Positions 1 through 64,000 of a stretch of 64,000 nt of DNA are shown piece by piece; position 1 is the first letter of the stretch, and each line of letters begins with the position of its first letter. A model generated the notes under the pieces. The model made no database searches and was not told where the DNA came from. It saw only the letters and a list, made by a program, of their open reading frames with translations. The DNA lies in contig CAYNJY010000002.1 of NCBI GenBank assembly GCA_964397755.1, positions 15,620-79,619 of the forward strand, written 5' to 3'. Both the position numbers and the translations under genes were made by a program. Source of the DNA: an uncultured Gammaproteobacteria bacterium. Lineage in GTDB: Bacteria > Patescibacteriota > Microgenomatia > UBA10105 > UBA927.

Positions 1-228
1 AGCCATAAGAGGGGACAGGTTGATGTGGGCTGCAAGGTGACCCTTCACGCTAACGGCAAGCGAGATGTTTTCACCGTGGTTGGTGAATGGGAAGCAAATC
101 CTAAGGAGAAAAAGATTTCCCACTCCTCGCCGTTGGGGAAGGCCTTACTCGGCAAAAAAGTTGGAGAGGAAGTAGAGGTTGAGGCTCCGGCTGGCAAACT
201 CCTTTATAAGATATTGCATATCGAGTAG
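1..228 (+). CDS. greA: Transcription elongation factor GreA, C-terminal (FKBP-like) part; 5' end lies outside the window
   Basis: The frame is open from position 1. The C-terminus (SPLGKALLGKKVGEEVEVEAPAG) matches the GreA C-terminal domain pattern. Confidence 0.65.
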   Translation, partial: SHKRGQVDVGCKVTLHANGKRDVFTVVGEWEANPKEKKISHSSPLGKALLGKKVGEEVEVEAPAGKLLYKILHIE

Positions 229-242
229 ATTAGTGGTATAGT
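214..242 (+). promoter_or_regulatory. Sigma70-like promoter (TTGCAT, 17 nt spacer, TATAGT) inside the greA 3' end, driving the lys leader
   Basis: TTGCAT at 214-219 and TATAGT at 237-242 are separated by exactly 17 nt. Confidence 0.4.
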
Positions 243-254
243 TTACGGGTTATT

Positions 255-341
255 ATGAGAAGCCAAATTCGATTTGTACATGACAGCAAAAAAGCTAAGA
301 AACGAACCCATCTGAGGAGGGGAAGTATTTTCGTGGTATAA
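255..341 (+). CDS. Candidate 28-aa leader peptide (MRSQIRFVHDSKKAKKRTHLRRGSIFVV) with four Lys codons in five positions; putative lysine attenuator leader
   Basis: The ATG at 255 to the TAA at 339-341 is an uninterrupted ORF. The Lys-codon cluster AAA AAA GCT AAG AAA sits at 288-302, about 20 nt before an intrinsic terminator. Confidence 0.35.
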   Translation: MRSQIRFVHDSKKAKKRTHLRRGSIFVV

Positions 342-361
342 ATCAATAATTTTTACTCGAG

Positions 362-390
362 AAACCCCTCTTTAGGAAGGGGTTTTTTTT
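362..390 (+). terminator. Rho-independent terminator / attenuator hairpin between greA and lysW
   Basis: The stem aaacccct (362-369) pairs with aggggttt (378-385) around an 8-nt loop, followed by a T-run to 390. The upstream GAGGAGGGG (314-322) can pair with CCCCTCTTT (365-373) as an alternative antiterminator. Confidence 0.6.
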
Positions 391-399
391 GTTGAGGGG

Positions 400-588
400 G
401 TGAAGCATATGCATGCACAATGTCCGATATGTGATGCCGAGTTTGAGATTCTTGGGTCAACCGAGGTCACAGAGATTATAAGTTGCCACGAATGTCAGAA
501 TAAGCTGGAAGTGGCGAGCATTCATAAAGATACCAACAGGGCAGAAGTGAAAGAAGCGCCGAAAATAGAAGAAGACTGGGGAGAGTAA
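400..588 (+). CDS. lysW: LysW amino-group carrier protein (likely ATG start at 409)
   Basis: About 60 aa with an N-terminal Zn-ribbon (CPICD...CHEC) and an acidic C-terminus ending EDWGE, the LysW signature. It lies immediately upstream of lysX. Confidence 0.75.
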   Translation: MKHMHAQCPICDAEFEILGSTEVTEIISCHECQNKLEVASIHKDTNRAEVKEAPKIEEDWGE

Positions 589-601
589 TACAATAACAAC
601 T

Positions 602-1465
602 ATGAGAAAGAAAAAAATACGTATTGGAATACTCCATACCACCATACGTGGCGATGAGAAGTTATTGATCGATGCGGCTCAAAACCGCGCTATCGATCTG
701 TCACTTATTGACGTTCGTGAGCAGGTCTTTGATCCGCTGGTAGAGCGACCTCGTGTGGATATTGTACTGGAGCGATGTGTGTCGACAGTGAAGGGGATGC
801 ACGCGGTGGATTTCTATGAAAGTCTTGGGATACCCGCGGTGAATCCATTGGTCATTGCCAGAACTTGTGAAAACAAGTTCGTGACGTCCCTTGCGCTCGT
901 TCGTCACCAGGTCCCCACACCGCGTTTTGCGCTGGTGTTTGGCGAGGAGCAGGCCAAAAAGGCCGTTGGTGTGATAGGTGGCTACCCGGCGGTCATAAAA
1001 CCGGTGACGGGTTCGTGGGGAAGACTGATTGCCAGGGTAAATGATGAACACGCACTGGAAGCAGTGCTAGAACAGAAGACGATATTGGGTGGACCGCATC
1101 ATCACGCATTTTATATACAGCAGTTTATAGAGAAACCGGGAAGAGATATCCGGATACACGTTATCGGTGGGCGGGCTGTTGCGGCAATATACCGGACGAG
1201 CAGTCATTGGATTACCAACACCGCGCGAGGAGCGGAAGCTATCGCATGTCCGATAGACAAGGATTTGGGAAAAATCGCAAAAAAAGCAGGGGAGGCGATC
1301 GGGGAAGGGGTATTGGGTATTGATGTTTTTGAAACCAGCGGGGGGTACGTCGTGAATGAAGTGAACCACACCATGGAGTTTAAAAACGTCCAGAGGGTTA
1401 CCGGCATTGATATAGCAGGGATTATCCTGGATTATTGCTTGTCCGTCGTACGGAGGCAGCTATGA
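602..1465 (+). CDS. lysX: LysX/ArgX ATP-grasp ligase (RimK family) that loads the substrate onto the LysW C-terminus
   Basis: RimK-like ATP-grasp sequence. It follows lysW directly, and its stop overlaps the argC start as ATGA. Confidence 0.7.
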   Translation: MRKKKIRIGILHTTIRGDEKLLIDAAQNRAIDLSLIDVREQVFDPLVERPRVDIVLERCVSTVKGMHAVDFYESLGIPAVNPLVIARTCENKFVTSLALVRHQVPTPRFALVFGEEQAKKAVGVIGGYPAVIKPVTGSWGRLIARVNDEHALEAVLEQKTILGGPHHHAFYIQQFIEKPGRDIRIHVIGGRAVAAIYRTSSHWITNTARGAEAIACPIDKDLGKIAKKAGEAIGEGVLGIDVFETSGGYVVNEVNHTMEFKNVQRVTGIDIAGIILDYCLSVVRRQL

Positions 1466-2514
1466 AAGGGAAAATCCGCGTTTCTATCATCGGAGGTTCG
1501 GGGTATGCAGGGGGAGAGCTGTTGCGCATTCTTTTATTTCACCCCCATGTGACCATCCATCAGGTGACGTCGCGGCAGTTTGCCAGCGAGTCGGTGAGCC
1601 GTGCACACCCGAATTTGCGCAAAGTCACTGACCTCATCTTTTGCGATATGGATGATCTGGTGCCCTGTGACGTGCTTTTCGTCGCGCTGCCTAATGGCGT
1701 TTCCATGAGTTACATGAAGGAATTTGTGCAAAAGGCCGAGTATATTGTAGATTTGGGAGCAGATTTTCGATTGAAAAATCCAAGCACGTTCGCCCATTGG
1801 TATCGCACCGCGCATCTGCTGCCAGAACTCCTGCCGCGATTTATCTATGGCATCGCAGAACTTCGTAGAAAGGAACTGAAAAAGGCTACATACGCCGCCT
1901 GCGCCGGTTGTGAGGCAACGGTTTCTATTCTGACACTCTATCCGTTGGTGAAACATCGGCTTATCGAGGTTGATCGGATCATCGTCGACGCAAAAATGAG
2001 CAGTTCCCAGGGCGGAAATACGCCGAGCCTTGCATCACACCACCCGGAACGCCACGGAGTCGTCCGGTCATACAAACCCACGGACCACCGCCATAGCGCC
2101 GAGATAGAACAGGAATTGTCCGTTTATGATGATCATATCCGTGTGTCTGTTTCGGCGACGACCATAGAAATGGTGCGGGGGCTTCTCGTCACTATCCATG
2201 TAGTGCCCAAGGGCGATGTCACCGAGAAAGATGTATGGACAGCGTACAGAACGGAATATCAGAACGAGCCATTTATACGAATCGTGAAAGAACGGGAGGG
2301 AATCTACCGTTACCCTGAGCCAAAGCTCCTTATCGGTACAAATTACTGCGATATAGGATTTGCCTTGAGCAAGCGGGAGAACCGGCTGGTGGCCATAGGC
2401 GCCATAGACAACCTTGGGAAAGGAACCGCCGGTCAGGGTGTCCAAGCGATGAATATCATGCTCGGTTTTGACGAACGGGCCGGACTGTCGTTCCCCGGCA
2501 TACATCCGGTGTGA
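1462..2514 (+). CDS. argC: N-acetyl-gamma-glutamyl-phosphate reductase family (LysY/ArgC)
   Basis: An NAD-binding GGSGYAGGELLR N-terminus and ArgC-like length. A GGAGG RBS precedes the ATG at 1462. Confidence 0.8.
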   Translation: MKGKIRVSIIGGSGYAGGELLRILLFHPHVTIHQVTSRQFASESVSRAHPNLRKVTDLIFCDMDDLVPCDVLFVALPNGVSMSYMKEFVQKAEYIVDLGADFRLKNPSTFAHWYRTAHLLPELLPRFIYGIAELRRKELKKATYAACAGCEATVSILTLYPLVKHRLIEVDRIIVDAKMSSSQGGNTPSLASHHPERHGVVRSYKPTDHRHSAEIEQELSVYDDHIRVSVSATTIEMVRGLLVTIHVVPKGDVTEKDVWTAYRTEYQNEPFIRIVKEREGIYRYPEPKLLIGTNYCDIGFALSKRENRLVAIGAIDNLGKGTAGQGVQAMNIMLGFDERAGLSFPGIHPV

Positions 2515-2518
2515 AGCT

Positions 2519-3313
2519 ATGATTATTCTAAAAGTCGGTGGGGGTAAAGCTATGAACTGGGAATATATAGCGGAAGATGTCAACGCCTTGCAAGAGGATG
2601 TGATCATCGTGCATGGAGCCAACGCATATGCCTCAGAGATAGCAGAAAAACTCGGGGTTAAAGAAACAGTTATCATGTCTCCTTCCGGACACACCAGTCG
2701 ATACACGGATAAGGAAGCCATGGATGTTTTGACCATGACGTATGCCGGATTGGTAAACAAGACGATCGTTTCTGTCTTAAGGAGACACAAGATCAATGCG
2801 GTTGGCCTCTGCGGAGCAGACGGCGGGGTTTGGATGGGGAAGAGGAAGCACGCCATTTTATCCCAGGAAAACGGAAAGGTGAAAGTTATCCGTGATTCTC
2901 TGACCGGTAACGTCGAGTCAGTGAATAGGAGTCTTATCATGCTTCTTGTCGATCACAAATATACACCGGTGCTCACGATACCGGCGATCACGCGGGAAGG
3001 GGAGCTTATCAACGTAGACAACGATCGGGCGGTTGCCGTTATGGCCCGGGATTTAGCGGTCAAGAAGATCGTCATGTTGTTTGAGGCGCCGGGATTACTG
3101 CGCGACAGGAGCGACGAATCGACGAAAGTTGCACATATCAGGAAAGATGAGATCGATATGTATATCCATAAGGTAGAGGGAAGGATGCGCAAAAAGCTCC
3201 TCGGTATCAAAGAAGCATTTTTGTTCGGGGTGACCGACGTGTATTTGGGCGACGGCAGGATCGCGCATCCGATCGCGAGTGCTTTGTCCGGTGCCGGAAC
3301 GGTTATCCAATAA
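2519..3313 (+). CDS. argB: Acetylglutamate kinase family (LysZ/ArgB)
   Basis: An amino-acid kinase fold with the N-terminus MIILKVGGG. The listed ORF starts at 2468, but the ATG at 2519 immediately after the argC stop is more likely. Confidence 0.75.
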   Translation: MIILKVGGGKAMNWEYIAEDVNALQEDVIIVHGANAYASEIAEKLGVKETVIMSPSGHTSRYTDKEAMDVLTMTYAGLVNKTIVSVLRRHKINAVGLCGADGGVWMGKRKHAILSQENGKVKVIRDSLTGNVESVNRSLIMLLVDHKYTPVLTIPAITREGELINVDNDRAVAVMARDLAVKKIVMLFEAPGLLRDRSDESTKVAHIRKDEIDMYIHKVEGRMRKKLLGIKEAFLFGVTDVYLGDGRIAHPIASALSGAGTVIQ

Positions 3314-3316
3314 ATT

Positions 3317-4477
3317 ATGAGTGCTTCATCGCCAAAAAATTATTTTGTTGCCTCTTACCCGGATCGGGGTGTCGCGTTTGCCGGTGGCGAGGGCATGTAT
3401 CTTACGGAAAAGAGAGGCACCAAGTACTTGGATTTCGGCAGCAACTACGGCGTGAGTATATTCGGGTATAACCACCCGAGAATTACTCGGGCCCTCTCTG
3501 ACCAGTTGCATCGGCTCGTGAGCCTGCACGGTTCGTTTGGAAACGATGTACGGCAAGAGGCAGCCAGACGCTTGGTCGAGCGTTGCGGCGGAAAGATTTC
3601 CAAGGTGTTTTTTTCTAATTCCGGGTCTGAGGCCATGGAAGCGGCGCTGAAGTTTACTAAACTTTTCACCGGTACCTCACGCTTTGTTGCTTTCCGAAAT
3701 AGCTATCACGGCAAAACGCTCGGTTCCCTTTCCGCCACATCAGGTGAAAAATATCGTCAGGCATTTGAGCCTCTCTTGTGGCACTTTACTCATGTCCAGC
3801 TTGGTGACAAAAAAAGCCTGGAAGAAGCTGTAAAGGGAGAGATCGCCGCGATCATTTTAGAACCAGTACAGGGAGAAGGAGGCCTCTACGCCGCGCCGGC
3901 AGGGTACCTGGAATATCTTCAGGCATTGTGTAGCGAAAGAAACATCCTATTGATTGTTGATGAGATACAATGCGGCACAGGGAGAACCGGCACGTTTTTG
4001 GCAAGCCAGCTGTATGGGCTGGCGCCGGACATCATGTGCCTCGGCAAGGGTATAGCAGGAGGGGTCCCTGTAGGAGTAACATTGGTGAGCGAATCTGTGG
4101 CAGAACGTATTCCTGTTCACGTGCATACCTCCACGTTCGGTGGTAATCCCTTAGCGTGTGCAGGCATCGTCGCCGTGCTTAAAGAGTTTGAAGATGGTGC
4201 GTTACTCAAGCACGTTGGCGATATGGGTGCATATTTTCTCCGGCAACTGAAGACCCTGACTCATCCGAGCATTGTTGACGTACGCGGCGTTGGTCTGATG
4301 CTCGGAATAGAACTGCGTGAGAATGTCACGCCAGTTTTAAAAGCGCTCCAGGATCGTCGCATTATTGCCATTCCCGCCGGGTCGCATATCGTTCGCTTCC
4401 TTCCGCCGTATATCGTCACTAAACAAGATATAGATACGGTTACGGCAGCACTCAAAAACATATTTCAACAGTTGTAA
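3317..4477 (+). CDS. argD: Acetylornithine / LysW-gamma-L-lysine aminotransferase (class III PLP aminotransferase, LysJ/ArgD)
   Basis: A class-III aminotransferase with the motifs GNHPR...DEIQCGTGRTG...LGKG. Confidence 0.8.
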   Translation: MSASSPKNYFVASYPDRGVAFAGGEGMYLTEKRGTKYLDFGSNYGVSIFGYNHPRITRALSDQLHRLVSLHGSFGNDVRQEAARRLVERCGGKISKVFFSNSGSEAMEAALKFTKLFTGTSRFVAFRNSYHGKTLGSLSATSGEKYRQAFEPLLWHFTHVQLGDKKSLEEAVKGEIAAIILEPVQGEGGLYAAPAGYLEYLQALCSERNILLIVDEIQCGTGRTGTFLASQLYGLAPDIMCLGKGIAGGVPVGVTLVSESVAERIPVHVHTSTFGGNPLACAGIVAVLKEFEDGALLKHVGDMGAYFLRQLKTLTHPSIVDVRGVGLMLGIELRENVTPVLKALQDRRIIAIPAGSHIVRFLPPYIVTKQDIDTVTAALKNIFQQL

Positions 4478-4487
4478 TAACGCCACT

Positions 4488-5150
4488 ATGTGTAGGTTTC
4501 TCCTCGTTCGATCCAAAAAAAGGCTGTACCCAGGGACATTGCTCCAGGCATTCGCCGGGATGTGTCAGAAAAGTCACGCGCCGGATGGAGATTGGCAGGG
4601 CGACGGGTGGGGTGTGGCGTGGAAAGAAGGTGATCATTGGCAGCTTATGAAATCTCTCGCGCCGATATGGGAGGAAGAGGATCGTTTTTCCTCTATCGGA
4701 CAATCACATATTTTTGTAGCTCACGCCAGAAGCGCAGGCTTTCCACAGCATAAGGGAGTTCTTGCGTATAACCAACCCTATATTCATAACGAGCTCGCGT
4801 ATGTATTTAACGGCATGATGCGAGGGGTCGCATTGTCGATAAACGTGCCGGGGAATATCGGCGCCCAAAAAATATTCTCCTTAATCGTCAATGCCGCAAG
4901 CAGAAATAGGCCGGACGAATCTTTGTCCTACGTGCGGGATTTACTGCGAAGACATACAAAAAAGACTGAAGGGATGAATATAGGTCTCGTCCTGGGGGAT
5001 ACGCTGTATGCGCTTTGTGATTATGAGAACAATCCTGACTATTTCAGTCTTCGTTACTATGCAGATGAGAAGTTCACCCTGATTTGTTCAGAGCCAATCG
5101 GCGCTTATGAGTGGAGAATTATGGGTAAAGGTGAAATACTTACATTCTAA
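4488..5150 (+). CDS. Class-II (Ntn) glutamine amidotransferase-like hydrolase, EgtC/YafJ-like
   Basis: Starts Met-Cys (MCRFLL), the Ntn nucleophile position. DGWGVAW, HARSAGF and YNQPY resemble the GATase_4/6 / EgtC family. It is the last gene of the lysW operon. Confidence 0.55.
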   Translation: MCRFLLVRSKKRLYPGTLLQAFAGMCQKSHAPDGDWQGDGWGVAWKEGDHWQLMKSLAPIWEEEDRFSSIGQSHIFVAHARSAGFPQHKGVLAYNQPYIHNELAYVFNGMMRGVALSINVPGNIGAQKIFSLIVNAASRNRPDESLSYVRDLLRRHTKKTEGMNIGLVLGDTLYALCDYENNPDYFSLRYYADEKFTLICSEPIGAYEWRIMGKGEILTF

Positions 5151-5188
5151 ATACCTAAAGAGGGTTAGTTTAGTTATAATGGGACTAT

Positions 5189-6640
5189 ATGGTAACCATC
5201 GATGAGTTGAAAAAAACACGTTTGGAAAAACTGGAAGCCCTTAAAAAACGTGGAGTTGATCCGTATCCAGGTAAAGCTTTACGCAAGCAAACCATCAAAG
5301 AGGCGCGTAGCAGTAGGGGAGAGGTTTCCGTGGCCGGTCGGGTGGTGGGGCTCCGCGGGCACGGGAAGATCGTGTTTACGGATTTGACGGATGAGACAGG
5401 GAAAATCCAGTTGGTTTTTAAGGCCGACAGCCTTGATCAAAAGATATATAGCTTCCTTGAGTTCATCGACATCGGTGACTTTCTGGACGTCCAAGGGGAG
5501 GTCGGCAAAACGCAAGCCGGCGAGGTGTCGGTTTTTGCGAAAAACTTCCAGATTATCACAAAGGCCCTTCGCCCCCTGCCTGACCAGTGGTCAGGTTTCA
5601 AAGATGTCGAAGAGCGCTACCGGCAACGCTACGTGGATCTCCTGATGAACCCTGACGTGCGGGAGATTTTCGTCAAGCGAGCCAACGTGATTCGGTTTTT
5701 ACAAGAGTATCTTTACAAAGAAGGGTTCATGGAGGTGGAGACACCGGTTTTACAGTCTATTTACGGCGGAGCCGCGGCTAAGCCATTCACCACCCACCAT
5801 AATGCTTTGGACATCGATTTTTACCTGCGCATTTCCGATGAGTTGTACTTAAAACGATTGATCATTGGAGGATTTGAAAAAGTGTACGAAATCGGCAAAG
5901 ACTTTCGCAACGAAGGCGTCGATCGGAATCACAACCCGGAGTTTACGATGCTTGAGTTTTACTGGGCGTATGCCGATTACGAGAAGCTCATGGAGTTTAC
6001 CGAGGGTATGTTTGCGGCGCTCCTTACGGCAGTGCATGGCTCTCTGGTCCTGGAATATCAAGGAAAGCAGCTTGATTTTACCCCGCCCTGGCCGCGGGTA
6101 ACCTATAGGCAAGCGCTCCTGAAGCACACGGGTATAGATATTGATGAGGCCGATACCGCAGAAAAACTAAAAAAATTCGTCAAAGAGGAGGGGATCGCTT
6201 TTGATGAGAAGAGAACCGTTGGTTACGGGGCGCTCCTTGATGCGCTGTATAAACAAACGACGCGAGCACACCTTGCAGGCCCACTTTTTCTTACCGAGCG
6301 GCCGACAGCCTTTGTCTCGCTGGCTAAACGATTGTCGACTGATCCGCGGAAAACTGCATCCTTTCAGCTTTTGGTTGCCGGCGAGGAACTGATTAATGCG
6401 TACAACGAACTTAACGATCCGCAAGATCAGGCTGACCGCTGGCGGGCGTCCGAGAAACTTGGGAAAAAGGGGCAAAGGGAGCATGAGGCCTTTGATAAAG
6501 ACTATATCCGGGCGCTTGAATACGGTATGCCGCCGACTGCCGGATGGGGACTGGGGATAGATAGGCTAGTCGCTATCTTGACCAATCAACGCTCCATTAA
6601 AGACGTCATCCTGTTTTCTACGCTTCGACCTGAGAAATAA
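5189..6640 (+). CDS. lysS: Lysyl-tRNA synthetase, class II
   Basis: Full length (483 aa) with an N-terminal OB anticodon-binding domain plus the class-II core (FRNEG, GGAAAKPF, GLGIDRL). Confidence 0.9.
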   Translation: MVTIDELKKTRLEKLEALKKRGVDPYPGKALRKQTIKEARSSRGEVSVAGRVVGLRGHGKIVFTDLTDETGKIQLVFKADSLDQKIYSFLEFIDIGDFLDVQGEVGKTQAGEVSVFAKNFQIITKALRPLPDQWSGFKDVEERYRQRYVDLLMNPDVREIFVKRANVIRFLQEYLYKEGFMEVETPVLQSIYGGAAAKPFTTHHNALDIDFYLRISDELYLKRLIIGGFEKVYEIGKDFRNEGVDRNHNPEFTMLEFYWAYADYEKLMEFTEGMFAALLTAVHGSLVLEYQGKQLDFTPPWPRVTYRQALLKHTGIDIDEADTAEKLKKFVKEEGIAFDEKRTVGYGALLDALYKQTTRAHLAGPLFLTERPTAFVSLAKRLSTDPRKTASFQLLVAGEELINAYNELNDPQDQADRWRASEKLGKKGQREHEAFDKDYIRALEYGMPPTAGWGLGIDRLVAILTNQRSIKDVILFSTLRPEK

Positions 6641-6696
6641 CCGCGATACCAATATACCTACCTGCCTGCCGGTAGGCAGGCGAATGTAGACAAGTT

Positions 6697-7263
6697 ATGG
6701 ATAGACAAGAAGCGTATCAACTGGTTACCTCGTGGACGAAGAACCCAAACCTCGTCAAACATATGCTCGCGGTTGAGGCGATCATGCGGGTGCTCGCTCG
6801 GCACTTCGAGGAAGATGAGGAAGTATGGGGGATGGCTGGGCTTCTTCATGATGCGGATTACGAGATGTTTAAGGATATTGATCCCAAGAAGCATCCTTCA
6901 AGGGTTTTTGAAGAACTAGAGAAGCGCCAAGCTGATCCACGAATAATTCAAGCCATCCGAGCCCACGCCTGGGGATGGCGAGACGATTTGCCACAGCCGC
7001 AAACGAAGATGGAGTGGTCGCTTTACTGCTGCGATGACCTTTCGGGCTTCATCATCGCTTGTGCCCTAGTGCGGCCTGACCGGAAACTTGCCTCGTTGAC
7101 TGTTGAGTCTATTCGCAAGAAATGGCCACAGAAGTCCTTTGCTGCGGGTGTGAAACGGGAACAGGTCGAGTTGTGTCAAGAGAAATTAGCCATACCACTG
7201 TCTGAGTTTACAGAGCTCACGCTGGCAGCTATGCAGAGCATCCACGAAGGACTCGGTCTGTAA
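6697..7263 (+). CDS. HD-domain metal-dependent phosphohydrolase
   Basis: Carries an HD motif (LLHDADY) and is about 190 aa. Confidence 0.55.
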   Translation: MDRQEAYQLVTSWTKNPNLVKHMLAVEAIMRVLARHFEEDEEVWGMAGLLHDADYEMFKDIDPKKHPSRVFEELEKRQADPRIIQAIRAHAWGWRDDLPQPQTKMEWSLYCCDDLSGFIIACALVRPDRKLASLTVESIRKKWPQKSFAAGVKREQVELCQEKLAIPLSEFTELTLAAMQSIHEGLGL

Positions 7264-7275
7264 TTTCATGATATC

Positions 7276-7289
7276 ATGTTCTAGAACAT
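7276..7289. promoter_or_regulatory. Palindromic operator-like box ATGTTCTAGAACAT, copy 1, 11 nt upstream of rdgB
   Basis: A perfect 14-bp palindrome. The same 13-mer TGTTCTAGAACAT recurs at 15492-15504. Confidence 0.4.
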
Positions 7290-7299
7290 CGAAACATAA

Positions 7300-7920
7300 A
7301 TGCACAAACTTCTTATTGCAACAACAAATCCCGGGAAATTAGCAGAGATTAAAAGATTTTTGTCTGATCTGGCCCTGGAGCTCGTTAGCCTTAAGGATGT
7401 AGGCATTACTGAAAGAGTCAAGGAGATAGGAAAGACGTTTGAGGAGAACGCTGTCCTTAAGGCAAAATTCTATGCTGAAAAATCGGGTCTCCCTACGCTG
7501 GCTGATGATGGTGGATTTGAGGTTGATGCCCTTGGCGGTGAGCCGGGAGTCAAATCGCATCGCTGGATTCACGGCGATCGCGAAGACGAGGATGAGGAGC
7601 TTATACGGTACACATTTCAGAAAATGAAGGGTTTACCCCGAGCGAAACGAGGTGCCCAATTGCGGTTGGTGCTTGCACTCATACTACCTGATGGATCGAT
7701 CCATACTGTGACCGATGCGGCGCGAGGTGTGATCCCTCTCAAGCCTTCTAACGAGCGCGTTCCCGGTTTTCCGTATCGGTCCATTTTGTATCTTCCCGAT
7801 ATAGGAAAGTTCTACAATCACGATTTGTTAACTGACGAAGAAACAGAGAAGTATAATCACCGCAAACGGGCACTTGATGCATTAAAACCTATACTGCGAA
7901 AGTATTTGACATCAGAATGA
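7300..7920 (+). CDS. rdgB: Non-canonical purine NTP pyrophosphatase (RdgB/Ham1 family)
   Basis: The N-terminus MHKLLIATTNPGKLAE is the Ham1 signature. Confidence 0.8.
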   Translation: MHKLLIATTNPGKLAEIKRFLSDLALELVSLKDVGITERVKEIGKTFEENAVLKAKFYAEKSGLPTLADDGGFEVDALGGEPGVKSHRWIHGDREDEDEELIRYTFQKMKGLPRAKRGAQLRLVLALILPDGSIHTVTDAARGVIPLKPSNERVPGFPYRSILYLPDIGKFYNHDLLTDEETEKYNHRKRALDALKPILRKYLTSE

Positions 7921-7934
7921 TGCATACGTATAAT
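7906..7934 (+). promoter_or_regulatory. Near-consensus sigma70 promoter (TTGACA, 17 nt spacer, TATAAT) launching a roughly 270-nt 5' leader
   Basis: TTGACA at 7906-7911 and TATAAT at 7929-7934 are separated by exactly 17 nt. Confidence 0.55.
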
Positions 7935-7940
7935 ACGTTT

Positions 7941-8208
7941 ATTAACAACGTATAAAAGCGTTTACATACCGAACTTTCCCTCGGTAGAGTCCTTCGACAA
8001 GCTCAGGATGAACTGCTTGAAGGCACGCAGCTTTCCGGAAGTACTACAACAGGAGTATATAAGGAAAGACGGGATTTCCCGTTATAGAAAAAGAGTTATG
8101 TCGCTATTGACGCGGAGTAACTCATGAGGTTAAGCAGGTGACTGCGTAGCAAAGAAAAGTGGCACCACGAGAACACCTCGTCTTTTCATAAAAAGGAGGT
8201 GTTTTTTT
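7941..8208 (+). promoter_or_regulatory. T-box riboswitch-like leader of the histidine-phosphatase + serS operon
   Basis: Antiterminator: helix A1 GAAAAG (8154-59) pairs with CTTTTC (8182-87), a 7-nt bulge UGGCACC sits at 8160-66, and helix A2 ACGAG (8167-71) pairs with CTCGT (8177-81). A competing terminator runs 8173-8208, with stems at 8173-79 / 8196-8202 and inner 8182-86 / 8191-95, followed by U7. Its 3' arm sequesters the AGGAGG SD. Confidence 0.5.
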
Positions 8209-8844
8209 GTGGGAAAAATGTATCTTGCCAGACACGCGGAGTCAGTCGCCAACACGCAAGGTATGTATCAAGGGCAGACGTACGATACTGGTTTATCAAA
8301 GCTTGGTTTGCAACAAGCGCAATCGCTTGGCCGTCGCTTTCATGGCCTTCACCTTGATCAGGTCGTGACCTCGCCGCTTTGGCGTACGCGGTTGACTGCG
8401 GCAGTCGTAGCAAGAGGGAAGAATATTCCACTTGTGGTAGATAGTCGGATCAGCGAAACAAACCACGGAGCGTGGGAGGGATTGCGGAAAACTTCGGTAG
8501 CGGCCCGCTGGCCGAGGTTATATCGGCAATGGCTACGGTTACCATCGACGGTTCATTTTCCCGGCGGTGAGGCGTTTAGAGAGACGCGCGCACGAGTGCT
8601 TGAGTGGTGGAAATGTGCATTGCGCTATCCTGGCACCCAGCTAGTGGTTACTCATGACAACATTTTGCGGATCATTGTTGCCCAAGTTTTGGGGTTACCG
8701 CTTGATAACATCTGGCAATTCCATGTGTATCCGACCGCGATCACCACAGTTGCCGTTACAGGTGGTAAACCCACTATTAGAACTCTGAACGACACTAGGC
8801 ATGTAGAGGAGTGCGACCAGCGCCTTGCAAAGCACGCGCTTTAG
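8209..8844 (+). CDS. Histidine phosphatase superfamily (phosphoglycerate-mutase-like) protein; possibly a phosphoserine-type phosphatase
   Basis: Has the RHAES catalytic motif near the N-terminus. The start is GTG at 8209 or ATG at 8218. serS follows after 15 nt. Confidence 0.7.
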   Translation: MGKMYLARHAESVANTQGMYQGQTYDTGLSKLGLQQAQSLGRRFHGLHLDQVVTSPLWRTRLTAAVVARGKNIPLVVDSRISETNHGAWEGLRKTSVAARWPRLYRQWLRLPSTVHFPGGEAFRETRARVLEWWKCALRYPGTQLVVTHDNILRIIVAQVLGLPLDNIWQFHVYPTAITTVAVTGGKPTIRTLNDTRHVEECDQRLAKHAL

Positions 8845-8859
8845 ACGTATTCTAAACGT

Positions 8860-10125
8860 ATGTTGGATAGTACATTCATACGAGAACATTTGGAATTGTG
8901 CAAGCAGGCGGCCAAAGACAAGGGTCGAGATATGGACTGGAATGGGCTGCTTTCTCTGGATGATCAGAGAAGGGAGCTCATTGGGAAGGTGGAGGGGCTG
9001 AGAGCGGAGAGGAATGCAATCTCCAATACACAATCTCCAATATCCAATACTAGGGGAAAAGAGATCAAGAAGGAATTGAAGGCATTAGAAGAAGAATTGC
9101 GGGGGGTTGAGGAGAAGTTTGGACTGTTAATGCTGACGGTTCCCAACGTACCGGACAAAAGCGTGCCGGTTGGGAACGATGCATCGGGAAATGTGGAAGT
9201 GAAAAAATGGGGCAAGGTGCCAAAAGTTGATTTTCCCGTCCGCGACCACATAGAACTTGCAAAATCACTGGACCTTATCGACTTTGAACGCGGCGCCAAA
9301 GTGGGTGGTGCGCGGGCATACTTCCTCAAAAACGAGGCCGCCCAGATGGAGCTAGCTCTCATGTGGTATACCCTTCACAAGCTTGTGGGGAAAGGGTATA
9401 TGCCGCTTATCGCTCCATCGTTGGTTCGCGAGTTTACACTCTTTGGCAACGGTCAATTTCCGTGGGGTCGGGAAGAGGTCTATAGGGTTGAGAAAGACGA
9501 TATGTACTTGGCCGGGACTGCAGAGGTTCCCGTAACCGCATACTTCGCGGACGAAGTCCTTGCCGAAAAAGACTTGCCCAAAAAGCTTGTGGCCTTCTCC
9601 CCCTGTTTCCGTCGCGAGGCCGGAAGCTACGGTAAGGATACCAAAGGGGTTTATCGACTACACCAATTCAACAAGATTGAACAAGTAATTGTCTCAACCA
9701 ACGATGTGAACAACTCTCTTACTCTTCATGAGGAGTTATTAGCTAATGCAGAAGAAATTTTGCAAGACCTCGAACTGCCGTACCGGGTGATGCTCATGTG
9801 CACGGGCGAGATGGGCGAGCCGCAGGTGAAGAAGTATGACGTAGAAACGTGGATGCCTAAACGCCGGGCACCAGACGGCGCCCTGGGGGCATATGGGGAG
9901 ACGATGTCGAACTCATTCATGGGGGATTTCCAAGCTCGTAGACTTAAGATCCGGTACAAAGCCAAAGACGGAACGGTTATGTTCTGCCACACGCTCAATA
10001 ACACCGCGATTGCTTCGCCGCGGATTCTTATCGCCATCTTTGAAAACTATCAGCAGAAAGACGGATCTATTAAAATTCCGAAGGTGCTCCAATTCTTCTT
10101 AGGAAAGAAAGAAATTCGTCGATAA
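8860..10125 (+). CDS. serS: Seryl-tRNA synthetase
   Basis: An N-terminal coiled-coil arm plus the class-II core (421 aa). Confidence 0.9.
   Translation: MLDSTFIREHLELCKQAAKDKGRDMDWNGLLSLDDQRRELIGKVEGLRAERNAISNTQSPISNTRGKEIKKELKALEEELRGVEEKFGLLMLTVPNVPDKSVPVGNDASGNVEVKKWGKVPKVDFPVRDHIELAKSLDLIDFERGAKVGGARAYFLKNEAAQMELALMWYTLHKLVGKGYMPLIAPSLVREFTLFGNGQFPWGREEVYRVEKDDMYLAGTAEVPVTAYFADEVLAEKDLPKKLVAFSPCFRREAGSYGKDTKGVYRLHQFNKIEQVIVSTNDVNNSLTLHEELLANAEEILQDLELPYRVMLMCTGEMGEPQVKKYDVETWMPKRRAPDGALGAYGETMSNSFMGDFQARRLKIRYKAKDGTVMFCHTLNNTAIASPRILIAIFENYQQKDGSIKIPKVLQFFLGKKEIRR
9017..9052 (+). repeat. About 14-nt tandem duplication (caatctccaataca / caatctccaatatc / caatact) inside the serS N-terminal arm, encoding ISNTQSPISNT
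   Basis: A direct tandem repeat is read off the sequence. The reading frame is preserved. Confidence 0.6.
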
Positions 10126-10148
10126 TTTTTCAAGGCCTTATGTAACTC

Positions 10149-10793
10149 ATGCGTTGGCTTTCCTATATTTATCCCCAAACCATTGCTCGCTTCACATCTG
10201 CCTACAACAAAGATATTCGAGTGGTAGAGGAACATGGTCGATACAAAGTCCTTGTCAACGGCTCGCCGCAGTCAGGGCTGTATATTAAAAAGCTCTGGAT
10301 CCATGCGTTTGCACGAGCACCTCTTCCAGATACGTCAGGCGTGAAGAACATCCTTATTCTTGGTATTGGCGGTGGCACAGTCATCCATCTAGTATCGAAA
10401 AAGTATCCATCCGCTGATATCGAGGCAGTCGATATAGATCCAACAATGGTTGAAATTGCAGACACATACTTTGGGTTGAGAAAGGTTCCAAATCTCGCTG
10501 TCGTTGTTGAGGATGCGAAGCGTTTTGTCGCAAAGAGTACTTCGAAGAAGCGCTATGACATCATCGTTGTCGATATTTTTGTCGGCAGTACAGTCCCAGA
10601 TTTTGTTGCAAAAAGCCCGTTCCTTCAACGCCTTGCCGGTATGCGGAGAGATGAGGGCATTGTCATACTTAATTACTTACGAGAGAAAGAGTACCTGATG
10701 CGCTCAGACGTACTTGATAAAACGCTCCGCACGATATTTTCAGATGTGCGTGATACGAAATGGAACAATAACCGCGCGTTCTTCGTTCGATAG
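10149..10793 (+). CDS. Spermidine-synthase-like / class I SAM-dependent methyltransferase fold protein
   Basis: Contains a Rossmann GIGGG motif (ILILGIGGGTVIH) and an acidic VDID; about 214 aa. Confidence 0.5.
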   Translation: MRWLSYIYPQTIARFTSAYNKDIRVVEEHGRYKVLVNGSPQSGLYIKKLWIHAFARAPLPDTSGVKNILILGIGGGTVIHLVSKKYPSADIEAVDIDPTMVEIADTYFGLRKVPNLAVVVEDAKRFVAKSTSKKRYDIIVVDIFVGSTVPDFVAKSPFLQRLAGMRRDEGIVILNYLREKEYLMRSDVLDKTLRTIFSDVRDTKWNNNRAFFVR

Positions 10794-10823
10794 TCTCCTT
10801 CTTTGTGATAAAATTGTTTCATC

Positions 10824-13577
10824 ATGTTTAAGTTTCTTTCGAAGCTCCTTGACACGAACGAAAAGGAGCTCCGAAGTCTACGCGCAGTTGTCGAGAAGAT
10901 TAACAGCCTCGAGAATGAAACGAAAAAGCTCAAGGACGCTGACTTTGCAAAGAAAACTGTACAGCTGAAAGAGCGGTTGACAAGCGGTGATGCCCTTGAT
11001 GACGTTCTTCCCGAGGCGTACGCACTTGTCCGAGAAGCGGCTCGCCATACGATCGGAGAACGCCACTATGACGTACAATTGATCGCGGCTATCGCGCTCC
11101 ACCAAGGGAAAGTGGCAGAGCAGAAAACAGGAGAGGGAAAGACCTTGTCCGCTACCCCCGCGTTATATCTCAACGCGCTCACCGGTCGGGGAGTTCACCT
11201 CGTCACCGTCAACGACTACCTTGCCCGACGGGATGCCGGATGGATGGGGTCAGTGTTTTACCTTCTGGGGTTGTCAGTTTCCGCAATCATTAGTGATCAA
11301 TCATTCCTGTACGATCCGACATTCGAGGACAAAAGCTCCGTAGACTGGAGACTGAGACATTTGCGTCCGATTAGTCGCAAAGAGGCGTATCAAGCGGATG
11401 TCACCTACGGGATAAACAGTGAATTCGGGTTTGACTACTTGCGCGACAACATGGCAACAGACATGAGCCAGCTCGTGCAGCGAGACTACCACTTTGCGAT
11501 TATCGACGAAGTGGATTCGATTTTGATTGATGAAGCTCGTACCCCGCACATCATTTCCGCGCCGGCAGAGGAAGCCACCCACAAGTACTACGAGTACGCG
11601 AAACTGGTTGGGAAGCTAACGCCGCAGGTGGACTTTGTCATTGACGAGAAGCTTCGTACAGCCCACCTGACTGATCACGGGATCGTGAAAGTGGAAAAAA
11701 TGATGGGATTGGGGAACATCTATGAGAGCGACTTTGAGACCGTGCACCACATAGAAGCAGCGCTCAAAGCGAGTACGCTTTTTCGCAAGGAAAAAGATTA
11801 CATTGTAAAAGATGGTCAGGTTGTTATCGTTGATGAGTTTACCGGCAGACTTCTTCACGGCCGAAGGTTTAGCGAAGGAATTCATCAGGCGATTGAAGCC
11901 AAAGAGGGGGTAACGATCCAGCAGGAAAGCCGGACGCTTGCGACGGTTTCACTCCAAAACTACTTTCGTATGTACGAGAGGCTTTCCGGTATGACCGGAA
12001 CCGCGGCAACCGAGGCAGAAGAGTTTCGGAAAATCTACGGACTCGATGTGGTCGTCATCCCCACGCACCGGCTGATGGTTCGTCAGGATTTTTCCGATAG
12101 CGTCTACAAAACGACGCGCGCCAAGTACACGGCGGTCGTCGGCGACATTACTGAGCACTACAAGCGCGGTCAGCCGGTGCTGGTCGGAACGACGTCGATT
12201 GAAAAGAACGAACTCCTGAGCGACTTTCTCAAACGCAAAGGAATTCCTCATCAGCTACTCAACGCGAAGAACCACCTCAAGGAGGCAATGATTATCGCAG
12301 AGGCTGGTAAAAAAGGAGCGATTACTGTGGCAACCAATATGGCTGGACGCGGCGTGGACATTATCCTCGGCGGTTCCCAAAAGGAGAAGTGGGAGGTAGA
12401 AAGTGAGCAGGAATGGGAGCGGGAGACGAAAGATTGGCAGAAACGACACGATGAGATTGTTGCCGTAGGCGGCCTTCACGTCATCGGCACCGAGCGGCAT
12501 GAGTCGCGGCGGATAGACAATCAACTTCGCGGCCGGTCTGGCAGACAAGGCGACCCCGGGTCGAGCAGATTCTTTGTCGCGCTCGATGACGACATTATGC
12601 GGCTCTTTGGCGGAGATCAGGTAGCTCGCCTCATGACCATCTTCAAGCTTCCGGAGGATGTGCCGCTTGAGCACCAGATGGTTTCCAAGTCCATTGAGCA
12701 AGCGCAGGTGAAAGTCGAAGGATTTCACTTTGACAGCCGTAAGCACCTCGTTGAGTACGACGATGTGCTCAATAAGCAGCGTGAGATCGTGTACAAACGC
12801 CGAAGGAAAATTTTGGAAGGAGAAAGCCAAAAAGAGGCAATATTGAACAAAATCCAAACTGAAATTGCAAACATTGTATCCGTTTATGCAGGAGCTGAGA
12901 ATGCGATAGAGAGAGAAAAAATTGTCGGAGAATTTGCCTCTATTATTCCGTTTGATCCATCGTCTCAAGAGCAGCTTCAGAAACAGTTGCAGCAGGCACA
13001 CACAGTTTCCGACATTGCTGACTTTTTAGCAAAGATTAGCGCCGACATGTACGAACAGCGAGAGAAACAGGTGTCAAGTGAGATTACGCGGCAAATCGAG
13101 CGCTGGGTGAGTTTGCAGGTCATAGATAATCTCTGGATGGATCATTTGGATGCCATAGATGATTTGCGTGAGGGTATTGGACTTAGAGGTTATGGCCAGC
13201 GGGATCCTCTCGTTGAGTACAAAAACGAAGCCTTCACCATGTTCGAGCGTCTCATTGCAACTATCGATAAGGAAATCGTCTACCGGATTTATAAGGTACA
13301 GGTCCAGACGGCCCCCACCTCCGCGATGGCTTCGGCGGGCAAGCCCCAAGCCCCAACTCTTCCCCAAGTTGTACCATCTACGGTTCCAGCAGGAGGCAAT
13401 CCGCAACCAAGCGTCATTCGTCGGATCACACACGTCCAACCTTTACCCAATCCCCAAACCCTCACCCCCAACCTCTTAAAAAAACTCGGTCGCAACGATC
13501 CCTGTCCGTGCGGAGCGAAAAAACCAGATGGCACTTCAAAAAAGTATAAACATTGTTGTTATCCAAAGTATGGATAA
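10824..13577 (+). CDS. secA: Preprotein translocase ATPase SecA
   Basis: 917 aa with DEAD-like motors and a C-terminal Zn finger (CPCGAKK...HCC). Confidence 0.95.
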   Translation: MFKFLSKLLDTNEKELRSLRAVVEKINSLENETKKLKDADFAKKTVQLKERLTSGDALDDVLPEAYALVREAARHTIGERHYDVQLIAAIALHQGKVAEQKTGEGKTLSATPALYLNALTGRGVHLVTVNDYLARRDAGWMGSVFYLLGLSVSAIISDQSFLYDPTFEDKSSVDWRLRHLRPISRKEAYQADVTYGINSEFGFDYLRDNMATDMSQLVQRDYHFAIIDEVDSILIDEARTPHIISAPAEEATHKYYEYAKLVGKLTPQVDFVIDEKLRTAHLTDHGIVKVEKMMGLGNIYESDFETVHHIEAALKASTLFRKEKDYIVKDGQVVIVDEFTGRLLHGRRFSEGIHQAIEAKEGVTIQQESRTLATVSLQNYFRMYERLSGMTGTAATEAEEFRKIYGLDVVVIPTHRLMVRQDFSDSVYKTTRAKYTAVVGDITEHYKRGQPVLVGTTSIEKNELLSDFLKRKGIPHQLLNAKNHLKEAMIIAEAGKKGAITVATNMAGRGVDIILGGSQKEKWEVESEQEWERETKDWQKRHDEIVAVGGLHVIGTERHESRRIDNQLRGRSGRQGDPGSSRFFVALDDDIMRLFGGDQVARLMTIFKLPEDVPLEHQMVSKSIEQAQVKVEGFHFDSRKHLVEYDDVLNKQREIVYKRRRKILEGESQKEAILNKIQTEIANIVSVYAGAENAIEREKIVGEFASIIPFDPSSQEQLQKQLQQAHTVSDIADFLAKISADMYEQREKQVSSEITRQIERWVSLQVIDNLWMDHLDAIDDLREGIGLRGYGQRDPLVEYKNEAFTMFERLIATIDKEIVYRIYKVQVQTAPTSAMASAGKPQAPTLPQVVPSTVPAGGNPQPSVIRRITHVQPLPNPQTLTPNLLKKLGRNDPCPCGAKKPDGTSKKYKHCCYPKYG

Positions 13578-13636
13578 AAGAAAAAGCAAGCGCAGTCCTC
13601 CTGAAATCGCTGCACCAGTATCCCTACCGGAACCAT

Positions 13637-13665
13637 TTGACATATTAGCATATATATGCTAATGA
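13637..13665 (+). promoter_or_regulatory. vapB promoter (TTGACA at 13637-42) overlapped by a 20-bp perfect palindrome ATTAGCATATATATGCTAAT (13644-13663); likely RHH autorepressor operator
   Basis: The palindrome is read off the sequence, 11 nt upstream of the RHH gene start. Confidence 0.45.
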
Positions 13666-13674
13666 TGTCTTACC

Positions 13675-13896
13675 ATGCAGCTTATTCGAACCACTCTCCG
13701 CTTAAATGAGGCGCTTAAGAAAGAAGCGGAGCGTCTCGCTCTCGAGCAGGAGAAAACGCTACAGGATATTTTCAATGACGCACTGGAGCGCTATCTTGCA
13801 CAGAAAGCCCGCAAGGAAGCGACGAAAATTCGTTTTCGCACCCACCGGCTCGGCGCACCGCTTGACCGCTTGACCCGCGCGGATTACTACCGGTAG
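13675..13896 (+). CDS. Ribbon-helix-helix (CopG/VapB-like) antitoxin
   Basis: 73 aa with an RHH-like N-terminus, located 3 nt upstream of the PIN gene. Confidence 0.55.
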   Translation: MQLIRTTLRLNEALKKEAERLALEQEKTLQDIFNDALERYLAQKARKEATKIRFRTHRLGAPLDRLTRADYYR

Positions 13897-13898
13897 CC

Positions 13899-14321
13899 AT
13901 GATTCTTATAGATTCAAATATTCTCGTTTACGCCATCAATCGGGATTCTCCAAAACACAAGCGAGCCAAAGCATATCTGGCAGACCACCAGAAAGAACTT
14001 GCCCTGGCACAGCAAAATATTTTGGAGACCGTGTGGGTGCTCACACACCGAAAGTTTACTCACCCTATGACTTCCCGCGCAGCACTTGATGCAGCAAGCC
14101 GAATTGCGACGGTGGCTACCCTTATTACGCCGGTGAGAGCCACATATTATCTCGCGTGCGACCTCATCAAACAGCACCGTTTGTCAGGAGATCGCGTTTT
14201 CGATGCGTACCTTGCAGCAACAATGCTTACCAATGGAGTGACGTCGATTGCTACCGATAATGTGGGTGATTATGCCGGGTTTCGTGGAATTGCCGTGATC
14301 AATCCGTTTTCTTCGTCCTAG
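13899..14321 (+). CDS. vapC: PIN-domain toxin (VapC-like)
   Basis: MILIDSNILVYA... is a PIN N-terminus with acidic residues; 140 aa. Confidence 0.7.
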   Translation: MILIDSNILVYAINRDSPKHKRAKAYLADHQKELALAQQNILETVWVLTHRKFTHPMTSRAALDAASRIATVATLITPVRATYYLACDLIKQHRLSGDRVFDAYLAATMLTNGVTSIATDNVGDYAGFRGIAVINPFSSS

Positions 14322-14970
14322 CCAGACGCGCGTCTTTGAGGTATTCAACATCCCCCGCGACGTCTGACTTACGCCATACGTGATGTCGCAGCGCTGTGGT
14401 CACAAAGATATTACGATGGTAGCGGCAGGTACCGTAGCGGTGAATTGCCTTAAGGTGGGCAGGGGTGCCGTAGCCGGCGTTTCGTTGCCATTTATACTCA
14501 GGAAATTCGCGGTGGAGCTCACGCATGAGGCGGTCGCGTTCGACTTTAGCGACAATGCCGGCAAGAATTACCTCGGGAACTGTGGCATCGGCGTCAACAA
14601 GGGTCCTTACTCTATGAGTCTTTCCTTGAATACGTCCGAGCCTGAGCCGGCCGTCAACTATGTAGGTATTTGCCTCAACCCGTTTGATGAGGGCTCGAAT
14701 CGCTTCGCGGTTGGCTCTTTGGATGCCGCGGTTGTTGATCTTCCTTGAAGAAACAACTTCGATGTTGATTGTAGCCTTGAGTTTTCTGAGTGCCTGATAG
14801 ATTCGCCGGCGATGGGCGGGAGAGAGGAGTTTGCCGTCACGAATTTTTAAGCGAGCAAGGCGAGCCACCTTGACTGGCGGGCAGTTGAGCACTACTGCTA
14901 GAGCCACCAGCGGTCCGGCCAGCGCCCCACGACCAGATTCATCAATTCCACACACTATCATCTTCTCCAC
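14299..14970 (-). CDS. rnhB: Ribonuclease HII
   Basis: Carries the RNase HII motif GIDESGRG(A)LAGP(L)V. Confidence 0.85.
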   Translation of the reverse strand: MEKMIVCGIDESGRGALAGPLVALAVVLNCPPVKVARLARLKIRDGKLLSPAHRRRIYQALRKLKATINIEVVSSRKINNRGIQRANREAIRALIKRVEANTYIVDGRLRLGRIQGKTHRVRTLVDADATVPEVILAGIVAKVERDRLMRELHREFPEYKWQRNAGYGTPAHLKAIHRYGTCRYHRNIFVTTALRHHVWRKSDVAGDVEYLKDARLARTKKTD

Positions 14971-15012
14971 CCAGGTGCATTATATGGTAAAATAAACATC
15001 CGGAGGTGGGGT

Positions 15013-15438
15013 GTGGATCAGAGAGTTCTTGATTTTCTCGCCAAGCATCGCGTATGCTCGTTGACAACGTTACTTGCCGACGGCTCGCCGCATGCGGCGG
15101 CGCTACACTATTCACACAGAAGTGAACCGCTGACCCTCTATTTTTCTACCGAGAACACCAGTAAAAAATGTCAGGCCCTTCTGGATGGAAAGCCGGGGAA
15201 AGCGTCGGTAGTTGTGGGCTTTAGCGAAGAGGAGTGGGTGACCTTGCAGATGGATGGAGAGGTACAGGTCGTTGAGGATGCAATATTGCCTAAGGTTCAT
15301 GAACTCCACTACGCTAAACATCCAGACTCGGCAAAATATAAAGACGATCCGGCGACAGTATTTTTAGTATTCACTCCCTCTTGGTGGCGCTCCACTGATT
15401 TCAACACAACTCCTCCAACGATCCTTCAGTCAACATAA
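15013..15438 (+). CDS. Pyridoxamine 5'-phosphate oxidase-like FMN-binding split-barrel protein
   Basis: A PNPOx-like domain of about 140 aa. Confidence 0.55.
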   Translation: MDQRVLDFLAKHRVCSLTTLLADGSPHAAALHYSHRSEPLTLYFSTENTSKKCQALLDGKPGKASVVVGFSEEEWVTLQMDGEVQVVEDAILPKVHELHYAKHPDSAKYKDDPATVFLVFTPSWWRSTDFNTTPPTILQST

Positions 15439-15484
15439 TTTTTCACCACACAGCAACGTAAAGCAAAACCACCGCGCGAGCTCT

Positions 15485-15510
15485 GTTATCGTGTTCTAGA
15501 ACATGATAAC
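15485..15510. promoter_or_regulatory. 26-bp near-perfect palindrome GTTATCGTGTTCTAGAACATGATAAC (copy 2 of the TGTTCTAGAACAT box) upstream of kamA
   Basis: The only mismatch is the g15491/t15504 pair. The core is identical to the box at 7277-7289. Confidence 0.45.
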
Positions 15511-15652
15511 AAGGAACGGATCACTATGCTGGAGATCAATACTACCGTACGTATTCTATTCCGAAGAAAAAAATTACGAAGAAAAAAAATTGACCTGTTG
15601 ACATTTCAAAAATTTCTTACTACTGTTAATTCATTGTTTGTTGTCACACACC

Positions 15653-16789
15653 ATGACGATCGTCGTTCCCCCGTTGCAAAATTCTCCGGATAGTAAACAA
15701 TCGCCACTTCGTCCCCGAGGAACCGAGGTGATGTTGCCACATGGAGGACTGCCGGAAATTTTTCCTCCATACCTTGCAGACCTCATCGAGCGCACCGGCG
15801 GACCCGATGGACCAATCGGCAGACAATTTGTAGCCCGACCAAACCTCGAGAGTCGCTACTTTAAAGTGGGGATGAAAGATCCGCTCATGGAAGATTACCA
15901 CGAGGTTGCCCCGGGACTGGTCTATAAATATAGAAGCAACAGTAAAGACAAAAAGAAAAAGGGAGACTTTCCGTATAACGGCCGAGCGCTCTGGACGATC
16001 ACTCGCCACTGCGCCGCCTACTGCCGGTTCTGCACACGAGGCCGCGAAGTTGGGATTCCTCCAGGAAAAGAAGGTGGAAGTGCGGCGGCACTTGCCCATA
16101 CCCCGCATCTTCTCATGGACCAGATTGAGGAGACTCTCACGTTTATTACCAATGAACCGGGGCTTAACGAAATTATTCTCTCTGGCGGAGATCCCATGAC
16201 CGTGAATCCTAAAATACTTCAGTATGTCTTGGGGAAACTTGGAGAGCTCCAGCGGTTAGGGAAGTTGCGCATCATTCGCATCGGCACACGCGTGCCGGTC
16301 CATAATCCGCTCCTTTTTCGTGACGAACACTACGAGGCAGCGAAACAAGTCAGGAACCTGCGGCTCATGGTCCACATCAACCATCCGTTTGAACTCACGC
16401 CGCAAACGCGAGGGGTGCTTGAAAGATTCCGTAGGGAAGTCGGGGCGGTTGTCATGAGCCAGTCAGTGCTCCTCAAGGGCGTTAACGACAGCGCCGAGAC
16501 GCTGTATACACTCTTTTCCGAGCTCGCTTCCGAAGGAATCATCCCTTACTACGTTTTCCAAAACGATCCGGTCTATTGGGCGAAGCACTTCACGGTTCCT
16601 ATAAAACGAGCGATTAAAATCTGGCAGAAACTCCGGCCGAGATTATCTGGGGTGGCGGCCACCGCGCGTTTCGTCATCGACGTCCCCCAAGGTTACGGCA
16701 AAGTTCCGTTGCCAGAGGGCGCTGCCTGGAATATTGATTACAACAAAGGCTATCACGACTTCAAAGGAAAACGCTTTTCGCTTGAATAA
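15653..16789 (+). CDS. kamA: Lysine 2,3-aminomutase family radical SAM protein (KamA/EpmB-like); start ambiguous (ATG 15653 or ATG 15731)
   Basis: Has the CAAYCRFC radical-SAM cysteine triad in KamA/EpmB context. Depending on the start, length is 352 or 378 aa. Confidence 0.75.
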   Translation: MTIVVPPLQNSPDSKQSPLRPRGTEVMLPHGGLPEIFPPYLADLIERTGGPDGPIGRQFVARPNLESRYFKVGMKDPLMEDYHEVAPGLVYKYRSNSKDKKKKGDFPYNGRALWTITRHCAAYCRFCTRGREVGIPPGKEGGSAAALAHTPHLLMDQIEETLTFITNEPGLNEIILSGGDPMTVNPKILQYVLGKLGELQRLGKLRIIRIGTRVPVHNPLLFRDEHYEAAKQVRNLRLMVHINHPFELTPQTRGVLERFRREVGAVVMSQSVLLKGVNDSAETLYTLFSELASEGIIPYYVFQNDPVYWAKHFTVPIKRAIKIWQKLRPRLSGVAATARFVIDVPQGYGKVPLPEGAAWNIDYNKGYHDFKGKRFSLE

Positions 16790-16812
16790 GGTAGCGGTGT
16801 ATAATTATCAGC

Positions 16813-18027
16813 GTGAGGCGACTTGCCTTTCTATCCTTCCATACGTGTCCATTGGCCCGGTTAGGAACTTACGATGCAGGCGGACTGAATGTGTACGTCC
16901 ACCGGCTGGCGTGCGCGCTCTACGACCGCGGCTGGCAGGTTGATATTTTTACCAGAGCGCATCCAGGATGCCGGCAGGTCATTCAGCACGAACGCGGGGT
17001 GCGCATCATCCACTTGCCGGTTGCCGCCAGTGTACCAAAGGGAAAATTGCTTCCGTACACGGGTGCGTTTGCCCGTTCGATCGTTAGGTATACCAAGAAA
17101 GAGGAAGGCGCCTATGACTTGATCCATAGTCATTATTACCTCTCAGCCAAGGCTGGCCTTGAGGTTGCCAAACGCCTCAGTGTTCCACACGTTGTCACCT
17201 TCCATACACTGGGGAAACTCAAACAGCTCGTTGGCGAAAAAGTTGAAGCGGCTAGAATCGCGGTTGAAAAACGGCTGATGAGCGAGGCAACGGGTGTTAT
17301 CGCTTCGACTCCGCTTGAGGAGCGGGAGCTCGTATATGGCTACGGAGGGGAGAAGAAAAAAATTTGGGTAGCGCCGCCGGGTGTGGACGAAATCCTTTTC
17401 CGGCCACGACCGAGGGAAAAAGCCAAGCGCCGACTCCGCCTCGGAGAGAAGAAAATCATTCTTTTCGTAGGTCGGATTGATACGATTAAAGGAATCTCAA
17501 CCCTTCTTGAGGCGGTGGCACTCCTCCACAACAGGAAGTCAGTCGAACACGGAACAGCCAAAGTGTTGTTGGTAGGCGGGGATACTGCCAGTCGAAAGTT
17601 CTGGGAAACGGATGAGGTTAAAAGGATTCAGAAAATCATCAAAGCCAAGGACCTGGGGTGTTGCGTCTCTTTCCTGGGAGCCAAACCGCACAGTGAGCTC
17701 CCTTGGTATTACAGTGCGGCCAACGTCGTTGTCCTTCCGTCTCTTTATGAAACATTTGGTTTGGTGGTACTTGAGGCCATGGCCTGTGGCGCGGCAGTCG
17801 TCGCCTCGCGCGTTGGGGGGCTTCCTTATCTTGTTGAGGATAGAAAAACAGGGCTTCTGTTTCGGAGTCAAAATGCCGCAGACCTTGCCCAAAAGATCTC
17901 GTACCTCCTCTCCCACGAAGAAGTTGTGAGGAAACTCGCTGCGGCGGCAACCGCGTTTGCCCGCCGACAAACCTGGCACAATCAAGCCAAGAAAATTTCT
18001 GATATCTACCGAAGGATTTTTAGATGA
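16813..18027 (+). CDS. Family GT4 (GT-B) glycosyltransferase
   Basis: An N-terminal GGLNVYVHRLA motif and a C-terminal EX7E-like region. GTG start 7 nt after a TATAAT, so apparently leaderless. Confidence 0.7.
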   Translation: MRRLAFLSFHTCPLARLGTYDAGGLNVYVHRLACALYDRGWQVDIFTRAHPGCRQVIQHERGVRIIHLPVAASVPKGKLLPYTGAFARSIVRYTKKEEGAYDLIHSHYYLSAKAGLEVAKRLSVPHVVTFHTLGKLKQLVGEKVEAARIAVEKRLMSEATGVIASTPLEERELVYGYGGEKKKIWVAPPGVDEILFRPRPREKAKRRLRLGEKKIILFVGRIDTIKGISTLLEAVALLHNRKSVEHGTAKVLLVGGDTASRKFWETDEVKRIQKIIKAKDLGCCVSFLGAKPHSELPWYYSAANVVVLPSLYETFGLVVLEAMACGAAVVASRVGGLPYLVEDRKTGLLFRSQNAADLAQKISYLLSHEEVVRKLAAAATAFARRQTWHNQAKKISDIYRRIFR

Positions 18028-18096
18028 GAGAGAAGCTCGTCTATCAGTAAAACTCATTGTTGCGTCTAACATTGGGAGAGGCTACAATGACAAATC

Positions 18097-18834
18097 ATGA
18101 CCGGGGAGAGAAAGATTGCGCCAGTTACGACGCAAGGAATCCTCGTAACGCTTCTTATCGTCGCTTCGTTTCTGTTAGGGTCGCTTTTTACCAAGGTGAA
18201 GTACCTGGAGCGCGGGGCGACTGTGGCAAGCACCGCCGGCAGTCAGCAACAGCAGCCAGCAGCCGTTAAGCGCAAGTACAATTCATTTGACGACGCTCTG
18301 AAAGCCTTGGCAAAGGAAGCCAAGGTTAATGAGAAAAAGTTCCTCGAGTGCGTGAGCAGTGACGCTAAGAAGTCTGTTGTTGATGCCGATACAAGCCAAG
18401 GAAATAGCGTTGGAGTGAGTGGAACGCCGGCATTTTTCACCAACGGGAGACTCTTGGCCGGCGCCTATCCTCTTGAGGAATTTAAAAAACTTATCGACGA
18501 AGAGCTTGCCGGGAAAGCCGATCCTTCCGTCACACGGGTCAAGATTGATCTGGGGAACGCATCGACGAGGGGGGCATCCGGCGCACCAATTACGTTTGTC
18601 GAGTTTTCCGACTTTGAGTGCCCCTTTTGCGCCCGGGCCTACCCGACGGTCAAGCAGGTCCTTGATGCGTACAAAGGAAAAATTCTTTTCGTCTACAAAC
18701 ACTTTCCGCTCACCAGTATCCACCCGCGGGCGCAAAAGATGGCGGAAGCGTCCGAATGTGCCCGTGATCAAGGGAAGTTTTGGGAGTTCCACGACGCGGT
18801 GTTTGAGAACCAGGGAGATTGGGCGGGACTATAG
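18097..18834 (+). CDS. Membrane-anchored DsbA/BdbD-like thiol-disulfide oxidoreductase with apparent circular permutation
   Basis: An N-terminal TM is followed by the DsbA C-terminal half (GVSGTPAFFTNGRLLAGAYPLEEFKKLI). After that comes the DsbA N-terminal half (ITFVEFSDFECPFCAR...KILFVYKHFPL...QGKFWEFHDAVFENQ). Confidence 0.6.
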   Translation: MTGERKIAPVTTQGILVTLLIVASFLLGSLFTKVKYLERGATVASTAGSQQQQPAAVKRKYNSFDDALKALAKEAKVNEKKFLECVSSDAKKSVVDADTSQGNSVGVSGTPAFFTNGRLLAGAYPLEEFKKLIDEELAGKADPSVTRVKIDLGNASTRGASGAPITFVEFSDFECPFCARAYPTVKQVLDAYKGKILFVYKHFPLTSIHPRAQKMAEASECARDQGKFWEFHDAVFENQGDWAGL

Positions 18835-18865
18835 AGACAATAAGACAGGAAGACAGGAAGAGGGG

Positions 18866-18890
18866 AGAGCTCGTCAGAAGAGCTCTTTTT
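18866..18890 (+). terminator. Rho-independent terminator after dsbA-like gene
   Basis: The stem AGAGCTC (18866-72) pairs with GAGCTCT (18880-86) around a 7-nt loop, followed by TTTTT. The ruvB stop codon lies inside this hairpin. Confidence 0.55.
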
Positions 18891-19917
18891 GTTTGGACGG
18901 AACTTTATAGGTTTTCCCGAGGTGTTTGAAGGCGGATTCGGTCGCAACGCGCCCGCGCGGGGTCCTTTTGAGGAAACCTATCTGTAAAAGATACGGCTCG
19001 AGCACCTCCTCCACGGTACCAATATCCTCTGAAAGCGCTGCGGTGAGCGTTTCAATGCCGACAGGATCACCATTGAACTTATCAATGAGGGTCAGTAGCA
19101 GTCGGCGATCAGAACTGTCGAGACCCCTGCTGTCAACCTCAAGGAGCGAGAGCGATCTCTCAAGTATAGACTGGGTAATACGTCCATCACCTTCCACTTG
19201 GGCAACATCACGTACCCTTTTCAAGAGTCGGAGCGCGATGCGCGGTGTGCCCCGGCTGCGACATGCCAGCTCAGCACGGGTTGTTCGGTCGATCGCGACG
19301 CCCAGTTTTTTCGCTGCGCGGGTAAGAATTTCTTCAATTTCGGACGGTTGATAGAATGAGAGTCGAGTAACGACGCCGAATCGGTCACGCATGGGAGACG
19401 ATAAAAGTCCAATCCGGGTCGTCGCACCGATAATCGTGAACTGCGGCAGATCGAGCCTCAACGTTCGTGCGGATGGTCCTTTGCCGATGACGATATCTAA
19501 GGCGTAGTCTTCCATTGCAGGGTAGAGCGTCTCCTCGACGACTTTATTGAGCCGGTGAATTTCATCGATAAAGAGTACGTCTTTCGGCTCAAGATTGGTG
19601 AGTATCGCCGCGAGGTCTCCTGCCCGTTCTATTGCAGGGCCTGAGGTAACGCGGATATTCACCCCGAGCTCTTTGGCGATGAGGTGGGCGAGAGTTGTCT
19701 TTCCAAGACCCGGAGGGCCATAGAGGAGGATATGTTCAAGCGCCTCCTTCCGTTTCTGGGTGGCCTTCATGGCAATCGCAAGTGTTTTCTTGACAGACTC
19801 CTGTCCGGCAAACTCAGACCAACTCACGGCCCTCAGTGATCGAATAAGCGTTTCTTCCTCGACCGGGGTAGCATCAGGCAGGGGACTGCCTAGAGAGTGT
19901 TTTTTTACTTGTGTCAT
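18874..19917 (-). CDS. ruvB: Holliday junction helicase RuvB
   Basis: An AAA+ protein with a Walker A motif (GPPGLGKTT) and a RuvB C-terminal domain. Confidence 0.9.
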
Positions 19918-19920
19918 AGG

Positions 19921-20490
19921 TTACTTCGCAAGCAGCGTCAGGGCGCGGCGTATTTTTTGCTCCACTGTGACTTCTTGGGACGTTAACTTCTTTATAGCAC
20001 CTAAAGCTTCGTGACGGGCAAAACCCATTGAGAGGAGCGCCTCAAGGAGTTCTCGGGTTTCGCTTGTACTATCCTCAGTAAGATCAAGGTCGGAAATGCC
20101 CCCGAGCTTACTTCGTAGCTCAATAATAATTTTCTGCGCGTTCTTTTTTCCGAGGCGCGGAATCGATAGAAAAAAGTCCGAATCGCCTGCTGTAACTGCT
20201 CGCTCAACTGCATCCACACCACGATCGACGACCGTGAGCGACGTTTTTGGTCCGATTCCGGAAACAGTTAAGAGAAGCTCAAACAAGGAAAGCTCTCTCG
20301 TACTTTGAAAACCAAATAAGAGGAGTGCATCTTCCCTGACATGCGTGTGGGTATACACGGTCAGTATTGAGCCGTCCCGCAGGGAACCTCTCAATTTCTC
20401 TGGAACATAGACTGCATAGCCAACGCCGCCAACTTTAATAATAATTGGGTTCTTGGTCGCTACGATCTGTCCTTCAAGGAGCGCAATCAT
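19921..20490 (-). CDS. ruvA: Holliday junction DNA-binding protein RuvA
   Basis: About 189 aa with HhH motifs, located between ruvC and ruvB. Confidence 0.85.
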   Translation of the reverse strand: MIALLEGQIVATKNPIIIKVGGVGYAVYVPEKLRGSLRDGSILTVYTHTHVREDALLLFGFQSTRELSLFELLLTVSGIGPKTSLTVVDRGVDAVERAVTAGDSDFFLSIPRLGKKNAQKIIIELRSKLGGISDLDLTEDSTSETRELLEALLSMGFARHEALGAIKKLTSQEVTVEQKIRRALTLLAK

Positions 20491-20975
20491 ATACGTTTTG
20501 CCTTCATCTTGTATGAGAAAGCGTGAGTAAGGGCGATGGCAATCGCGTCAGTTACATCGTCTGGCTTGGGCACCGTTTTTAAGTGGAGTGTTCGCATAAC
20601 CATACGCTGTACCTGCGTCTTGTCAGCGCTTCCGCTTCCGGCGACTGTTCGTTTCACGGTAAGTGGAGGATACGAAGCGACAGGAACATTGCGCTTTGCT
20701 GCTGCAAGGAGTACGACCCCGCGGGCCTGGCCGACGGCGATTGCGGTTTTGGCATTAGCTGAAAAGTAGAGATCTTCGACACTCATACAGTCTGATTGAG
20801 CACGCGTGAGAATTTTTGTAAGTTCCGCATAAATAACCTGGAGTCGATCGGGTAGAGGAGCATCTTTTGACGTTGTGATGAGACCACAGGAAAGGAGTTT
20901 CACCTTCGGCCCATCGACCGTAATCACTGCCCACCCGACGCGCGCTGTGCCCGGATCTACCCCTAAAATCCTCAC
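20487..20975 (-). CDS. ruvC: Holliday junction resolvase RuvC
   Basis: MRILGVDPGTARVGWAV is the RuvC N-terminus. Confidence 0.85.
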   Translation of the reverse strand: MRILGVDPGTARVGWAVITVDGPKVKLLSCGLITTSKDAPLPDRLQVIYAELTKILTRAQSDCMSVEDLYFSANAKTAIAVGQARGVVLLAAAKRNVPVASYPPLTVKRTVAGSGSADKTQVQRMVMRTLHLKTVPKPDDVTDAIAIALTHAFSYKMKAKRI

Positions 20976-21038
20976 CGTACCATTTATACCACCAGCAAGC
21001 GAAGTTTTCCAGCAACGTCGTGTTGTATAATACTACAT

Positions 21039-21416
21039 ATGCTGCTTCGGTATTTTTTTGTGCTCGCTGGTGCTACGCTCACTATTGCAGGGGTTAGCTT
21101 GGTATGGCCCAAGCTGACGAGTCGTTCGAGGCCAGAGACACTAGGAAAAGTGCATGAGCTTGTTTTAAAAACAGAGCTGGGTCAAAAGGCGGCAGAGATT
21201 TTAGGCGTTGAGGACGAGTCAACAGTTGTGCCAATTAATGTTGCGTCCGCGGCAGCGCAGGTTGCGGTATCAGTTCTTAGTAGCGTACAGGAAAAGACAC
21301 AGCAGGTGGTTGTAAGCCAGACGATTTCCGTGCTCGCCAAAAAGTACGAGGAGTTGCCGACAGAGCAGAAAAAACAGTTTGAAAATCTTATTTGCAAACC
21401 TCAGGAGCAAAAATGA
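21039..21416 (+). CDS. Hypothetical N-terminally membrane-anchored small protein
   Basis: The ORF has an N-terminal hydrophobic segment. Its ATG is 7 nt after a TATAAT, and its stop overlaps the next gene as ATGA. Confidence 0.35.
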   Translation: MLLRYFFVLAGATLTIAGVSLVWPKLTSRSRPETLGKVHELVLKTELGQKAAEILGVEDESTVVPINVASAAAQVAVSVLSSVQEKTQQVVVSQTISVLAKKYEELPTEQKKQFENLICKPQEQK

Positions 21417-22162
21417 GTATTGTGTACGCGTTCATCTCGGTTTTTGTTGTCAGTCTGCTCTCTCTGTTGGGTGTGGTGCTCCTTTTTTTCGATCGACGTA
21501 TGGTCAATCGCTTTATTACCTACGCCCTCGCCGTCTCCTCGGGTGTACTTCTGGGCAGTGTTTTTTTTAATTTGTTGCCGGAAAGCATCGAGCTTCTTCC
21601 TGATGGCGCATTCCAATGGGTGTTGATTGGTTTTGTGAGTTTCTTTGCGTTAGAAAAGATGCTTTCCTGGCATCACCACATTGAAGGGGATCATCATGGC
21701 AAGGGAGAGAAACCAGTCGCGTATCTCACGCTTATTGGCGATGGGGTACATAACTTTACTGACGGCGCGCTCATTGCCGGTGCATTCCTCACGTCCCTCC
21801 CTGTCGGAATAACTACCACGCTTGCGGTGATTGCTCACGAGATTCCGCATGAGCTGAGTGACTTTCTGATTCTCCTCCATGGGGGGTTTACGAGACGAAA
21901 AGCGCTATTATTTAACTTTATCTCGGCGACTACAGCGATAGTGGGCACGCTCACCGTATTTGTGCTCGCGGGTAAGTTTCGTGGTATCGAAAGATTTCTG
22001 GTGCCATACGCCGCGGGGAATTTTATATATATTGCCGCAAGCGATCTGATTCCTGAGCTTCTTAAGAAGCGAAAGCCCCATACGTCGTTTTTTCAGCTTG
22101 TTTCACTTGCAGTCGGTATCGCGCTCGTGCAATGGACACAGTTGCTCTTCGCGCACGTGTGA
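21413..22162 (+). CDS. zupT: ZIP family metal (Zn/Fe) transporter
   Basis: HEIPHELSDF is the ZIP signature. An AGGAG RBS precedes the ATG at 21413. Confidence 0.8.
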   Translation: MSIVYAFISVFVVSLLSLLGVVLLFFDRRMVNRFITYALAVSSGVLLGSVFFNLLPESIELLPDGAFQWVLIGFVSFFALEKMLSWHHHIEGDHHGKGEKPVAYLTLIGDGVHNFTDGALIAGAFLTSLPVGITTTLAVIAHEIPHELSDFLILLHGGFTRRKALLFNFISATTAIVGTLTVFVLAGKFRGIERFLVPYAAGNFIYIAASDLIPELLKKRKPHTSFFQLVSLAVGIALVQWTQLLFAHV

Positions 22163-22196
22163 TAACGTAGTTTGTCTTCGTGATACAATACTCTCC

Positions 22197-23207
22197 ATGA
22201 ATGAAGGGCTGAAAAGACGAGCACGCGAGCTCCTCTCTGCGCTCGACCTTATGAGCAAGCGAAAGGCAATTCGCGAGGTAGAGGAGCGAACAACCCATCC
22301 AGAATTTTGGAACGATAGAGAATCAGCGACGAAGACAATGAGGAAGTTGGCAACCCTTCAAAGGGAACTGGAAGAAGGGGAAATGCTGGAGTCTTTGCTC
22401 GTCGAAGGTGAAGAGAAGGAGCTTTCGCGTCTTACTGAGAAGCTTGAATTCGCCCTCTATTTATCACAACCGTACGATCAGCGCGATGCAATTCTTGCGA
22501 TACACGCCGGTCAAGGAGGAACGGAAGCCATGGATTGGACGGCAGTGCTCTACCGCATGTACAGCCGTTTTATCGAGCGTAAAGGCTGGCAAATGGAGGA
22601 GATTGACTTTACGCCCGGGGACGAAGCAGGAGTTAAGTCGGTCACCGTCTCGGTAACCGGACGCTACGCGTTTGGATTTCTCAAAGCAGAAGCCGGGGTA
22701 CACCGGCTTGTTCGCCAGTCGCCGTTTAATGCAGATAAGCTTCGGCAGACGTCGTTTGCTATGGTCGAGGTCTGGCCGGATATTGAGAACGAAGCATTCG
22801 TAGAAGTTAAGGAAGACGACCTAGAGTGGGACTTTTTTAGAAGTAGCGGCAAAGGAGGTCAGAATGTGAATAAAGTATCAACGGCGGTCCGGCTCCGACA
22901 CAAGCCGACGGGCATCGTCGTAACGAGCCAATCTCAGCGGTATCAAGCGCAAAATAGAGACTACGCGCTGAAAGTGCTGCGAGCAAAACTCTGGATGATA
23001 GCGCAGGAGGAAACTCGTCAGGAAAAGCTGAGTTTGAAAGGCGCCTACAAAACCCCGGGGTGGGGCAACCAGATTCGCTCCTACGTTCTTCACCCCTACC
23101 ATATGGTGAAGGATTTGCGCACTCAGTACGAGACAGCTGACACCCAGCGCGTCTTGGACGGAGACATAGAAGACTTTATGGTTGCGTACTTGAAAAAAGA
23201 CTCGTAA
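22197..23207 (+). CDS. prfB: Peptide chain release factor 2, encoded without the programmed +1 frameshift
   Basis: Contains the SPF and GGQ motifs. It is a single continuous frame from the ATG at 22197, with no internal in-frame UGA site. Confidence 0.85.
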   Translation: MNEGLKRRARELLSALDLMSKRKAIREVEERTTHPEFWNDRESATKTMRKLATLQRELEEGEMLESLLVEGEEKELSRLTEKLEFALYLSQPYDQRDAILAIHAGQGGTEAMDWTAVLYRMYSRFIERKGWQMEEIDFTPGDEAGVKSVTVSVTGRYAFGFLKAEAGVHRLVRQSPFNADKLRQTSFAMVEVWPDIENEAFVEVKEDDLEWDFFRSSGKGGQNVNKVSTAVRLRHKPTGIVVTSQSQRYQAQNRDYALKVLRAKLWMIAQEETRQEKLSLKGAYKTPGWGNQIRSYVLHPYHMVKDLRTQYETADTQRVLDGDIEDFMVAYLKKDS

Positions 23208-23216
23208 CGATCGATA

Positions 23217-23699
23217 ATGGAGGGAAGTATGGAAAAAAACCACACGGACGAGAACGACGACGTGGTATCAACAGGCCCGAATCAGACGCCAATACCTGTA
23301 CCCTCTTTTTTCACGCCGGAGCGCATTGTCCTCATGGTCTACGGACTTCTTATCGCCCTGGGTATCGGCACAGGGTATCTCCTTTCACGAAAGTCTGTTT
23401 CTGGCAGTCTCGGCGGTAAGCCGACGATGGTGAAGACGAGTACCGTCGCCGGAATCACCGATACAGAGACATTCAAAGACTGGGCTGTGGGGGTGATTGA
23501 GAAAGACGGAATGGGGAACGAGGGCACACACAAACTTATCCGTGAAGGTGGTCCGTCACAGACAGTATGCCTTATCTCTTCGGTACTTGATTTGGATGAA
23601 TACCTAGGAAAGAAGGTAAAGGTGTGGGGAAAAACGGAAGCCGCGAAAACGTGTGCATGGCTCATGGACGTAGGAAAAATTGAACTAGGTGAGCAATGA
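23217..23699 (+). CDS. Hypothetical single-pass membrane protein upstream of ftsEX
   Basis: 160 aa with one TM segment. Its stop overlaps the ftsE start. Confidence 0.35.
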   Translation: MEGSMEKNHTDENDDVVSTGPNQTPIPVPSFFTPERIVLMVYGLLIALGIGTGYLLSRKSVSGSLGGKPTMVKTSTVAGITDTETFKDWAVGVIEKDGMGNEGTHKLIREGGPSQTVCLISSVLDLDEYLGKKVKVWGKTEAAKTCAWLMDVGKIELGEQ

Positions 23700-24427
23700 T
23701 TGTCTTTAATCATGTTACGAAGCGCTACGCCGGGGAACACCCAGCCCTCACAGATTGCTCTGTTACCATCGACGGCGGGGAATTTCTTTTTGTGATCGGG
23801 CCTTCGGGTGCCGGCAAAACGACATTCCTGCGACTCCTTATTCGAGATCTTGTTCCTACCAGCGGCACCATTGTTGTTGACAACCAAGATATTGCGTCCA
23901 TTGCGCCGCACGAACTGTTCCTCCTTCGCCGAAAAATCGGCACGGTCTTCCAGGATTTTAAACTCCTCATGGACCGGACCGTCTACGAAAACGTTGCGGT
24001 CGTTCCAGAGATTTTAGGTACATCATCGCGAGAGACCCTCCGAGACGTCATGGATGTTCTCGCGCTCGTCGGGCTTGCGGATAAGCGCCACTATTTCCCG
24101 TTGCAGCTTTCAGCCGGAGAGATGCAGCGCACCGGTATTGCTCGCGCTATCGTCGGCGGGCCGAAAGTCGTCCTTGCCGATGAGCCGACAGGCAACCTTG
24201 ATCCACAGACATCATGGGAGATTATGCGGATACTCAAGGAAGTGAATGCGATGGGGACAACAGTAATTATGGCAACCCACAATGCAGAGATTGTCAATCA
24301 CCTAAGGGCTAGGACGTTAACGCTTTTGCACGGTCATCTTGTAGGAGATGAACAGAAAGGTCACTATCGCGTCGTCGGCAAGCGCACCCATAACGGCCGT
24401 GCGCCTAAGGTATCCCAACGGACATGA
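23696..24427 (+). CDS. ftsE: Cell division ABC ATPase FtsE
   Basis: Carries Walker A (GPSGAGKTT), the LSGGEQQR-like signature (LSAGEMQR) and a Walker B motif. Confidence 0.85.
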   Translation: MIVFNHVTKRYAGEHPALTDCSVTIDGGEFLFVIGPSGAGKTTFLRLLIRDLVPTSGTIVVDNQDIASIAPHELFLLRRKIGTVFQDFKLLMDRTVYENVAVVPEILGTSSRETLRDVMDVLALVGLADKRHYFPLQLSAGEMQRTGIARAIVGGPKVVLADEPTGNLDPQTSWEIMRILKEVNAMGTTVIMATHNAEIVNHLRARTLTLLHGHLVGDEQKGHYRVVGKRTHNGRAPKVSQRT

Positions 24428-25320
24428 AACTTTTAGAGACTGCCCAGAAACACATGGAAAGGTCGCCGTATCAGGCATTTGCGGCGATTCTCACCATGTT
24501 TTTGACCTTCTTGCTTTCCGGTGTGTTTTTACTTAGTAGTGTGGCGTCAGGTGAAGTCATCAAGTTTTTTGAAAGCAAACCGCAGATCACAGTGTTTTTT
24601 CAGGATAAAGCGGGGGACGCTGAAGCAAAGCAACTACAACAGAAACTTGAGTCGACTCAGAAGATCTCCGCCGTGAAATACGTTTCCAAGGAGGAGGCGC
24701 TTTCCATTTATCGTGAACAGAACAAAAGCGACCCGTTGCTCCTTGAGCTTGTAACAGCGGATATTCTTCCAGCCTCCCTTGAGATTTCTGCGAAGAATCC
24801 CTCTGATCTCAAAGACCTGGAGCCCTTGGTAAGTGAGTCGGAAGGGGTTGACGAGGTCGTATACCAAAGAGATGTTGTGGAGAGTCTTCTTGTTTGGACG
24901 CGCGCGATTCGTCTCGTCGGTGGGAGCCTGGCGTTCGTCCTTGCTATCAATTCTGTCCTTACGATCATGACGATTATTGCGATGCGGGTCGCTCTCAAAA
25001 GGGAAGAAATTGATGTCTTGAAGCTTGTCGGTGCATCACCATGGTATATCAGGGGGCCGTTTGTCGTTGAAGGAGGGCTCTACGGAATCTTTGGTGCGGT
25101 TGTGGCAGCTCTCCTCATTCTTGGACTCGTGCTCTGGATGCGTCCGTTTCTTTTTACCTTTCTTGGAGTTGTCCCTAATATAAACCACATGCTTACAAAT
25201 CCGGTGGGTTCGTTTTTTGTCTGGTCAGCTGTCGGATTTATCGTCGGTTTCGGATTCATCGGTTTCTTTCTTGGAAGTATCGGGAGTCTTGTTGCCCTTG
25301 TTCGATACCTCAAGTTTTGA
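24424..25320 (+). CDS. ftsX: Cell division permease-like FtsX
   Basis: Four TM segments with a periplasmic domain. Translationally coupled to ftsE. Confidence 0.8.
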   Translation: MKLLETAQKHMERSPYQAFAAILTMFLTFLLSGVFLLSSVASGEVIKFFESKPQITVFFQDKAGDAEAKQLQQKLESTQKISAVKYVSKEEALSIYREQNKSDPLLLELVTADILPASLEISAKNPSDLKDLEPLVSESEGVDEVVYQRDVVESLLVWTRAIRLVGGSLAFVLAINSVLTIMTIIAMRVALKREEIDVLKLVGASPWYIRGPFVVEGGLYGIFGAVVAALLILGLVLWMRPFLFTFLGVVPNINHMLTNPVGSFFVWSAVGFIVGFGFIGFFLGSIGSLVALVRYLKF

Positions 25321-25329
25321 AGGCCATGC

Positions 25330-26457
25330 ATGAGACTCACACGACTGCTCGCCGCAGTTTTTATTTCGCTTCTGTTCACCATCCAGGTTTTGGCTACGGA
25401 AGACGTTGATCGGACGGTTGAGGAGCTTCAACAAAAGATCAGTGAACTGCAGAGTCAGGAGAATACTCTTGCAAAACAAGTTCAACTTACTGACGCAGAC
25501 ATACGCCTCCGGAGCCTTCGTATAACGAGTATTCGACAAACTCTTGAAAAGCTTACACAAGAAATAGCAGTACTCGCTACAGAAATAGAACGCCTAGACG
25601 TCGAATTAACAAAACGGACAGAACTTGTGCTCCGTCGTATTCCAGCAACATATAAGCGTCAGGTTTCGCCGCAGTTTGGCATTCTTTTCTTCAGCAATGG
25701 GTTCTCTGAGTTTCTGACCCGCGCGAAATACCTTTCATCAGTTCAAGAAGACGACGCGCGTCTCCTTGTCCAACTAAAAAAGACGCAGAACACGTATACC
25801 GAACGGAAAGACACGAGAGAGAAGAAGAAAACAGAGCAACAGTCGCTGAAGCAACAGCTAGAACGAGAAACTGCGGCACTCAACCAGCAGAAACGCGATA
25901 AGCAAGCGCTTCTGGAACAGACCAGGAGTAGTGAAGCGGTCTATCAGAAACTCCTCGCCCAAGCACTTGCAGAAAAGCAGGCGCTCGAGCGAGCCATTGT
26001 TGACGCAGTTGCAATTGGACCCATTCGGAAAGGCGAACCGATTGCTCTGGTTGGCAACACCGGTTATCCCGGATGTTCAACTGGGGCGCATCTTCATTTT
26101 GAAGTACACAAGGGAGGTGGGTGGGTCAACGCAGAGGAATTTCTTTCTGGACGGGACGTATTTGACCAACAATTTGGGCTTCGAGTACAGATGGGGACTG
26201 GGCAATGGGACTGGCCGCTTGAAGGAGACATTATGGTGACCCAGCGGTATGGGAAAACACCGTACTCATGGCGCTATACGTATAGTGGCGGCGTTCATAC
26301 AGGCATTGATATGCTGAGCAATTCAAATAACGTTGTTCGAGCGCCACGTGATGGTACGTTGTATTCTTCAAGCCAGACATGCGGCGGGAGCATCATCAAG
26401 ATTAAATACATTGATCACGGTGATGGGCTTATCAGTTTTTACTTGCATGTACAGTAA
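25330..26457 (+). CDS. Coiled-coil M23 metallopeptidase (EnvC/PcsB-like FtsEX partner) with intact catalytic motifs
   Basis: A signal peptide and a long coiled coil lead to a C-terminal M23 domain (HTGIDM...HLHFEV). Confidence 0.75.
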
Positions 26458-26467
26458 CCGCGGGACT

Positions 26468-27364
26468 ATGCGGAACCCCTCGATGAGACTCGGGACAAGC
26501 TGGTGGAACTTTCTTCAAGCAATCACGTGTTTATTTATTGGTCTTGCCTTAGCCAGGCTATTGGTGTCACCGGTTGAGGCCGCGGTGGTGATTAATGAAT
26601 TTCTTCCGAATCCGGCAGGATCTGATACCAACGAGTGGGTGGAGTTTTATAATGGCGGCAGTTCGATTGAGGATCTCACCGACTACTTTTTTGATGACGA
26701 TAGCGACTTCTCCTCGGATAGCGGTTCATCTTCGAAAGTTGCTCTTTCAGGACTTCTGTCAGCACAAAGCACTTGCTTTTGGGAGTTGTCGTCCTACCTT
26801 AACAATAACGGAGACGTCCCAACCTTGTTTAGCCTCGCTGGAACAGTGGTGGATACCTATACGTATACAACAACCCAAGAGGACAAGTCATTTGCTCGGG
26901 TACCGGATGGAGGGTCGTGGCAAACTAATCAAACACAGACAAAGTCGTCAACGCGATGTAGTGATCTCGCTCCAACCCCAACACCCACACCTACCTCGAC
27001 CCCAACACCTACAGCGACGCCCACCTTAACTCCCACGCCGACCCCGGCGGCAACACCCACACCGACCCCCACTCCGACAGCCACGCCCAAACCTACGCCG
27101 ACCCCAACCGTAGCCGCGACCTCAACACCATCGCGCCAACTGACCCCTACGCCAACCAACACTCCTTCCCAGGTTCTGGGTACTGCCGCGCTAGCCACTC
27201 CTTCTTCCTCACCAACATCGGAGGCGTCAGCAGCTCCTCCACTCAAGCCGTTTATGATCGCATCCTCTTTCGTGGCTGCCGGGCTGGCGCTTCTGGCTGG
27301 GCTTTTGGCCTGGCAAAAGTGGGAGGCTGTCAAGAAAAATCAGCCTGAGCAAAACGAGGGTTGA
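26468..27364 (+). CDS. Lamin-tail-domain (LTD) surface protein with Thr/Pro-rich linker and C-terminal hydrophobic anchor
   Basis: [23 protein letters not shown] is the LTD signature. A (TP)n linker ([17 protein letters not shown]...) is followed by KPF, a TM segment and a charged tail. Confidence 0.6.
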
Positions 27365-27381
27365 TCGGCTATACTTGAGGA

Positions 27382-27792
27382 ATGAAGTTTTGGCGGTGGT
27401 GGTGGCCGGTTATAGTCTGGATGTTTTTGATCTTTATTCTCTCTAGCCAAGAAAGTGTCCTCGTTTCGGATAAAAAGCTCGTCAATTTCCTCTTCTTTAA
27501 GACACTCCATGTGCTAGAGTATGCGCTTTTGTACGTTCTCTACTACCGAGCTTTGAAGAACAGCCTCTTTTCTGAGAAAGTAGTCAATATGTATGCGGTC
27601 GCATTTTTTTTGACTACTTTGTATGCGCTGACTGACGAAATTCATCAATCGTTCGTGCCCACCCGGGAAGGTAAGCTCCGCGATGTTATAATTGACGCCA
27701 TCGGAGGAGGTCTTTCATGGAGCCTTATCGAGTGGTTACCAAAAGCGCCGCCGAGACTTCGGCGCTTGGCAAAAATCTTGCGCGTCTTGTAA
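27382..27792 (+). CDS. VanZ-like membrane protein
   Basis: A small polytopic membrane protein with VanZ-like topology and motif (TDEIHQSFVP). Confidence 0.5.
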   Translation: MKFWRWWWPVIVWMFLIFILSSQESVLVSDKKLVNFLFFKTLHVLEYALLYVLYYRALKNSLFSEKVVNMYAVAFFLTTLYALTDEIHQSFVPTREGKLRDVIIDAIGGGLSWSLIEWLPKAPPRLRRLAKILRVL

Positions 27793-28163
27793 AACAGAGA
27801 AAAGGTCGCGTCGCGATGGTTTTTTGCTTTTACGGCGAGCTCGGGAGTGGGAAAACAACATCTATCCAAGGACTTGCAAAGGGGTTGGGAGTTTCCTCTC
27901 GCCTTCTCTCCCCCACGTTCATCATTGTACGACGTTATCTGTTTGACCAAAGAATTTTTTATCATATAGATCTCTATAGAACGAACGCCACCAGCGATCT
28001 ACTCGGGTTAGGACTTGAAGAAATGCTCAATGATCCGAAAGCTGTCGTTGCCATAGAATGGGCAGATAAACTCGGAGAGCTTCTTCCTTCTCAGCGAGTT
28101 GATATCGCATGTATGACTCACGTGAACGGAAGCCATTCGTTCCGTATAACAGAGTATGGATAA
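27717..28163 (+). CDS. tsaE: tRNA threonylcarbamoyladenosine biosynthesis protein TsaE
   Basis: Has the P-loop GELGSGKTT in a YjeE-like context. It overlaps the upstream ORF by 76 nt. Confidence 0.75.
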   Translation: MEPYRVVTKSAAETSALGKNLARLVKQRKGRVAMVFCFYGELGSGKTTSIQGLAKGLGVSSRLLSPTFIIVRRYLFDQRIFYHIDLYRTNATSDLLGLGLEEMLNDPKAVVAIEWADKLGELLPSQRVDIACMTHVNGSHSFRITEYG

Positions 28164-28764
28164 AGTAAAAACCATTAGGGAAGCTGCTGATATACTTCGG
28201 GAGGGCGGGATCGTCGTTTTTCCTACCGATACGGCGTTTGGCATAGGGTGTAGAATAGATCGGCCAGCTTCGGTGGACCGCCTTTTTGAAATCCGTAGGC
28301 GCCCCCGGACGCAGGCAACGCCGGTACTTATTTCTTCTCACGAAACGGCACTGACGTACTATTCTCCCCCACCAGATATTGTGCGACGATTAATGAGGAA
28401 ATACTGGCCAGGGGCGCTCACCATTATCGCCGCGTGTAAAAAAGAGCGTATGTACTCCCCTATTCGCGGGGGTGGTGAGACCGTCGGACTACGGATGCCA
28501 AACCATGAAGGAGTGCTTTCGCTCATCCGGGGCGTAGGGATACCTATCCTAGGACCATCGGCGAACTTTCACGGTTTACCAACCCCCTACCGCCTTGAGG
28601 ACATAGACCTAAACCTCGTTGCCTTGGTTGATGCGGTCGTTGCCGGCGTGTGCCCAGTCGGGAAAGTCTCTACGGTGGTGGACTGTTCCGTGGCTCCTGC
28701 GAAAATCATTCGGCAAGGAGCTCTTGATATTTCGGATGATCTTTCTGACAATAGATCTCTATGA
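28156..28764 (+). CDS. tsaC: L-threonylcarbamoyladenylate synthase (YrdC/Sua5 family)
   Basis: A YrdC domain (VVFPTDTAFGIGC...GGETVGLRMP). Confidence 0.8.
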   Translation: MDKVKTIREAADILREGGIVVFPTDTAFGIGCRIDRPASVDRLFEIRRRPRTQATPVLISSHETALTYYSPPPDIVRRLMRKYWPGALTIIAACKKERMYSPIRGGGETVGLRMPNHEGVLSLIRGVGIPILGPSANFHGLPTPYRLEDIDLNLVALVDAVVAGVCPVGKVSTVVDCSVAPAKIIRQGALDISDDLSDNRSL

Positions 28765-29096
28765 ATACGGCAGTACTTGAGATAGATAGCTCAGAACAGG
28801 ACACGGTGTCCGTGTTTCTCTCGGTTGGCGGGAGGCGAATTGAAGAGAAGAAGACGCGAGGTAGCCTCTCCCAGGAGCTCCTTCCTCTCATTGGTGCGCT
28901 CCTTCGTAAGCACAACCTCTCTGTCTCGTCAATTTCGTCAATGAAACTTCATACCGGCCCCGGTTCATTTACCGGCCTTCGTGTTGGCGCGGCCGTTGCG
29001 AATTGCCTTGGCTGGTTACTCTCTGTTCCGCTCAACAACGAGAAACCAGGCGAGCCGGTATACCCTGATTACGAGAACAAGGCCGATACTCGCTAG
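28761..29096 (+). CDS. tsaB: Short TsaB-like protein (N-terminal YeaZ domain only, 111 aa)
   Basis: Carries the GPGSFTGLRVG motif, at about half the usual TsaB length. Confidence 0.5.
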   Translation: MNTAVLEIDSSEQDTVSVFLSVGGRRIEEKKTRGSLSQELLPLIGALLRKHNLSVSSISSMKLHTGPGSFTGLRVGAAVANCLGWLLSVPLNNEKPGEPVYPDYENKADTR

Positions 29097-29125
29097 CAAT
29101 TTTTCCAAAACCTCAGTAAGATGGA

Positions 29126-30010
29126 ATGAGTATGCCATTTCGGGTCGTCGCTCATTTTTTCATCCCACACGAAAGCAATAACCATCGCCCCAAAGCGCTC
29201 CACGTCGACGCGCTCTTCGCGTATGTCCTTCTTCTGCTCGTGTTTAACTTTGTCGTCCGAATGCTTCATAGGTCACTCCCAGACGTCTTAGGCTATGCTA
29301 CCGATATTCGCGTCGAGCAGCTCTTTGCGGCAACAAACGCCAAACGACAGGAAGCAGGGCTGTCGCCACTCTCGCTTAACCAGTCACTGTCTGCCGCAGC
29401 AGCAAAAAAAGCGAGCGACATGTTTGCCAAAGATTATTGGGCGCATACGAGCCCGAATAACAAAACGCCGTGGGATTTTTTGCTGGGAGAAGGCTACCAA
29501 TATACCTTGGCCGGTGAAAATCTTGCAAAAAATTTTTCAACGAGCAAGCAGGTGGTCGACGCGTGGGTAGCGTCCCCGACTCATCGGGATAATATCAACA
29601 AGCCGGGATACCGCGAAATCGGATTTGCCGTAGTAAACGGAATTCTCAACGGTGAAGAAACGACGCTCGTTGTTCAAATGTTTGGTACTCCCGCGCCGTC
29701 GGAGACAATGATCCCGTCGACGAGTGAGGAAGTCCGCGTTCCGGTCGTTGCCAGAGCACCTGGTCTATCCTCAAGCGTCGCACCCGCGTCACTCGGTGTC
29801 ATGAAGACGCCTCGGATTGATATTCCGTCAGTGACCAAAAATGCAGTATCCGCGCTGTTTGGTGTTGTCGTCGGAGCGCTTCTCATTGACGGCGTCTTCG
29901 TCTATCGCCGCAGAACAGTCCGACTCACTGGACACAACGTCGCGCACCTCATGTTTCTCGGGACAATGTTTTCGTTCTTTACGTTTCTTCCCCAAGGGAC
30001 TTTGCTATGA
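29126..30010 (+). CDS. CAP/SCP/PR1-like domain protein, membrane anchored
   Basis: A CAP domain (YWAHTSPN...GENLAKNFST...AWVASPTHRDN) flanked by hydrophobic segments. Confidence 0.65.
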   Translation: MSMPFRVVAHFFIPHESNNHRPKALHVDALFAYVLLLLVFNFVVRMLHRSLPDVLGYATDIRVEQLFAATNAKRQEAGLSPLSLNQSLSAAAAKKASDMFAKDYWAHTSPNNKTPWDFLLGEGYQYTLAGENLAKNFSTSKQVVDAWVASPTHRDNINKPGYREIGFAVVNGILNGEETTLVVQMFGTPAPSETMIPSTSEEVRVPVVARAPGLSSSVAPASLGVMKTPRIDIPSVTKNAVSALFGVVVGALLIDGVFVYRRRTVRLTGHNVAHLMFLGTMFSFFTFLPQGTLL

Positions 30011-30255
30011 AGCACGCCCAGCGTATCCATTTTTTGATTCTTGTCGTTCTCCTATTGGGTGGTGTTGCGACATTCTTTTCTGTCACCGGTGACCGTACGC
30101 TGCAAGTCATTACCGGCGTTCTCACTGCTACCGCGTACGTCACTTGGGGCATCATGCATCACAGCCTCCAAGGCGATTTGCACCCGCGCGTTGTGGTAGA
30201 ATACATTCTTATCGGCGCAATGGCCGTTGTAGCGATAGTAACGATCGCACGCTAG
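30007..30255 (+). CDS. Small two-TM membrane protein
   Basis: 82 aa with two hydrophobic helices. Translationally coupled to the upstream gene. Confidence 0.3.
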   Translation: MKHAQRIHFLILVVLLLGGVATFFSVTGDRTLQVITGVLTATAYVTWGIMHHSLQGDLHPRVVVEYILIGAMAVVAIVTIAR

Positions 30256-30267
30256 GAAGCGTACCAT

Positions 30268-31017
30268 ATGAAAGGAGTCGTTCTTGCTGGAGGGGTTGCT
30301 ACCCGACTGAGACCTCTGACGCTTGTCACCAACAAGCATCTTCTTCCTGTCTACAATAAACCGATGATTTTCTATCCAATGGAAACAATGCAGAAAGTCG
30401 GAATCAAAGAGGTCCTCCTTACGACAGCGGGTGACCATGTCGGAGATTTCGCGAATTTACTCAAGTCCGGAGAGGATTTCAACCTACGTCTTTACTATGC
30501 GATCCAGCAGAATCCAACCGGCGGTATTGCCGACGCGCTGGCGCTGGCCGAAGAGTTCGCGCGAAATGAACCTATTCTGGTCATTTTGGGCGACAACATT
30601 TTCAACTTTGACCTCAAAGCTTCCCTTGCCAAATTTGAAACGCAGATACAAAACAGCGGCAAGGGAGCGATGGTTTTTGGCGTCCATCGCAACACCGAGG
30701 CTCGGCAATACGGAGTAATAGATATGGATAGTAAAGGGAGAGTCCTGTCGATCGAAGAGAAGCCGGAAACGCCAAAATCCGATATCGCGCAAACCGGTAT
30801 ATATGTGTACGACAGACGGCCGTTTGAGTTCATCCGCCGGCTTAAACCGTCAGCACGAGGTCAACTCGAAGTGACGGATCTGAACAATATGTACCTCGAA
30901 GAAGGAACACTTCTATGCGAAGTGATCGATTGGTGGGTGGACGCAGGCACATCCCATGACGAGCTTCTCCGGGCCAACGTTCAGGTAGCGGAATTCGTCA
31001 AACAAGGGAAACTATAG
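30268..31017 (+). CDS. rmlA: Glucose-1-phosphate thymidylyltransferase-like sugar nucleotidyltransferase (short form)
   Basis: Has the GXGTRL motif (LAGGVATRLRPLT). rmlB follows directly. Confidence 0.7.
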   Translation: MKGVVLAGGVATRLRPLTLVTNKHLLPVYNKPMIFYPMETMQKVGIKEVLLTTAGDHVGDFANLLKSGEDFNLRLYYAIQQNPTGGIADALALAEEFARNEPILVILGDNIFNFDLKASLAKFETQIQNSGKGAMVFGVHRNTEARQYGVIDMDSKGRVLSIEEKPETPKSDIAQTGIYVYDRRPFEFIRRLKPSARGQLEVTDLNNMYLEEGTLLCEVIDWWVDAGTSHDELLRANVQVAEFVKQGKL

Positions 31018-32034
31018 ATGAGACTCCTCGTGACCGGCGGCGCCGGCTTCATCGGTTCGAATTTTGTCCTCTACTGGATGGCGCATCATCCAGGTGATGA
31101 CATTGTGAATCTTGATGCGCTTACGTACGCAGGGAATCTCGAAAACTTGATTTCTGTTGCCGAGAACCCGCGGTATCGGTTTACCAAGGCTGATATTTGT
31201 GATGCGAAGGGTGTGGCGGCGGCAATGGCGGGCGTTGATATCGTCGTACATTTTGCGGCAGAAACCCACGTTGATCGATCAATCCTTGAACCGGCCCCGT
31301 TTATCATGACGAATGTTATTGGGACACAGATTCTTCTTGAGCAGGCGTTGAAAGCAAAGGTCAAACGATTTCATCACATCTCGACAGACGAGGTGTTCGG
31401 GTCGCTCGAACTTGATGATTTGAATAAATTTAGTGAACGAACATCTTACGATCCCAGAAGTCCATATTCAGCAAGTAAAGCAGCTTCAGATCACCTTGTA
31501 CGAGCGTTCTACCATACGTACGGTTTGCCGGTTACCATAACCAACTGTTCAAACAACTACGGTCCGTATCAGTTCCCTGAGAAGCTTATACCCCTTACTA
31601 TCACCAATATTCTTGAAGGCAAAAAGGTTCCCGTCTATGGTGACGGCTTGCATGTCCGCGACTGGCTCTACGTTGAGGATCACTCGAGGGCAATAGAGTT
31701 GGTGCTTGAGAAAGGCAAGGTCGGCGAAACCTACTGTGTCGGCGGACTTAGAAAGGACCTGAATAATAGTACGATTATCAGAAAAATTTTCTCACTCATG
31801 GGGGCGGATGAATCGGTGGTAGAGTACGTGAAGGATAGGCCTGGTCATGACCGCCGCTACGCTATCGACTGGACGAAAATTAAAAGCGAACTCGGGTGGG
31901 TGCCTCAGCATGACTTCGATACGTGGCTTGCCAAAACCATTGATTGGTACCGGGCCAACCAGTCTTGGTGGAGGAGAGTCAAAAGCGGTGAGTATCAAAA
32001 ATATTATCGTCAACAGTACCAAGGCGCATCATGA
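31018..32034 (+). CDS. rmlB: dTDP-glucose 4,6-dehydratase
   Basis: TGGAGFIGSNF plus YxxxK in an extended SDR; 338 aa. Confidence 0.85.
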   Translation: MRLLVTGGAGFIGSNFVLYWMAHHPGDDIVNLDALTYAGNLENLISVAENPRYRFTKADICDAKGVAAAMAGVDIVVHFAAETHVDRSILEPAPFIMTNVIGTQILLEQALKAKVKRFHHISTDEVFGSLELDDLNKFSERTSYDPRSPYSASKAASDHLVRAFYHTYGLPVTITNCSNNYGPYQFPEKLIPLTITNILEGKKVPVYGDGLHVRDWLYVEDHSRAIELVLEKGKVGETYCVGGLRKDLNNSTIIRKIFSLMGADESVVEYVKDRPGHDRRYAIDWTKIKSELGWVPQHDFDTWLAKTIDWYRANQSWWRRVKSGEYQKYYRQQYQGAS

Positions 32035-32921
32035 TGAACATACTCGGAACGGGCTTGTCTGGGCTAATCGGCTCAAGGGTGGTGGAGCTTCTTTCGTCAG
32101 AGGTTAATTTTAACAATATTAGTCTAGAGACTGGCGTTGATATCACCGATTATCTCGCGGTTGAAAAACACCTCAAGCAAAATGATGGCAGGTGGGTGTG
32201 GCATTTTGCCGCCGCAACTGATGTCGCAGCCGCCGAAAAAGAGCGGAGCCAAGCTCAAGAGTCGGTTTCGTGGAAAGTCAATGTTGAAGCCACGAGAAAC
32301 ATTGCCCAGATTTGCCAACAGCTGGGCAAACATCTGTTGTATCTGTCGACTGATTATGTTTTTAGAGGAACGCAGGAGTTTTATACCGAGAGAGAAGAGC
32401 CTAATCCTGAGGGTTGGTATGCCACAACGAAATACGAAGGCGAAAAAATCGTCTTAGCGCTTGGCGAGTTGGGACTGGTCGTGCGACTTTCCAACCCCTA
32501 TCGCGCCAATCCAGTTGGCAAGCGGGATTTTGTCCACAAAATGATGGATAGGTTCGCCTCAGGCCAACCAATTGCAGCGCCTTCTGATTCTCGCTTTAAT
32601 CCTACCTTTGTTGACGATTTGACTTATGTGCTCAAAACTTTGGTTGAAACCAACGCTTCTGGAGTTTATCATGCGGGTGGCGGTGGGGGTTTGTCGCAGT
32701 ATGAGGCGGCTATGGCTATCTGCGACACCTTCGGTTATAAGCGAGAATTAGTGAGCCCGACAACGTTTGTGCAATTTATCGAGGGACGAGCGCCATTTCC
32801 TAAGTTGGCGATACTCGCCAATGGCAAAATTGAAAAATTGGGACTCAGGATGCGCACCTTCTCTGAAGGTCTGGTCGAAGTGAAACGGCAGGAAAAGAGA
32901 ATAGCCCAAAGTCTGGCCTGA
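32031..32921 (+). CDS. rmlD: dTDP-4-dehydro-6-deoxyhexose reductase (RmlD-like)
   Basis: An RmlD-like substrate-binding SDR, coupled to rmlB. Confidence 0.65.
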   Translation: MMNILGTGLSGLIGSRVVELLSSEVNFNNISLETGVDITDYLAVEKHLKQNDGRWVWHFAAATDVAAAEKERSQAQESVSWKVNVEATRNIAQICQQLGKHLLYLSTDYVFRGTQEFYTEREEPNPEGWYATTKYEGEKIVLALGELGLVVRLSNPYRANPVGKRDFVHKMMDRFASGQPIAAPSDSRFNPTFVDDLTYVLKTLVETNASGVYHAGGGGGLSQYEAAMAICDTFGYKRELVSPTTFVQFIEGRAPFPKLAILANGKIEKLGLRMRTFSEGLVEVKRQEKRIAQSLA

Positions 32922-32954
32922 AGTTGTCCTTTCCGTTATAATGGGGGAAACCTG

Positions 32955-32981
32955 GGACGCGGGAGCGCGTCCATACTTTTT
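32955..32981 (+). terminator. GC-rich hairpin (GGACGCG/CGCGTCC, GGAG loop) followed by T5, between rmlD and ugd
   Basis: The hairpin is at 32955-32972, and the U-tract ends 3 nt before the ugd ATG. Confidence 0.35.
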
Positions 32982-32983
32982 CT

Positions 32984-34282
32984 ATGACGATTGCCTTTGT
33001 TGGACACGGCTATGTGGGACTGGTGACGGCGGCGGTCTTTGCGGATTTAGGGAACACCGTCTGGGTGGTGGGGAGGACAAAGGAAAAAATTGAAAAGCTC
33101 AAGAAAGGGACGGTCCCGTTTTATGAGCCAGGACTCGCCGAATTAGTGAAACGCAACGTCGAGGCGAGACGGTTACTCTTTACGCTCGATTACGGCGAGG
33201 CAGTCCCGCCGTCGAGTATTATTTTTATTTGCGTTGGAACGCCCTCGAAAGACAACGGGGAGGCAGATTTGGGGAGTGTGTTTGACGCGGCAGGAAAGAT
33301 AGGGAAAAGCATGGTCGGCTATAAAGTTGTTGCCACCAAGAGCACGGTTCCTCCAGGGACAAATAAGAAGATAGTCGAAATTATAATGAAGGCGAAGCCC
33401 GAAGGGTCCTCCTTTGCGATTGCGTCCGTCCCTGAATTTTTGCGGGAAGGTAGCGCAATCGCAGACACGCTCCGCCCGGATCGGGTGGTCATCGGTACCA
33501 CCTCCGATCGGGCCGAGGCCATGCTTCTGGAGCTTCATACATCCATCGACGGCAAGGTGGTCTTGTGCAACGTCGAGACTGCGGAGCTTATCAAATACGC
33601 TTCCAATGCTCTGCTCTCTACCAAGATATCTTTTGCGAACGCCGTCTCTTTTCTGTCTGAGAAAGTCGGTGCCGATGTTGAGAAAGTGCTCGAAGGGGTG
33701 GGTCTTGACCGTCGTATCGGCCGGAGTTTTCTTTTCCCCGGCGTCGGCTACGGCGGGAGCTGCTTCCCCAAAGATGTGAAGGCACTTATATCGATCGCAG
33801 CAGAGTATGGGTACGCGTTTAACTTACTGAAAGCTGTCGATGAAATAAATCGTCAAGCAGTGCTTAACTTTGTTGATAAAATCACTCGACACTTTCATGG
33901 GAAGGTTACGGGCCAAAAAATTGCGGTGCTCGGTCTCTCATTTAAGCCGAACACGGATGATATGCGTGAAGCCCCATCGATCGGAATTATTACCGAGCTT
34001 GTCAAACGTGGGGCGCTGATTAAAGCCTATGATCCTGTGGCTATGAACAATGCAAAGCAGGTATTGCCGAAAGGAGTCATATATGCCAGGGATGCTTACC
34101 AGGCAGCCGCAGGGGTGGACGCAGTAGCGGTCGTTACCGAGTGGAACGAGTTTCTTCAGCTTGACCTCGTACGTCTTGCAAAAAGGATGAAGAGTTTGGT
34201 ATTGTTTGATGGTCGAAACATATATGATCCTGCCCGAGCCAAACAACTAGGTTTTTTGTACTACGGTATCGGGCGAATGTAA
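32984..34282 (+). CDS. ugd: UDP-glucose 6-dehydrogenase family
   Basis: An N-terminal GxGxxG (VGHGYVGL), a catalytic Cys region (GGSCFPKD), and 432 aa. Confidence 0.85.
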   Translation: MTIAFVGHGYVGLVTAAVFADLGNTVWVVGRTKEKIEKLKKGTVPFYEPGLAELVKRNVEARRLLFTLDYGEAVPPSSIIFICVGTPSKDNGEADLGSVFDAAGKIGKSMVGYKVVATKSTVPPGTNKKIVEIIMKAKPEGSSFAIASVPEFLREGSAIADTLRPDRVVIGTTSDRAEAMLLELHTSIDGKVVLCNVETAELIKYASNALLSTKISFANAVSFLSEKVGADVEKVLEGVGLDRRIGRSFLFPGVGYGGSCFPKDVKALISIAAEYGYAFNLLKAVDEINRQAVLNFVDKITRHFHGKVTGQKIAVLGLSFKPNTDDMREAPSIGIITELVKRGALIKAYDPVAMNNAKQVLPKGVIYARDAYQAAAGVDAVAVVTEWNEFLQLDLVRLAKRMKSLVLFDGRNIYDPARAKQLGFLYYGIGRM

Positions 34283-34293
34283 GAGGAGACACC

Positions 34294-35253
34294 ATGGCTG
34301 CCAAAAGAGCATTTATCACTGGAATCGCAGGATTTGCAGGAAGTCACCTCGCGGAGCACCTCCTCTCAAGGGGATTTGATGTGTACGGGCTCTGTCGGCC
34401 GAGAAGTAAAACAGACAATATCGAAACAATAAAAGCTAAACTTCATTTAGAAGATGCGGATCTTCTTGACTCCCACAGCCTCTACACGACAATAGCACGG
34501 ATAAAGCCACAGTATATCTTTCACTTGGCTGCTCAGTCGTTTGTGCCCACATCGTGGGGATCTCCGTCTGTGACGCTAGAGGTAAACATTGTGGGATCTG
34601 CGAATATTTTTGAGGCAGTTCGGCAGGTTGGGATTGATCCAGTGATCCAAATAGCGTGTTCCTCAGAAGAGTACGGACTCGCGCAACCAAACGAAATGCC
34701 AATTAAGGAGACAAATCCGTTGCGTCCGCTTTCGCCGTACGCAGTCTCGAAGGTGGCAATGGACTATCTTGGGTATCAGTATTATCAATCATATAGAATG
34801 AGGATCGTTCGCACACGGGGATTTAATCACACAGGGCCGCGACGTGGCGAGACGTTTGCGGAATCAAACTTTGCAAAGCAGATAGCGCTTATCGAAAAAG
34901 GGAAACAAGAGCCAGTTATCTCCGTTGGCAATCTTGACGCGGCGCGTGATTATACCGACGTTCGGGATATGGTGCGAGCATACCTTTTGGCAGTTGAGAA
35001 GTGCGATCCGGGTGATGTGTATAACATCTGTACGGGAACATCCATTCGCATTGGCGACATGCTGAAACTGTTGCTTTCTTTTAGTAAAGTTAAAGCGGAG
35101 ATTAGGACCGACCCTTCCAGGATGCGGCCATCAGACGTACCGATTCTCATCGGCGACAATACGAAGTTTGTAAAAAGGACCGGATGGAAGCTTGAGATTC
35201 CTTTCAATAAAACAATGGAAGACCTTCTCAACTACTGGCGGCAGCGTGTGTAA
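34294..35253 (+). CDS. NAD-dependent epimerase/dehydratase (extended SDR; GDP-mannose-4,6-dehydratase / Rmd / UXS-like)
   Basis: An ITGIAGFAGSHL N-terminus and 319 aa. Confidence 0.65.
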   Translation: MAAKRAFITGIAGFAGSHLAEHLLSRGFDVYGLCRPRSKTDNIETIKAKLHLEDADLLDSHSLYTTIARIKPQYIFHLAAQSFVPTSWGSPSVTLEVNIVGSANIFEAVRQVGIDPVIQIACSSEEYGLAQPNEMPIKETNPLRPLSPYAVSKVAMDYLGYQYYQSYRMRIVRTRGFNHTGPRRGETFAESNFAKQIALIEKGKQEPVISVGNLDAARDYTDVRDMVRAYLLAVEKCDPGDVYNICTGTSIRIGDMLKLLLSFSKVKAEIRTDPSRMRPSDVPILIGDNTKFVKRTGWKLEIPFNKTMEDLLNYWRQRV

Positions 35254-35262
35254 TTCCTCGAT

Positions 35263-36372
35263 ATGAAAGTCGTCGTCGTCGTTCCCACCTATAACGAGCG
35301 GGAAAGCATACAGGACCTTCTGAACGGTCTTAAAAAGGCAGCCTCAAGAATTACCGGTCATACGCTGTCGTACCTTATTGTAGATGATACATCGCCAGAC
35401 GGAACGGGGTCAGTTGTTGCTTCCTACCAGAAATCACATACAGACGTCTATCTTCTCAGCGGGAAAAAGCAAGGGCTTGGGCGAGCACTGCTTCGTGGTA
35501 TGCTCTATGCGATAGATCATCTGGGAGCAGATATCGTCGTTCAGATGGATGCGGATTTATCACACGACCCAGCAGTATTACCGGAGTTCATCCGGAGAAT
35601 CGATCGGGGAGCGAATTTCGCTGTCGGCAGTCGCTACATACCAGGCGGGTCGATACCGGGAAACTGGGCCCCGCATAGAAAGCTATTTAGTGTCATCGGA
35701 AACGCTGTCGTGCGTTTTGGCTTAGGATTTTCTCATATCCACGATTGGACGGGAGGCTACCGTGCCTATCATAAACAGTTTGTTTTGGGATCGAAGGATG
35801 AGCTCGGGAAATATAGCGGTTATGTTTTTCAGATCGCCTTTCTCCACAAGTCCATCAAACTAGGCGCACATATTGTCGAGGTACCCATTCATTTTACCGA
35901 TCGGCGTTTTGGTCACTCAAAGATCGCTCCTTCCCAGTATGTCCGCGATGTTCTCCTGTATGTTTTTCGTTCGCGGTGGGAGCAAACGGTTGGTGGGCCG
36001 TCTGGAAAATTTTTAGTCGTTGGCACCATCGGGCTTATGATTAATACTGCGGTTCTGGAACTACTGGTGGCGCTCGGGTTGCATCCGGCAGGAGGGTCGG
36101 CGATTGGCGCAGAATGTGCGATAGTGAGTAATTTCTTTCTCAACAACCGCTGGACGTTTGTGCACCGGCGCATCACCGGCGGCAGAACAGTGAGGAAATT
36201 TTTCCAGTTTAACGTAGCCTCTCTTGGTGCTATGGTGATTCAGGCAGGCACGGTATGGCTCGGTACGATGGCAGCGGGTATCCAGGCGTATCGGCTATTT
36301 TACCTCTTAGGCGTTGGCTTTGGCCTTATCTGGAACTATACAATGTACTCGAGGGTGATTTGGAAGAAATAA
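35263..36372 (+). CDS. GT2 polyprenol-phosphate sugar synthase (DPM1/GtrB-like) fused to a C-terminal GtrA-like 4-TM domain
   Basis: A VVVVPTYNERESI GT2 N-terminus with DAD and a C-terminal GtrA-like membrane domain. Confidence 0.75.
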   Translation: MKVVVVVPTYNERESIQDLLNGLKKAASRITGHTLSYLIVDDTSPDGTGSVVASYQKSHTDVYLLSGKKQGLGRALLRGMLYAIDHLGADIVVQMDADLSHDPAVLPEFIRRIDRGANFAVGSRYIPGGSIPGNWAPHRKLFSVIGNAVVRFGLGFSHIHDWTGGYRAYHKQFVLGSKDELGKYSGYVFQIAFLHKSIKLGAHIVEVPIHFTDRRFGHSKIAPSQYVRDVLLYVFRSRWEQTVGGPSGKFLVVGTIGLMINTAVLELLVALGLHPAGGSAIGAECAIVSNFFLNNRWTFVHRRITGGRTVRKFFQFNVASLGAMVIQAGTVWLGTMAAGIQAYRLFYLLGVGFGLIWNYTMYSRVIWKK

Positions 36373-36379
36373 TACCTTA

Positions 36380-37978
36380 ATGAATAGCCTAAAAAAATCT
36401 GTACAACGCTCTCTTCCGGCTGTTATGTTGCTGCTGATTCTATGTATTGGTGCATACCTGCGCCTATTTCGAATTTCCGAGTACTTGACGTTTTTGGGAG
36501 ATGAGGGTCGAGACGCCTTGGTGGTGAAGCGAATGCTGGTTGAGAAAAAGTTTACGCTTCTGGGTCCCACCGCCTCAGTTGGCGGGTTCTTTTTAGGACC
36601 TATCTATTACTATTTTATGATGCCGTTCTTGGCTTTGTGGCGTTTGGATCCGACCGGGCCGGCTGTCATGGTGGCATTGTCTGGAGTTGCCACAATATAT
36701 TTGGTTTGGAGACTAGGGTCTGAATTATTTTCCCCTCTAACAGGGATGATTGCCGCAAGCTTATACGCTTTTTCTCCTCTGGTGATTGCCTATTCGCGCC
36801 ACTCTTGGAATCCCAATCTTGTTCCGTTTTTTGCCACCCTTCTCATTTTTTTCCTGTGGAAGTGGTCGAAGGACGGTCGGCTGGTTAGCGCTTTTTGGGC
36901 GGGCGTAGTCGTGGGAGTCGGTTTGCAGCTTCACTACCTTTTTTTATTTTTAGTTCCGATCTCATTGATCTGGGCAATGCTCAACTGTCGGGGAGGACGC
37001 CGCAGAGCCCAAATTATAGGAGTCGGTCTCGTGGGGTTTTTATGCGGATACGCGCCTTTTCTGGCCTTTGAAATCCGCCATAACTTTCCTAATACCCAGT
37101 CGATCATTCGCTTTCTCCTAAAAGGGGAAGAGACCGGTTGGAGTGCCAAAATTTTTCAGCAGAACATTTCCGATGTAGTGTTTAGACTCTTTGGCCGGTT
37201 GGTGCTGAGACTGCCTCCCCGAGAACAATGGGAACTTAAACCCGTTTGGCAAATGATTTCGTGGATTGTCGCGACCAGGCTGGCCATTTTGACGAGTCTA
37301 CTTTTTATCATCGGAGAGATGTTTCGCTTCGTGCCAACGCGAGTGTTTCGGTTGCTTGAGGGCCGACACCCCCAGTTGTCTCAGAGAGCGTTCGTGCTAC
37401 TGTTCCTTTGGTTTGCCGTGCCGGTCGTTCTTTTCGGATTTTATCAGCGCGGCATTTACGACTATTATCTGGGTGTTATGTTTGCGGTTCCTTTTTTGGC
37501 AGTCGCTTTGATTTTGACCGTGTTGTGGCATATAGGTCCGACTAAATGGTTGGCTGTGGCTGTTTGGATAGGCTTGGTTTTCCTCAACTGGCAGGGAAGA
37601 CCTTTTCGGTACCCTCCTAATAATCAGCTTGCCCAAGCCAAAAGGATTGCGGCCGAGGCGCTCGCCAAAACCGAGGGTAAGCCCTTCAATTTTGCTCTGA
37701 TTACTTCTTTAAATTCTGATCACGCGTACCGGTACTTCTTTGAGATTTGGGGTAATCCTCCGGTGACGATCGAAAACGAGACGGTAGATCCGGAACGCAA
37801 GACGGTCTCCGGTCAGCTTATCATTATCTGCGAAACTGTGGCTTGTAAGCCACTTGGGCACCCATTGTGGGAGATTGCGGGGTTTGGCAGGGCGCAGATT
37901 AGCGGAGAGTGGGATGTGCCGTTTGTCAAGATATTCAAGCTTGTCCACTACGCGGCAGACCAAAAGGAGAGGATATGA
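36380..37978 (+). CDS. GT-C glycosyltransferase, family 39/83 (ArnT/PMT-like)
   Basis: A polytopic protein with LGDEGRD in the first extracytoplasmic loop, the PMT/ArnT catalytic loop. Confidence 0.65.
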   Translation: MNSLKKSVQRSLPAVMLLLILCIGAYLRLFRISEYLTFLGDEGRDALVVKRMLVEKKFTLLGPTASVGGFFLGPIYYYFMMPFLALWRLDPTGPAVMVALSGVATIYLVWRLGSELFSPLTGMIAASLYAFSPLVIAYSRHSWNPNLVPFFATLLIFFLWKWSKDGRLVSAFWAGVVVGVGLQLHYLFLFLVPISLIWAMLNCRGGRRRAQIIGVGLVGFLCGYAPFLAFEIRHNFPNTQSIIRFLLKGEETGWSAKIFQQNISDVVFRLFGRLVLRLPPREQWELKPVWQMISWIVATRLAILTSLLFIIGEMFRFVPTRVFRLLEGRHPQLSQRAFVLLFLWFAVPVVLFGFYQRGIYDYYLGVMFAVPFLAVALILTVLWHIGPTKWLAVAVWIGLVFLNWQGRPFRYPPNNQLAQAKRIAAEALAKTEGKPFNFALITSLNSDHAYRYFFEIWGNPPVTIENETVDPERKTVSGQLIIICETVACKPLGHPLWEIAGFGRAQISGEWDVPFVKIFKLVHYAADQKERI

Positions 37979-38745
37979 GGCGTCCGTATTTGACGGTCGT
38001 TATACCCGCCTATAACGAGGAAACAAATATTCGTTTGGGAGCACTGGACAAGGTGATGCGCTACCTGGAGCACCAAACGTATCTCTGGGAGGTTGTCCTG
38101 GTTGACGACGGATCGACAGACGCCACACCGTTTCTTTTGGATAATTTTGAAAGGTCCAATCGCAATGTCCGCATCGTGCACAAATCCCACCAAGGCAAAG
38201 CCGCGACGGTGATTTCGGGCGTTGCGGTCGCCGCCGGGGATATTGTCCTTTTTACCGATTTAGATCAGGCGACCCCCATAGATATGCTCGAGAGGGTACT
38301 TCCTTGGTTTGGGCGGGGTTTTGAGGTGGTAATCGGTTCGCGCAATACCCACCGTGAGGGCGCGCCACTGCTCAGACGGCTCATGGCGCGGGGGTTTATA
38401 TATCTTCGCACCTTATTTTTGGGGCTCTCATTAATTTCTGACACGCAGTGTGGTTTTAAGGCCTTCAGGCGGGAGGCGGCTCGCTCGATTTTTGCCAAAC
38501 TTATGCTTTATACCAAGAAGCATCAAGCGAAAGGCTCGATGGTCTCGGCCGGTTTTGATGTCGAAACGTTGTTTCTAGCCAAAAAACTCGGCTTCAACAT
38601 AAAAGAGGTAGCGGTGGAGTGGCATTATGTAGAAACACGACGCGTTAATCCCCTGAAAGATTCTTGGCAGGGTTTGGTTGATATCCTCAAAATCCGTTGG
38701 AACTCTATAACTGGGAAATATATAGATTCAGTAGATAAAAGATGA
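37975..38745 (+). CDS. GT2 glycosyltransferase, DPM-synthase-like
   Basis: LTVVIPAYNEE...VVLVDDGSTD...DLD. An ATGA overlap couples it to the upstream gene. Confidence 0.75.
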   Translation: MRRPYLTVVIPAYNEETNIRLGALDKVMRYLEHQTYLWEVVLVDDGSTDATPFLLDNFERSNRNVRIVHKSHQGKAATVISGVAVAAGDIVLFTDLDQATPIDMLERVLPWFGRGFEVVIGSRNTHREGAPLLRRLMARGFIYLRTLFLGLSLISDTQCGFKAFRREAARSIFAKLMLYTKKHQAKGSMVSAGFDVETLFLAKKLGFNIKEVAVEWHYVETRRVNPLKDSWQGLVDILKIRWNSITGKYIDSVDKR

Positions 38746-39893
38746 AACGTAAATCTTCGGGTTTAAAGCTGTTGCGGGTTTTATATATTCTTGCCTCAAT
38801 CCTTTTGTTTCTCTACTCCTATACACAAGTGGATCTTAACTTGACGCTGTCGCGGGTGAGTGAGTGGCAAACGGTGCAAAAATTTTTTCAGAGCATCGGT
38901 TACTTCAATCGGCCGTTATCGACATGGCTCTATGCTGGGTTTCTCGCGGTCTTTTTTGCTCTCTATGTCTGGGTGATTCACCTTGTGAGAAATGGAGAGA
39001 TGAGTGAGCGAAATCTCTGGCAGGTGATTGTGACTATGACAGCGATCCTGGTTTTCTCGTATCCGGCCTTTTCCTACGATATGTTCAACTATATGTTTAC
39101 CGCCAAAACCGTGCTTTTTTACCACAAGAATCCGTATCTCGTGATTCCTCTTCAATTTGCGGGAGTAGAACCATGGGTCAACTTTATGCGTTGGGTGCAT
39201 CTGCCCAGTGCGTACACGCCATTATGGGTACTCTTTACCTTACCGGCGTATCTAGCGGGCTTCGGATTTTTTCTCACGATCATGTGGAGCATCAAGCTTT
39301 TGGTCGCGGTGTTTCATGTCTCAACTATCTGGGGCATAGGTAAAATTCTTGAGAAAGTTGAGCCCAGACATAAACTTTTGGGCATGGCGATTTTTGCCCT
39401 CAATCCGCTGATTATTATCGAAAACCTAGTGTCGTCTCATAACGATGTCGTTATGATGGCGCTTGCGATGTGGGGGATACTTCTGTTTCTGGAAAAGAAA
39501 AAACTGGTATCGTGGTTTGTCCTTTCTCTTTCAGTTTCTGTAAAACTTTTAACAATATTTCTCATCCCTGTGTTTCTTTTTGCATACAAAAAGGCGATGA
39601 ACTGGCGAGTGTGGTCGCTGGTTGCCATGCTTACCGGCTTTACCCTTGTGATTTTTCAGAGGGAGGTACTTCCCTGGTACTGGGTGTGGATTGTGCCGTT
39701 TGTGGCACTCCTGCCTCGGCAGAGGTGGATAACGACCATCTCAACCGGCGTCTCCCTTGGCCTCCTTCTTCGCTACACACCATTTCTCTATCTTGGTCAC
39801 TGGGACCCACCGGTGCCGCTGATCAAGCTGTGGGTTACCTGGGTTCCCATTGTCGCTTCACTCTTCGTTGCGGTCATGAAGTATCGACCGTGA
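38742..39893 (+). CDS. Polytopic membrane protein, possible GT-C fold glycosyltransferase
   Basis: About 11 predicted TM segments. No confident family assignment. Confidence 0.35.
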   Translation: MKRKSSGLKLLRVLYILASILLFLYSYTQVDLNLTLSRVSEWQTVQKFFQSIGYFNRPLSTWLYAGFLAVFFALYVWVIHLVRNGEMSERNLWQVIVTMTAILVFSYPAFSYDMFNYMFTAKTVLFYHKNPYLVIPLQFAGVEPWVNFMRWVHLPSAYTPLWVLFTLPAYLAGFGFFLTIMWSIKLLVAVFHVSTIWGIGKILEKVEPRHKLLGMAIFALNPLIIIENLVSSHNDVVMMALAMWGILLFLEKKKLVSWFVLSLSVSVKLLTIFLIPVFLFAYKKAMNWRVWSLVAMLTGFTLVIFQREVLPWYWVWIVPFVALLPRQRWITTISTGVSLGLLLRYTPFLYLGHWDPPVPLIKLWVTWVPIVASLFVAVMKYRP

Positions 39894-39962
39894 AGAGCTC
39901 CATGATTCCACTCTTCGTTTTCATTTGCTCCGACTTCTCTCCATTGGGTATAATCAGAAGAT

Positions 39963-41483
39963 ATGGTAGCGGCCAAAAAGACGTGGCGGCGGATGATCCT
40001 GTGGGCTACTCTCATCATTCTTGTCTACTTTGCTTCAAGACTCACGAACCTTACTGCACTTCCGATTTTTACCGACGAGGCGATCTACATCCGCTGGTCG
40101 CAGATTGGAGCGCGGGATGCCAACTGGCGCTTCATCTCCCTCACCGACGGCAAACAACCGATGTTTACATGGTTTATGATGGCGCTCTTGCGTGTCGTTC
40201 CCGGCGATCCCCTCTATGTTGGCCGTCTTGTCTCTGTGTTTGCCGGAGCAGGAAGCATGGTAGGGTTGTGGTTTTTGGCGTACGAGTTGTTTAAGAGCCG
40301 AAAGGTAGCGTTTTTCTCGAGCGGCCTTTACCTTATTTCTCCCTTTGGTTTGATGTATGACCGGATGGCTCTCTACGACTCCCTTGTTGCGACGTTTTAC
40401 ATCTGGAATTTTTATCTTGCTATTCTTCTCGTTCGTCGTATACGTCTTGATGTAGCTCTTATCCTTGGTATGATTTTGGGAGCGGGGATGCTCAATAAGA
40501 CGTCAGGGTTCCTGAGCCTCTATCTTCTTCCGATGACGCTTCTCCTTTTTGACTGGCACCGGAAAGACCGTTTCAGACGGTTTCTCACGTGGTTTCTCCT
40601 TGCTATTCTTGCGGCCCTACTGTCTCAGGTTCTTTATAGTATTTTGCGCTTATCTCCCTTTTTTCACATGGTTGCACAAAAAGACCAGGTGTTCATTTAT
40701 TCGTTCGGTGAGTGGATGCAGCACCCCGTGCAGTTTCTCGAAGGAAATCTCAAAGGGTTGTTTGATTGGCTCATTCACTATTTGTCCGTACCGGTGTTTA
40801 TCGCGACGATGATTCCGCTCTTGTTATGGCGAGAAAGAAGACGCGAGAAACTCCTCTTGGCACTTTGGTGGCTTATTCCTTTTCTTGGGCTTGCCTCATT
40901 CGGCAGGGTGCTCTACCCTCGATTTATTTTTTTTATGGTTATGCCGCTTCTCGTATTGGCCGCCACGACAGTTTTCTGGCTGTGGGTGAATTACCAAAAA
41001 TCTTTTTTGGGCATCGTCCTTTTCGGTCTTGTATTTTTCCCAAGTATTATTACCGATTACTTTATCATTACCGACCCTCTTCATGCCCCTATTCCCTATG
41101 CGGATAAAGGGCAGTATATCGATAATTGGCCAGCGGGGTGGGGCATACCTGAAGTCAATCAATTCGTAATAGACGCTTCAAAGAAAGGCAACGTGACGGT
41201 TTATACAGAGGGGACTTTCGGGCTCTTACCGTACGCGGTGGAGATGTATGTCGTGGACTATCCCAATGTGGAGGTGAGAGGTATATGGCCGCTTCCGAAG
41301 GATATGCCAAAGGAGATTCTTGAGTCTGCACGCCTTCAACCGACGTTTCTTGTACTGAATCAGTCTCAGGAGCTCCCGGGCACATGGCCAGTCACGCTAG
41401 TTTTTGAAAAGCAAAAAGGGAACAGAAAGGATCGAAAACTCCGTTTCTATCAGGTTGAGACTCCACCCGCATCCTCAGTATGA
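39963..41483 (+). CDS. GT-C glycosyltransferase, family 39-like (PMT_2)
   Basis: FTDEAIYIRW is the DE loop. A polytopic protein of 506 aa. Confidence 0.6.
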   Translation: MVAAKKTWRRMILWATLIILVYFASRLTNLTALPIFTDEAIYIRWSQIGARDANWRFISLTDGKQPMFTWFMMALLRVVPGDPLYVGRLVSVFAGAGSMVGLWFLAYELFKSRKVAFFSSGLYLISPFGLMYDRMALYDSLVATFYIWNFYLAILLVRRIRLDVALILGMILGAGMLNKTSGFLSLYLLPMTLLLFDWHRKDRFRRFLTWFLLAILAALLSQVLYSILRLSPFFHMVAQKDQVFIYSFGEWMQHPVQFLEGNLKGLFDWLIHYLSVPVFIATMIPLLLWRERRREKLLLALWWLIPFLGLASFGRVLYPRFIFFMVMPLLVLAATTVFWLWVNYQKSFLGIVLFGLVFFPSIITDYFIITDPLHAPIPYADKGQYIDNWPAGWGIPEVNQFVIDASKKGNVTVYTEGTFGLLPYAVEMYVVDYPNVEVRGIWPLPKDMPKEILESARLQPTFLVLNQSQELPGTWPVTLVFEKQKGNRKDRKLRFYQVETPPASSV

Positions 41484-43015
41484 AGGGAACCCATACTACT
41501 AGCTACTGGGTTATTGCGATTCTCCTTGTTTGTGCGGCAGTTCTTTGGCCGCTTGTTCGGCCAGGGTTCTACCTGTCCGATGATGGCGAGTGGATGGTCA
41601 TTCGTTTGAGCGCGTTTTTTCAAAGCCTCAGAGACGGGCAAGTGCCCACTCGGTTTTTAGGGAGACTCAACCATAGTTACGGTTACCCGGTCTCCAACTT
41701 CTTATATCCTGGTTTTCTCTATCTAGGATCTGTGATCCACGGACTCGGATTCTCGTTTGTGAACTCCGTAAAAATTATCCTCGCAGGCTCCGTTATAGCG
41801 ACGAGTCTCGCACTTTTTTTCTGGCTGCGCCTACAATTTACAATCCTTCCGAGCTTATTCGGTGCGGCAGGGTTTGTGTTTGCTCCGTATCTGCTCTACG
41901 ACCTGTACGTGCGCGGTTCGGTCGGCGAGGTGTTAGCCTTTGTTCCTGCCGCAATCGGCTTGTTTAGTATTGATTCGAACAAGCGACTGTTATTCCCTTT
42001 GGTAGTCGCACTGCTTATTGTCAGTCATAATTCTCTCGCGGCCATATTGCTTCTTGTGCTTCTCGGTTACCTCGTGGTTCGGAAGAAAGAGCATTGGTGG
42101 AGGGAAGTCCTCTTGGGGCTAGGGTTAGTCTCTTTTTTCTGGTTCCCGGCGCTCGTCGAGCGACAATTTGTGGTATTTGACAGCGTTTCGGTGTCCCGCC
42201 CACAGGAATATTTTGTTTCTGGAAATCGATGGATACTTTTGGGACCGGGAGCTTTGTTTGCGCTTCTCCTCGTTCTTTTGATCCAAAGAAAACGCGACAA
42301 AAAAGATCGTTTCTTTCTCCTTGTCTGTATCCTCAGCGTGTTCTTTTCAACTTCGCTCTCACTGCCCGTGTGGTCACTTCCGGTTTTCGCTAAGCTCGTT
42401 CAGTTTCCCTATCGCTTTAGCGCGGCACTTACTCTCTGCGGTTCCTATTGTATCGCGCGTGCGCTTGAGGGGATATCTCGCCAACACCGAGCATTGGTTT
42501 TGATCACGTGGATGACTCTCTGGTTTATCCCTGCCGTATCGATTCTCCGGGCGGTTACGTTTGTTCATCGCCCAGAAGGCTACTATACAACCAACGAAGC
42601 TACAACAACGGTTGCTGATGAGTATATGCCGCGATGGGTGCAAGAAAAGCCTACGCGCAGGCCACCCACAAAGGTTGAATGGCGAGAGGCCGATGGGAAA
42701 TTCACGATACAGGAGAGTACTAGTCGACGCATAGTGGCAGATGTTAGAGCACAACAAGACAGCACAATGCAAATCAACACGATCTATTATCCCGGCTGGG
42801 GAGTCACCGTGGACGGAGCGCGGGTTCCGATAGACTATCAAAATCTTCTTGGAGTGATGCGCATTATGGTGCCCCAAGGGGAGCACCGCGTTGTGGCAGA
42901 GTTTCGCGAGACGCCGACACGATTTTTTACAGACTTTCTCTCGGCAATAAGTATTCTTTCCTACAGTTGGATTTTTGTTAAGGCCGCTAAGGGGAGAATG
43001 CTATCAACGGTATGA
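41480..43015 (+). CDS. Divergent YfhO-family GT-C membrane protein (paralog A)
   Basis: An N-terminal DDGEW...LRDGQVPTRF motif and the C-terminal YYPGWGVTVDG...VPQGEHRV motif shared with the YfhO proteins here. Confidence 0.5.
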   Translation: MKGTHTTSYWVIAILLVCAAVLWPLVRPGFYLSDDGEWMVIRLSAFFQSLRDGQVPTRFLGRLNHSYGYPVSNFLYPGFLYLGSVIHGLGFSFVNSVKIILAGSVIATSLALFFWLRLQFTILPSLFGAAGFVFAPYLLYDLYVRGSVGEVLAFVPAAIGLFSIDSNKRLLFPLVVALLIVSHNSLAAILLLVLLGYLVVRKKEHWWREVLLGLGLVSFFWFPALVERQFVVFDSVSVSRPQEYFVSGNRWILLGPGALFALLLVLLIQRKRDKKDRFFLLVCILSVFFSTSLSLPVWSLPVFAKLVQFPYRFSAALTLCGSYCIARALEGISRQHRALVLITWMTLWFIPAVSILRAVTFVHRPEGYYTTNEATTTVADEYMPRWVQEKPTRRPPTKVEWREADGKFTIQESTSRRIVADVRAQQDSTMQINTIYYPGWGVTVDGARVPIDYQNLLGVMRIMVPQGEHRVVAEFRETPTRFFTDFLSAISILSYSWIFVKAAKGRMLSTV

Positions 43016-44676
43016 AAAAACACAGAGTGCCTGTTTTGTTACTGCTTATTTTTTCCGTTTGGAGTATCAAGCCTTTATTTTCATCTGGTTTTTTCCCGAT
43101 GCATGACGATACGCAGGTAGGGAGGGTTGTTGTCATGGGGAGAGCACTCCGCAATGGCCAATTTCCGGTTCGGTGGGTTTCGGATTTAGGATATGGGTAT
43201 GGTTACCCAATGTTTAATTTTTATGGACCCTTGCCGTATTATGTTGGCGGGGCGCTCCACGCACTCGGAGTGAGCGGACTTGTCGCAACAAAAGCCATGT
43301 TTGTCATAGGTATCGTGTCTAGTGCAATGATGATGTATGGCCTCGCCTCATGGGTTTTTGGAAGGTTAGCAGGGTTACTTTCGGGACTTTTGTACCTGTA
43401 CGCACCATACCACGCGGTTCAAATATACGTCCGGGGAGCAGTGGGGGAGTTTTGGGCTTCAGGGTTTTTACCGTTGATACCATTAGGAATTCTGCTTACG
43501 TGTAGAGAAAAAGAACGACGGAGGGGCATATTGATTGGGGGCATCGCACTTGCATTGGTCATACTCTCTCATACAATTTTCGGGTACGTCACTACCCTCC
43601 TCCTTGTGCTGTCACTCATTCTGTACTGGCTCATGCGTTTTGTGAGAAGAACGTACGATACCAAGCTTCTAACTTCACACGTCCTTCTTCTTGTAACGGG
43701 CCTTGGGCTCTCAGCCTTTTTTTGGTTCCCTGCACTGGGAGAGATGAGACATACCGCCGTAAAGGAACAAATAGGAGGGTCAGCAAGTTTTCTCGATCAC
43801 TTTGTTTGCCCATTGCAACTATGGAATTCACCGTGGGGTTTTGGAGGGTCCGTTCCTGGGTGTATTGATGGTATGTCGTTTAAACTTGGTAAACTTCATG
43901 TGATTCTTGCTGTCATTGTGCTTGTCCTTGCAATTGCGAGAAAGAGATTCATGAGGAAGGAACGGCACATCATTTTTTGGGCGTCGGTTATCGGCGGGGC
44001 GTCACTTTTTCTTGCTCTGCCACAATCGGCATTGGCTTGGCTTCACCTGCCGAAGTTTGCCTATGTTCAATATCCGTGGCGCTTTCTTTCTTTCGCACTC
44101 ATCGGCATTTCGTTTGTTGGAGGAGGCCTCGTTCAAGGGGTACCGGCTGGTTTTCGACGGGTGATTACGACGACGATTTTGGCTGCAGCTGTTCTCGTTG
44201 TGAACGCAAAACTGTTTATTCCTCAGTACCAGTACCCCCGAACACTTTACACGTTTGAGTCAGAAGAGGATCTGAGGTGGCGCGTATCAAAAATCTCCGA
44301 TGAGTATCTTCCTCATGGAACCCTCCGGCCTTCTCGCTACGAAGAAATCGCCCGTGAAGCATTGCCGAGCACGCCGACACTGAAAGTGGAAACCGAAATT
44401 GACACAGAGACCTACATCAAGTTTCTCGTCGCGAGTAAAACTTCGCAAACAGTTACCATCCATCGTGCGTATTTTCCCGGATGGCGCTATTTCGTTGATG
44501 GACAAGGCGTCGTGCCGCAGATTCGACAGGGCTTGCCGCTCCTCACCGTGCTTCCCGGCGACCACGTTATTGAGTTGCGATTCCGTAATACGCTGATTCG
44601 TACTGTTGCAAACCTCATCTCTCTCGTCACGGCGATCGTGTATGTGTCTACGTATGGGAAAAAAACCTACGCTTAA
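43012..44676 (+). CDS. Divergent YfhO-family GT-C membrane protein (paralog B, tandem to 41480)
   Basis: An N-terminal MHDDTQ...LRNGQFPVRW motif and the C-terminal YFPGWRYFVDG...LPGDHVIEL motif. Confidence 0.5.
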   Translation: MKKHRVPVLLLLIFSVWSIKPLFSSGFFPMHDDTQVGRVVVMGRALRNGQFPVRWVSDLGYGYGYPMFNFYGPLPYYVGGALHALGVSGLVATKAMFVIGIVSSAMMMYGLASWVFGRLAGLLSGLLYLYAPYHAVQIYVRGAVGEFWASGFLPLIPLGILLTCREKERRRGILIGGIALALVILSHTIFGYVTTLLLVLSLILYWLMRFVRRTYDTKLLTSHVLLLVTGLGLSAFFWFPALGEMRHTAVKEQIGGSASFLDHFVCPLQLWNSPWGFGGSVPGCIDGMSFKLGKLHVILAVIVLVLAIARKRFMRKERHIIFWASVIGGASLFLALPQSALAWLHLPKFAYVQYPWRFLSFALIGISFVGGGLVQGVPAGFRRVITTTILAAAVLVVNAKLFIPQYQYPRTLYTFESEEDLRWRVSKISDEYLPHGTLRPSRYEEIAREALPSTPTLKVETEIDTETYIKFLVASKTSQTVTIHRAYFPGWRYFVDGQGVVPQIRQGLPLLTVLPGDHVIELRFRNTLIRTVANLISLVTAIVYVSTYGKKTYA

Positions 44677-45382
44677 TGTTGTTATTCCCGCCTATAACGA
44701 GGAGGCAGAACTTGAGGAACGTATCGTGACGCTCCGGCGATTTCTCGATAGGAACCTGACTGACTTTACATGGACTATTACGATTGTCGATAACGCCTCG
44801 ACTGACAAGACATGGACAATCGCTCTGAAACTTTCGAAACGCTATCATGGTGTTGTCGCCTATCATTTGGATAAAAAGGGCAGAGGAAGAGCAGTGAAAT
44901 ATGCATGGCGCCATTCGACCGCAGACATTGTTTCTTACATGGACGTCGACCTTTCCACAGACCTCAAACACTTTCCCCCTCTCGTGCGGAGTCTCCAGAG
45001 AGGGTATGATATCGCGATTGGTTCTCGCAACGCCCGCGGGGCGCGTGTGTACGGACGAGGACTTCTGCGTAGCATTACTTCGAAGGGCTACATTGCCCTT
45101 ATCAAACTGTTCTTCTGGGTTCATGTAAGCGATGCTCAGTGCGGCTTCAAAGCAGTCACCCGAGGCGTTGTGGAGACTCTCCTGCCGCGCGTAAAGGACA
45201 ACGAATGGTTTTTTGACTCGGAGCTCTTGATTATTGCGGAAAAATTGGGGTATCGCATTTTCGAGGAGCCCGTCACGTGGATAGATAATCCTGGCTCGAC
45301 TGTTCGTGTATGGAAAACCGCACTCGGTGATCTTCGCGGGTTGTGGCGACTATTCGTCGAAAAACCATGGCGACACCTATGA
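44654..45382 (+). CDS. GT2 glycosyltransferase, DPM-synthase-like
   Basis: LNVVIPAYNEE...TIVDNASTD...DVD. Confidence 0.75.
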   Translation: MGKKPTLNVVIPAYNEEAELEERIVTLRRFLDRNLTDFTWTITIVDNASTDKTWTIALKLSKRYHGVVAYHLDKKGRGRAVKYAWRHSTADIVSYMDVDLSTDLKHFPPLVRSLQRGYDIAIGSRNARGARVYGRGLLRSITSKGYIALIKLFFWVHVSDAQCGFKAVTRGVVETLLPRVKDNEWFFDSELLIIAEKLGYRIFEEPVTWIDNPGSTVRVWKTALGDLRGLWRLFVEKPWRHL

Positions 45383-46821
45383 GAGACATAGACATCGCAG
45401 TCATCAAGAAACGGTCAGTGAGCGGTATCCTCGCGTTAACAACGCGGACGTTTCTTCTCCAGCTCATCGCGTTTGGTGCAACATTCCTCCTTACGATCTT
45501 TCTCTCGCCGGCCGTGTTCGGCATTTTTACCGTCGTCTCTGCGGTTATTTCCTTCTTGGGGTACTTTTCGGACATCGGCCTGGCAGCAGCGCTCATTCAA
45601 AAGAAAGACGATATTAGCGACGATGATCTAAAAACGACGTTTACAATCCAGCAAACGCTGGTCGGCACAATGACCATCCTCGCTCTCGTTTTTTCGAGAA
45701 GCATAGCGTCGTTTTATCGCCTTGATACTGCAGGGTTGTGGCTGTTTCGGGCGCTGGTTTGTTCGTTTTTCCTCTCTTCTCTCAAGACAATACCGTCAGT
45801 GCTCCTTGAACGGAGACTGGAGTTTCAAAAACTTGTCATCCCAACGATCGCCGAGACATTGGGGTTCTACATTGTTGCGGTACTTCTCGCCTGGCTTGGA
45901 TGGGGCATTGCGAGTTTTACTATCGCAGTGTTAGTCCGCGGCGTTGTCGGGCTTGTGGTGATCTACTGGATTCGCCCATGGAACATACGGGTAGGCTATT
46001 CGCGCCAGTCGCTTTCTACCCTTCTTCGTTTTGGATTTCCGTTCCAGCTCAATTCGTTCCTTGCGCTTCTCAAGGATGATCTTTTGACGGTATACCTTGG
46101 AAAAATTTTGCCTTTTAGTCAGGTAGGGTACATAGGGTGGGCGAAGAAATGGGCAGAAGTGCCACTCAGGCTCATCATGGATAGCGTTATTCGAGTGACG
46201 TTCCCCGCGTTTTCGCGGCTTCAACGATCATCGAAGTATCTAGAGGCCGCCATAGAGAAGACACTCTTTGGGTTGTCTGCCTCTATTTTCCCAATCACCG
46301 TAGGCCTCCTTTTCTTCGTCGAGCCGCTTGTCGCGGTCCTGCCCAGGTACGGAAAGTGGGAGCCAGCGCTTCTCTCGTTTTATCTTTTTGCCCTCGCCTC
46401 TGCGGTTGCAAGCCTTTCAACGCCTTTGACGAATGCGCTAAACGCTGTTGGTCGTATTCGTACAACTCTTCAGCTTATGGTTGGGTGGACCGTGATTACG
46501 TGGATATTGACCGTGCTTCTTGTGCGATACATAGGATTTAACGGCGTTGCGTTGTCTTTGTTTCTTATAACCTCTAGCCTCGCGATTGTTGTCAGGCTCG
46601 TCAAGCGCGTTGTGCCATTTTCCTTCTGGCAGAGCGTCCGGATGCCACTTTTCTGTGCATCTCTCCAGGGTATCTGGTATGCTGCGATTCGAGGCCGAGT
46701 TCCTGATGCCATTGGCTGGCTTCTCCTTGTGGGCGGAAGCGGTGTTATACTCTATGGAGGGCTTCTTTGGTACCTTGAGAAGCCCCGCGTGCGTAGTCTT
46801 GTGGCGATATTTCGAACATGA
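45343..46821 (+). CDS. wzx: Wzx-like oligosaccharide flippase (MOP superfamily, polysaccharide biosynthesis protein family)
   Basis: About 12-14 TM segments with a Polysacc_synt-like N-terminal region. Confidence 0.65.
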   Translation: MATIRRKTMATPMRDIDIAVIKKRSVSGILALTTRTFLLQLIAFGATFLLTIFLSPAVFGIFTVVSAVISFLGYFSDIGLAAALIQKKDDISDDDLKTTFTIQQTLVGTMTILALVFSRSIASFYRLDTAGLWLFRALVCSFFLSSLKTIPSVLLERRLEFQKLVIPTIAETLGFYIVAVLLAWLGWGIASFTIAVLVRGVVGLVVIYWIRPWNIRVGYSRQSLSTLLRFGFPFQLNSFLALLKDDLLTVYLGKILPFSQVGYIGWAKKWAEVPLRLIMDSVIRVTFPAFSRLQRSSKYLEAAIEKTLFGLSASIFPITVGLLFFVEPLVAVLPRYGKWEPALLSFYLFALASAVASLSTPLTNALNAVGRIRTTLQLMVGWTVITWILTVLLVRYIGFNGVALSLFLITSSLAIVVRLVKRVVPFSFWQSVRMPLFCASLQGIWYAAIRGRVPDAIGWLLLVGGSGVILYGGLLWYLEKPRVRSLVAIFRT

Positions 46822-47735
46822 GATCACCAACAGTTTCTGTCGTTACGACTGCATATAACGAGGAGTCGCGCCTTTCCCGGACGCTTTCCTCGGTTTCGTC
46901 GTGGGCGGACGAAATTATAGTTGTTGACTCGTCATCGACCGACAAAACCGCGTCCGTCGCAAAAAAATTTACGGAAAAAGTGTTTCGTCAGCCCAACTAT
47001 CCGATGCTCAATAAAAACAAAAACTTTGGCTTCGGGAAGGCAACAGGAGATTGGATACTCTGTCTTGACTCGGATGAAGAGATCCCGAAAGAACTCGCCG
47101 ATGAAATACGCCTGACGATTCGGGAGGATAAGAAAAAGGCGTATGTCGGCTACTGGATCGCGCGAAAAAATATTATCTTTGGCAAGTGGATTGCACATGG
47201 AATCTGGTGGCCGGACAGACAGCTTCGATTGTTTCGACGAGCGAGTGGGAGTTTTCCGTGTAAGCATGTTCACGAGTACCTTACGGTCGACGGCCCGATG
47301 GGCGAGCTTATCGAGCCGTACATACACTATAACTATGAATCAGTCGCGCAGTATCTTCACAAGATGTCAACGATTTATACAGAGAGCGAGGTGCAAAGTC
47401 TGACCGCGTCAAACTACGTACCAGTGTGGTACGACGCCCTCAGATTTCCGATTTCTGATTTTGTAAAGATTTATTTCGCCCAGGAAGGATTCAGAGACGG
47501 TTTACACGGCCTCGTTCTTTCCCTTCTCCAGTCGTTTTATTCGTTTATTGTTTTTGCGAAGCTTTGGGAAAAGCAGAAATTTCGTGAACAGGAGATCCCG
47601 CTAGGCAAGGTCGAAAGAGAGCTCATGCAACGTGGCAAAGAGATTCACTACTGGCTACTGGCTGAAAAAATCAAGCAGGCGTCTTCACCTCTCTCTAAGA
47701 TTCTCTACAGGTTTTTGCGTCGGGTCACATCCTGA
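46818..47735 (+). CDS. GT2 glycosyltransferase
   Basis: VSVVTTAYNEE...IIVVDSSSTD...DSDE. Confidence 0.75.
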   Translation: MRSPTVSVVTTAYNEESRLSRTLSSVSSWADEIIVVDSSSTDKTASVAKKFTEKVFRQPNYPMLNKNKNFGFGKATGDWILCLDSDEEIPKELADEIRLTIREDKKKAYVGYWIARKNIIFGKWIAHGIWWPDRQLRLFRRASGSFPCKHVHEYLTVDGPMGELIEPYIHYNYESVAQYLHKMSTIYTESEVQSLTASNYVPVWYDALRFPISDFVKIYFAQEGFRDGLHGLVLSLLQSFYSFIVFAKLWEKQKFREQEIPLGKVERELMQRGKEIHYWLLAEKIKQASSPLSKILYRFLRRVTS

Positions 47736-47747
47736 AGCGTATAGATC

Positions 47748-48671
47748 ATGAAACACGTTGCCGTAGTTATTGTGAATTGGAACGGGAAAGAGGACACCGT
47801 TCTCTGCCTCTCATCGCTAAAAAAAATAAGAAAACCAGCGGTAAAACTTTCGGTTATCGTCGTTGACAATGGGTCGACAAACGACTCAGTGACGGTTATT
47901 AGGAAGGCTCATCCGTGGGTCAAGCTTATCGAGACGAGAAAAAATCTTGGGTTTACCGGCGGCAACAACGTCGGGATCAAGAAAGCGCTTGACGACGGAG
48001 CTGACTGTGTGTGGCTTCTGAATAACGACACATTGGTAGACCGGGATGTGTTGTCTGCCCTTGATGCATTTGATGATTCGACAGTTGGCCTTGTTGGCTC
48101 GAAAATTTACTTTGCTCCTGGTTACGAATACCACAAAGATCGGTATGCAACAAGTGAACGGGGACGGGTGCTTTGGTATGCCGGGGGACTCATCGATTGG
48201 TCCAATATGTACGCCTCACATCGAGGGGTAGACGAGGTAGATCGCGGGCAATACGACATAGTTGTGGAGACGCCGTTTATTACAGGTTGTTCGATGATGA
48301 TTCGCCGCGAGGTGCTTGAGCGCGTTGGGCGTCTTGATGATCGATATTATCTCTATCTTGAAGATTTTGACATGTGTCTCCGAGTGAAGCGGGCAGGATT
48401 TAAGCTCATATATTTCCCGGCATCAAAATTGTGGCATGTCAATGCTGGTTCTTCAGGAGGCGCAGGAAATCCGCTCCACGATTACTACCTTAGCCGCAAT
48501 CGGTTTCTTGTAGGGATGCGTTATGCATCGATGCGAACAAGATTTGCACTTTTGCGAGAGGCGGCACGCTTTTTCATGTTTGGGTCGCCGGTGAAGCGAA
48601 AAGCAGTTGTTGATTTTTTCTTGGGCAAATTTGGGAATCAATATGAGCCCCAAAAATTCACTCGTCAGTAG
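47748..48671 (+). CDS. GT2 glycosyltransferase (rhamnosyltransferase-like)
   Basis: VAVVIVNWNG...VVDNGSTD...DxD. Confidence 0.75.
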   Translation: MKHVAVVIVNWNGKEDTVLCLSSLKKIRKPAVKLSVIVVDNGSTNDSVTVIRKAHPWVKLIETRKNLGFTGGNNVGIKKALDDGADCVWLLNNDTLVDRDVLSALDAFDDSTVGLVGSKIYFAPGYEYHKDRYATSERGRVLWYAGGLIDWSNMYASHRGVDEVDRGQYDIVVETPFITGCSMMIRREVLERVGRLDDRYYLYLEDFDMCLRVKRAGFKLIYFPASKLWHVNAGSSGGAGNPLHDYYLSRNRFLVGMRYASMRTRFALLREAARFFMFGSPVKRKAVVDFFLGKFGNQYEPQKFTRQ

Positions 48672-49422
48672 TGTCGTGATCGCAAGGAATGAGGGGACTC
48701 GTATCGGCGAGTGCCTGCGAGCGTTGTCGTGGTGCAATGAGATGGTTGTGATTGATAACGGTTCAACAGATGAAACAGTAACGCTGGCAAAAAAGCATGG
48801 AGCCAGAGTTGTGTCTGCCAAAGAGATGAATTTTAGTGAACTACGCAATCGGGGAAAAGAAGAGACGCATGGAGAGTGGATTCTCTACGTTGACGCTGAC
48901 GAAATTGTGACGCCTGCGCTTCGGGATGAAATTCAAGGACTTGTGCGATTGTTTGATAGAGTAACCTTTGCGCAGAGCTACTTTATTAAGCGCAAGAATA
49001 TCTACCTCGGCCATCTATGGCCGTATCAGGATAAAATGAAACGACTTTTTTGGAGGAATGCCCTTACGCGGTGGAACGGAGAGCTGCACGAGACAGCCAC
49101 GGTCACTGGATCAGTCGGGACTTTGCAAAACCCATTGATTCATACGACGCATCGGACACTTGAGGAGATGGTCGCCAAAACCAACGAGTGGTCGAAGATT
49201 GAAGCAAAGCTCCGACTAGACGCGCAGCACCCTACAGTTGTCCCGTGGCGATTACTACGCGTGATGGCAACTGCGTTTTTTGATCCGTTTATCCGCCAAG
49301 GAGGATGGCGCGCGGGTACTATCGGTTGGATCGAGAGTATCTACCAAGCTTTTAGCATATTTATTACCTATGCAAAGTTGTGGGAGCTTCAGAACAAAGA
49401 CACTAAGACGGTAAGACACTAA
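48643..49422 (+). CDS. GT2 glycosyltransferase
   Basis: VSSVVIARNE...VIDNGSTDET...DADE. ATG at 48643. Confidence 0.7.
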   Translation: MSPKNSLVSSVVIARNEGTRIGECLRALSWCNEMVVIDNGSTDETVTLAKKHGARVVSAKEMNFSELRNRGKEETHGEWILYVDADEIVTPALRDEIQGLVRLFDRVTFAQSYFIKRKNIYLGHLWPYQDKMKRLFWRNALTRWNGELHETATVTGSVGTLQNPLIHTTHRTLEEMVAKTNEWSKIEAKLRLDAQHPTVVPWRLLRVMATAFFDPFIRQGGWRAGTIGWIESIYQAFSIFITYAKLWELQNKDTKTVRH

Positions 49423-49434
49423 GACGGTAAGACA
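49399..49434 (+). repeat. 16-bp tandem duplication (gacactaagacggtaa x2.25) spanning the stop codon of the GT2 gene and the RBS region of the following yfhO
   Basis: Direct repeat read off the sequence. The second copy supplies the TAA stop at 49420-22. Confidence 0.6.
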
Positions 49435-49436
49435 AA

Positions 49437-51707
49437 ATGAAACGACTCCATACTTGGTGGCCCGTGGGATTTATTTTGGCCGTGTGGTTCCTTTTTGCTT
49501 CTCCCTATTTTTTAAAGGGGTTGGTGCCGTTTCCGTCTAAATATCTCGTGACGTTTTTTCCTCCGTGGAATGCAGCCTACGGCATGCCGGTAAAAAATAA
49601 TGCCATGCCGGATGTCATCACACAAGTTTATCCATGGAAGAAGTTAACTATAGAGACATGGAAAATGGGGCAAGTTCCTTTATGGAACCCATATAGCTTT
49701 GCAGGAACACCACATCTGGCTAACTACCAATCTGCAGTGCTCTCACCTTTTAACCTACTCTTTTTTGTTTTCTCAGAGATAGATGCATGGAGTCTTCTCG
49801 TCCTTTTGCAACCATTGCTCGCTGGGATTTTTATGTACATGTTCCTTAGGGAACTCGGCCGGTCTGATGTCGGTAGCACCATAGGCAGTATGGCATTCAT
49901 GTTCTGCGGATTCATCGTCGTCTGGATGGCGTATGGGACGCTTGGCTACGCCGCACTCTGGCTGCCGTTTATTTTGTGGGCAATGCACAGGAATAAGGGG
50001 TTACTGGTAAGTGTTGGTCTTGCACTGTCGTTTTTTTCAGGGCATTTTCAGATAAGCATCTATGTCGCCGCTCTTTCTTTGGCGTACGCACTCTTTCTCG
50101 GGTGGAAAAAGTACATAGTTTTTTGGCTTGCTGGGATACTTTTTGCCATGCCGCAGATACTTCCCGCATATGAAGCTTACGGGAATACAGTGCGCAGTGG
50201 AAGTTTCGCAAAGGGAGAAATTATTCCTTGGCAATACCTTATAACACTTTTTGCTCCGGATTTTTACGGCAATCCGGTCACGAGGAACGATTGGTTCGGC
50301 CACTACGCGGAATGGGCAGGCTTTATCGGTGTCATCCCGCTGGTTTTTGCTATCTATTCTATAATCTCAAAGAAAACGAAGCAGGAGATTTTTTTTGTTG
50401 CTGCCGCACTTCTCTCACTGTTGTTGGCTCTCCCGACGCCGCTCACCAGCCTCCTTTTTGCGTTGAAGCTTCCAGCTCTTTCAACCAGCGCTGCGGCGCG
50501 AATCATCGTCATCACGAGTTTTTCACTTTGCGTCCTTGCCTCTTTCGGTTTAGATCGACTGCTATCTGAATGGAAGAAGCGCGACCAAAAGAACATTCGC
50601 TTTTTGAGTTTTCTCACTGTCATATTTCTTCTTTTTGCGTGGGGAGCCTTGCTCGGATTTACCATTCTTCCAGTGGATAAGCTCGTTGTGGCGAAACGCA
50701 ATTTTCTGTTGCCAAGCGCATTTCTCATGGCCGCGATATTTCTCTTTTGGAGCGGCTTGCTCTTCAAGGGCCACCTTCGAAAAATCGCTTTAGGATTTTT
50801 ACTGGGGTTAACAGCTTTCGATATGCTTCGCTTCGCCGGCAAGTGGATGCCGTTTGACCCTCGAGAGTACGTATACCCGCAGATGCCGGCCATCGAGTTT
50901 CTTCAGAAAAACGGGAGGAAGTCTCGAGTATTCGGCAATGTCGGTAATGAGCTCGCAACGACCTTCGGCGTTCCTTTGCTTGAGGGCTACGACCCCCTCT
51001 ACCCACGGCGCTACGGTGAATTTATATCTGCACTTTCAAACGGGTCTGTCGGTGAACTCGCTCGTTCCGTTGTGGCAGTAGATAAGCATGGCAAATATAC
51101 AGAGGATGCGTTCCAACTTTTGGGAGTCCGATATGTGCTCCACCGTATAAGCGACGCTAGAAATATTTGGGCGTATCCCGTATGGAATTATCCACACTAT
51201 ACTTCTGTATACAAAGACGAGCATTTCGAGGTGTTTGAGAATACGAAGTCATATCCTCGGGCATTTCTCGCATCAGCGTATAGACGTGCTTCCTCGGGTA
51301 GCGATATTCTTCAAGCACTCTTTGACTCAGCAACAAACCGCCGAGAGACGCTGGTACTTGAAGAAGAGCCAGAAAGAGAGCCACAGGAGGGAGAAGGGGT
51401 CGTCGAGATTGTCGGCTATGAACCAACACGTGTTACTATTCGCGTACACACAGCAGTCCCCAAGCTCCTTTTCCTTTCCGATGCATATCACGATGGATGG
51501 AAGGTGTTTGTGGACCGGTCACCCGCGAAACTTCTTCGAGCAGATTATGTTTTTCGCGCGGTGTCTGTGCCAGAAGGAGAGCATACAGTAGTCTTTTCCT
51601 ATCAGCCGAGGAGTCTTCGGATCGGAATCGTCATTGCGACCTTGGTTGGTTTCATGTTTATGCTCGGTAGTGTCCGGAAAATTCTCTATGACCATCGGTT
51701 TTCATAA
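49437..51707 (+). CDS. YfhO-family GT-C membrane glycosyltransferase (copy 1)
   Basis: An N-terminal YPWKK...GQVPLWNPYSFAGTPHLANYQSAVLSPFN YfhO motif and a C-terminal YHDGWKVFVD...VPEGEHTV motif. Confidence 0.75.
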   Translation: MKRLHTWWPVGFILAVWFLFASPYFLKGLVPFPSKYLVTFFPPWNAAYGMPVKNNAMPDVITQVYPWKKLTIETWKMGQVPLWNPYSFAGTPHLANYQSAVLSPFNLLFFVFSEIDAWSLLVLLQPLLAGIFMYMFLRELGRSDVGSTIGSMAFMFCGFIVVWMAYGTLGYAALWLPFILWAMHRNKGLLVSVGLALSFFSGHFQISIYVAALSLAYALFLGWKKYIVFWLAGILFAMPQILPAYEAYGNTVRSGSFAKGEIIPWQYLITLFAPDFYGNPVTRNDWFGHYAEWAGFIGVIPLVFAIYSIISKKTKQEIFFVAAALLSLLLALPTPLTSLLFALKLPALSTSAAARIIVITSFSLCVLASFGLDRLLSEWKKRDQKNIRFLSFLTVIFLLFAWGALLGFTILPVDKLVVAKRNFLLPSAFLMAAIFLFWSGLLFKGHLRKIALGFLLGLTAFDMLRFAGKWMPFDPREYVYPQMPAIEFLQKNGRKSRVFGNVGNELATTFGVPLLEGYDPLYPRRYGEFISALSNGSVGELARSVVAVDKHGKYTEDAFQLLGVRYVLHRISDARNIWAYPVWNYPHYTSVYKDEHFEVFENTKSYPRAFLASAYRRASSGSDILQALFDSATNRRETLVLEEEPEREPQEGEGVVEIVGYEPTRVTIRVHTAVPKLLFLSDAYHDGWKVFVDRSPAKLLRADYVFRAVSVPEGEHTVVFSYQPRSLRIGIVIATLVGFMFMLGSVRKILYDHRFS

Positions 51708-52725
51708 TCCTTACCTTGACGGATTTGGCGGAGGTGAGCGCTATACGCTCTCGCTTGCCTCTCATTGGTCGAAGAACCACGCGGTGGTTCTTTTTTGGGA
51801 CAGCGATGCGATACGAGAAGAAGCTAAAGTAAGATTCAATATTGATCTTTCGAGGGTAAAAACTACTCAAAATATTTTTAGAGGAAAGAATTTGTTCAGA
51901 AAACTCTTTTTGACACGAAAATATGACCTTATTTTTTTCCTGAGCGATGGCAGTATACCCATGAGTTTAGCCCACGGGAACATTCTCCATTTCCAAGTTC
52001 CGTTTGAACGCATTGAAACAAACCCATTGAAAGTATCTCGGTATCAAGCTGTTGTATGCAATTCGTTCTTCACCAGGAAACACCTTGACCAGCGTCTTTC
52101 TCGCAAGTCGATTGTTATTTACCCGCCTGTTTCTGTGAAAAACATACGTCCCCAAAAGAAAGAATCAATCATTCTCTCTGTCGGAAGATTCAACCGTTCA
52201 AAAAAACTAGACGTACTTATCGATGCTTTTGCAAAAGGTTATGAGCGCGGTTTTCTCAAAGGGTGGCGCTTACTCCTGGTTGGCGGATTGTTGCCATCTG
52301 ATGAGGAATATTTCCAAGCGCTCAAGACCAATGCGAGGAGTCTGCCCATTGAGTTCCTGCCTAATATACCCAACGATCAACTCGCTCCGTTATACGGGAA
52401 AACGTCTCTCTATTGGCACGCGACGGGGCAGAACGAAACGGACCCTCAGCGTATGGAGCATTTTGGCATCTCGACAGTAGAGGCCATGGCAGCAGGCTGT
52501 ATTCCCGTTGTCTTTCGTGGTGGAGGTTTACCAGAGATTGTAACTCATGGTAAAAACGGTTTCCTCTGGAAACGCGTGGAGGAGTTCTTGGACATGACAA
52601 AAATAGCTTTAGAAGATAATCCAAGAACACGCTCACTGCGAAGAGAAGCGCAACAACGGGCTCGAGATTTTGATGAAACAATATTTTTTGAAACGTTTGA
52701 TACGTTATTAGAGAAAATTGTTTGA
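51688..52725 (+). CDS. Family GT4 (GT-B) glycosyltransferase
   Basis: GFGGGERY at the N-terminus and an EX7E-type C-terminus. ATG at 51688. Confidence 0.7.
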   Translation: MTIGFHNPYLDGFGGGERYTLSLASHWSKNHAVVLFWDSDAIREEAKVRFNIDLSRVKTTQNIFRGKNLFRKLFLTRKYDLIFFLSDGSIPMSLAHGNILHFQVPFERIETNPLKVSRYQAVVCNSFFTRKHLDQRLSRKSIVIYPPVSVKNIRPQKKESIILSVGRFNRSKKLDVLIDAFAKGYERGFLKGWRLLLVGGLLPSDEEYFQALKTNARSLPIEFLPNIPNDQLAPLYGKTSLYWHATGQNETDPQRMEHFGISTVEAMAAGCIPVVFRGGGLPEIVTHGKNGFLWKRVEEFLDMTKIALEDNPRTRSLRREAQQRARDFDETIFFETFDTLLEKIV

Positions 52726-52729
52726 GCGT

Positions 52730-54976
52730 ATGAAGACACGTCGTCGAGAGATTTGGTGGTTTGTGATATTGGTTGGGGTCGTTGGGGTATTCTTTTGGCA
52801 GACACTTTTCTACGGACGACTGCCGGTGCCAAGCGATGCGCTCGTCGGTCTCTATCATCCATGGCGTGATCTTTACGCCGAGTCGTACCCACGCGGCATT
52901 CCTTTTAAAAACTTTCTCATTACCGATCCCGTGCGTCAACAGATCCCATGGCGTAAAATAGCAATTGACCAATGGAAGGATGCGAACCTTCCATGGTGGA
53001 ACCCGTATACTTTTTCTGGTACGCCGCTTGCGGCAAATATACAGGCAGGAGCATTTTATCCTCTCAATATTCTCTTTTTTCTTTTCTCATTTCCGGTTGC
53101 TTGGACCATCCTTATTATGCTGCAGCCTTTGCTTTCTGGAGCCTTTTTGTTTTTCTATCTCCGTTCGCACAGACTCAGTCCGATAGCGAGCGTATTCGGT
53201 GCACTCGCGTGGGCGTTTGGAGGGTTCTCAGTTGCTTGGTTGACGTGGGGGACCATGGTGCATGTTATGGCATGGCTTCCCCTGGTGCTCTTGGCAATCG
53301 ATCGAGTGATTGAAGGAAAAAAGCGACAGAAATGGACGTTGGTATTGAGTGGAGCGATAGCGATGTCACTCTTTGCCGGGCACAGCCAGATATTTCTCTA
53401 CGTTGTCTTGGTTACGGTGGGTTATGGCATCTGGAGACTGCGGAACCAAGCACAAAAATTACGCAGTGTTTCAAGAAAGTGGTTGGTTATCGCGCTCCTT
53501 GGGGCGGTACTCATGACGGCGATCCAATGGGTTCCCTTGCTGTCATTTTTGCCGGAGACTTCAAGGCTTGCGGATGGGCAGACATGGCAGAAAGCCGGCT
53601 GGTTCATCCCATGGAAGCATCTCGTGCAGTTTGTAGCTCCGGACTTCTTTGGTAATCCAACAACGCTAAACTATTGGGGCGAGTGGAATTATGGAGAGTT
53701 CATCGGGTATATCGGGGTTATTCCACTTCTGTTTGCTGTTGCCGCGATGAGGATCAAAGCACGCATGCCTCGGTTTTGGTTGTGGGTTCTTGGAATTTCC
53801 CTTCTTTTCGCTTTGCCTACACCGGTTGCCAAACTGCCATACATACTCAAGATTCCGGTTCTGTCCTCACTCCAACCCACGAGACTCCTTTCCATTGCGT
53901 CATTTTCAGTGGCAATTTTTGCATCCTTTGGACTTGATGCATGGCTGAAAGGAAAAAAGCGAGTATGGTGGCCGGTAATTTTTCTTGCACTCTTTTTTAG
54001 CGGCTTGTGGTGCATTGTCTTGTTTGGTTCACACATCGGAATTAGCGTACTACCTGAGAATTTAGAAGTAGCTAAACGAAATCTTATTTTGCCAACCGCG
54101 CTCTTCGTCGGAGGAACCACAGTGTATCTGCTTGGTTCGCTCAAGAAGTTTCGATACATTTGCGTCGTTGTGCTTCTTGTTCTTTCTGTTTTTGACCTTC
54201 TCCGTTTTGGTTGGAAGTTCACACCATTTACAGACGTCAAATACTTTTTTCCAACGACGAATGTTATCGAATTTTTACAACATCAACCTAAGCCATTTCG
54301 CGTGATGAGTTTAGATGATCGGTTGTTTCCTCCCAATGCATCGGCATACTACGGGTTAGAATCGATTGAGGGGTATGACCCCATCTATAGCCGTTCATAC
54401 GAAGAATTTATCGCTTCATCCGAACGAGGAAGGCCGGACACCACTCCTCCGTATGGATTTAATCGGATTATTACTCCTCAGAATATCGATTCTCCACTCA
54501 TCCCGCTTCTCAATGTGCGTTATGTCTTAAGTCTCGTTGATATTGAGCGCCCATATTTGCGCAAAGTATTTGAGGAAGGAGAAACAAGAGTCTACGAGGA
54601 TGTTCGTGCCGTTGGGCGAGCTTATTTTGTTGAAAAAGTGATCTACGAACATGATAGTCAAAAAATCTTAGAGCATTTGTTTGACAAAGACCTTACGCCC
54701 ATGGAGCTCGCTTTTGTTCAAAAGCCACTTTCTCTTTTGTCAGTCCCTCTCATGCTAAGCGAACATGTGGTTATCGATGAGTACAACTCGAACACGATTC
54801 GCCTCGGCGTTCAGGCAGAAAATACACGTTTTCTCCTGATCTCGAATATCTACGATTCCAATTGGAACGCGTATATAGACGGGAAAGCGACAGATATCAT
54901 TCGTGCGAACTATATCTTTCAAGGCCTCGTTGTGCAGGAAGGCAAGCACGAGATCGTCTTGCGATACCGTGGGTAA
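52730..54976 (+). CDS. YfhO-family GT-C membrane glycosyltransferase (copy 2)
   Basis: YHPWRD...ANLPWWNPYTFSGTPLAANIQAGAFYPLN at the N-terminus and YDSNWNAYIDG...VQEGKHEI at the C-terminus. Confidence 0.75.
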   Translation: MKTRRREIWWFVILVGVVGVFFWQTLFYGRLPVPSDALVGLYHPWRDLYAESYPRGIPFKNFLITDPVRQQIPWRKIAIDQWKDANLPWWNPYTFSGTPLAANIQAGAFYPLNILFFLFSFPVAWTILIMLQPLLSGAFLFFYLRSHRLSPIASVFGALAWAFGGFSVAWLTWGTMVHVMAWLPLVLLAIDRVIEGKKRQKWTLVLSGAIAMSLFAGHSQIFLYVVLVTVGYGIWRLRNQAQKLRSVSRKWLVIALLGAVLMTAIQWVPLLSFLPETSRLADGQTWQKAGWFIPWKHLVQFVAPDFFGNPTTLNYWGEWNYGEFIGYIGVIPLLFAVAAMRIKARMPRFWLWVLGISLLFALPTPVAKLPYILKIPVLSSLQPTRLLSIASFSVAIFASFGLDAWLKGKKRVWWPVIFLALFFSGLWCIVLFGSHIGISVLPENLEVAKRNLILPTALFVGGTTVYLLGSLKKFRYICVVVLLVLSVFDLLRFGWKFTPFTDVKYFFPTTNVIEFLQHQPKPFRVMSLDDRLFPPNASAYYGLESIEGYDPIYSRSYEEFIASSERGRPDTTPPYGFNRIITPQNIDSPLIPLLNVRYVLSLVDIERPYLRKVFEEGETRVYEDVRAVGRAYFVEKVIYEHDSQKILEHLFDKDLTPMELAFVQKPLSLLSVPLMLSEHVVIDEYNSNTIRLGVQAENTRFLLISNIYDSNWNAYIDGKATDIIRANYIFQGLVVQEGKHEIVLRYRG

Positions 54977-55002
54977 CGTGATACGCTCGAACGCGTTTTT
55001 GT

Positions 55003-55914
55003 ATGACAAATAAACCAAGTGTTAGTGTCGTTATTCCGAACTGGAATGGTGTGTACCTCATGAAAAAGCACCTGTCGAAGGTAATCGCAACTGTTCCTGG
55101 TGCAGAGGTAATTGTCAGTGATGATGCCTCACGTGATGGTTCGGTTGAGTGGCTGCGGAAAAACTTTCCAAATGTTAAGGTCGTAGCGAATAAAGATCGT
55201 CAGGGTTTTGCCGGCAACGTCAATCGGGGGGTCGCCTACGCAATAGGCGATATTATTATACTTCTCAATACAGATGTTGAGCCGGAGGTAGGATTTCTCG
55301 CGCCACTTCTGAAACATTTTTCCGACAAGAGCGTCTTTGCCGTTGGATGCCTGGAAAAAAGTTACGAACATGACGGCGTCGTCCTTCGAGGGCGGGGAGA
55401 GGCGAGATGGAGAAAAGGTTTGTTTGTACACTCTCGGGGAGACGTTGGTAAGACCGATACTGCATGGGTATCGGGAGGAAGTGGGGCATTTCGTAAATGG
55501 ATATGGGATGAGCTTGGCGGCATGGATCCACTGTTTAATCCTTTTTACTGGGAAGACATAGATCTTTCCTATCGGGCGCTCAAAGCTGGCTACAAACTTG
55601 TTTTTGAGCCAAAAAGTATCATTGGACACTACCATGAGGAAGGAAAAATTAAGCGCGAGTTTACTCCGGAAGAGGTCAAGCGCATAGCATACCGCAATCA
55701 ATTTACGTTTATTTGGAAAAACCTTTCCGATCCGTTGACACTCCTCGCGCACTGTCTCTTGACACCAATACGATTGGTGCGGGCGATGGTAGGAAGAGAC
55801 ATCCTTCTCTTCCAAGGATACCTTGCTGCTCTTTGGCAATTGCCAAAGATCCTTCGTTCTCGCAGGAACTCGCAAAGGTTTTGGCGGCGGAGGGATCGGG
55901 AGTTGTTCGGATGA
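55003..55914 (+). CDS. GT2 glycosyltransferase
   Basis: VSVVIPNWNG...VSDDASRD...DxD. Confidence 0.75.
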   Translation: MTNKPSVSVVIPNWNGVYLMKKHLSKVIATVPGAEVIVSDDASRDGSVEWLRKNFPNVKVVANKDRQGFAGNVNRGVAYAIGDIIILLNTDVEPEVGFLAPLLKHFSDKSVFAVGCLEKSYEHDGVVLRGRGEARWRKGLFVHSRGDVGKTDTAWVSGGSGAFRKWIWDELGGMDPLFNPFYWEDIDLSYRALKAGYKLVFEPKSIIGHYHEEGKIKREFTPEEVKRIAYRNQFTFIWKNLSDPLTLLAHCLLTPIRLVRAMVGRDILLFQGYLAALWQLPKILRSRRNSQRFWRRRDRELFG

Positions 55915-56798
55915 AGACATGCTACTTGTGTAGAAAATCTACCGTTCCCTTTTTAGACAAGAACGGATATACCATCATCCGCTGTTCCTCGTGTGGTCTT
56001 GAGCAGACGATACTTGAAGAAGACTACCAGAGATTCGTAAAGCGCCATTACTCGCAGGGGTACTTTACCGGAGATCCCAAGCGCAGTGCTTACGTAGATT
56101 ACAAAGATGACAAAAAGCTCATCGTGCGAAACATGAGAAAAATTCTTTCTAGAATTTCAATGCTTAAGCCTTCAGGGAGGCTGCTTGATGTCGGTTGTGC
56201 GTTCGGATTTTTTATTGAGCTATCCAGCACATTTGGGTACGACGCGTACGGATTTGACGCATCAGACTTCGCGATACGGCACGCAAAGAAGAACGGTATA
56301 GGTGAGCGCGTGCGCGTTGCGACAATCGATTCCGTCGGATATAAACAAGGGTCGTTCGATGTCATTACCCTTCTGGATGTTTTTGAACATCTTGAAGACC
56401 CGGCAAAAAATCTTCGGAAGCTACGAAAGCTGCTGCGAGATGATGGTATCATTGTGATTGCAACAGGAGATACAGAGAGTTTTGCTGCGCGAATTCTTAA
56501 ACGCCGATGGACATTTTATATCCCTCCACAGCACCTCTTCTTTTTTAACAGACGTACACTCGGGATACTCCTCGAAGAATCAGGGTTTACGCCTCAAGCG
56601 TGGTTTCGCGTTGGGAAGTGGTTGAGTCTTCGATACGTCTTACATCTTGCTCGAACCACGGGGGAAAGCAGACTTGCTCAGAGACTTTTCCCGTTTGTGG
56701 CGCGAAGTCCTTTGGGGAGCGTGCCACTCTATCTTCCGATGCGGGACAACATCGTTGTTATAGCGAAAAAATCCCATGAAGGCACGCACGTGGTTTGA
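55911..56798 (+). CDS. Class I SAM-dependent methyltransferase with N-terminal Cys4 zinc ribbon
   Basis: A CxxC...CxxC N-terminus and motif I (LLDVGCAFGFF). An ATGA overlap couples it to the upstream GT2 gene. Confidence 0.7.
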   Translation: MKTCYLCRKSTVPFLDKNGYTIIRCSSCGLEQTILEEDYQRFVKRHYSQGYFTGDPKRSAYVDYKDDKKLIVRNMRKILSRISMLKPSGRLLDVGCAFGFFIELSSTFGYDAYGFDASDFAIRHAKKNGIGERVRVATIDSVGYKQGSFDVITLLDVFEHLEDPAKNLRKLRKLLRDDGIIVIATGDTESFAARILKRRWTFYIPPQHLFFFNRRTLGILLEESGFTPQAWFRVGKWLSLRYVLHLARTTGESRLAQRLFPFVARSPLGSVPLYLPMRDNIVVIAKKSHEGTHVV

Positions 56799-59295
56799 TC
56801 GAATGGTGCCGGTTTTGTTTTTTATCCTTACCGCTCTCTTCTTCCGCAGCTACTTTTTGAAGAACCAGGTACCACTTCCATTTAATCTGTTAGTTTCCTT
56901 CTACGCCCCATGGAGATACGAGACGTGGGCTGGCTACGGCGCTGGTGTGCCAAACAAACCTCTTGGCTACGATAACCTGAAGCTCTTCTATCCATACAGA
57001 AAATTTACGACAGAGGAGTTGAGTAGAGGCAAGATGCCACTTTGGAACCCGTATGTTTTTGCTGGCAACGTACATCATGCGACGTATCAATCAGCAGTTT
57101 TTTATCCGCTCAATGTCATCTATCATGTTCTCCCCCTTGTTGACGCGTGGAGCCTTATGGTCATGATACAGCCTGTGCTTGCCGGATGGTTCACGTATCT
57201 GTTCTTGCGTTCGCTCAATCGTTCCCAGGGAGCAAGCTGGCTTGGAGCGCTCGGGTTTGCCTATTCGGGGTGGATGATAGCCATGTGGGAGGAAGTGCTG
57301 GTTATCGTTCACACTATTCTGTGGCTCCCCCTTGCTCTCTATGCATCCAATTTGATTTGGATGAGGAACCAAACATTCAAAGGGATAGCCGTGTTGATTT
57401 TTGCTCTTTCTCTGGCAGTTTTTGCTGGATTTCCGCAGATGACCGTATACTTCTTCGGAATCGTCATCGCATGGAATATATACCACGTACTCTCTTCGTC
57501 TGTCACGGAAGAGCGGCGTAAAAAATTCGTGGCGATGATTTTCGCAGTCGCGTCGACGGTACTCCTGACGGCCGTCCAGTGGGTTCCCGCATCTGAAGCG
57601 TATGTTCTCGCTCCTCGAGCAAAAGTCGATTCCTCTTTCCTATTCAACAAATTTTTTTCTCCACTAACACATCTCCTGACCTTTCTCGCCCCTGATTTTT
57701 GGGGCAGTCCGGGGACGTATAATTATTTTGCAAACGCCATTTATATTCAGGAGCGAACACTATTTGTGGGTCTTGTAATTTTCCTTTTTGCCTTTTTTGC
57801 GTTTGTAAAGGATAAAGAACGTACCGCAGTTTTTTGGAAGGCCAGCACACTCCTAACACTCTCACTTGGTTTCGCCTTTCCAACGAGCTGGGTGTGGCAT
57901 ATATTTCGTGTCCCGGTGTTATCTGTCGCACAGCCTCTTCGGATACTTATACTCCCGGTTTTTGGCCTGTGTGTTCTTGCGTCGTACGGCATCGATACGT
58001 TCCAGAAGGAGCGATCTTTGAACGTAATGCGCCGGATACTACAAATCGTTGTCATTATATTTGTGGGTCTATGGATCTTTACGTTCGCCTCATATGTCCT
58101 CCATGTGCAGCAAGCGTCAATGATAAAAGCTTGCAATACGCCCATGCTCCATCGATGGTACTGCAGCTGGTTTACCGACCCCGATGTTCAAAAGCGCATT
58201 GCCCTCTATGGGGCGGTGTCGATTCGAAATCTCGTTATTCCCACAATAACACTACTTGTGATGATCGGTGTTGTTGTGTATTTGAGACGACAACCCTTCT
58301 GGTTCATCACGGGTCTCTCTGTGATTACACTGGGATCTAGTATGTATTTTGCACAGAAAATGCTGTATTTTTCCGATAGACAATTTGAATATCCTCTCGT
58401 TAGTCCGGTAAATAAACTCAAAGAACTTGCCGGTTATGACAGGGTATGGAGTTATGGCGACGGTTATATCGTTCGAAATATTCTTTCCTACTATCGTATT
58501 TTTTCAGCCGAAGGATATGAGGCTCTCTACGCTCATCGCTACGGAGTCTTGTTACATACGATTCAAAATAGTGGCAGAGTGAGCGACCGCATTCAGAGGA
58601 ACGATGCGACCTTGAGCGAGACCGGTCAGTTTGAGCGAATGACCCACAATCCGATACGGCTTCGGTTGATGTCGCTTCTGGGAGTTAAGTATGTTTTGGA
58701 ACACACAGATCCACACGCGGATCAGACATTGGCGCCACTCGAGCGATTTCCTCCTGATTTGTTTACTCTTGCCTGGGAAAATGATATATGGCGCATATGG
58801 GAATACAAACGTTCCCTTCCTCGCGCTTTTGTTGTTCACACAATAGTAGTAGAGAAAGATCCGCAAAAAATTGTAGACATACTCATTGATGAAAATACAG
58901 ACCTTCTAACCACCGCAATCGTTGAAGATGAAAAGATTACACTTTCTCAGATAGAAAGTGCCTCTGTGGATACTGTTGAAATCGTTGACTATCAACCCAC
59001 ATCGCTAGACATACGGGTGAACATAAGCGCAGATGGACTCCTCTTTTTGTCTGACACATACTATCCGGGGTGGAAGGCCTTTGTCGATGATATTGAGGCA
59101 AGGATTTATCGGACCAACTACACATTTCGCGGAGTTTTGGTGCCCAAAGGAAGTCATACGGTTCGGTTTGTCTACCAACCGCAATCATTTACAATGGGAG
59201 TGTCAGCGAGCATTATTGGAGTAATAATGTTTTTAGGACTTATTATATACGCTCGCCGGAATTTAGCTTCGCAAGGGGGCCCCTTGCGAAGCTAA
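56776..59295 (+). CDS. YfhO-family GT-C membrane glycosyltransferase (copy 3, 839 aa)
   Basis: YPYRK...GKMPLWNPYVFAGNVHHATYQSAVFYPLN at the N-terminus and YYPGWKAFVDD...VPKGSHTV at the C-terminus. Confidence 0.75.
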   Translation: MKARTWFDRMVPVLFFILTALFFRSYFLKNQVPLPFNLLVSFYAPWRYETWAGYGAGVPNKPLGYDNLKLFYPYRKFTTEELSRGKMPLWNPYVFAGNVHHATYQSAVFYPLNVIYHVLPLVDAWSLMVMIQPVLAGWFTYLFLRSLNRSQGASWLGALGFAYSGWMIAMWEEVLVIVHTILWLPLALYASNLIWMRNQTFKGIAVLIFALSLAVFAGFPQMTVYFFGIVIAWNIYHVLSSSVTEERRKKFVAMIFAVASTVLLTAVQWVPASEAYVLAPRAKVDSSFLFNKFFSPLTHLLTFLAPDFWGSPGTYNYFANAIYIQERTLFVGLVIFLFAFFAFVKDKERTAVFWKASTLLTLSLGFAFPTSWVWHIFRVPVLSVAQPLRILILPVFGLCVLASYGIDTFQKERSLNVMRRILQIVVIIFVGLWIFTFASYVLHVQQASMIKACNTPMLHRWYCSWFTDPDVQKRIALYGAVSIRNLVIPTITLLVMIGVVVYLRRQPFWFITGLSVITLGSSMYFAQKMLYFSDRQFEYPLVSPVNKLKELAGYDRVWSYGDGYIVRNILSYYRIFSAEGYEALYAHRYGVLLHTIQNSGRVSDRIQRNDATLSETGQFERMTHNPIRLRLMSLLGVKYVLEHTDPHADQTLAPLERFPPDLFTLAWENDIWRIWEYKRSLPRAFVVHTIVVEKDPQKIVDILIDENTDLLTTAIVEDEKITLSQIESASVDTVEIVDYQPTSLDIRVNISADGLLFLSDTYYPGWKAFVDDIEARIYRTNYTFRGVLVPKGSHTVRFVYQPQSFTMGVSASIIGVIMFLGLIIYARRNLASQGGPLRS

Positions 59296-59309
59296 CGCGG
59301 GATAAGCAT

Positions 59310-60950
59310 GTGAAAAATGCTTGGTTACTTGGTATCGTGGCGTTAGCACTTTTACTGCGAGTTTATCGTCTGGCTGAGGTTCCTGTCGGATTTCATGGCG
59401 ATGAAGCAAGCATCGGCTACAACGCGTACAGTCTCCTCAAAACCGGCAAAGATCAAAACAATAATGTTCTCCCCCTGGCCATCGATCAGTTCGGAGACTT
59501 TCGCCCTGCGGGGTACCACTATTTGACTATCCCGTTCGTTGCCGTCTTTGGACTTACGGAGCTGGCCGTGAGACTCCCTTCAGCTCTCCTCGGTGGACTC
59601 TCGGTTGTTCCGTTTGCTCTTCTTCTCTATCAACTGTTTAAGAGACAACAACTGGTGCTGCTTGGCGGACTTCTTCTTGCAATTTCCCCATGGCATATAG
59701 CGCTTTCAAGGGCAACATCGGAAAGCGTGGTTGCTCTTTTTTTGGTCCTTTGGGGTGCATATTTTTTTGTCCGCTTCGGTAAGAATCTGAAGAACCTTTG
59801 GTATGCCGGCTTCTTTTTCTTTTTGAGTTTCTTTTTTTACCACTCAGCTCGATTGTTTGTACCACTCCTCGTGTTGGTATATACCCTTTTGAGATTTTTT
59901 GAAGCCAAAAGTGATGTTCAGAAGCAAAAGCCACTTCTTTGGTTCACTGCCGGCATTGTCGTGGCCTCGGTGGTTATATTTTTTGTTTCATATGGGCGAG
60001 GTCGAGTAAGACAAGTGAGCATCTTGCGCTCCCCGGGAGACATGCAAACCCTGAGAGAGCAGGTTCTTGAAGATGTCGGTGTTGTCCCTTGGGCCGCGCG
60101 TGCACTTCATAATAAGGTGACACACTATCTCATAACCGTTGCTCGCAATTATTTTGAACACTTTACTGGAAATTTTCTTTTCCTCGAGGGGGGTCAACCA
60201 GTGCGCTACCGTGTGCCGTGGAGCGGACTCATGTACCTCATCGAGGCCCCCGCAGTCGCTATCGGCTTCATTGGTCTTATCGTATTTATTACTAGAACGA
60301 AAAACCAGTTAGGAGCGTTCCCTCTCTTGTGGCTCTTCCTGGCACCCATTCCAGCGGCATTGACCTTCGGTGAGCTTCCTAACGTGCAACGAGCCCTTTT
60401 TATGGTGCCATCGCTGGTACTTCTTTCTGCCTATAGCATAGTTCTTGTGGTTGATAAGACAGTAACAAGGCTCAGGACGTTCCTTGTGGTTGGTCTGATA
60501 CTTGCGTATGGATACGAGGGAGTAGTTTTTTTCCATAACTATTTTCACCATAGTTATACCCATGAGCCGTGGTATCGAAACGTTGGTGAAAAAGAATTGG
60601 TATTTGACGTAGCCCGATTTGCAGCGGAGGGAAAGAAGGTTGTTATGACATCACAAAATGACAACAATCTCGTCTTTCATCTCTTTTACACGCGCTTCGA
60701 CCCGGCAAAGTATCAGGCGCTTGGTTCACCGCGGGATAAAGATAACCTTCAGTTTGGCAACTTGACCTTTACCTACAGGCACTGTCCACTGGAGGGAAGC
60801 GAACAGGATGCGGCACTAGGGGAACTTGGTGTGATGTATGTCAATCGCGGAGAATGCAAACTTCCCAAAAACAGTGAACTCCTCAAAGACATCACGCGAC
60901 TCGACGATTCAATTGCCTTCCGCATTCTTCAAATCAAGCCTTCTCAATAA
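59310..60950 (+). CDS. GT-C glycosyltransferase, family 39-like (PMT_2)
   Basis: HGDEASIGYNAYSLLKTGKD is the DE loop. A polytopic protein of 546 aa. Confidence 0.65.
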   Translation: MKNAWLLGIVALALLLRVYRLAEVPVGFHGDEASIGYNAYSLLKTGKDQNNNVLPLAIDQFGDFRPAGYHYLTIPFVAVFGLTELAVRLPSALLGGLSVVPFALLLYQLFKRQQLVLLGGLLLAISPWHIALSRATSESVVALFLVLWGAYFFVRFGKNLKNLWYAGFFFFLSFFFYHSARLFVPLLVLVYTLLRFFEAKSDVQKQKPLLWFTAGIVVASVVIFFVSYGRGRVRQVSILRSPGDMQTLREQVLEDVGVVPWAARALHNKVTHYLITVARNYFEHFTGNFLFLEGGQPVRYRVPWSGLMYLIEAPAVAIGFIGLIVFITRTKNQLGAFPLLWLFLAPIPAALTFGELPNVQRALFMVPSLVLLSAYSIVLVVDKTVTRLRTFLVVGLILAYGYEGVVFFHNYFHHSYTHEPWYRNVGEKELVFDVARFAAEGKKVVMTSQNDNNLVFHLFYTRFDPAKYQALGSPRDKDNLQFGNLTFTYRHCPLEGSEQDAALGELGVMYVNRGECKLPKNSELLKDITRLDDSIAFRILQIKPSQ

Positions 60951-60957
60951 TCTTGCT

Positions 60958-62646
60958 TTATTGAGCTTGAACAACACGAAATACTACTGAATTATCCCCT
61001 CGCTTTATATTACTGAGAGCTCTGGTACCATCGGGTGTTGGACACGTTCCGTAATTGACATAGAGAATGTTTGGAAGGCCGGTTAATCCTTCAGTCTTGG
61101 GATCCACTCGCAGTGGGCATTCTTCTTGGGAAAATTCATACGAACCGAAGTTGATGCGGTCAAAATCAGGAATCTCGGGTTGGCGGGTATCTTTTTGAAA
61201 CAAACCGGGATCGTAGCGGCCATAGAAGAGGAAGAAGATGGTGGGTGCGGATTCCCGATTGGTGACGACGGCTTTTTGATAGGAAGGAAGAAGTTCATTT
61301 ACTTCAGAAACAAGCGCCTGATACCCTTCGTGTCGATACCACGGTTTATGGATCGGGAGATGAACGAAGTATTGGTGGAGGTAAAAAGAAACATTGTAGC
61401 TAGCAAACAGTAATAAAGAGATAATGAAAAACTTCTTTGTTGAAGTTGACCACATAAGACTAAGGAGCCACAGTACGCCAAGGGCTGTTACCATGGAAAA
61501 TGCAGGTAACATGAGGACTGTCCTTTGAAGATTTGGAACGTCATCGAACGCGAGACTACTTCCAATAGGAGCAAGGAAAATCCAAGACAGGAGAATGAAT
61601 CCTCCTTGACCGCCCTTGGATATAAGCCAATAAAGTCCAGCAAGAAGCAGTGGTAATTCAAAGAGGTAGAGAAGCCCGCTACCAGTGACTCGATAACGGG
61701 CTGGTAAGGCTTGATCGGTGAAGAGAAACGGATATGAGAAATGAGAAAAGTAGTTTTGGGAAAATTGATCAGCATATCCAATGAGCTTATTGTGATAGAG
61801 CCTTGTTACAAATCGATTGGATCCGGCAACGCCATTTTCACGAATATATTCATCGAGATTGAGTTGGGTTTTTTGATCTGCAAAAAGACTGACCGTACGG
61901 AGTCGCAGTGAAAGGTTGGGTGTTGAGAGAACTACCATAAGGGGCAAGAGGATTGTAAGAAAATAGAGAATGATGGGGAGCTTAAGATTGCGCCAGATTC
62001 CCGAAATTGGAGTAGCTTTAATTCCGGGAATCGAAGTGGGGTAAACAAGCATCAAGATCGGAATAAACAGCGGCAGAAATGCACGCGGGGCTTGGTAGAG
62101 CAAGAGGGCGAGGGCAAAGGAAGCGAATGAGGCAAGAAGTAGCCATAGGGTGGAGCTCTTCGTCCATTTCATATACAAAAGTATTCCAAGACAAAGGAAA
62201 AACGTGACAACAACGTTTTCCGTTGCTGTGCGCGAGAGATTGATGTGCCATGGACTAATAGCTAAAAAGAGAGATGAAAGAAGCGAGATGTAAGATGTAA
62301 GACGAGATGATTTGAATAATTCTTGTACCAGGAAAAATAGAACAAGAATGGTTAATGTTCCAAAGAATGCAGAAGGGAATCGTACAGAAAAGATACTAAG
62401 GTCAAAAAGGGCAATTGATGGAATAGCAAAATAGGAGTATCCTGCTGGGCTGTAGATAAAAGACTTAAGGTGGAGCGGCAGTAAGTTGCCGCTCATATCC
62501 CGACCGGTTTTGAGGATTGAGTATGCGTTATATCCCAAAAACGCCTCATCGCGGTGAAGTCCAGCTGGAATCTCACCAAGCTTAGAAAAGCGAAGAAATC
62601 CTGCGATTATTAGAATCAAAAACAATATCAGTTTTGCTTGTTTCAT
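60958..62646 (-). CDS. GT-C glycosyltransferase, family 39-like (PMT_2), convergent paralog of 59310..60950
   Basis: HRDEAFLGYNAYSILKTGRD. The overall architecture is colinear with the neighbouring gene. Confidence 0.65.
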   Translation of the reverse strand: MKQAKLILFLILIIAGFLRFSKLGEIPAGLHRDEAFLGYNAYSILKTGRDMSGNLLPLHLKSFIYSPAGYSYFAIPSIALFDLSIFSVRFPSAFFGTLTILVLFFLVQELFKSSRLTSYISLLSSLFLAISPWHINLSRTATENVVVTFFLCLGILLYMKWTKSSTLWLLLASFASFALALLLYQAPRAFLPLFIPILMLVYPTSIPGIKATPISGIWRNLKLPIILYFLTILLPLMVVLSTPNLSLRLRTVSLFADQKTQLNLDEYIRENGVAGSNRFVTRLYHNKLIGYADQFSQNYFSHFSYPFLFTDQALPARYRVTGSGLLYLFELPLLLAGLYWLISKGGQGGFILLSWIFLAPIGSSLAFDDVPNLQRTVLMLPAFSMVTALGVLWLLSLMWSTSTKKFFIISLLLFASYNVSFYLHQYFVHLPIHKPWYRHEGYQALVSEVNELLPSYQKAVVTNRESAPTIFFLFYGRYDPGLFQKDTRQPEIPDFDRINFGSYEFSQEECPLRVDPKTEGLTGLPNILYVNYGTCPTPDGTRALSNIKRGDNSVVFRVVQAQ

Positions 62647-62650
62647 TTAA

Positions 62651-62996
62651 TTAGAGAATGCCAAGTTCAACAAGTTTTTCTCTAAGTTTTTCAGGAGATT
62701 CAAAAAGAATTGTTGTTATGTCCATTTGTCTAGCCGGTATTAAGGAAGATTCCTTATCATCGATAAAAATAGTTTCTTTTGGAAGAACCTTAGCCCTTTC
62801 TAATGCAAACGAATATATTTTGCGATTTGGCTTTCTGACTCTCACCTCGTGAGAGAAAATGCCCCTTTGAAACCAAAGTAAAAAACCAAATCGCTCATCC
62901 AACTTCTCGACTCTTTCTCGAACATTGTCCGCTAAACTTTTTCGTTCCATTAGTAAACAAGACGCCGCCGAGATCAAAGAGAATAGCTTTCATCAT
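62651..62996 (-). pseudogene. HAD-superfamily hydrolase disrupted by a frameshift at an A5 homopolymer
   Basis: Motif I (MMKAILFDLGGVLF) is read from the ATG at 62996 in one frame and terminates after about 33 codons. The rest (KPNRKIY...FIDDK, motifs III/IV) continues in the +1 frame, with the junction at acgAAAAAg. Confidence 0.55.
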
Positions 62997-63003
62997 GGTT
63001 TGA

Positions 63004-64000
63004 TTATAAACTCCTGTATCGAAAAAATAGGAATATCACTACTGTTAATGAAAGAGTGCTTACAACATTAGAGAAGAACCTAATGGGGGATTCGGTGAAG
63101 CGAACGGCGATCTCGTGAGTTCCTTGTGGAACTTGAAAGGTAATAAGTCCTCGGTGGTTGGCATCCTGGAATTGGATGGGGACTTTCTGGTTGTTTACGC
63201 GCGCCTGCCAGCCAGGAAAGTAGAACGTGTTGTCAAGAATTGTGGCCTGTGTCTTGGCAACGATTCTGTATATATGGCGTACGGTGTTTCGTTCCCGCTC
63301 CTCGATGGTTGCGTCACCGCTTATGATCTGGGCAGGGGACGGAGCTCCTTTCGACGGGTTTCCGGCGGACCATACTGTTGTTGCCGCTCCGTGATAGTCA
63401 GTGGTACCGGCATACGTTTCGTAGAAACTGTCGGGGTGGTCGGTGAAACCGGCAACACGAGCATATGAAAATGAGACAATGATAAGGAGTATGGCTACCA
63501 GCACGGGAATGTTTTTGTGTTTGGTAGAGTTGAGAAAAAAAGTAGACACAGTGCTCGTAGCGAAACTCGCAATGGCGACGAAGCGCCACGGAAATTGGAT
63601 TTTCTTAAGAAGCGGCAGCGCTTCCCAGATAATTGAGCTGATAGGAAGCATGATCGCTATGCTTGCGCCGAAAGTAATAAGCCAAAAAATAACAAAGTTT
63701 CTATTTTGGGGCCTCTTCTTAAGGAGCAAAAAGCCTCCGAGGGCCAGGAGAAAGTGGAGCATTCCAATCTGAGGAGAAAGTCCTCCTGATTTTGTGATGT
63801 CCGGTCCGAGTCCCCATGGGCTTACAAGAAGTTGCTCAAGTTTTGGAAAGTGATTTCGATACATAGAGCCAATAAAGATATCGCCGTGGGTGTAGCGTTG
63901 TTCGAGGATTGCTGGGATCCAGAAGTATGAAGCAAGCCCAAGACCAAGAACAAGTAGGCTACATGCCCGAAGAATCTGTCTCGCGTCATGACGAGCGGTG
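63004..64000 (-). CDS. YfhO-family-like GT-C membrane protein, partial (N-terminus beyond the window edge)
   Basis: The frame stays open upstream of the annotated Met to the window end. It carries the C-terminal FYFPGWQARVNN...VPQGTHEI motif. Confidence 0.5.
   Translation of the reverse strand, partial: TARHDARQILRACSLLVLGLGLASYFWIPAILEQRYTHGDIFIGSMYRNHFPKLEQLLVSPWGLGPDITKSGGLSPQIGMLHFLLALGGFLLLKKRPQNRNFVIFWLITFGASIAIMLPISSIIWEALPLLKKIQFPWRFVAIASFATSTVSTFFLNSTKHKNIPVLVAILLIIVSFSYARVAGFTDHPDSFYETYAGTTDYHGAATTVWSAGNPSKGAPSPAQIISGDATIEERERNTVRHIYRIVAKTQATILDNTFYFPGWQARVNNQKVPIQFQDANHRGLITFQVPQGTHEIAVRFTESPIRFFSNVVSTLSLTVVIFLFFRYRSL

Follow-up and report, generated by a model that had tools for sequence, protein, structure and literature searches.

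A probable serine-specific T-box riboswitch with an ultrashort Stem I in front of a histidine-phosphatase gene and serS

Which tRNA is read by the long leader that precedes a histidine-phosphatase gene and serS in this uncultured bacterium, and by what kind of RNA element is it read? A sequence-only reading of the locus had proposed that tRNA-Ser is sensed by a T-box, with a PGAM-family phosphatase and serS under its control. The covariance-model match, the serine specifier and the conserved leaders of related loci support this proposal. We consider the leader at 7941-8208 of the window (the whole 64,000-nt stretch of DNA that was analysed) to be best explained, with a probability of roughly 0.85, as a serine-specific T-box riboswitch of unusual architecture that controls a PspA-like phosphatase and serS. 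The RNA anatomy of the leader is established by its sequence, by a covariance model and by covariation.

Anatomy of the leader

The leader is preceded by a promoter.

7906-7934, + strand: sigma-70-type promoter (-35 TTGACA 7906-7911, 17-nt spacer, -10 TATAAT 7929-7934)

It matches the consensus at 12/12 positions, and a similar promoter is found in the relatives at the same spacing from the conserved leader 5' end, UUAACAA. From this arrangement, transcription would start near 7941, giving a leader of 7941-8208.

A covariance search with the Rfam T-box model RF00230, the check suggested along with the sequence-only reading, yields a significant match that spans model positions 1-219 with 53.8 bits (E=3.9e-11 locally, 6.1e-9 for the whole 64-kb window), and it is the sole Rfam match at E<0.1 within the window. 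The score lies below the gathering score of 93 bits; an Rfam scan of the whole window at the gathering threshold gives no match, and the T-box surfaced in E-value mode only. The family considered here comprises 19 leaders upstream of the same phosphatase gene, namely that of the window and those of 18 other loci. The relatives score 37-63 bits, 8/19 leaders are undetected by RF00230 at E<0.01 and 0/19 reach 93 bits, so that this class is invisible to routine annotation. The low scores are accounted for by a non-canonical Stem I, which has neither the long arm nor the distal tRNA-elbow platform. The leader folds with z=-4.1 against shuffles. Together, the model match, this fold and the conservation at 18 other loci exceed what is expected by chance.

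7958-8028, + strand: Stem I module, base helix GCGU 7958-7961 paired with ACGC 8025-8028, enclosing the specifier hairpin and an extra hairpin
7967-7986, + strand: ultrashort Stem I specifier hairpin, UACCGA 7967-7972 paired with UCGGUA 7981-7986 (6 bp), terminal loop ACUUUCCC 7973-7980
7977-7979, + strand: specifier codon UCC (Ser), the sole triplet invariant over all loops of the 19 leaders, predicted partner anticodon GGA of tRNA-Ser
7989-8024, + strand: extra hairpin found only in the window, located at the Stem I junction, 7991-7997 paired with 8017-8023, holding 'GAA GGC A' and Ser codons

The Stem I region is only 62 nt long against 88 positions in the RF00230 model, and about 40 nt once the window-specific insert is subtracted. 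It has neither a long arm carrying an internal specifier loop nor the AG bulge and distal loop that make up the tRNA-elbow platform. Only the antiterminator, described below, is canonical; Stem I is not. The base helix is 94% paired across the family; the Rfam alignment pairs GC 7958-7959 with GC 8027-8028, and homology offers an alternative base helix, AGC 7957-7959 with GCU 8030-8032. A K-turn at this position is not evident in the window subtype (UUUACA / GA, with no 5' GA), whereas relatives with 6-7-nt loops show a K-turn-like GCG-UUU-GA ... GA-GCU.

The specifier hairpin is present in 19/19 leaders, with stem sequences that differ in at least 12 versions. Its stem is 100% paired, with compensatory changes at 5/6 pairs, and its covariation score of 0.68 compares with 0.20 for shuffles (0/500) and at most 0.15 for slid registers. 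RNAalifold returned Stems I, II, IIA and III and the terminator independently, with 19 compensatory pairs. Stem I and a serine specifier, which the earlier reading expected covariation to reveal, were thereby located: UCC occurs in the Stem I terminal loop of all 19 leaders. Other triplets of the loop were considered and rejected. ACU, CUU and UUU are excluded by the loop variants ACAUUCCC and ACGUUCCC of relatives, and UUC and CCC by the variant AAUCCAA. Directly 3' of the specifier, 10 leaders, including the window (UCC-C), have C and the other 9 have A; the window subtype lacks the conserved purine there.

The specifier had been sought earlier among AGU, UCC and UCG at 7989-7997. These codons do exist outside the specifier loop (AGU 7988-7990, UCC 7990-7992, UCG 7994-7996), but they sit in the extra hairpin that only the window has. 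This hairpin folds at -11.2 kcal/mol, and 7989-8024 aligns cleanly as an insertion that is missing from the 8 other window-type leaders (MAFFT, RNAalifold) and from all 18 relatives. Locus L002 carries an unrelated hairpin at the same junction.

8031-8068, + strand: Stem II, lower helix 8031-8036 paired with 8063-8068, upper helix 8042-8045 paired with 8054-8057
8070-8081, + strand: Stem IIA hairpin, CGGG 8070-8073 paired with CCCG 8078-8081, invariant
8075-8090, + strand: IIB pseudoknot, U8075-U8077 paired with A8088-A8090
8093-8123, + strand: extra hairpin in the linker from Stem IIA/B to Stem III, 8093-8099 paired with 8117-8123, inner helix 8101-8104 with 8112-8115 (RNAfold)
8129-8150, + strand: Stem III, 8129-8132 paired with 8147-8150 and 8134-8137 with 8142-8145 (Rfam alignment, RNAfold)

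The internal loop of Stem II contains a string of five purines, GGAAG 8037-8041, which resembles the S-turn described for Stem II of T-boxes (PMC7778990). Compensatory changes are found at 4/6 lower and 4/4 upper pairs of Stem II, and RNAalifold reports 7 such pairs in Stem III. The pseudoknot pair 8075:8090 appears as UA, AU, CG, GU and UG, five pair types among 9 leaders, and the covariation score of the pseudoknot exceeds 492/500 shuffles, which is modest evidence. The linker hairpin is shared by most window-type relatives and missing from L012 and L044.

Antiterminator, terminator and proposed mechanism

8154-8187, + strand: antiterminator, with the T-box sequence AAAAGUGGCACCACGAG at 8155-8171
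GAAAAG 8154-8159 with CUUUUC 8182-8187, + strand: helix A1 (6 bp)
8160-8166, + strand: 7-nt bulge UGGCACC, of which UGGC is predicted to pair with the tRNA 3' end GCCA
ACGAG 8167-8171 with CUCGU 8177-8181, + strand: helix A2 (5 bp)
8173-8208, + strand: intrinsic terminator, stem 8173-8202 with a 7-bp GC-rich core (ACACCUC 8173-8179 paired with GAGGUGU 8196-8202) and U7 tract 8202-8208
8194-8199, + strand: Shine-Dalgarno sequence AGGAGG, inside the terminator 3' arm and 9 nt upstream of GUG 8209

The sequence-only reading had pointed out the promoter, helix A1, the UGGCACC bulge, helix A2 and a competing terminator with a U7 tract that holds the Shine-Dalgarno sequence, and all of these lie at the coordinates that it gave. 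All 11/11 antiterminator pairs are standard. The arrangement of A1, bulge and A2 is kept in the homologous leaders: UGGNACC is found in 19/19 (UGGC in 17, UGGU in 2), and among the window-type leaders pairing in the antiterminator reaches 98%, with compensatory changes at 2 places. A1 occurs in at least 7 different complementary versions across the family. A crude complementarity test of A1 did not beat shuffled strands; since any U-tract will pair with a strand rich in A, this test carries no information.

The terminator 5' arm (8173-8186) overlaps the 3' strands of A2 and A1, which makes the two folds mutually exclusive, and the relatives follow the same logic. The terminator folds at about -15 to -16.7 kcal/mol against -8.5 kcal/mol for the antiterminator, and it is the more stable of the two in 16/16 leaders folded (L005, L010 and L044 excluded). 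Within the window-type subgroup it is 95% paired without covariation, since its sequence is conserved there. In other subgroups a U-run follows hairpins of unrelated sequence, and 17/19 leaders show a run of at least 5 U after the 3' hairpin. The Shine-Dalgarno sequence is placed in the same way in L002-L004, L008, L009, L014, L015 and L044.

Bacterial tRNA-Ser includes a GGA isoacceptor and carries a G73 discriminator. GGA and G73 are accordingly the expected anticodon and discriminator here; neither the window nor the 19 loci contain a tRNA-Ser gene or any other tRNA gene. The UCC triplet as serine specifier is consistent with the pairing of UGGC to G73 and with the serS gene downstream. A metagenome scan for T-box cores with a non-C discriminator-pairing base (GAAAAGTGGDACCACGAG) gave 78 matches, 76 of which were due to chance; the two real ones, L020 and L044, again precede the same phosphatase gene and have UCC as specifier and UGGU in the bulge. 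The scan revealed no specificity for another amino acid.

We suppose, by analogy with the established T-box mechanism, that the leader would operate as follows. Uncharged tRNA-Ser(GGA) would pair through its anticodon with UCC 7977-7979, and its free 3' end GCCA, including the G73 discriminator, would pair with the UGGC bulge. Stem II and IIA/B may brace the anticodon contact and so replace the missing elbow-binding platform; these elements have been described to make up for a Stem I that is short (PMC11297988, PMC7583486). Pairing with the tRNA 3' end would stabilise the weak antiterminator against the stronger terminator, allowing RNA polymerase to pass the U7 tract. Charged tRNA-Ser could not make the 3'-end contact; the terminator would form and transcription would halt just before the GUG start codon. 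The position of the Shine-Dalgarno sequence suggests a second layer of control, in that its capture by the terminator 3' arm would also block translation of a full-length mRNA that has refolded.

Regulated genes and alternative explanations

8209-8844, + strand: histidine-phosphatase (PGAM-family) gene, candidate PspA-like phosphoserine phosphatase, start GUG 8209 (ATG 8218 in the public annotation)
8860-10125, + strand: serS (seryl-tRNA synthetase), separated from the phosphatase gene by 15 nt

The earlier assignment of these two genes, with serS following the histidine phosphatase after 15 nt, was borne out by matches to PF00300 (His_Phos_1, 173 bits) and TIGR00414 (443.8 bits, cutoff 301.65). 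The two genes are adjacent at 15 related loci. The idea that the phosphatase acts on phosphoserine has gained support, with phosphoserine remaining a candidate substrate. The best PDB match of the protein is 4IJ5/4IJ6, phosphoserine phosphatase 1 of H. thermophilus (E=8e-30, full length), and its best NCBIfam match is PspA (NF045917), at 135.2 bits below the equivalog cutoff of 350. Catalytic residues R8, H9, N15, R59, E83 and H149, whose roles in the histidine-phosphatase fold are known (PMC12051542), are all present. In comparison with the metal-independent Hydrogenobacter thermophilus PspA (iPSP1, dPGM superfamily; 4IJ5, 4IJ6), the protein has the same length (211 aa), aligns over all of it and shares the RHAES motif and the catalytic residues (Arg, His, Asn, Arg, Glu, His); the two are only moderately related, as the NCBIfam score of 135 bits against 350 indicates, and the substrate is putative. 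On these grounds, the enzyme is likely a phosphoserine phosphatase making the serine that serS charges.

The window contains neither serA nor serC. A distant phosphatase homologue at L018 lies close to a SerA-type 2-hydroxyacid dehydrogenase, and the window also holds a parallel arrangement of a Lys pathway with lysS. The operon may extend into a downstream methyltransferase gene and secA. The best named SecA relatives belong to Candidatus Gottesmanbacteria, Candidatus Woesebacteria and 'Patescibacteria group', suggesting that the host is a Gottesmanbacteria-like member of the Patescibacteria (CPR). The remark in the sequence-only reading that T-boxes are rare outside the Firmicutes therefore carries even more weight.

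Other readings of the RNA have to be weighed against this one. The stretch GAAGGCA 8019-8025, which forms part of the 3' half of a hairpin within the Stem I region, resembles the glyQS specifier context, 'GAA GGC A', of the O. iheyensis glyQ structure, and a glycine T-box of the glyQS type with a canonical long Stem I could be drawn around it. We rejected this specifier, since it is inside the insertion that the 18 relatives lack; moreover, an AG bulge and a distal loop are both missing, UGGC would mismatch U73 of bacterial tRNA-Gly, the synthetase gene downstream is serS, and Stem II and IIA/B are found here while glycine T-boxes are without them (PMC11297988), which leaves the glycine reading with hardly any credibility. 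That the leader is a decayed, non-functional remnant appears scarcely more credible. The sub-threshold Rfam score, the truncated Stem I and the missing purine after the specifier would fit decay, but UCC and UGGNACC are invariant or nearly so in 19 leaders and diverged stems compensate, indicating strong purifying selection, and the promoter matches the consensus perfectly. A more serious contender, though still improbable, is a T-box that acts on translation only, like the ileS class of Actinobacteria, with the 3' hairpin as a Shine-Dalgarno sequestrator and the U-tract as a U-rich spacer. The Shine-Dalgarno sequence does lie in the 3' arm with GUG 8209 directly after the U7 tract; the hairpin of L010 has no U-run, that of L013 has an interrupted one, and a short Stem I is tied to translational control in the literature (PMC7583486, PMC11297988). 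However, a GC-rich hairpin is followed by 5-7 U in 17/19 leaders, and in L001, L006 and L017 the terminator, which contains no Shine-Dalgarno sequence, is located upstream of the start codon at a distance of about 48 to 320 nt. Sequestration is impossible in these three, where transcription termination is the only possible output, and in the window the two modes are not mutually exclusive.

It is also possible, though we regard it as unlikely, that the T-box is real and the phosphatase has a different phosphoester as its substrate (for example alpha-ribazole phosphate, a sugar phosphate or an intermediate of riboflavin synthesis), being serine-regulated only through its co-transcription with serS. 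CobC-type models score nearly as high as PspA (128 bits), the PspA score is far below its cutoff, and the lack of serA and serC in the window would be in line with such a role, as would the generally limited amino-acid biosynthesis of CPR bacteria. Within the same superfamily, an Aquifex phosphatase that has iPSP1 as its closest structural homologue takes part in riboflavin synthesis (PMC12051542). On the other hand, the first gene after the T-box is the phosphatase, not serS, in every leader, and this pairing is kept across 40-70% protein divergence. Among solved structures, the best relative was named a phosphoserine phosphatase on experimental grounds and has the RHAES motif in common, and both the L018 homologue near a SerA-type dehydrogenase and the parallel lysine arrangement in the window speak against another substrate.

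Relation to known T-boxes and implications

As a serine-specific T-box, the leader resembles the transcriptional class I T-boxes (RF00230; B. subtilis tyrS/serS and Paenibacillus polymyxa serA, PMC8002221) in its UGGN-bulge antiterminator, which competes with a terminator and U-tract, and in its Stem II with a purine-rich S-turn, its IIA/B pseudoknot and its Stem III. In known serine T-boxes the specifier is either UCC or AGC, the controlled genes are serS, serA and serC, and UGGU is present in one example that was tested (PMC8002221); the UCC specifier and serS as a target are shared. In contrast to class I T-boxes, the window leader lacks the long Stem I, the internal specifier loop and the AG-bulge/distal-loop platform, its specifier is in the terminal loop, the window subtype has no purine after the specifier, and the score is 53.8 bits against the gathering score of 93. 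The probable host, a member of the Patescibacteria (CPR), also sets it apart from the class I T-boxes of Firmicutes. Transcriptional T-boxes are said to 'generally require' the distal tRNA-elbow platform (PMC7583486).

Another close parallel is offered by the translational ileS T-boxes of Actinobacteria (M. tuberculosis, M. smegmatis, N. farcinica), for which a Stem I that is ultrashort and bears its specifier apically is described (Sherwood et al. 2015, as cited in PMC7583486, PMC11297988 and PMC10482949). The window leader has in common with them the ultrashort Stem I, the specifier in the apical loop, the missing elbow contact, the reliance on Stem II and IIA/B, and a Shine-Dalgarno sequence within the alternative 3' hairpin. 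It differs from them in several respects: 17/19 leaders of its family have a hairpin and a U5-U7 tract, sometimes far from the start codon; the specificity is for serine (UCC, UGGC) and not isoleucine; the operon is phosphatase-serS and not ileS; the phylum is another one; and the window has extra hairpins at the Stem I junction and in the linker. The U-tract after the hairpin, together with the distance from the start codon in several relatives, indicates an intrinsic terminator.

We conclude that the serine T-box is real and that it is a known kind of element in a variant form, with a minimal tRNA-reading hairpin and a transcription terminator, in a probable CPR host. The further proposition that CPR bacteria of the Microgenomates type hold a distinct, hitherto unrecognised T-box class, in which an ultrashort Stem I, its specifier in the apical loop, is combined with a genuine intrinsic terminator, is more tentative, and we would put its chance somewhat below even. 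A dedicated covariance model is needed to detect this class of ultrashort-Stem-I serine T-boxes. In the literature searched, we found neither T-box control of PspA-type enzymes nor a link between T-boxes and CPR.

In the accepted view, transcriptional T-boxes need fast tRNA capture through a long Stem I platform, and an ultrashort Stem I is affordable only for the slower translational switches of Actinobacteria. Since the family described here joins an ultrashort Stem I to terminators, it allows this kinetic argument to be tested in nature, together with the extent to which Stem II and IIA/B alone can support co-transcriptional sensing. If the proposed class exists, co-transcriptional tRNA sensing would be possible without a Stem I elbow-binding platform. 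To our knowledge, very little is known about gene regulation in CPR bacteria. At least one CPR lineage would thus monitor the charging of tRNA-Ser and couple it to the putative last step of serine synthesis and to serS. An otherwise generic 'phosphoglycerate mutase family' gene thereby obtains a testable function and, if the proposed class exists, the element would single out the PspA-type enzyme as the phosphatase that supplies serine in these reduced CPR genomes.

Identity and anatomy of the leader

The leader upstream of the phosphatase gene is of a known kind, the T-box. RF00230 matches positions 7952-8188 (model positions 1-219; 53.8 bits with E-value reporting) at E=3.9e-11 in a local search and 6.1e-9 over the whole window, which holds no other Rfam match at E<0.1. 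The match is significant, although its score falls below the RF00230 gathering score of 93 because Stem I spans 62 nt in place of 88 model positions; at the gathering threshold, Rfam gives no match in the whole window. The gathering score is reached by none of the 19 leaders (the window and 18 relatives), and 8 of them go undetected at E<0.01. These E-values, the UGGNACC element present in all 19 leaders and the covariation described below together bear out the T-box call of the sequence-only reading.

Features of the leader and the genes that follow it (all + strand)
7906-7934, promoter TTGACA-17-TATAAT
7967-7986, Stem I specifier hairpin, UCC in its apical loop
7977-7979, specifier UCC, in that apical loop
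8154-8159 with 8182-8187, helix A1, GAAAAG with CUUUUC, standard pairs
8160-8166, T-box bulge UGGCACC
8167-8171 with 8177-8181, helix A2, ACGAG with CUCGU, standard pairs
8173-8202, terminator, then U7 at 8202-8208, about -15 to -16.7 kcal/mol
8194-8199, Shine-Dalgarno AGGAGG, inside the terminator 3' arm
8209-8844, His_Phos_1 phosphatase
8860-10125, serS, TIGR00414, 444 bits against a cutoff of 302, 15 nt past the phosphatase gene

The promoter proposed earlier as near-consensus matches the consensus at 12 of 12 positions, and the leader folds more stably than 200 of 200 shuffles (z=-4.1). The antiterminator claimed for A1, UGGCACC and A2 is confirmed, with 11 of 11 pairs standard, and is the MFE fold of a transcript ending at 8188 (-8.5 kcal/mol). 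Sequence and fold energies likewise agree with the competing terminator that buries AGGAGG: it outcompetes the antiterminator once its 3' arm is transcribed (about -15 to -16.7 versus -8.5 kcal/mol). The start codon GUG 8209 lies directly 3' of the U-tract.

In window-type leaders, the subgroup resembling the window's own, the 5'-most ~15 nt of the transcript (7942-7956, UUAACAA-N-UAUAAAA) are kept as UUAACAANUAAAUAAA, always ~7 nt downstream of the -10 box. RNAalifold pairs the AUAAA of this 5' end with the U-tract of the terminator, possibly no more than trivial A/U pairing.

Covariation and the serine specifier

Homologous loci were collected by a phosphatase protein search (7 genome loci and 10 through encoding contigs) and a DNA-pattern scan (2 more), and a leader precedes the phosphatase gene at every locus except the distant, non-CPR L018. 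The A1/bulge/A2 arrangement is kept among them: UGGNACC occurs in all 19 leaders (17 UGGC, 2 UGGU), and across the window-type leaders 98% of antiterminator pairs are kept, two compensatory changes among them. Unguided RNAalifold of nine window-type leaders recovers the Stem I base, the specifier hairpin, both Stem II parts, IIA, Stem III and the terminator, with compensatory changes at 19 pairs; the IIB pseudoknot pair 8075:8090 is seen as UA, AU, CG, GU and UG. Within this subgroup the terminator shows no covariation because its sequence is conserved there, and other subgroups carry unrelated hairpins, followed by U-runs.

A short hairpin with UCC in its terminal loop is found in all 19 leaders. 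The loops read AC(U/A/G)UUCCC, AAUCCAA, CUUCCAA, AUUCCA(A), CUUCCAG or CUUUCCA, and UCC is the only triplet shared by every one. The stem has at least 12 sequence versions; in a MAFFT alignment it is 100% paired and shows compensatory changes at 5 of 6 pairs. It scores 0.68 for covariation, where shuffles give 0.20 (0/500) and slid registers ≤0.15. The expected Ser codon is thus present, at 7977-7979 rather than at the 7989-7997 first proposed: AGU, UCC and UCG at 7988-7996 lie inside a hairpin (~7989-8024) unique to the window, as does a glyQS-like 'GAA GGC A' at 8019-8025, and both candidates were rejected as specifiers.

Bacterial tRNA-Ser includes a GGA-anticodon species with a G73 discriminator, and the combination of UCC and UGGC fits this tRNA-Ser(GGA). 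No tRNA genes were found in the window and related loci. Among known Ser T-boxes the specifier is UCC or AGC, and one tested example has UGGU (PMC8002221).

L002 has an unrelated 27-nt hairpin (2840-2866) at the same Stem I junction as the window's 7989-8024 hairpin, which itself shares CCUUCGAC..GCUCAGG with the Stem II apex of L001 (2645-2680); inserted hairpins seem to be tolerated at the T-box junctions of this lineage. An extra hairpin at 8093-8123, in the Stem IIA/B-Stem III linker, has a conserved inner GUC...GGAG motif and occurs in most window-type leaders, L012 and L044 excepted.

Mode of control

In its anatomy the leader agrees with the known T-box switch. Uncharged tRNA-Ser would contact the specifier and the UGGC bulge, and the antiterminator so stabilised would let transcription continue through the U-tract; charged tRNA-Ser would give neither stabilisation nor read-through.

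Translational Actinobacterial ileS T-boxes also have an ultrashort Stem I with an apical specifier, and in them Stem II and IIA/B replace the missing elbow contact (PMC7583486, PMC11297988). Unlike those, 17 of the 19 leaders here carry 5-7 U after a hairpin. The terminators of L001, L006 and L017 lie ~48 to 320 nt away from the start codon and contain no Shine-Dalgarno, so the output there must be termination. L010 has no U-run after its hairpin and may be sequestrator-only. In the window, a second, translational layer of control is plausible, since the terminator buries the Shine-Dalgarno and the start codon directly follows the U-tract.

The close relatives L010 (2002-2045) and L011 (1958-2000) differ in that the L011 hairpin is followed by U6 and that of L010 has its start codon 2 nt past it, which looks like a terminator-to-sequestrator change inside one subgroup. 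In L005 (2915-2966, Amesbacteria), a terminator helix of GCACCUG with CAGGUGC, then U6, surrounds the entire UGGCACC element without overlapping its 3' strand; no A2 is apparent, and the switching topology is unlike the rest of the family. Between T-box terminator and phosphatase gene, L001 (2840-2995) has an additional ~150 nt with internal palindromes, which still keeps the AAGGAGGUGUUUUUUUGUG motif that adjoins the start codon in other leaders, and L017 (1829-1999) has a 56-aa ORF with no Pfam match.

Regulated genes and host

The predicted histidine-phosphatase gene, followed 15 nt later by serS, was found as described (His_Phos_1; TIGR00414); no terminator was found 3' of serS. The public record P0001 (208 aa) starts at ATG 8218. 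GUG 8209 would give 211 aa and fits the Shine-Dalgarno spacing, and in every relative the start codon is the one that immediately follows the U-tract.

The phosphatase has the full set of catalytic residues of its fold. Among solved structures the best match is H. thermophilus phosphoserine phosphatase 1 (4IJ5; E=8e-30, full length, RHAES motif in both). NCBIfam ranks PspA first, at 135 bits, far under its cutoff of 350 and closely followed by CobC-type models. Since an Aquifex phosphatase of the same superfamily, with iPSP1 as closest structural homologue, works in riboflavin synthesis (PMC12051542), the substrate can only be inferred; phosphoserine is the candidate, supported mainly by the gene's invariant first place under a Ser T-box, directly before serS. 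The distant homologue in L018 (2001-4645; 38% identity, without a T-box) adjoins a DUF1015 gene and a SerA-type 2-hydroxyacid dehydrogenase, hinting that the family as a whole may serve the serine pathway.

The best-matching named SecA relatives (72-76% identity, some on contigs of 1.0-1.3 Mb) all belong to Candidatus Gottesmanbacteria, Candidatus Woesebacteria or 'Patescibacteria group', and MAGs of Collier-, Gottesman- and Amesbacteria supply several of the related loci; the host is therefore probably a Microgenomates-type CPR bacterium. CPR genomes usually lack amino-acid biosynthesis, so the complete LysW-carrier lysine cluster at 400-6640, which runs straight into lysS, is unexpected. No Rfam match was found upstream of it.

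Lysine cluster
400-588, lysW (62 aa, C-terminal EDWGE)
602-1465, lysX
1435-2514, argC/lysY
2468-3313, lysZ
3317-4477, lysJ/argD
4488-5150, EgtC-like amidotransferase
5189-6640, lysS

L011 (1-832) carries a class I LysRS (PF01921) upstream of its HD/Ham1/T-box block, where the window and other relatives (L008, L009, L012, L013) have class II; the two appear swapped at a syntenic position. A long same-strand block at 29000-60000 encodes sugar-nucleotide enzymes (a GDP-mannose-dehydratase-type epimerase, UDP-glucose dehydrogenase), at least 7 large paralogous membrane glycosyltransferases of the YfhO/PMT_2 type and a polysaccharide flippase; its content suggests that much is invested in glycosylating the envelope.

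In a full-text literature search of partial coverage, we found no paper joining T-boxes with CPR, Patescibacteria or Microgenomates and none that connects phosphoserine phosphatases with Ser T-boxes; an earlier description of either is possible. Beside the serine operon, the lysine cluster with lysS gives the window another pairing of 'amino-acid supply plus charging'. New in this T-box variant are a Ser-specific leader with an ultrashort Stem I, an intrinsic terminator that doubles as a Shine-Dalgarno mask, the control of a PspA-like phosphatase together with serS, the CPR host, and an entire family that scores under the curated Rfam threshold.

Follow-up and report, generated by a model that had tools for sequence, protein, structure and literature searches.

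What does a Microgenomates (Gottesmanbacteria-like) bacterium of the CPR, with its tiny genome, make with a locus of about 34 kb given over to glycosylation, and was this locus inherited or acquired? Pfam, NCBIfam, and PDB scans of the window (the whole 64,000-nucleotide stretch analyzed here) show that positions 30268–64000 form a tightly packed glycosylation locus. From sequence comparison, we are fairly confident that it is an ancient, vertically inherited supercluster for envelope-glycan biosynthesis, characteristic of Microgenomates and encoding an expanded, multicomponent transmembrane glycosylation system.

Organization of the locus

The locus is contiguous and runs mostly on one strand, as a sequence-only reading had described: 24 genes, separated by at most 69 nt and often overlapping by 4 nt, occupy the + strand between 30268 and 60950, and three genes on the − strand follow. 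The gene content listed in that reading was confirmed by the scans, with corrections to some of its counts. All ten GT-C glycosyltransferases that it had named are present, and a GT87/MptA-like ORF that it had overlooked brings the tally to 11 (four PMT_2-type, three long YfhO, three short YfhO/PTPS_related, and one GT87/MptA-like membrane protein). The remaining genes encode three polyprenyl-phosphate-sugar synthases, a Wzx flippase, four other GT2 enzymes, one GT4, a methyltransferase, RmlA, RmlB, RmlD, Ugd, and an Rmd-like reductase. The GT2 genes number seven, not eight as claimed, and one of the two claimed GT4 genes, encoding an MshA-like GT4 at 16813–18027, lies outside 30268–64000.

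Nucleotide-sugar supply

The locus opens with genes for nucleotide sugars:

30268–31017, +: RmlA-type glucose-1-phosphate nucleotidyltransferase (PF00483, 181 bits)
31018–32034, +: RmlB-type NDP-hexose 4,6-dehydratase (PF16363/PF01370)
32031–32921, +: RmlD-type dTDP-4-dehydrorhamnose reductase (PF04321, 186 bits; PDB 3sc6, E 7e-26)
32955–32972, +: GC-rich hairpin with a T-run behind it, between rmlD and ugd; a possible terminator or attenuator
32984–34282, +: UDP-glucose 6-dehydrogenase, Ugd (three UDPG_MGDP_dh domains)
34294–35253, +: Rmd-like SDR (GDP-6-deoxy-D-lyxo-4-hexulose reductase/GMD-like; PDB 2pk3, E 5.5e-85)

The assignments of rmlA, rmlB, rmlD, and ugd stood, as did the presence of an SDR; the latter had been called an epimerase, but it is nearest to the Rmd reductase, and every NCBIfam match falls under its cut-off. 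No rmlC was found in the window.

Polyprenyl-phosphate-sugar synthases and cytoplasmic enzymes

35263–36372, +: archaeal-DPMS-type polyprenyl-phosphate-sugar synthase, GT2 domain fused to a GtrA-like 4-TM domain (PF00535 and PF04138)
37975–38745, +: GT2_b, polyprenyl-phosphate-sugar-synthase-like, without TM (best PDB relatives GtrB 5ekp, DPMS, ArnC)
44654–45382 (start approximate), +: GT2_c, polyprenyl-phosphate-sugar-synthase-like (PDB DPMS 5mlz, E 8e-21)
45379–46821 (start about 45343–45379), +: Wzx/MOP-family flippase (PF13440, 174 bits; PF01943)
46818–47735, +: GT2_d, cytoplasmic glycosyltransferase (Pfam, NCBIfam)
47748–48671, +: GT2_e, cytoplasmic glycosyltransferase, weak rhamnosyltransferase/GlfT1-like matches (Pfam, NCBIfam)
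48643–49422 (start approximate), +: GT2_f, cytoplasmic glycosyltransferase (Pfam, NCBIfam)
51688–52725 (start about 51634–51688), +: GT4 (GT-B) glycosyltransferase (PF00534; gene call in related locus L081)
55003–55914, +: GT2_g, cytoplasmic glycosyltransferase (Pfam, NCBIfam)
55911–56798, +: SAM-dependent methyltransferase, CxxC...CxxC zinc ribbon at the N terminus (PF13489)

The earlier identification of three DPM1/GtrB-like synthases, one of them fused to GtrA, is borne out by their best solved relatives, which are DPMS 5mlz, ArnC, and GtrB. The fusion protein matches Pyrococcus furiosus DPMS (5mlz) over its full length (E 7e-43), and the match of GT2_c to the same structure spans the whole catalytic domain, with ArnC and GtrB next best. 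The start of GT2_b was refined to the ATG at 37975, with AAGGAG upstream. PgfS is the top NCBIfam match of both GT2_b and GT2_c, with all NCBIfam scores of the GT2 proteins far under the equivalog cut-offs. The Wzx flippase and the zinc-ribbon methyltransferase were likewise as described; the latter probably starts at the ATG at 55911, which yields the CxxC...CxxC N terminus. Wzx is the sole dedicated exporter encoded in the cluster, and neither the cluster nor, in crude motif scans, 1.29 Mb of related loci yielded a priming phosphoglycosyltransferase, a Wzy polymerase, or a ligase.

GT-C glycosyltransferases

36380–37978, +: PMT2_a, PMT_2 type, DE motif past TM1 (PF13231, 39 bits)
38742–39893, +: GT87/MptA_B type (class GT-C_B), 383 aa, about 7 TM, the eleventh GT-C
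39963–41483, +: PMT2_b, PMT_2 type, DE motif (PF13231, 47.6 bits)
41480–43015, +: Ys_a, short YfhO type, DD motif past TM1 (YfhO C-terminal match, 32 bits)
43012–44676, +: Ys_b, short YfhO/PTPS_related type (PF10131, 37.5 bits; sub-threshold YfhO match)
49437–51707, +: YL_a, long YfhO type (PF09586, 66 bits)
52730–54976 (start about 52718–52730), +: YL_b, long YfhO type (PF09586, 95 bits)
56776–59295, +: YL_c, long YfhO type (YfhO Pfam match)
59310–60950, +: PMT_c, PMT_2/PMT type, DE motif (Pfam)
60958–62646, −: PMT_d, PMT_2/PMT type, DE motif (Pfam)
62651–63000, −: HAD-family hydrolase, frameshifted, either a pseudogene or a sequencing error (Pfam; intact 198-aa ortholog in related locus L014)
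63004–64000, −: Ys_c, short YfhO type, C-terminal approximately 331 aa only (YfhO Pfam match)

All eleven GT-C ORFs are intact within the window; the frame of Ys_c is open to base 64000, and the gene extends past the window end, its full-length orthologs in L014 and L001 having 527–535 aa. An acidic motif directly past TM1 is kept in all GT-C candidates and takes the form DE in all four PMT-like proteins.

Six YfhO-family proteins had been proposed, and six were recovered, five through YfhO matches (41480, 49437, 52718/52730, 56776, and 63004 on the − strand) and Ys_b through PTPS_related together with its sub-threshold YfhO match. Ys_b is 26% identical to Ys_a over the full length and aligns with the long-YfhO profile in hhalign (probability 99.5%, E 9e-23); the short and long families are homologous across the TM domain, with an invariant Asp aligned. 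YL_c has a TM domain of 13 helices, an alpha/beta plus beta-sandwich domain on the extracytoplasmic side, and a TM helix at the terminus. The C-terminal signature said to be shared by the six proteins is present in a degenerate form, [YF]-x-x-[GN]-W-x3-[VI]-[DN] ... V-x-x-G-x-H-x-[VI], with Y/F-x-P-G-W in only four of them.

The PMT_2 assignments of the four proteins described as PMT/ArnT-like GT39 enzymes hold, but the GT39 label was not established. Because Pfam detected neither MIR nor PMT_4TMC domains in these proteins, which are ArnT-sized, we assign them to the PMT_2 superfamily only. PMT_c and PMT_d are 36% identical and convergent, their stops lying 7 nt apart. The GT87-like protein is similar to PimE and MptA.

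Conservation across Microgenomates

Of the more than 550 related loci detected, 77 were fetched on the basis of similarity to a long YfhO. These represent Gottesman-, Levy-, Woese-, Curtiss-, Chisholm-, and Collierbacteria, i.e., six or more named candidate phyla of Microgenomates, and share a common gene order in which core adjacencies are retained in 80–100%. Within the core (Ys_a–Ys_b–GT2–Wzx–GT2_d–GT2_e–GT2_f–YL_a–GT4–YL_b–GT2_g), retention ranges from 21/26 to 38/38 loci, and within the GT2_b–GT87–PMT2_b module from 9/12 to 12/15. YL_a has a positional ortholog upstream of the GT4 gene in 23 of 23 loci and YL_b one downstream of it in 33 of 34; these orthologs are about 45% identical across lineages, compared with 29–33% for paralogs within the genome. 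As judged from gene position and identity, the GT-C paralogs are positional orthologs of ancient origin. The median count of GT-C ORFs in loci of 20 kb or more is seven.

The left junction (Sua5–CAP–small ORF–rmlA) is collinear with Ca. Gottesmanbacteria RIFCSPLOWO2_01_FULL_43_11b at 53–83% amino acid identity, and MFJV01000001.1 matches the locus collinearly at the left boundary and in the modules. In the 3′ tail, PMT copy number differs between genomes. One related locus encodes a PMT-like protein fused to a PBP dimerisation domain.

Candidate acceptors and the role of the locus

Three genes upstream of rmlA bear on the question of acceptors:

26333–27364, +: LTD-domain surface protein, approximately 110-aa Thr/Pro linker, C-terminal TM anchor; candidate acceptor (Pfam LTD)
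29126–30010, +: CAP-domain membrane protein, Ser/Thr/Pro-rich linker; candidate acceptor (Pfam CAP)
30007–30255, +: small membrane ORF, 82 aa (ortholog in related locus L079 matches DUF5656, weakly)

The LTD gene has a TP tandem repeat at 26975–27084, and its true start is probably internal to the ORF. The small ORF shares 4 nt with the end of the CAP gene, and its own end lies 12 nt ahead of rmlA. Adjacency of CAP to the cluster is preserved in one relative, with a CAP ortholog of 55% identity at the same position in L079. Both candidates have a Ser/Thr/Pro-rich linker adjoining the membrane anchor, and neither occurs in the 77 YfhO-anchored loci, most of which stop short of the 5′ boundary. 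In streptococci, the YfhO-family enzymes PgtC2 and PgfM1/M2 O-glycosylate membrane proteins at disordered stretches rich in Ser and Thr (PMC12041528), and by analogy LTD and CAP are plausible targets. The most likely acceptor candidates are a secondary cell-wall glycopolymer or lipoglycan, and/or such Ser/Thr/Pro-rich membrane-anchored surface proteins.

Tentatively, the locus may serve mainly for the synthesis of a secondary cell-wall polysaccharide or lipoglycan, proceeding by successive GT-C steps and largely outside the membrane, as in mycobacterial LM/LAM/arabinogalactan synthesis (Ppm1, PimE, MptA/B, AftA–D, Emb) or in streptococci, where GT-C enzymes decorate rhamnose polysaccharides (GacI/K/L). 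The likeness of the GT87-like protein to PimE and MptA points this way, as do Rml genes adjoining GT2, Wzx, and GT-C genes like those of rhamnose-polysaccharide clusters, the many differentiated and anciently diverged GT-C paralogs, which suit a stepwise pathway, and the PBP-domain fusion. However, Wzx is the only polymer exporter encoded, and the cluster and crude motif scans of related loci gave no sign of an LCP-type ligase, a primer synthase, or a phosphoglycosyltransferase.

Only slightly less likely is that the locus mainly O-glycosylates membrane-anchored surface proteins (LTD, CAP, pilins, S-layer) at stretches rich in Ser, Thr, and Pro, through PMT- and YfhO-like enzymes using polyprenyl-phosphate sugars, as modeled on streptococcal GtrB/PgtC2 and PgfS/PgfM1 and actinobacterial Ppm1/Pmt. 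The DPMS-like gene adjoins a PMT-like gene, a parallel to Ppm1/Pmt. The PgfS matches, the TP-repeat linker ahead of the LTD anchor, and the coupled, positionally conserved CAP gene also favor this role, as does the streptococcal precedent. Against it, LTD and CAP do not recur in the related loci, five cytoplasmic glycosyltransferases with Wzx and a methyltransferase exceed the needs of monosaccharide O-glycosylation, and the PMT-like proteins have neither the MIR nor the PMT_4TMC domains of true protein O-mannosyltransferases.

It is improbable that part of the GT-C expansion is noncatalytic, consisting of decaying paralogs or of scaffold or acceptor-binding subunits only. Small GT-Cs have been speculated to need partner proteins for acceptor binding (PMC8035078), and the frameshifted HAD gene indicates some decay in the variable tail, but the intact ORFs, the acidic loop-1 motifs kept in every GT-C family, and the conserved positional orthologs of every core paralog across lineages argue against it.

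Composition and origin

The sequence-only reading had described the locus as more AT-rich than the housekeeping half of the window, which it took to fit accessory or horizontally acquired DNA. Its GC content is indeed lower, but the gap is slight (0.479 versus 0.504 in the first 30 kb, with the last 3 kb at 0.442) and stems mainly from codon position 1; GC3 is 0.505 versus 0.528 (p = 0.026). Codon usage agrees with that of the housekeeping half (RSCU r = 0.90, compared with 0.82 between the two housekeeping halves), and the window contains no tRNA and, in any Pfam scan, no integrase or transposase. Recent acquisition of an accessory island by horizontal transfer, to which the GC and GC3 offsets and the variable PMT copy number might point, is therefore highly improbable and was rejected, being contradicted by a gene order shared by 77 loci from several candidate phyla, a housekeeping-gene boundary conserved in another Gottesmanbacteria genome, the codon usage, the absence of those mobility markers, and orthologs that are closer across lineages than paralogs are within the genome.

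A proposed pathway

The synthase homologies and the GT-C acidic motifs support the earlier view that glycosylation here depends on a lipid carrier, takes place outside the cytoplasm, and is of the GtrB/GtrA (or Wzx)/GT-C type, in a strongly expanded version. In the envelope-glycan supercluster that we favor, RmlA/B/D, Ugd, and the Rmd-like reductase, identified by homology, would supply activated 6-deoxyhexoses and UDP-glucuronate. On the cytoplasmic face, the four soluble GT2 enzymes, the GT4, and the methyltransferase would assemble a lipid-linked oligosaccharide to be flipped by Wzx, while the three synthases, again assigned by homology, would load polyprenyl phosphate with single sugars. 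On the outer side, the eleven GT-C proteins of four families, each with the GT-C fold and an extracytoplasmic acidic motif, would take these lipid-linked sugars as donors for lengthening, branching, or transferring the glycan.

As in characterized systems (PMC8035078), GT-A and GT-C genes lie here in adjacent pairs, together with a GtrA or Wzx flippase. Gene adjacency suggests pairing of the DPMS-like synthase with PMT2_a, of GT2_b with GT87 (and PMT2_b), and of Ys_a/Ys_b with GT2_c and Wzx; the other YfhO and PMT paralogs would draw on the same donors. Since no primer phosphoglycosyltransferase, Wzy, or ligase was found in the cluster or by the crude motif scans, a lipid-linked oligosaccharide is not the sole option for the Wzx substrate. 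This substrate could also be a polyprenyl-phosphate monosaccharide, as has been suggested for GacK (PMC8035078), and the five soluble glycosyltransferases would then lack an obvious exporter. For the organism, the locus probably builds the surface sugar coat of its lineage.

Gene content and layout of the glycosylation locus

ORF listing and Pfam scans showed that the first 30 kb of the window carry housekeeping genes, including LysX/ArgC/LysZ/LysJ-type amino-acid biosynthesis, LysS, SerS, SecA, RNase HII, RuvABC, RF2, FtsEX with an EnvC-like protein, Sua5, and TsaB. From 30268 on, Pfam scans revealed a dense glycosylation locus with the following order of genes (start positions unless a range is given).

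From 30268, plus strand: RmlA, RmlB, RmlD, and Ugd
34294, plus strand: SDR protein
35263, plus strand: GT2 fused to a GtrA/DPMS transmembrane domain
36380, plus strand: PMT_2 protein
37975, plus strand: GT2
38742–39893, plus strand: 383-aa polytopic protein without a Pfam match
39963, plus strand: PMT_2 protein
41480 and 43012, plus strand: two polytopic proteins of ~530 aa (YfhO C-terminal match; PTPS_related), "short YfhO"
44654, plus strand: GT2
45379, plus strand: Wzx, followed by three GT2 genes (GT2_d, GT2_e, and GT2_f)
49437, plus strand: YfhO ("long YfhO," YL_a)
51688, plus strand: GT4
52730 (scanned against Pfam as 52718), plus strand: long YfhO (YL_b), followed by a GT2 gene (GT2_g)
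55911, plus strand: methyltransferase
56776, plus strand: long YfhO
59310, plus strand: PMT_2/PMT protein
60958, minus strand: PMT_2/PMT protein
62651–63000, minus strand: frameshifted HAD hydrolase
63004, minus strand: 3' part of a short YfhO gene, whose reading frame is open through base 64000

Between 30268 and 60950, the plus strand carries 24 genes (with refined starts) that are separated by gaps of at most 69 nt and show many 4-nt ATGA overlaps, in agreement with the contiguous, nearly one-strand locus described in the sequence-only reading. The gene families named in that reading were also recovered by the Pfam scans, with corrected counts: the interval holds seven GT2 genes and one GT4 gene, where eight and two had been claimed, and a second GT4 gene sits outside it, at 16813–18027. 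All ten GT-C enzymes that had been listed were retained, and the protein encoded at 38742–39893 brings the total to 11. Of the bases of the locus, 56% belong to GT-C genes. No rmlC gene was found in the window.

Promoter and terminator scans of the locus gave background levels. The sole convincing hairpin (32955–32972, plus strand; GGACGCG-GGAG-CGCGTCC, then a T-run) is terminator-like and sits between rmlD and ugd, which are 62 nt apart; there it may split rmlABD from the remaining genes or act as an attenuator. The PMT-like genes that meet at 60950–60958 are convergent, and the 7 nt that separate their stop codons are too few to accommodate terminators. The window gave no match in Rfam.

Several local features deserve mention. 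A perfect 16-nt tandem duplication at 49397–49434 (AAGACACTAAGACGGT, 2.4 copies) covers the stop codon of GT2_f, ends 2 nt short of the ATG of the long YfhO gene at 49437, and looks like a recent slippage event that changed the 3' end of GT2_f. The HAD-family hydrolase gene (62651–63000, minus strand) encodes its N-terminal part, MMKAILFDLGGVLF..., in one frame and its C-terminal 108 aa in another; it is either a pseudogene or an assembly error, and its ortholog in a related Gottesmanbacteria locus (L014, 18563–19159) is intact and encodes 198 aa. In the interval between rmlA and the gene for CAP, a candidate acceptor protein, an 82-aa ORF (30007–30255, plus strand) encodes a protein with two to three transmembrane segments and overlaps the CAP stop codon by 4 nt; a protein with 53% identity (DUF5656, weak) occupies the same position in locus L079.

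Outside the locus, positions 602–4477 encode LysX, which scores above the TIGR02144 cut-off, together with a semialdehyde dehydrogenase, an amino-acid kinase, and a LysJ/ArgD-type aminotransferase. This is a LysW-type lysine/arginine biosynthesis cluster, which is unusual for a genome of the candidate phyla radiation (CPR), a group in whose genomes amino-acid biosynthesis is generally said to be missing. At 15638–18027, a KamA-family radical SAM aminomutase gene lies immediately 5' of an MshA-like GT4 gene (TIGR03449, 303 bits, below the cut-off).

Eleven GT-C transferases

The YfhO family of Pfam (PF09586; gathering threshold 28.5 bits) matched the three long proteins (49437, 66 bits; 52718, 95 bits; 56776, 96 bits) and, over the C-terminal ~70 aa only, the short proteins encoded at 41480 (32 bits) and at 63004 on the minus strand (35 bits). 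The protein encoded at 43012 scored below threshold (19.4 bits) and matched PF10131, PTPS_related, at 37.5 bits. An hhalign comparison of the profile of the short proteins (A2, 22 sequences) with that of the long proteins (A1) gave a probability of 99.5% (E = 9e-23, 351 columns); the alignment spans the whole membrane domain and places the invariant Asp D32 of the 43012 protein on the invariant D66 of the long proteins. Hence, with five members above threshold and a transmembrane domain that is homologous throughout, the assignment of six proteins to the YfhO family stands. Pairwise BLAST identities within the subgroups are 26–33%. The C-terminal signature attributed to all six proteins does occur in each, as a degenerate form, but the exact PGW is found in only four, the variants being YHDGW (49437) and YDSNW (52718).

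PF13231 (PMT_2) was detected in all four PMT-like proteins, and PF02366 weakly (27 bits) in those encoded at 59310 and 60958. Pfam found no MIR or PMT_4TMC domain in these four proteins, which at 506–562 aa are ArnT-sized. The GT39 label given to them is therefore provisional: the evidence places them in the PMT_2 superfamily and does not distinguish GT39 from GT83. All four have a D-E dipeptide immediately after TM1. Acidic motifs (DE, DD, or D) follow TM1 in the GT-C families, and the locus encodes polytopic GT-C-fold transferases whose first extracytoplasmic loop carries an acidic motif.

Based on its homologs, the protein encoded at 38742–39893 is assigned as the eleventh GT-C, probably of the GT87/MptA_B-like type. 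Homologs at 55–75% identity carry precomputed PF09594/PF26314 (GT87/MptA_B) annotations. Direct Pfam scanning gave no match at E ≤ 1e-3, TIGR03459 (MptA equivalog) scored 38 bits against a cut-off of 439, and the Foldseek match was not significant.

In a fold search, the nearest structure to the long YfhO proteins was AftD; sequence searches of the PDB with the YfhO profile and with the PMT-like protein encoded at 59310 returned nothing useful. A HMMER search with the long-YfhO profile retrieved 83,103 representative proteins at E ≤ 0.001 and, with a stricter limit of E ≤ 1e-30, 20,879, numbers that carry no taxonomy and show only that the superfamily is very large. In public records, orthologs of the short proteins bear the names "6-pyruvoyl-tetrahydropterin synthase-related protein" or "hypothetical," which are probably annotation errors.

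Synthases, flippases, and sugar supply

The GT2–GtrA fusion (35263) matches the structure of the dolichol-phosphate-mannose synthase from Pyrococcus (5mlz) end to end (E = 7e-43), and its second domain is PF04138 (GtrA_DPMS_TM), as expected from the proposed fusion to a GtrA flippase-like domain. For the ~250-aa GT2 proteins encoded at 37975 and 44654, the best solved relatives are DPMS, GtrB, and ArnC, and the leading NCBIfam matches are PgfS (best), dolichyl-phosphate hexose transferase, ArnC, and AglJ, all below their equivalog cut-offs. The four remaining GT2 proteins lack such a synthase-like NCBIfam pattern. Homology therefore supports the three DPM1/GtrB-like synthases suggested previously and indicates that the locus encodes a GT-A enzyme making a polyprenyl-phosphate monosaccharide. 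[quoted passage not shown]

The SDR protein (34294), previously taken for an epimerase, finds its closest match in Rmd, a GDP-6-deoxy-D-lyxo-4-hexulose reductase (2pk3, E = 5.5e-85), and is not a generic epimerase. The most likely start of the methyltransferase gene, 55911, gives MKTCYLC...CSSC, consistent with the predicted Zn-ribbon SAM methyltransferase.

Conservation across Microgenomates

The best matches of the long YfhO, short YfhO, and GT87-like proteins are all from Patescibacteria, the named ones being Gottesmanbacteria (members of the Microgenomates group), Woesebacteria, and Microgenomates. For long YfhO, the named entries among the top 120 matches are all Patescibacteria, and judged from these matches the long YfhO proteins of the locus appear to form a separate CPR clade.

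A scan with the long-YfhO profile, in which each GTDB species was represented by a single genome, gave more than 550 related stretches. The 77 loci that were fetched belong to Gottesman-, Levy-, Woese-, Curtiss-, Chisholm-, and Collierbacteria or to bins that are unnamed or evidently mislabelled. Since all 77 were selected for carrying a long YfhO gene, they have no bearing on the share of Microgenomates that lack the cluster. Their ORFs were labelled by best BLAST match to the proteins of the window. A Logan contig (L081) corresponds to approximately 50987–62673 of the window.

The gene order recurs repeatedly among the 77 loci. In the core, which runs from the two short YfhO genes through GT2, Wzx, GT2_d, GT2_e, GT2_f, YL_a, GT4, and YL_b to GT2_g, each adjacency is kept in between 21/26 and 38/38 of the loci that have both genes. 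The adjacency of the GT2 gene corresponding to 37975 and the GT87 gene is kept in 12 of 15 loci, and that of the GT87 gene and the following PMT_2 gene in 9 of 12. Copy number varies in the 3' tail (methyltransferase, third long YfhO, and paralogs of the PMT-like genes at 59310 and 60958). The YfhO gene 5' of GT4 is a YL_a ortholog in 23/23 loci, and the one 3' of GT4 is a YL_b ortholog in 33/34. Long-YfhO orthologs are ~45% identical, compared with 33% for YL_a and YL_b in the window, which together with their fixed positions indicates that the paralogs predate the divergence of the lineages. The gene order has been kept since before the split of Gottesman-, Levy-, and Woesebacteria. Recent tandem duplication as the origin of the GT-C expansion was rejected, as paralog identities do not exceed 36% and orthologs keep their positions.

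Loci of at least 20 kb have a median of seven GT-C ORFs, with five or more in 39 of 41, and GT-C genes occupy 58% of their bases, compared with 56% in the window. On a complete Levyibacteriota chromosome of 0.76 Mb, Ham1, SerS, and SecA lead straight into a long YfhO gene (L023; CP066685.1, 263179–285473), and a second locus (L004) has nine GT-C-like ORFs. Taken together, these two loci show that even so small a genome holds at least 11 GT-Cs.

Several cluster-bearing MAGs are titled "uncultured Gammaproteobacteria" or "Pacearchaeota," which are probably taxonomy errors in public records. LTD, a second candidate acceptor protein encoded 5' of the cluster, was considered as a conserved neighbor and was not seen among the related loci.

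Boundaries and origin of the locus

Both edges of the cluster are visible in the 1.02-Mb scaffold MFJV01000001.1 of Ca. Gottesmanbacteria RIFCSPLOWO2_01_FULL_43_11b, the closest sequenced relative. The left edge, from Sua5/TsaB and CAP through the small membrane ORF, RmlA, RmlB, RmlD, Ugd, SDR, the DPMS-like fusion, PMT_2, and GT2 to GT87, is collinear with the window at 53–83% amino-acid identity. The 3' part (L014) runs from Wzx through the ortholog of the PMT-like gene at 60958 to the intact HAD gene, a full-length short YfhO gene, and an additional PMT gene. Based on this gene order, the cluster almost certainly extends past base 64000 in the genome of the window. Directly 3' of the GT87 gene, the scaffold contains more than 10 kb (L079, 11200–21113; MFJV01000001.1, ~780.5–790.5 kb) with genes unrelated to the cluster, namely those for Fic, HflX, an SLT transglycosylase, and a Type ISP restriction-modification enzyme as well as EVE/NucS-like genes. 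This apparent mobile or defence insertion is absent from the window.

A chimeric assembly at the junction between housekeeping genes and locus can be dismissed, as the junction is kept in the related loci L078–L080. The sequence-only reading had taken the locus for a more AT-rich and thus possibly horizontally acquired island. The locus is indeed slightly more AT-rich (GC 0.479, compared with 0.504 for the first 30 kb), but this gap of 2.5 points resides mainly in codon position 1 (0.540 versus 0.579, p = 2e-5; GC3, 0.505 versus 0.528, p = 0.026), and atypical codon usage was not borne out: RSCU values correlate at r = 0.90 between locus and housekeeping genes and at r = 0.82 between the two housekeeping halves. 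A tRNA search and Pfam scans of the window revealed no tRNA, integrase, or transposase. Given the conserved order and boundary, the composition, and this lack of mobility genes, we conclude that the locus is an ancient, vertically inherited feature of the lineage and not an acquired island.

A model for the pathway

Enzyme families and GT-C folds are established by the data, as is the conservation of the acidic motifs and of the adjacency between GT-A synthase and GT-C genes. The GT-A/flippase/GT-C architecture is that of the CsbB/GtcA/YfhO, GtlA/GtlB, and GacI/GacK/GacL systems (PMC8035078). In the pathway that we propose, the four soluble GT2 enzymes, the GT4 enzyme, and the methyltransferase would build a lipid-linked oligosaccharide that Wzx would export, the three synthases would provide polyprenyl-phosphate sugars, and the 11 GT-Cs would act outside the membrane, where they would elongate or branch the glycan or transfer it. 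Alternatively, Wzx might flip a polyprenyl-phosphate monosaccharide, as has been proposed for GacK.

Wzx is the only member of the Wzx/Wzy pathway in the window, which has no priming phosphoglycosyltransferase, Wzy, chain-length regulator, or ligase. Related loci totalling 1.29 Mb likewise yielded no primer, Wzy, or ligase, and a crude motif scan of the window and the 77 loci detected no WecA/MraY or WbaP signature; the primer may be encoded elsewhere. The recurrent unassigned ORFs of the related loci are further GT-C-like proteins.

The gene repertoire also parallels that of archaeal Agl (Haloferax AglJ/G/I/E/M/P/R/S/D/B) and the lumenal steps of eukaryotic ALG, with a DPM1/AglJ-like GT2, counterparts of AglM (Ugd), AglP (methyltransferase), and AglR (Wzx-like flippase), GT-Cs dependent on Dol-P-sugars, and a full-length homologue of archaeal DPMS (35263). 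On such a scheme, which we regard as unlikely, a DPM1/AglJ-like GT2 would start an oligosaccharide linked to polyprenyl-(mono)phosphate without a phosphoglycosyltransferase, soluble GT2/GT4 enzymes would elongate it in the cytoplasm, the methyltransferase would modify it, and its flipping would fall to Wzx. Outside the membrane, GT-Cs that depend on polyprenyl-phosphate sugars (ALG3/PimE-like GT87, PMT_2, and YfhO) would then remodel the glycan in a fixed series, and a YfhO-type oligosaccharyltransferase would move it en bloc onto Ser/Thr/Pro-rich surface proteins or the wall. Unlike in Agl, no STT3/AglB/PglB homologue was found by sequence in the window, and nothing points to N-glycosylation. 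If true, this scheme would make YfhO a third bacterial class of oligosaccharyltransferases, and the cluster would be central in determining the CPR cell surface and attachment to hosts.

Candidate acceptors

Two views of the acceptor are roughly balanced, and both may be true. The first is O-glycosylation of Ser/Thr/Pro-rich surface proteins. The YfhO-family enzymes PgtC2 and PgfM1 glycosylate Ser/Thr-rich disordered linkers of streptococcal membrane proteins (PMC12041528), and PgfS is the top NCBIfam match of two of the synthases described here. LTD (26333–27364) has a TPTPTP linker of ~110 aa followed by a transmembrane anchor, and CAP, which has an S/T/P linker, is encoded immediately 5' of the cluster in both Gottesmanbacteria genomes. 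The Thr/Pro linker of LTD, encoded by an imperfect 24-nt tandem repeat (26975–27084), is a classic candidate for O-glycosylation.

The second view, a wall glycopolymer or lipoglycan, is favored by the structural proximity of long YfhO to AftD, the similarity of the GT87-like protein to PimE and MptA, and the Rml genes with their GacI/K/L-like arrangement. Moreover, many anciently differentiated GT-Cs suit a stepwise pathway. In one related Patescibacteria cluster (L070, 6796–8865), a PMT-like GT-C carries a C-terminal PBP dimerisation domain (PF03717, E = 2e-13), which hints at a link to the peptidoglycan machinery.

Comparison with known systems

The CsbB/GtcA/YfhO and GtlA/GtlB systems, which glycosylate teichoic acids in Bacillus subtilis, Staphylococcus aureus, and Listeria monocytogenes by multi-component transmembrane glycosylation (PMC5836110, PMC8035078), share with the locus a GT-A synthase, a flippase, a YfhO or PMT_2 GT-C, adjacent GT-A and GT-C genes, and the extracytoplasmic acidic motif. 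However, Firmicutes have one to three GT-A/GT-C pairs scattered over genomes of 2–4 Mb, whereas the locus packs three synthases and 11 GT-Cs of four families into a single 34-kb block, and teichoic acid genes were not seen here.

Streptococcal O-glycosylation by GtrB/PgtC2 and PgfS/PgfE/PgfM1/PgfM2 (PMC12041528) likewise combines YfhO GT-Cs with a GtrB/PgfS-like synthase, and its acceptors, disordered Ser/Thr-rich linkers of membrane-anchored proteins, have counterparts in LTD and CAP beside the cluster. In contrast to the locus with its 11 GT-Cs, these systems use one or two GT-Cs to add a monosaccharide, and they lack the Wzx, Rml/Ugd, methyltransferase, and cytoplasmic glycosyltransferases that the locus encodes.

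Streptococcal rhamnose-polysaccharide clusters (GAC gacA-L; Lactococcus Csd) share with the locus Rml and cytoplasmic GT2/GT4 enzymes and, in GAC, a GtrB-like GT-A adjoining a Wzx-type flippase (GacI/GacK) and a PMT_2 GT-C (GacL). They differ in exporting the rhamnan by an ABC transporter, which is missing from the cluster, and in having one GT-C per side chain. Serial extracytoplasmic GT-Cs that use polyprenyl-phosphate donors are also known from the actinobacterial pathways for LM/LAM, arabinogalactan, and protein O-mannosylation (Ppm1/Pmt, PimE, MptA/MptB, AftA-D, and Emb), which, like the locus, include GT87-type and PMT-type members. The actinobacterial genes are dispersed or otherwise arranged and do not include the YfhO family, whereas the locus lacks decaprenyl-phospho-arabinose genes; genome and envelope type also differ from those of CPR bacteria.

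Significance

CPR bacteria (Patescibacteria) account for much of bacterial diversity, and a host-attached life is assumed for many of them; to our knowledge, the chemistry of their envelopes is essentially undescribed. The component families and the general mechanism are already known. What is new is the scale (a single block with three synthases and with GT-Cs of four families, 11 in all), the occurrence in a reduced CPR genome, and the strict conservation of gene order over a whole class-level CPR group. We found no description of the cluster in the open-access literature, although an earlier description elsewhere is possible. The locus, of at least 34 kb, corresponds to ~3% of a genome the size of the MFJV01000001.1 scaffold, a large investment given that this scaffold has only 1.02 Mb.

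More generally, a glycosylation block may be large, confined to one strand, and slightly AT-rich without being an island, so that a tempting misreading is corrected here, and thousands of proteins named "6-pyruvoyl-tetrahydropterin synthase-related" or "hypothetical" can be flagged as probable GT-C glycosyltransferases. In practical terms, glycoproteomics, lectin or antibody probes, and heterologous reconstitution can start from the gene set and the candidate acceptors named here. From the enzymes encoded, we predict that these bacteria carry a complex, lineage-defining surface glycan that would contain 6-deoxyhexose and uronic acid and would be methylated.
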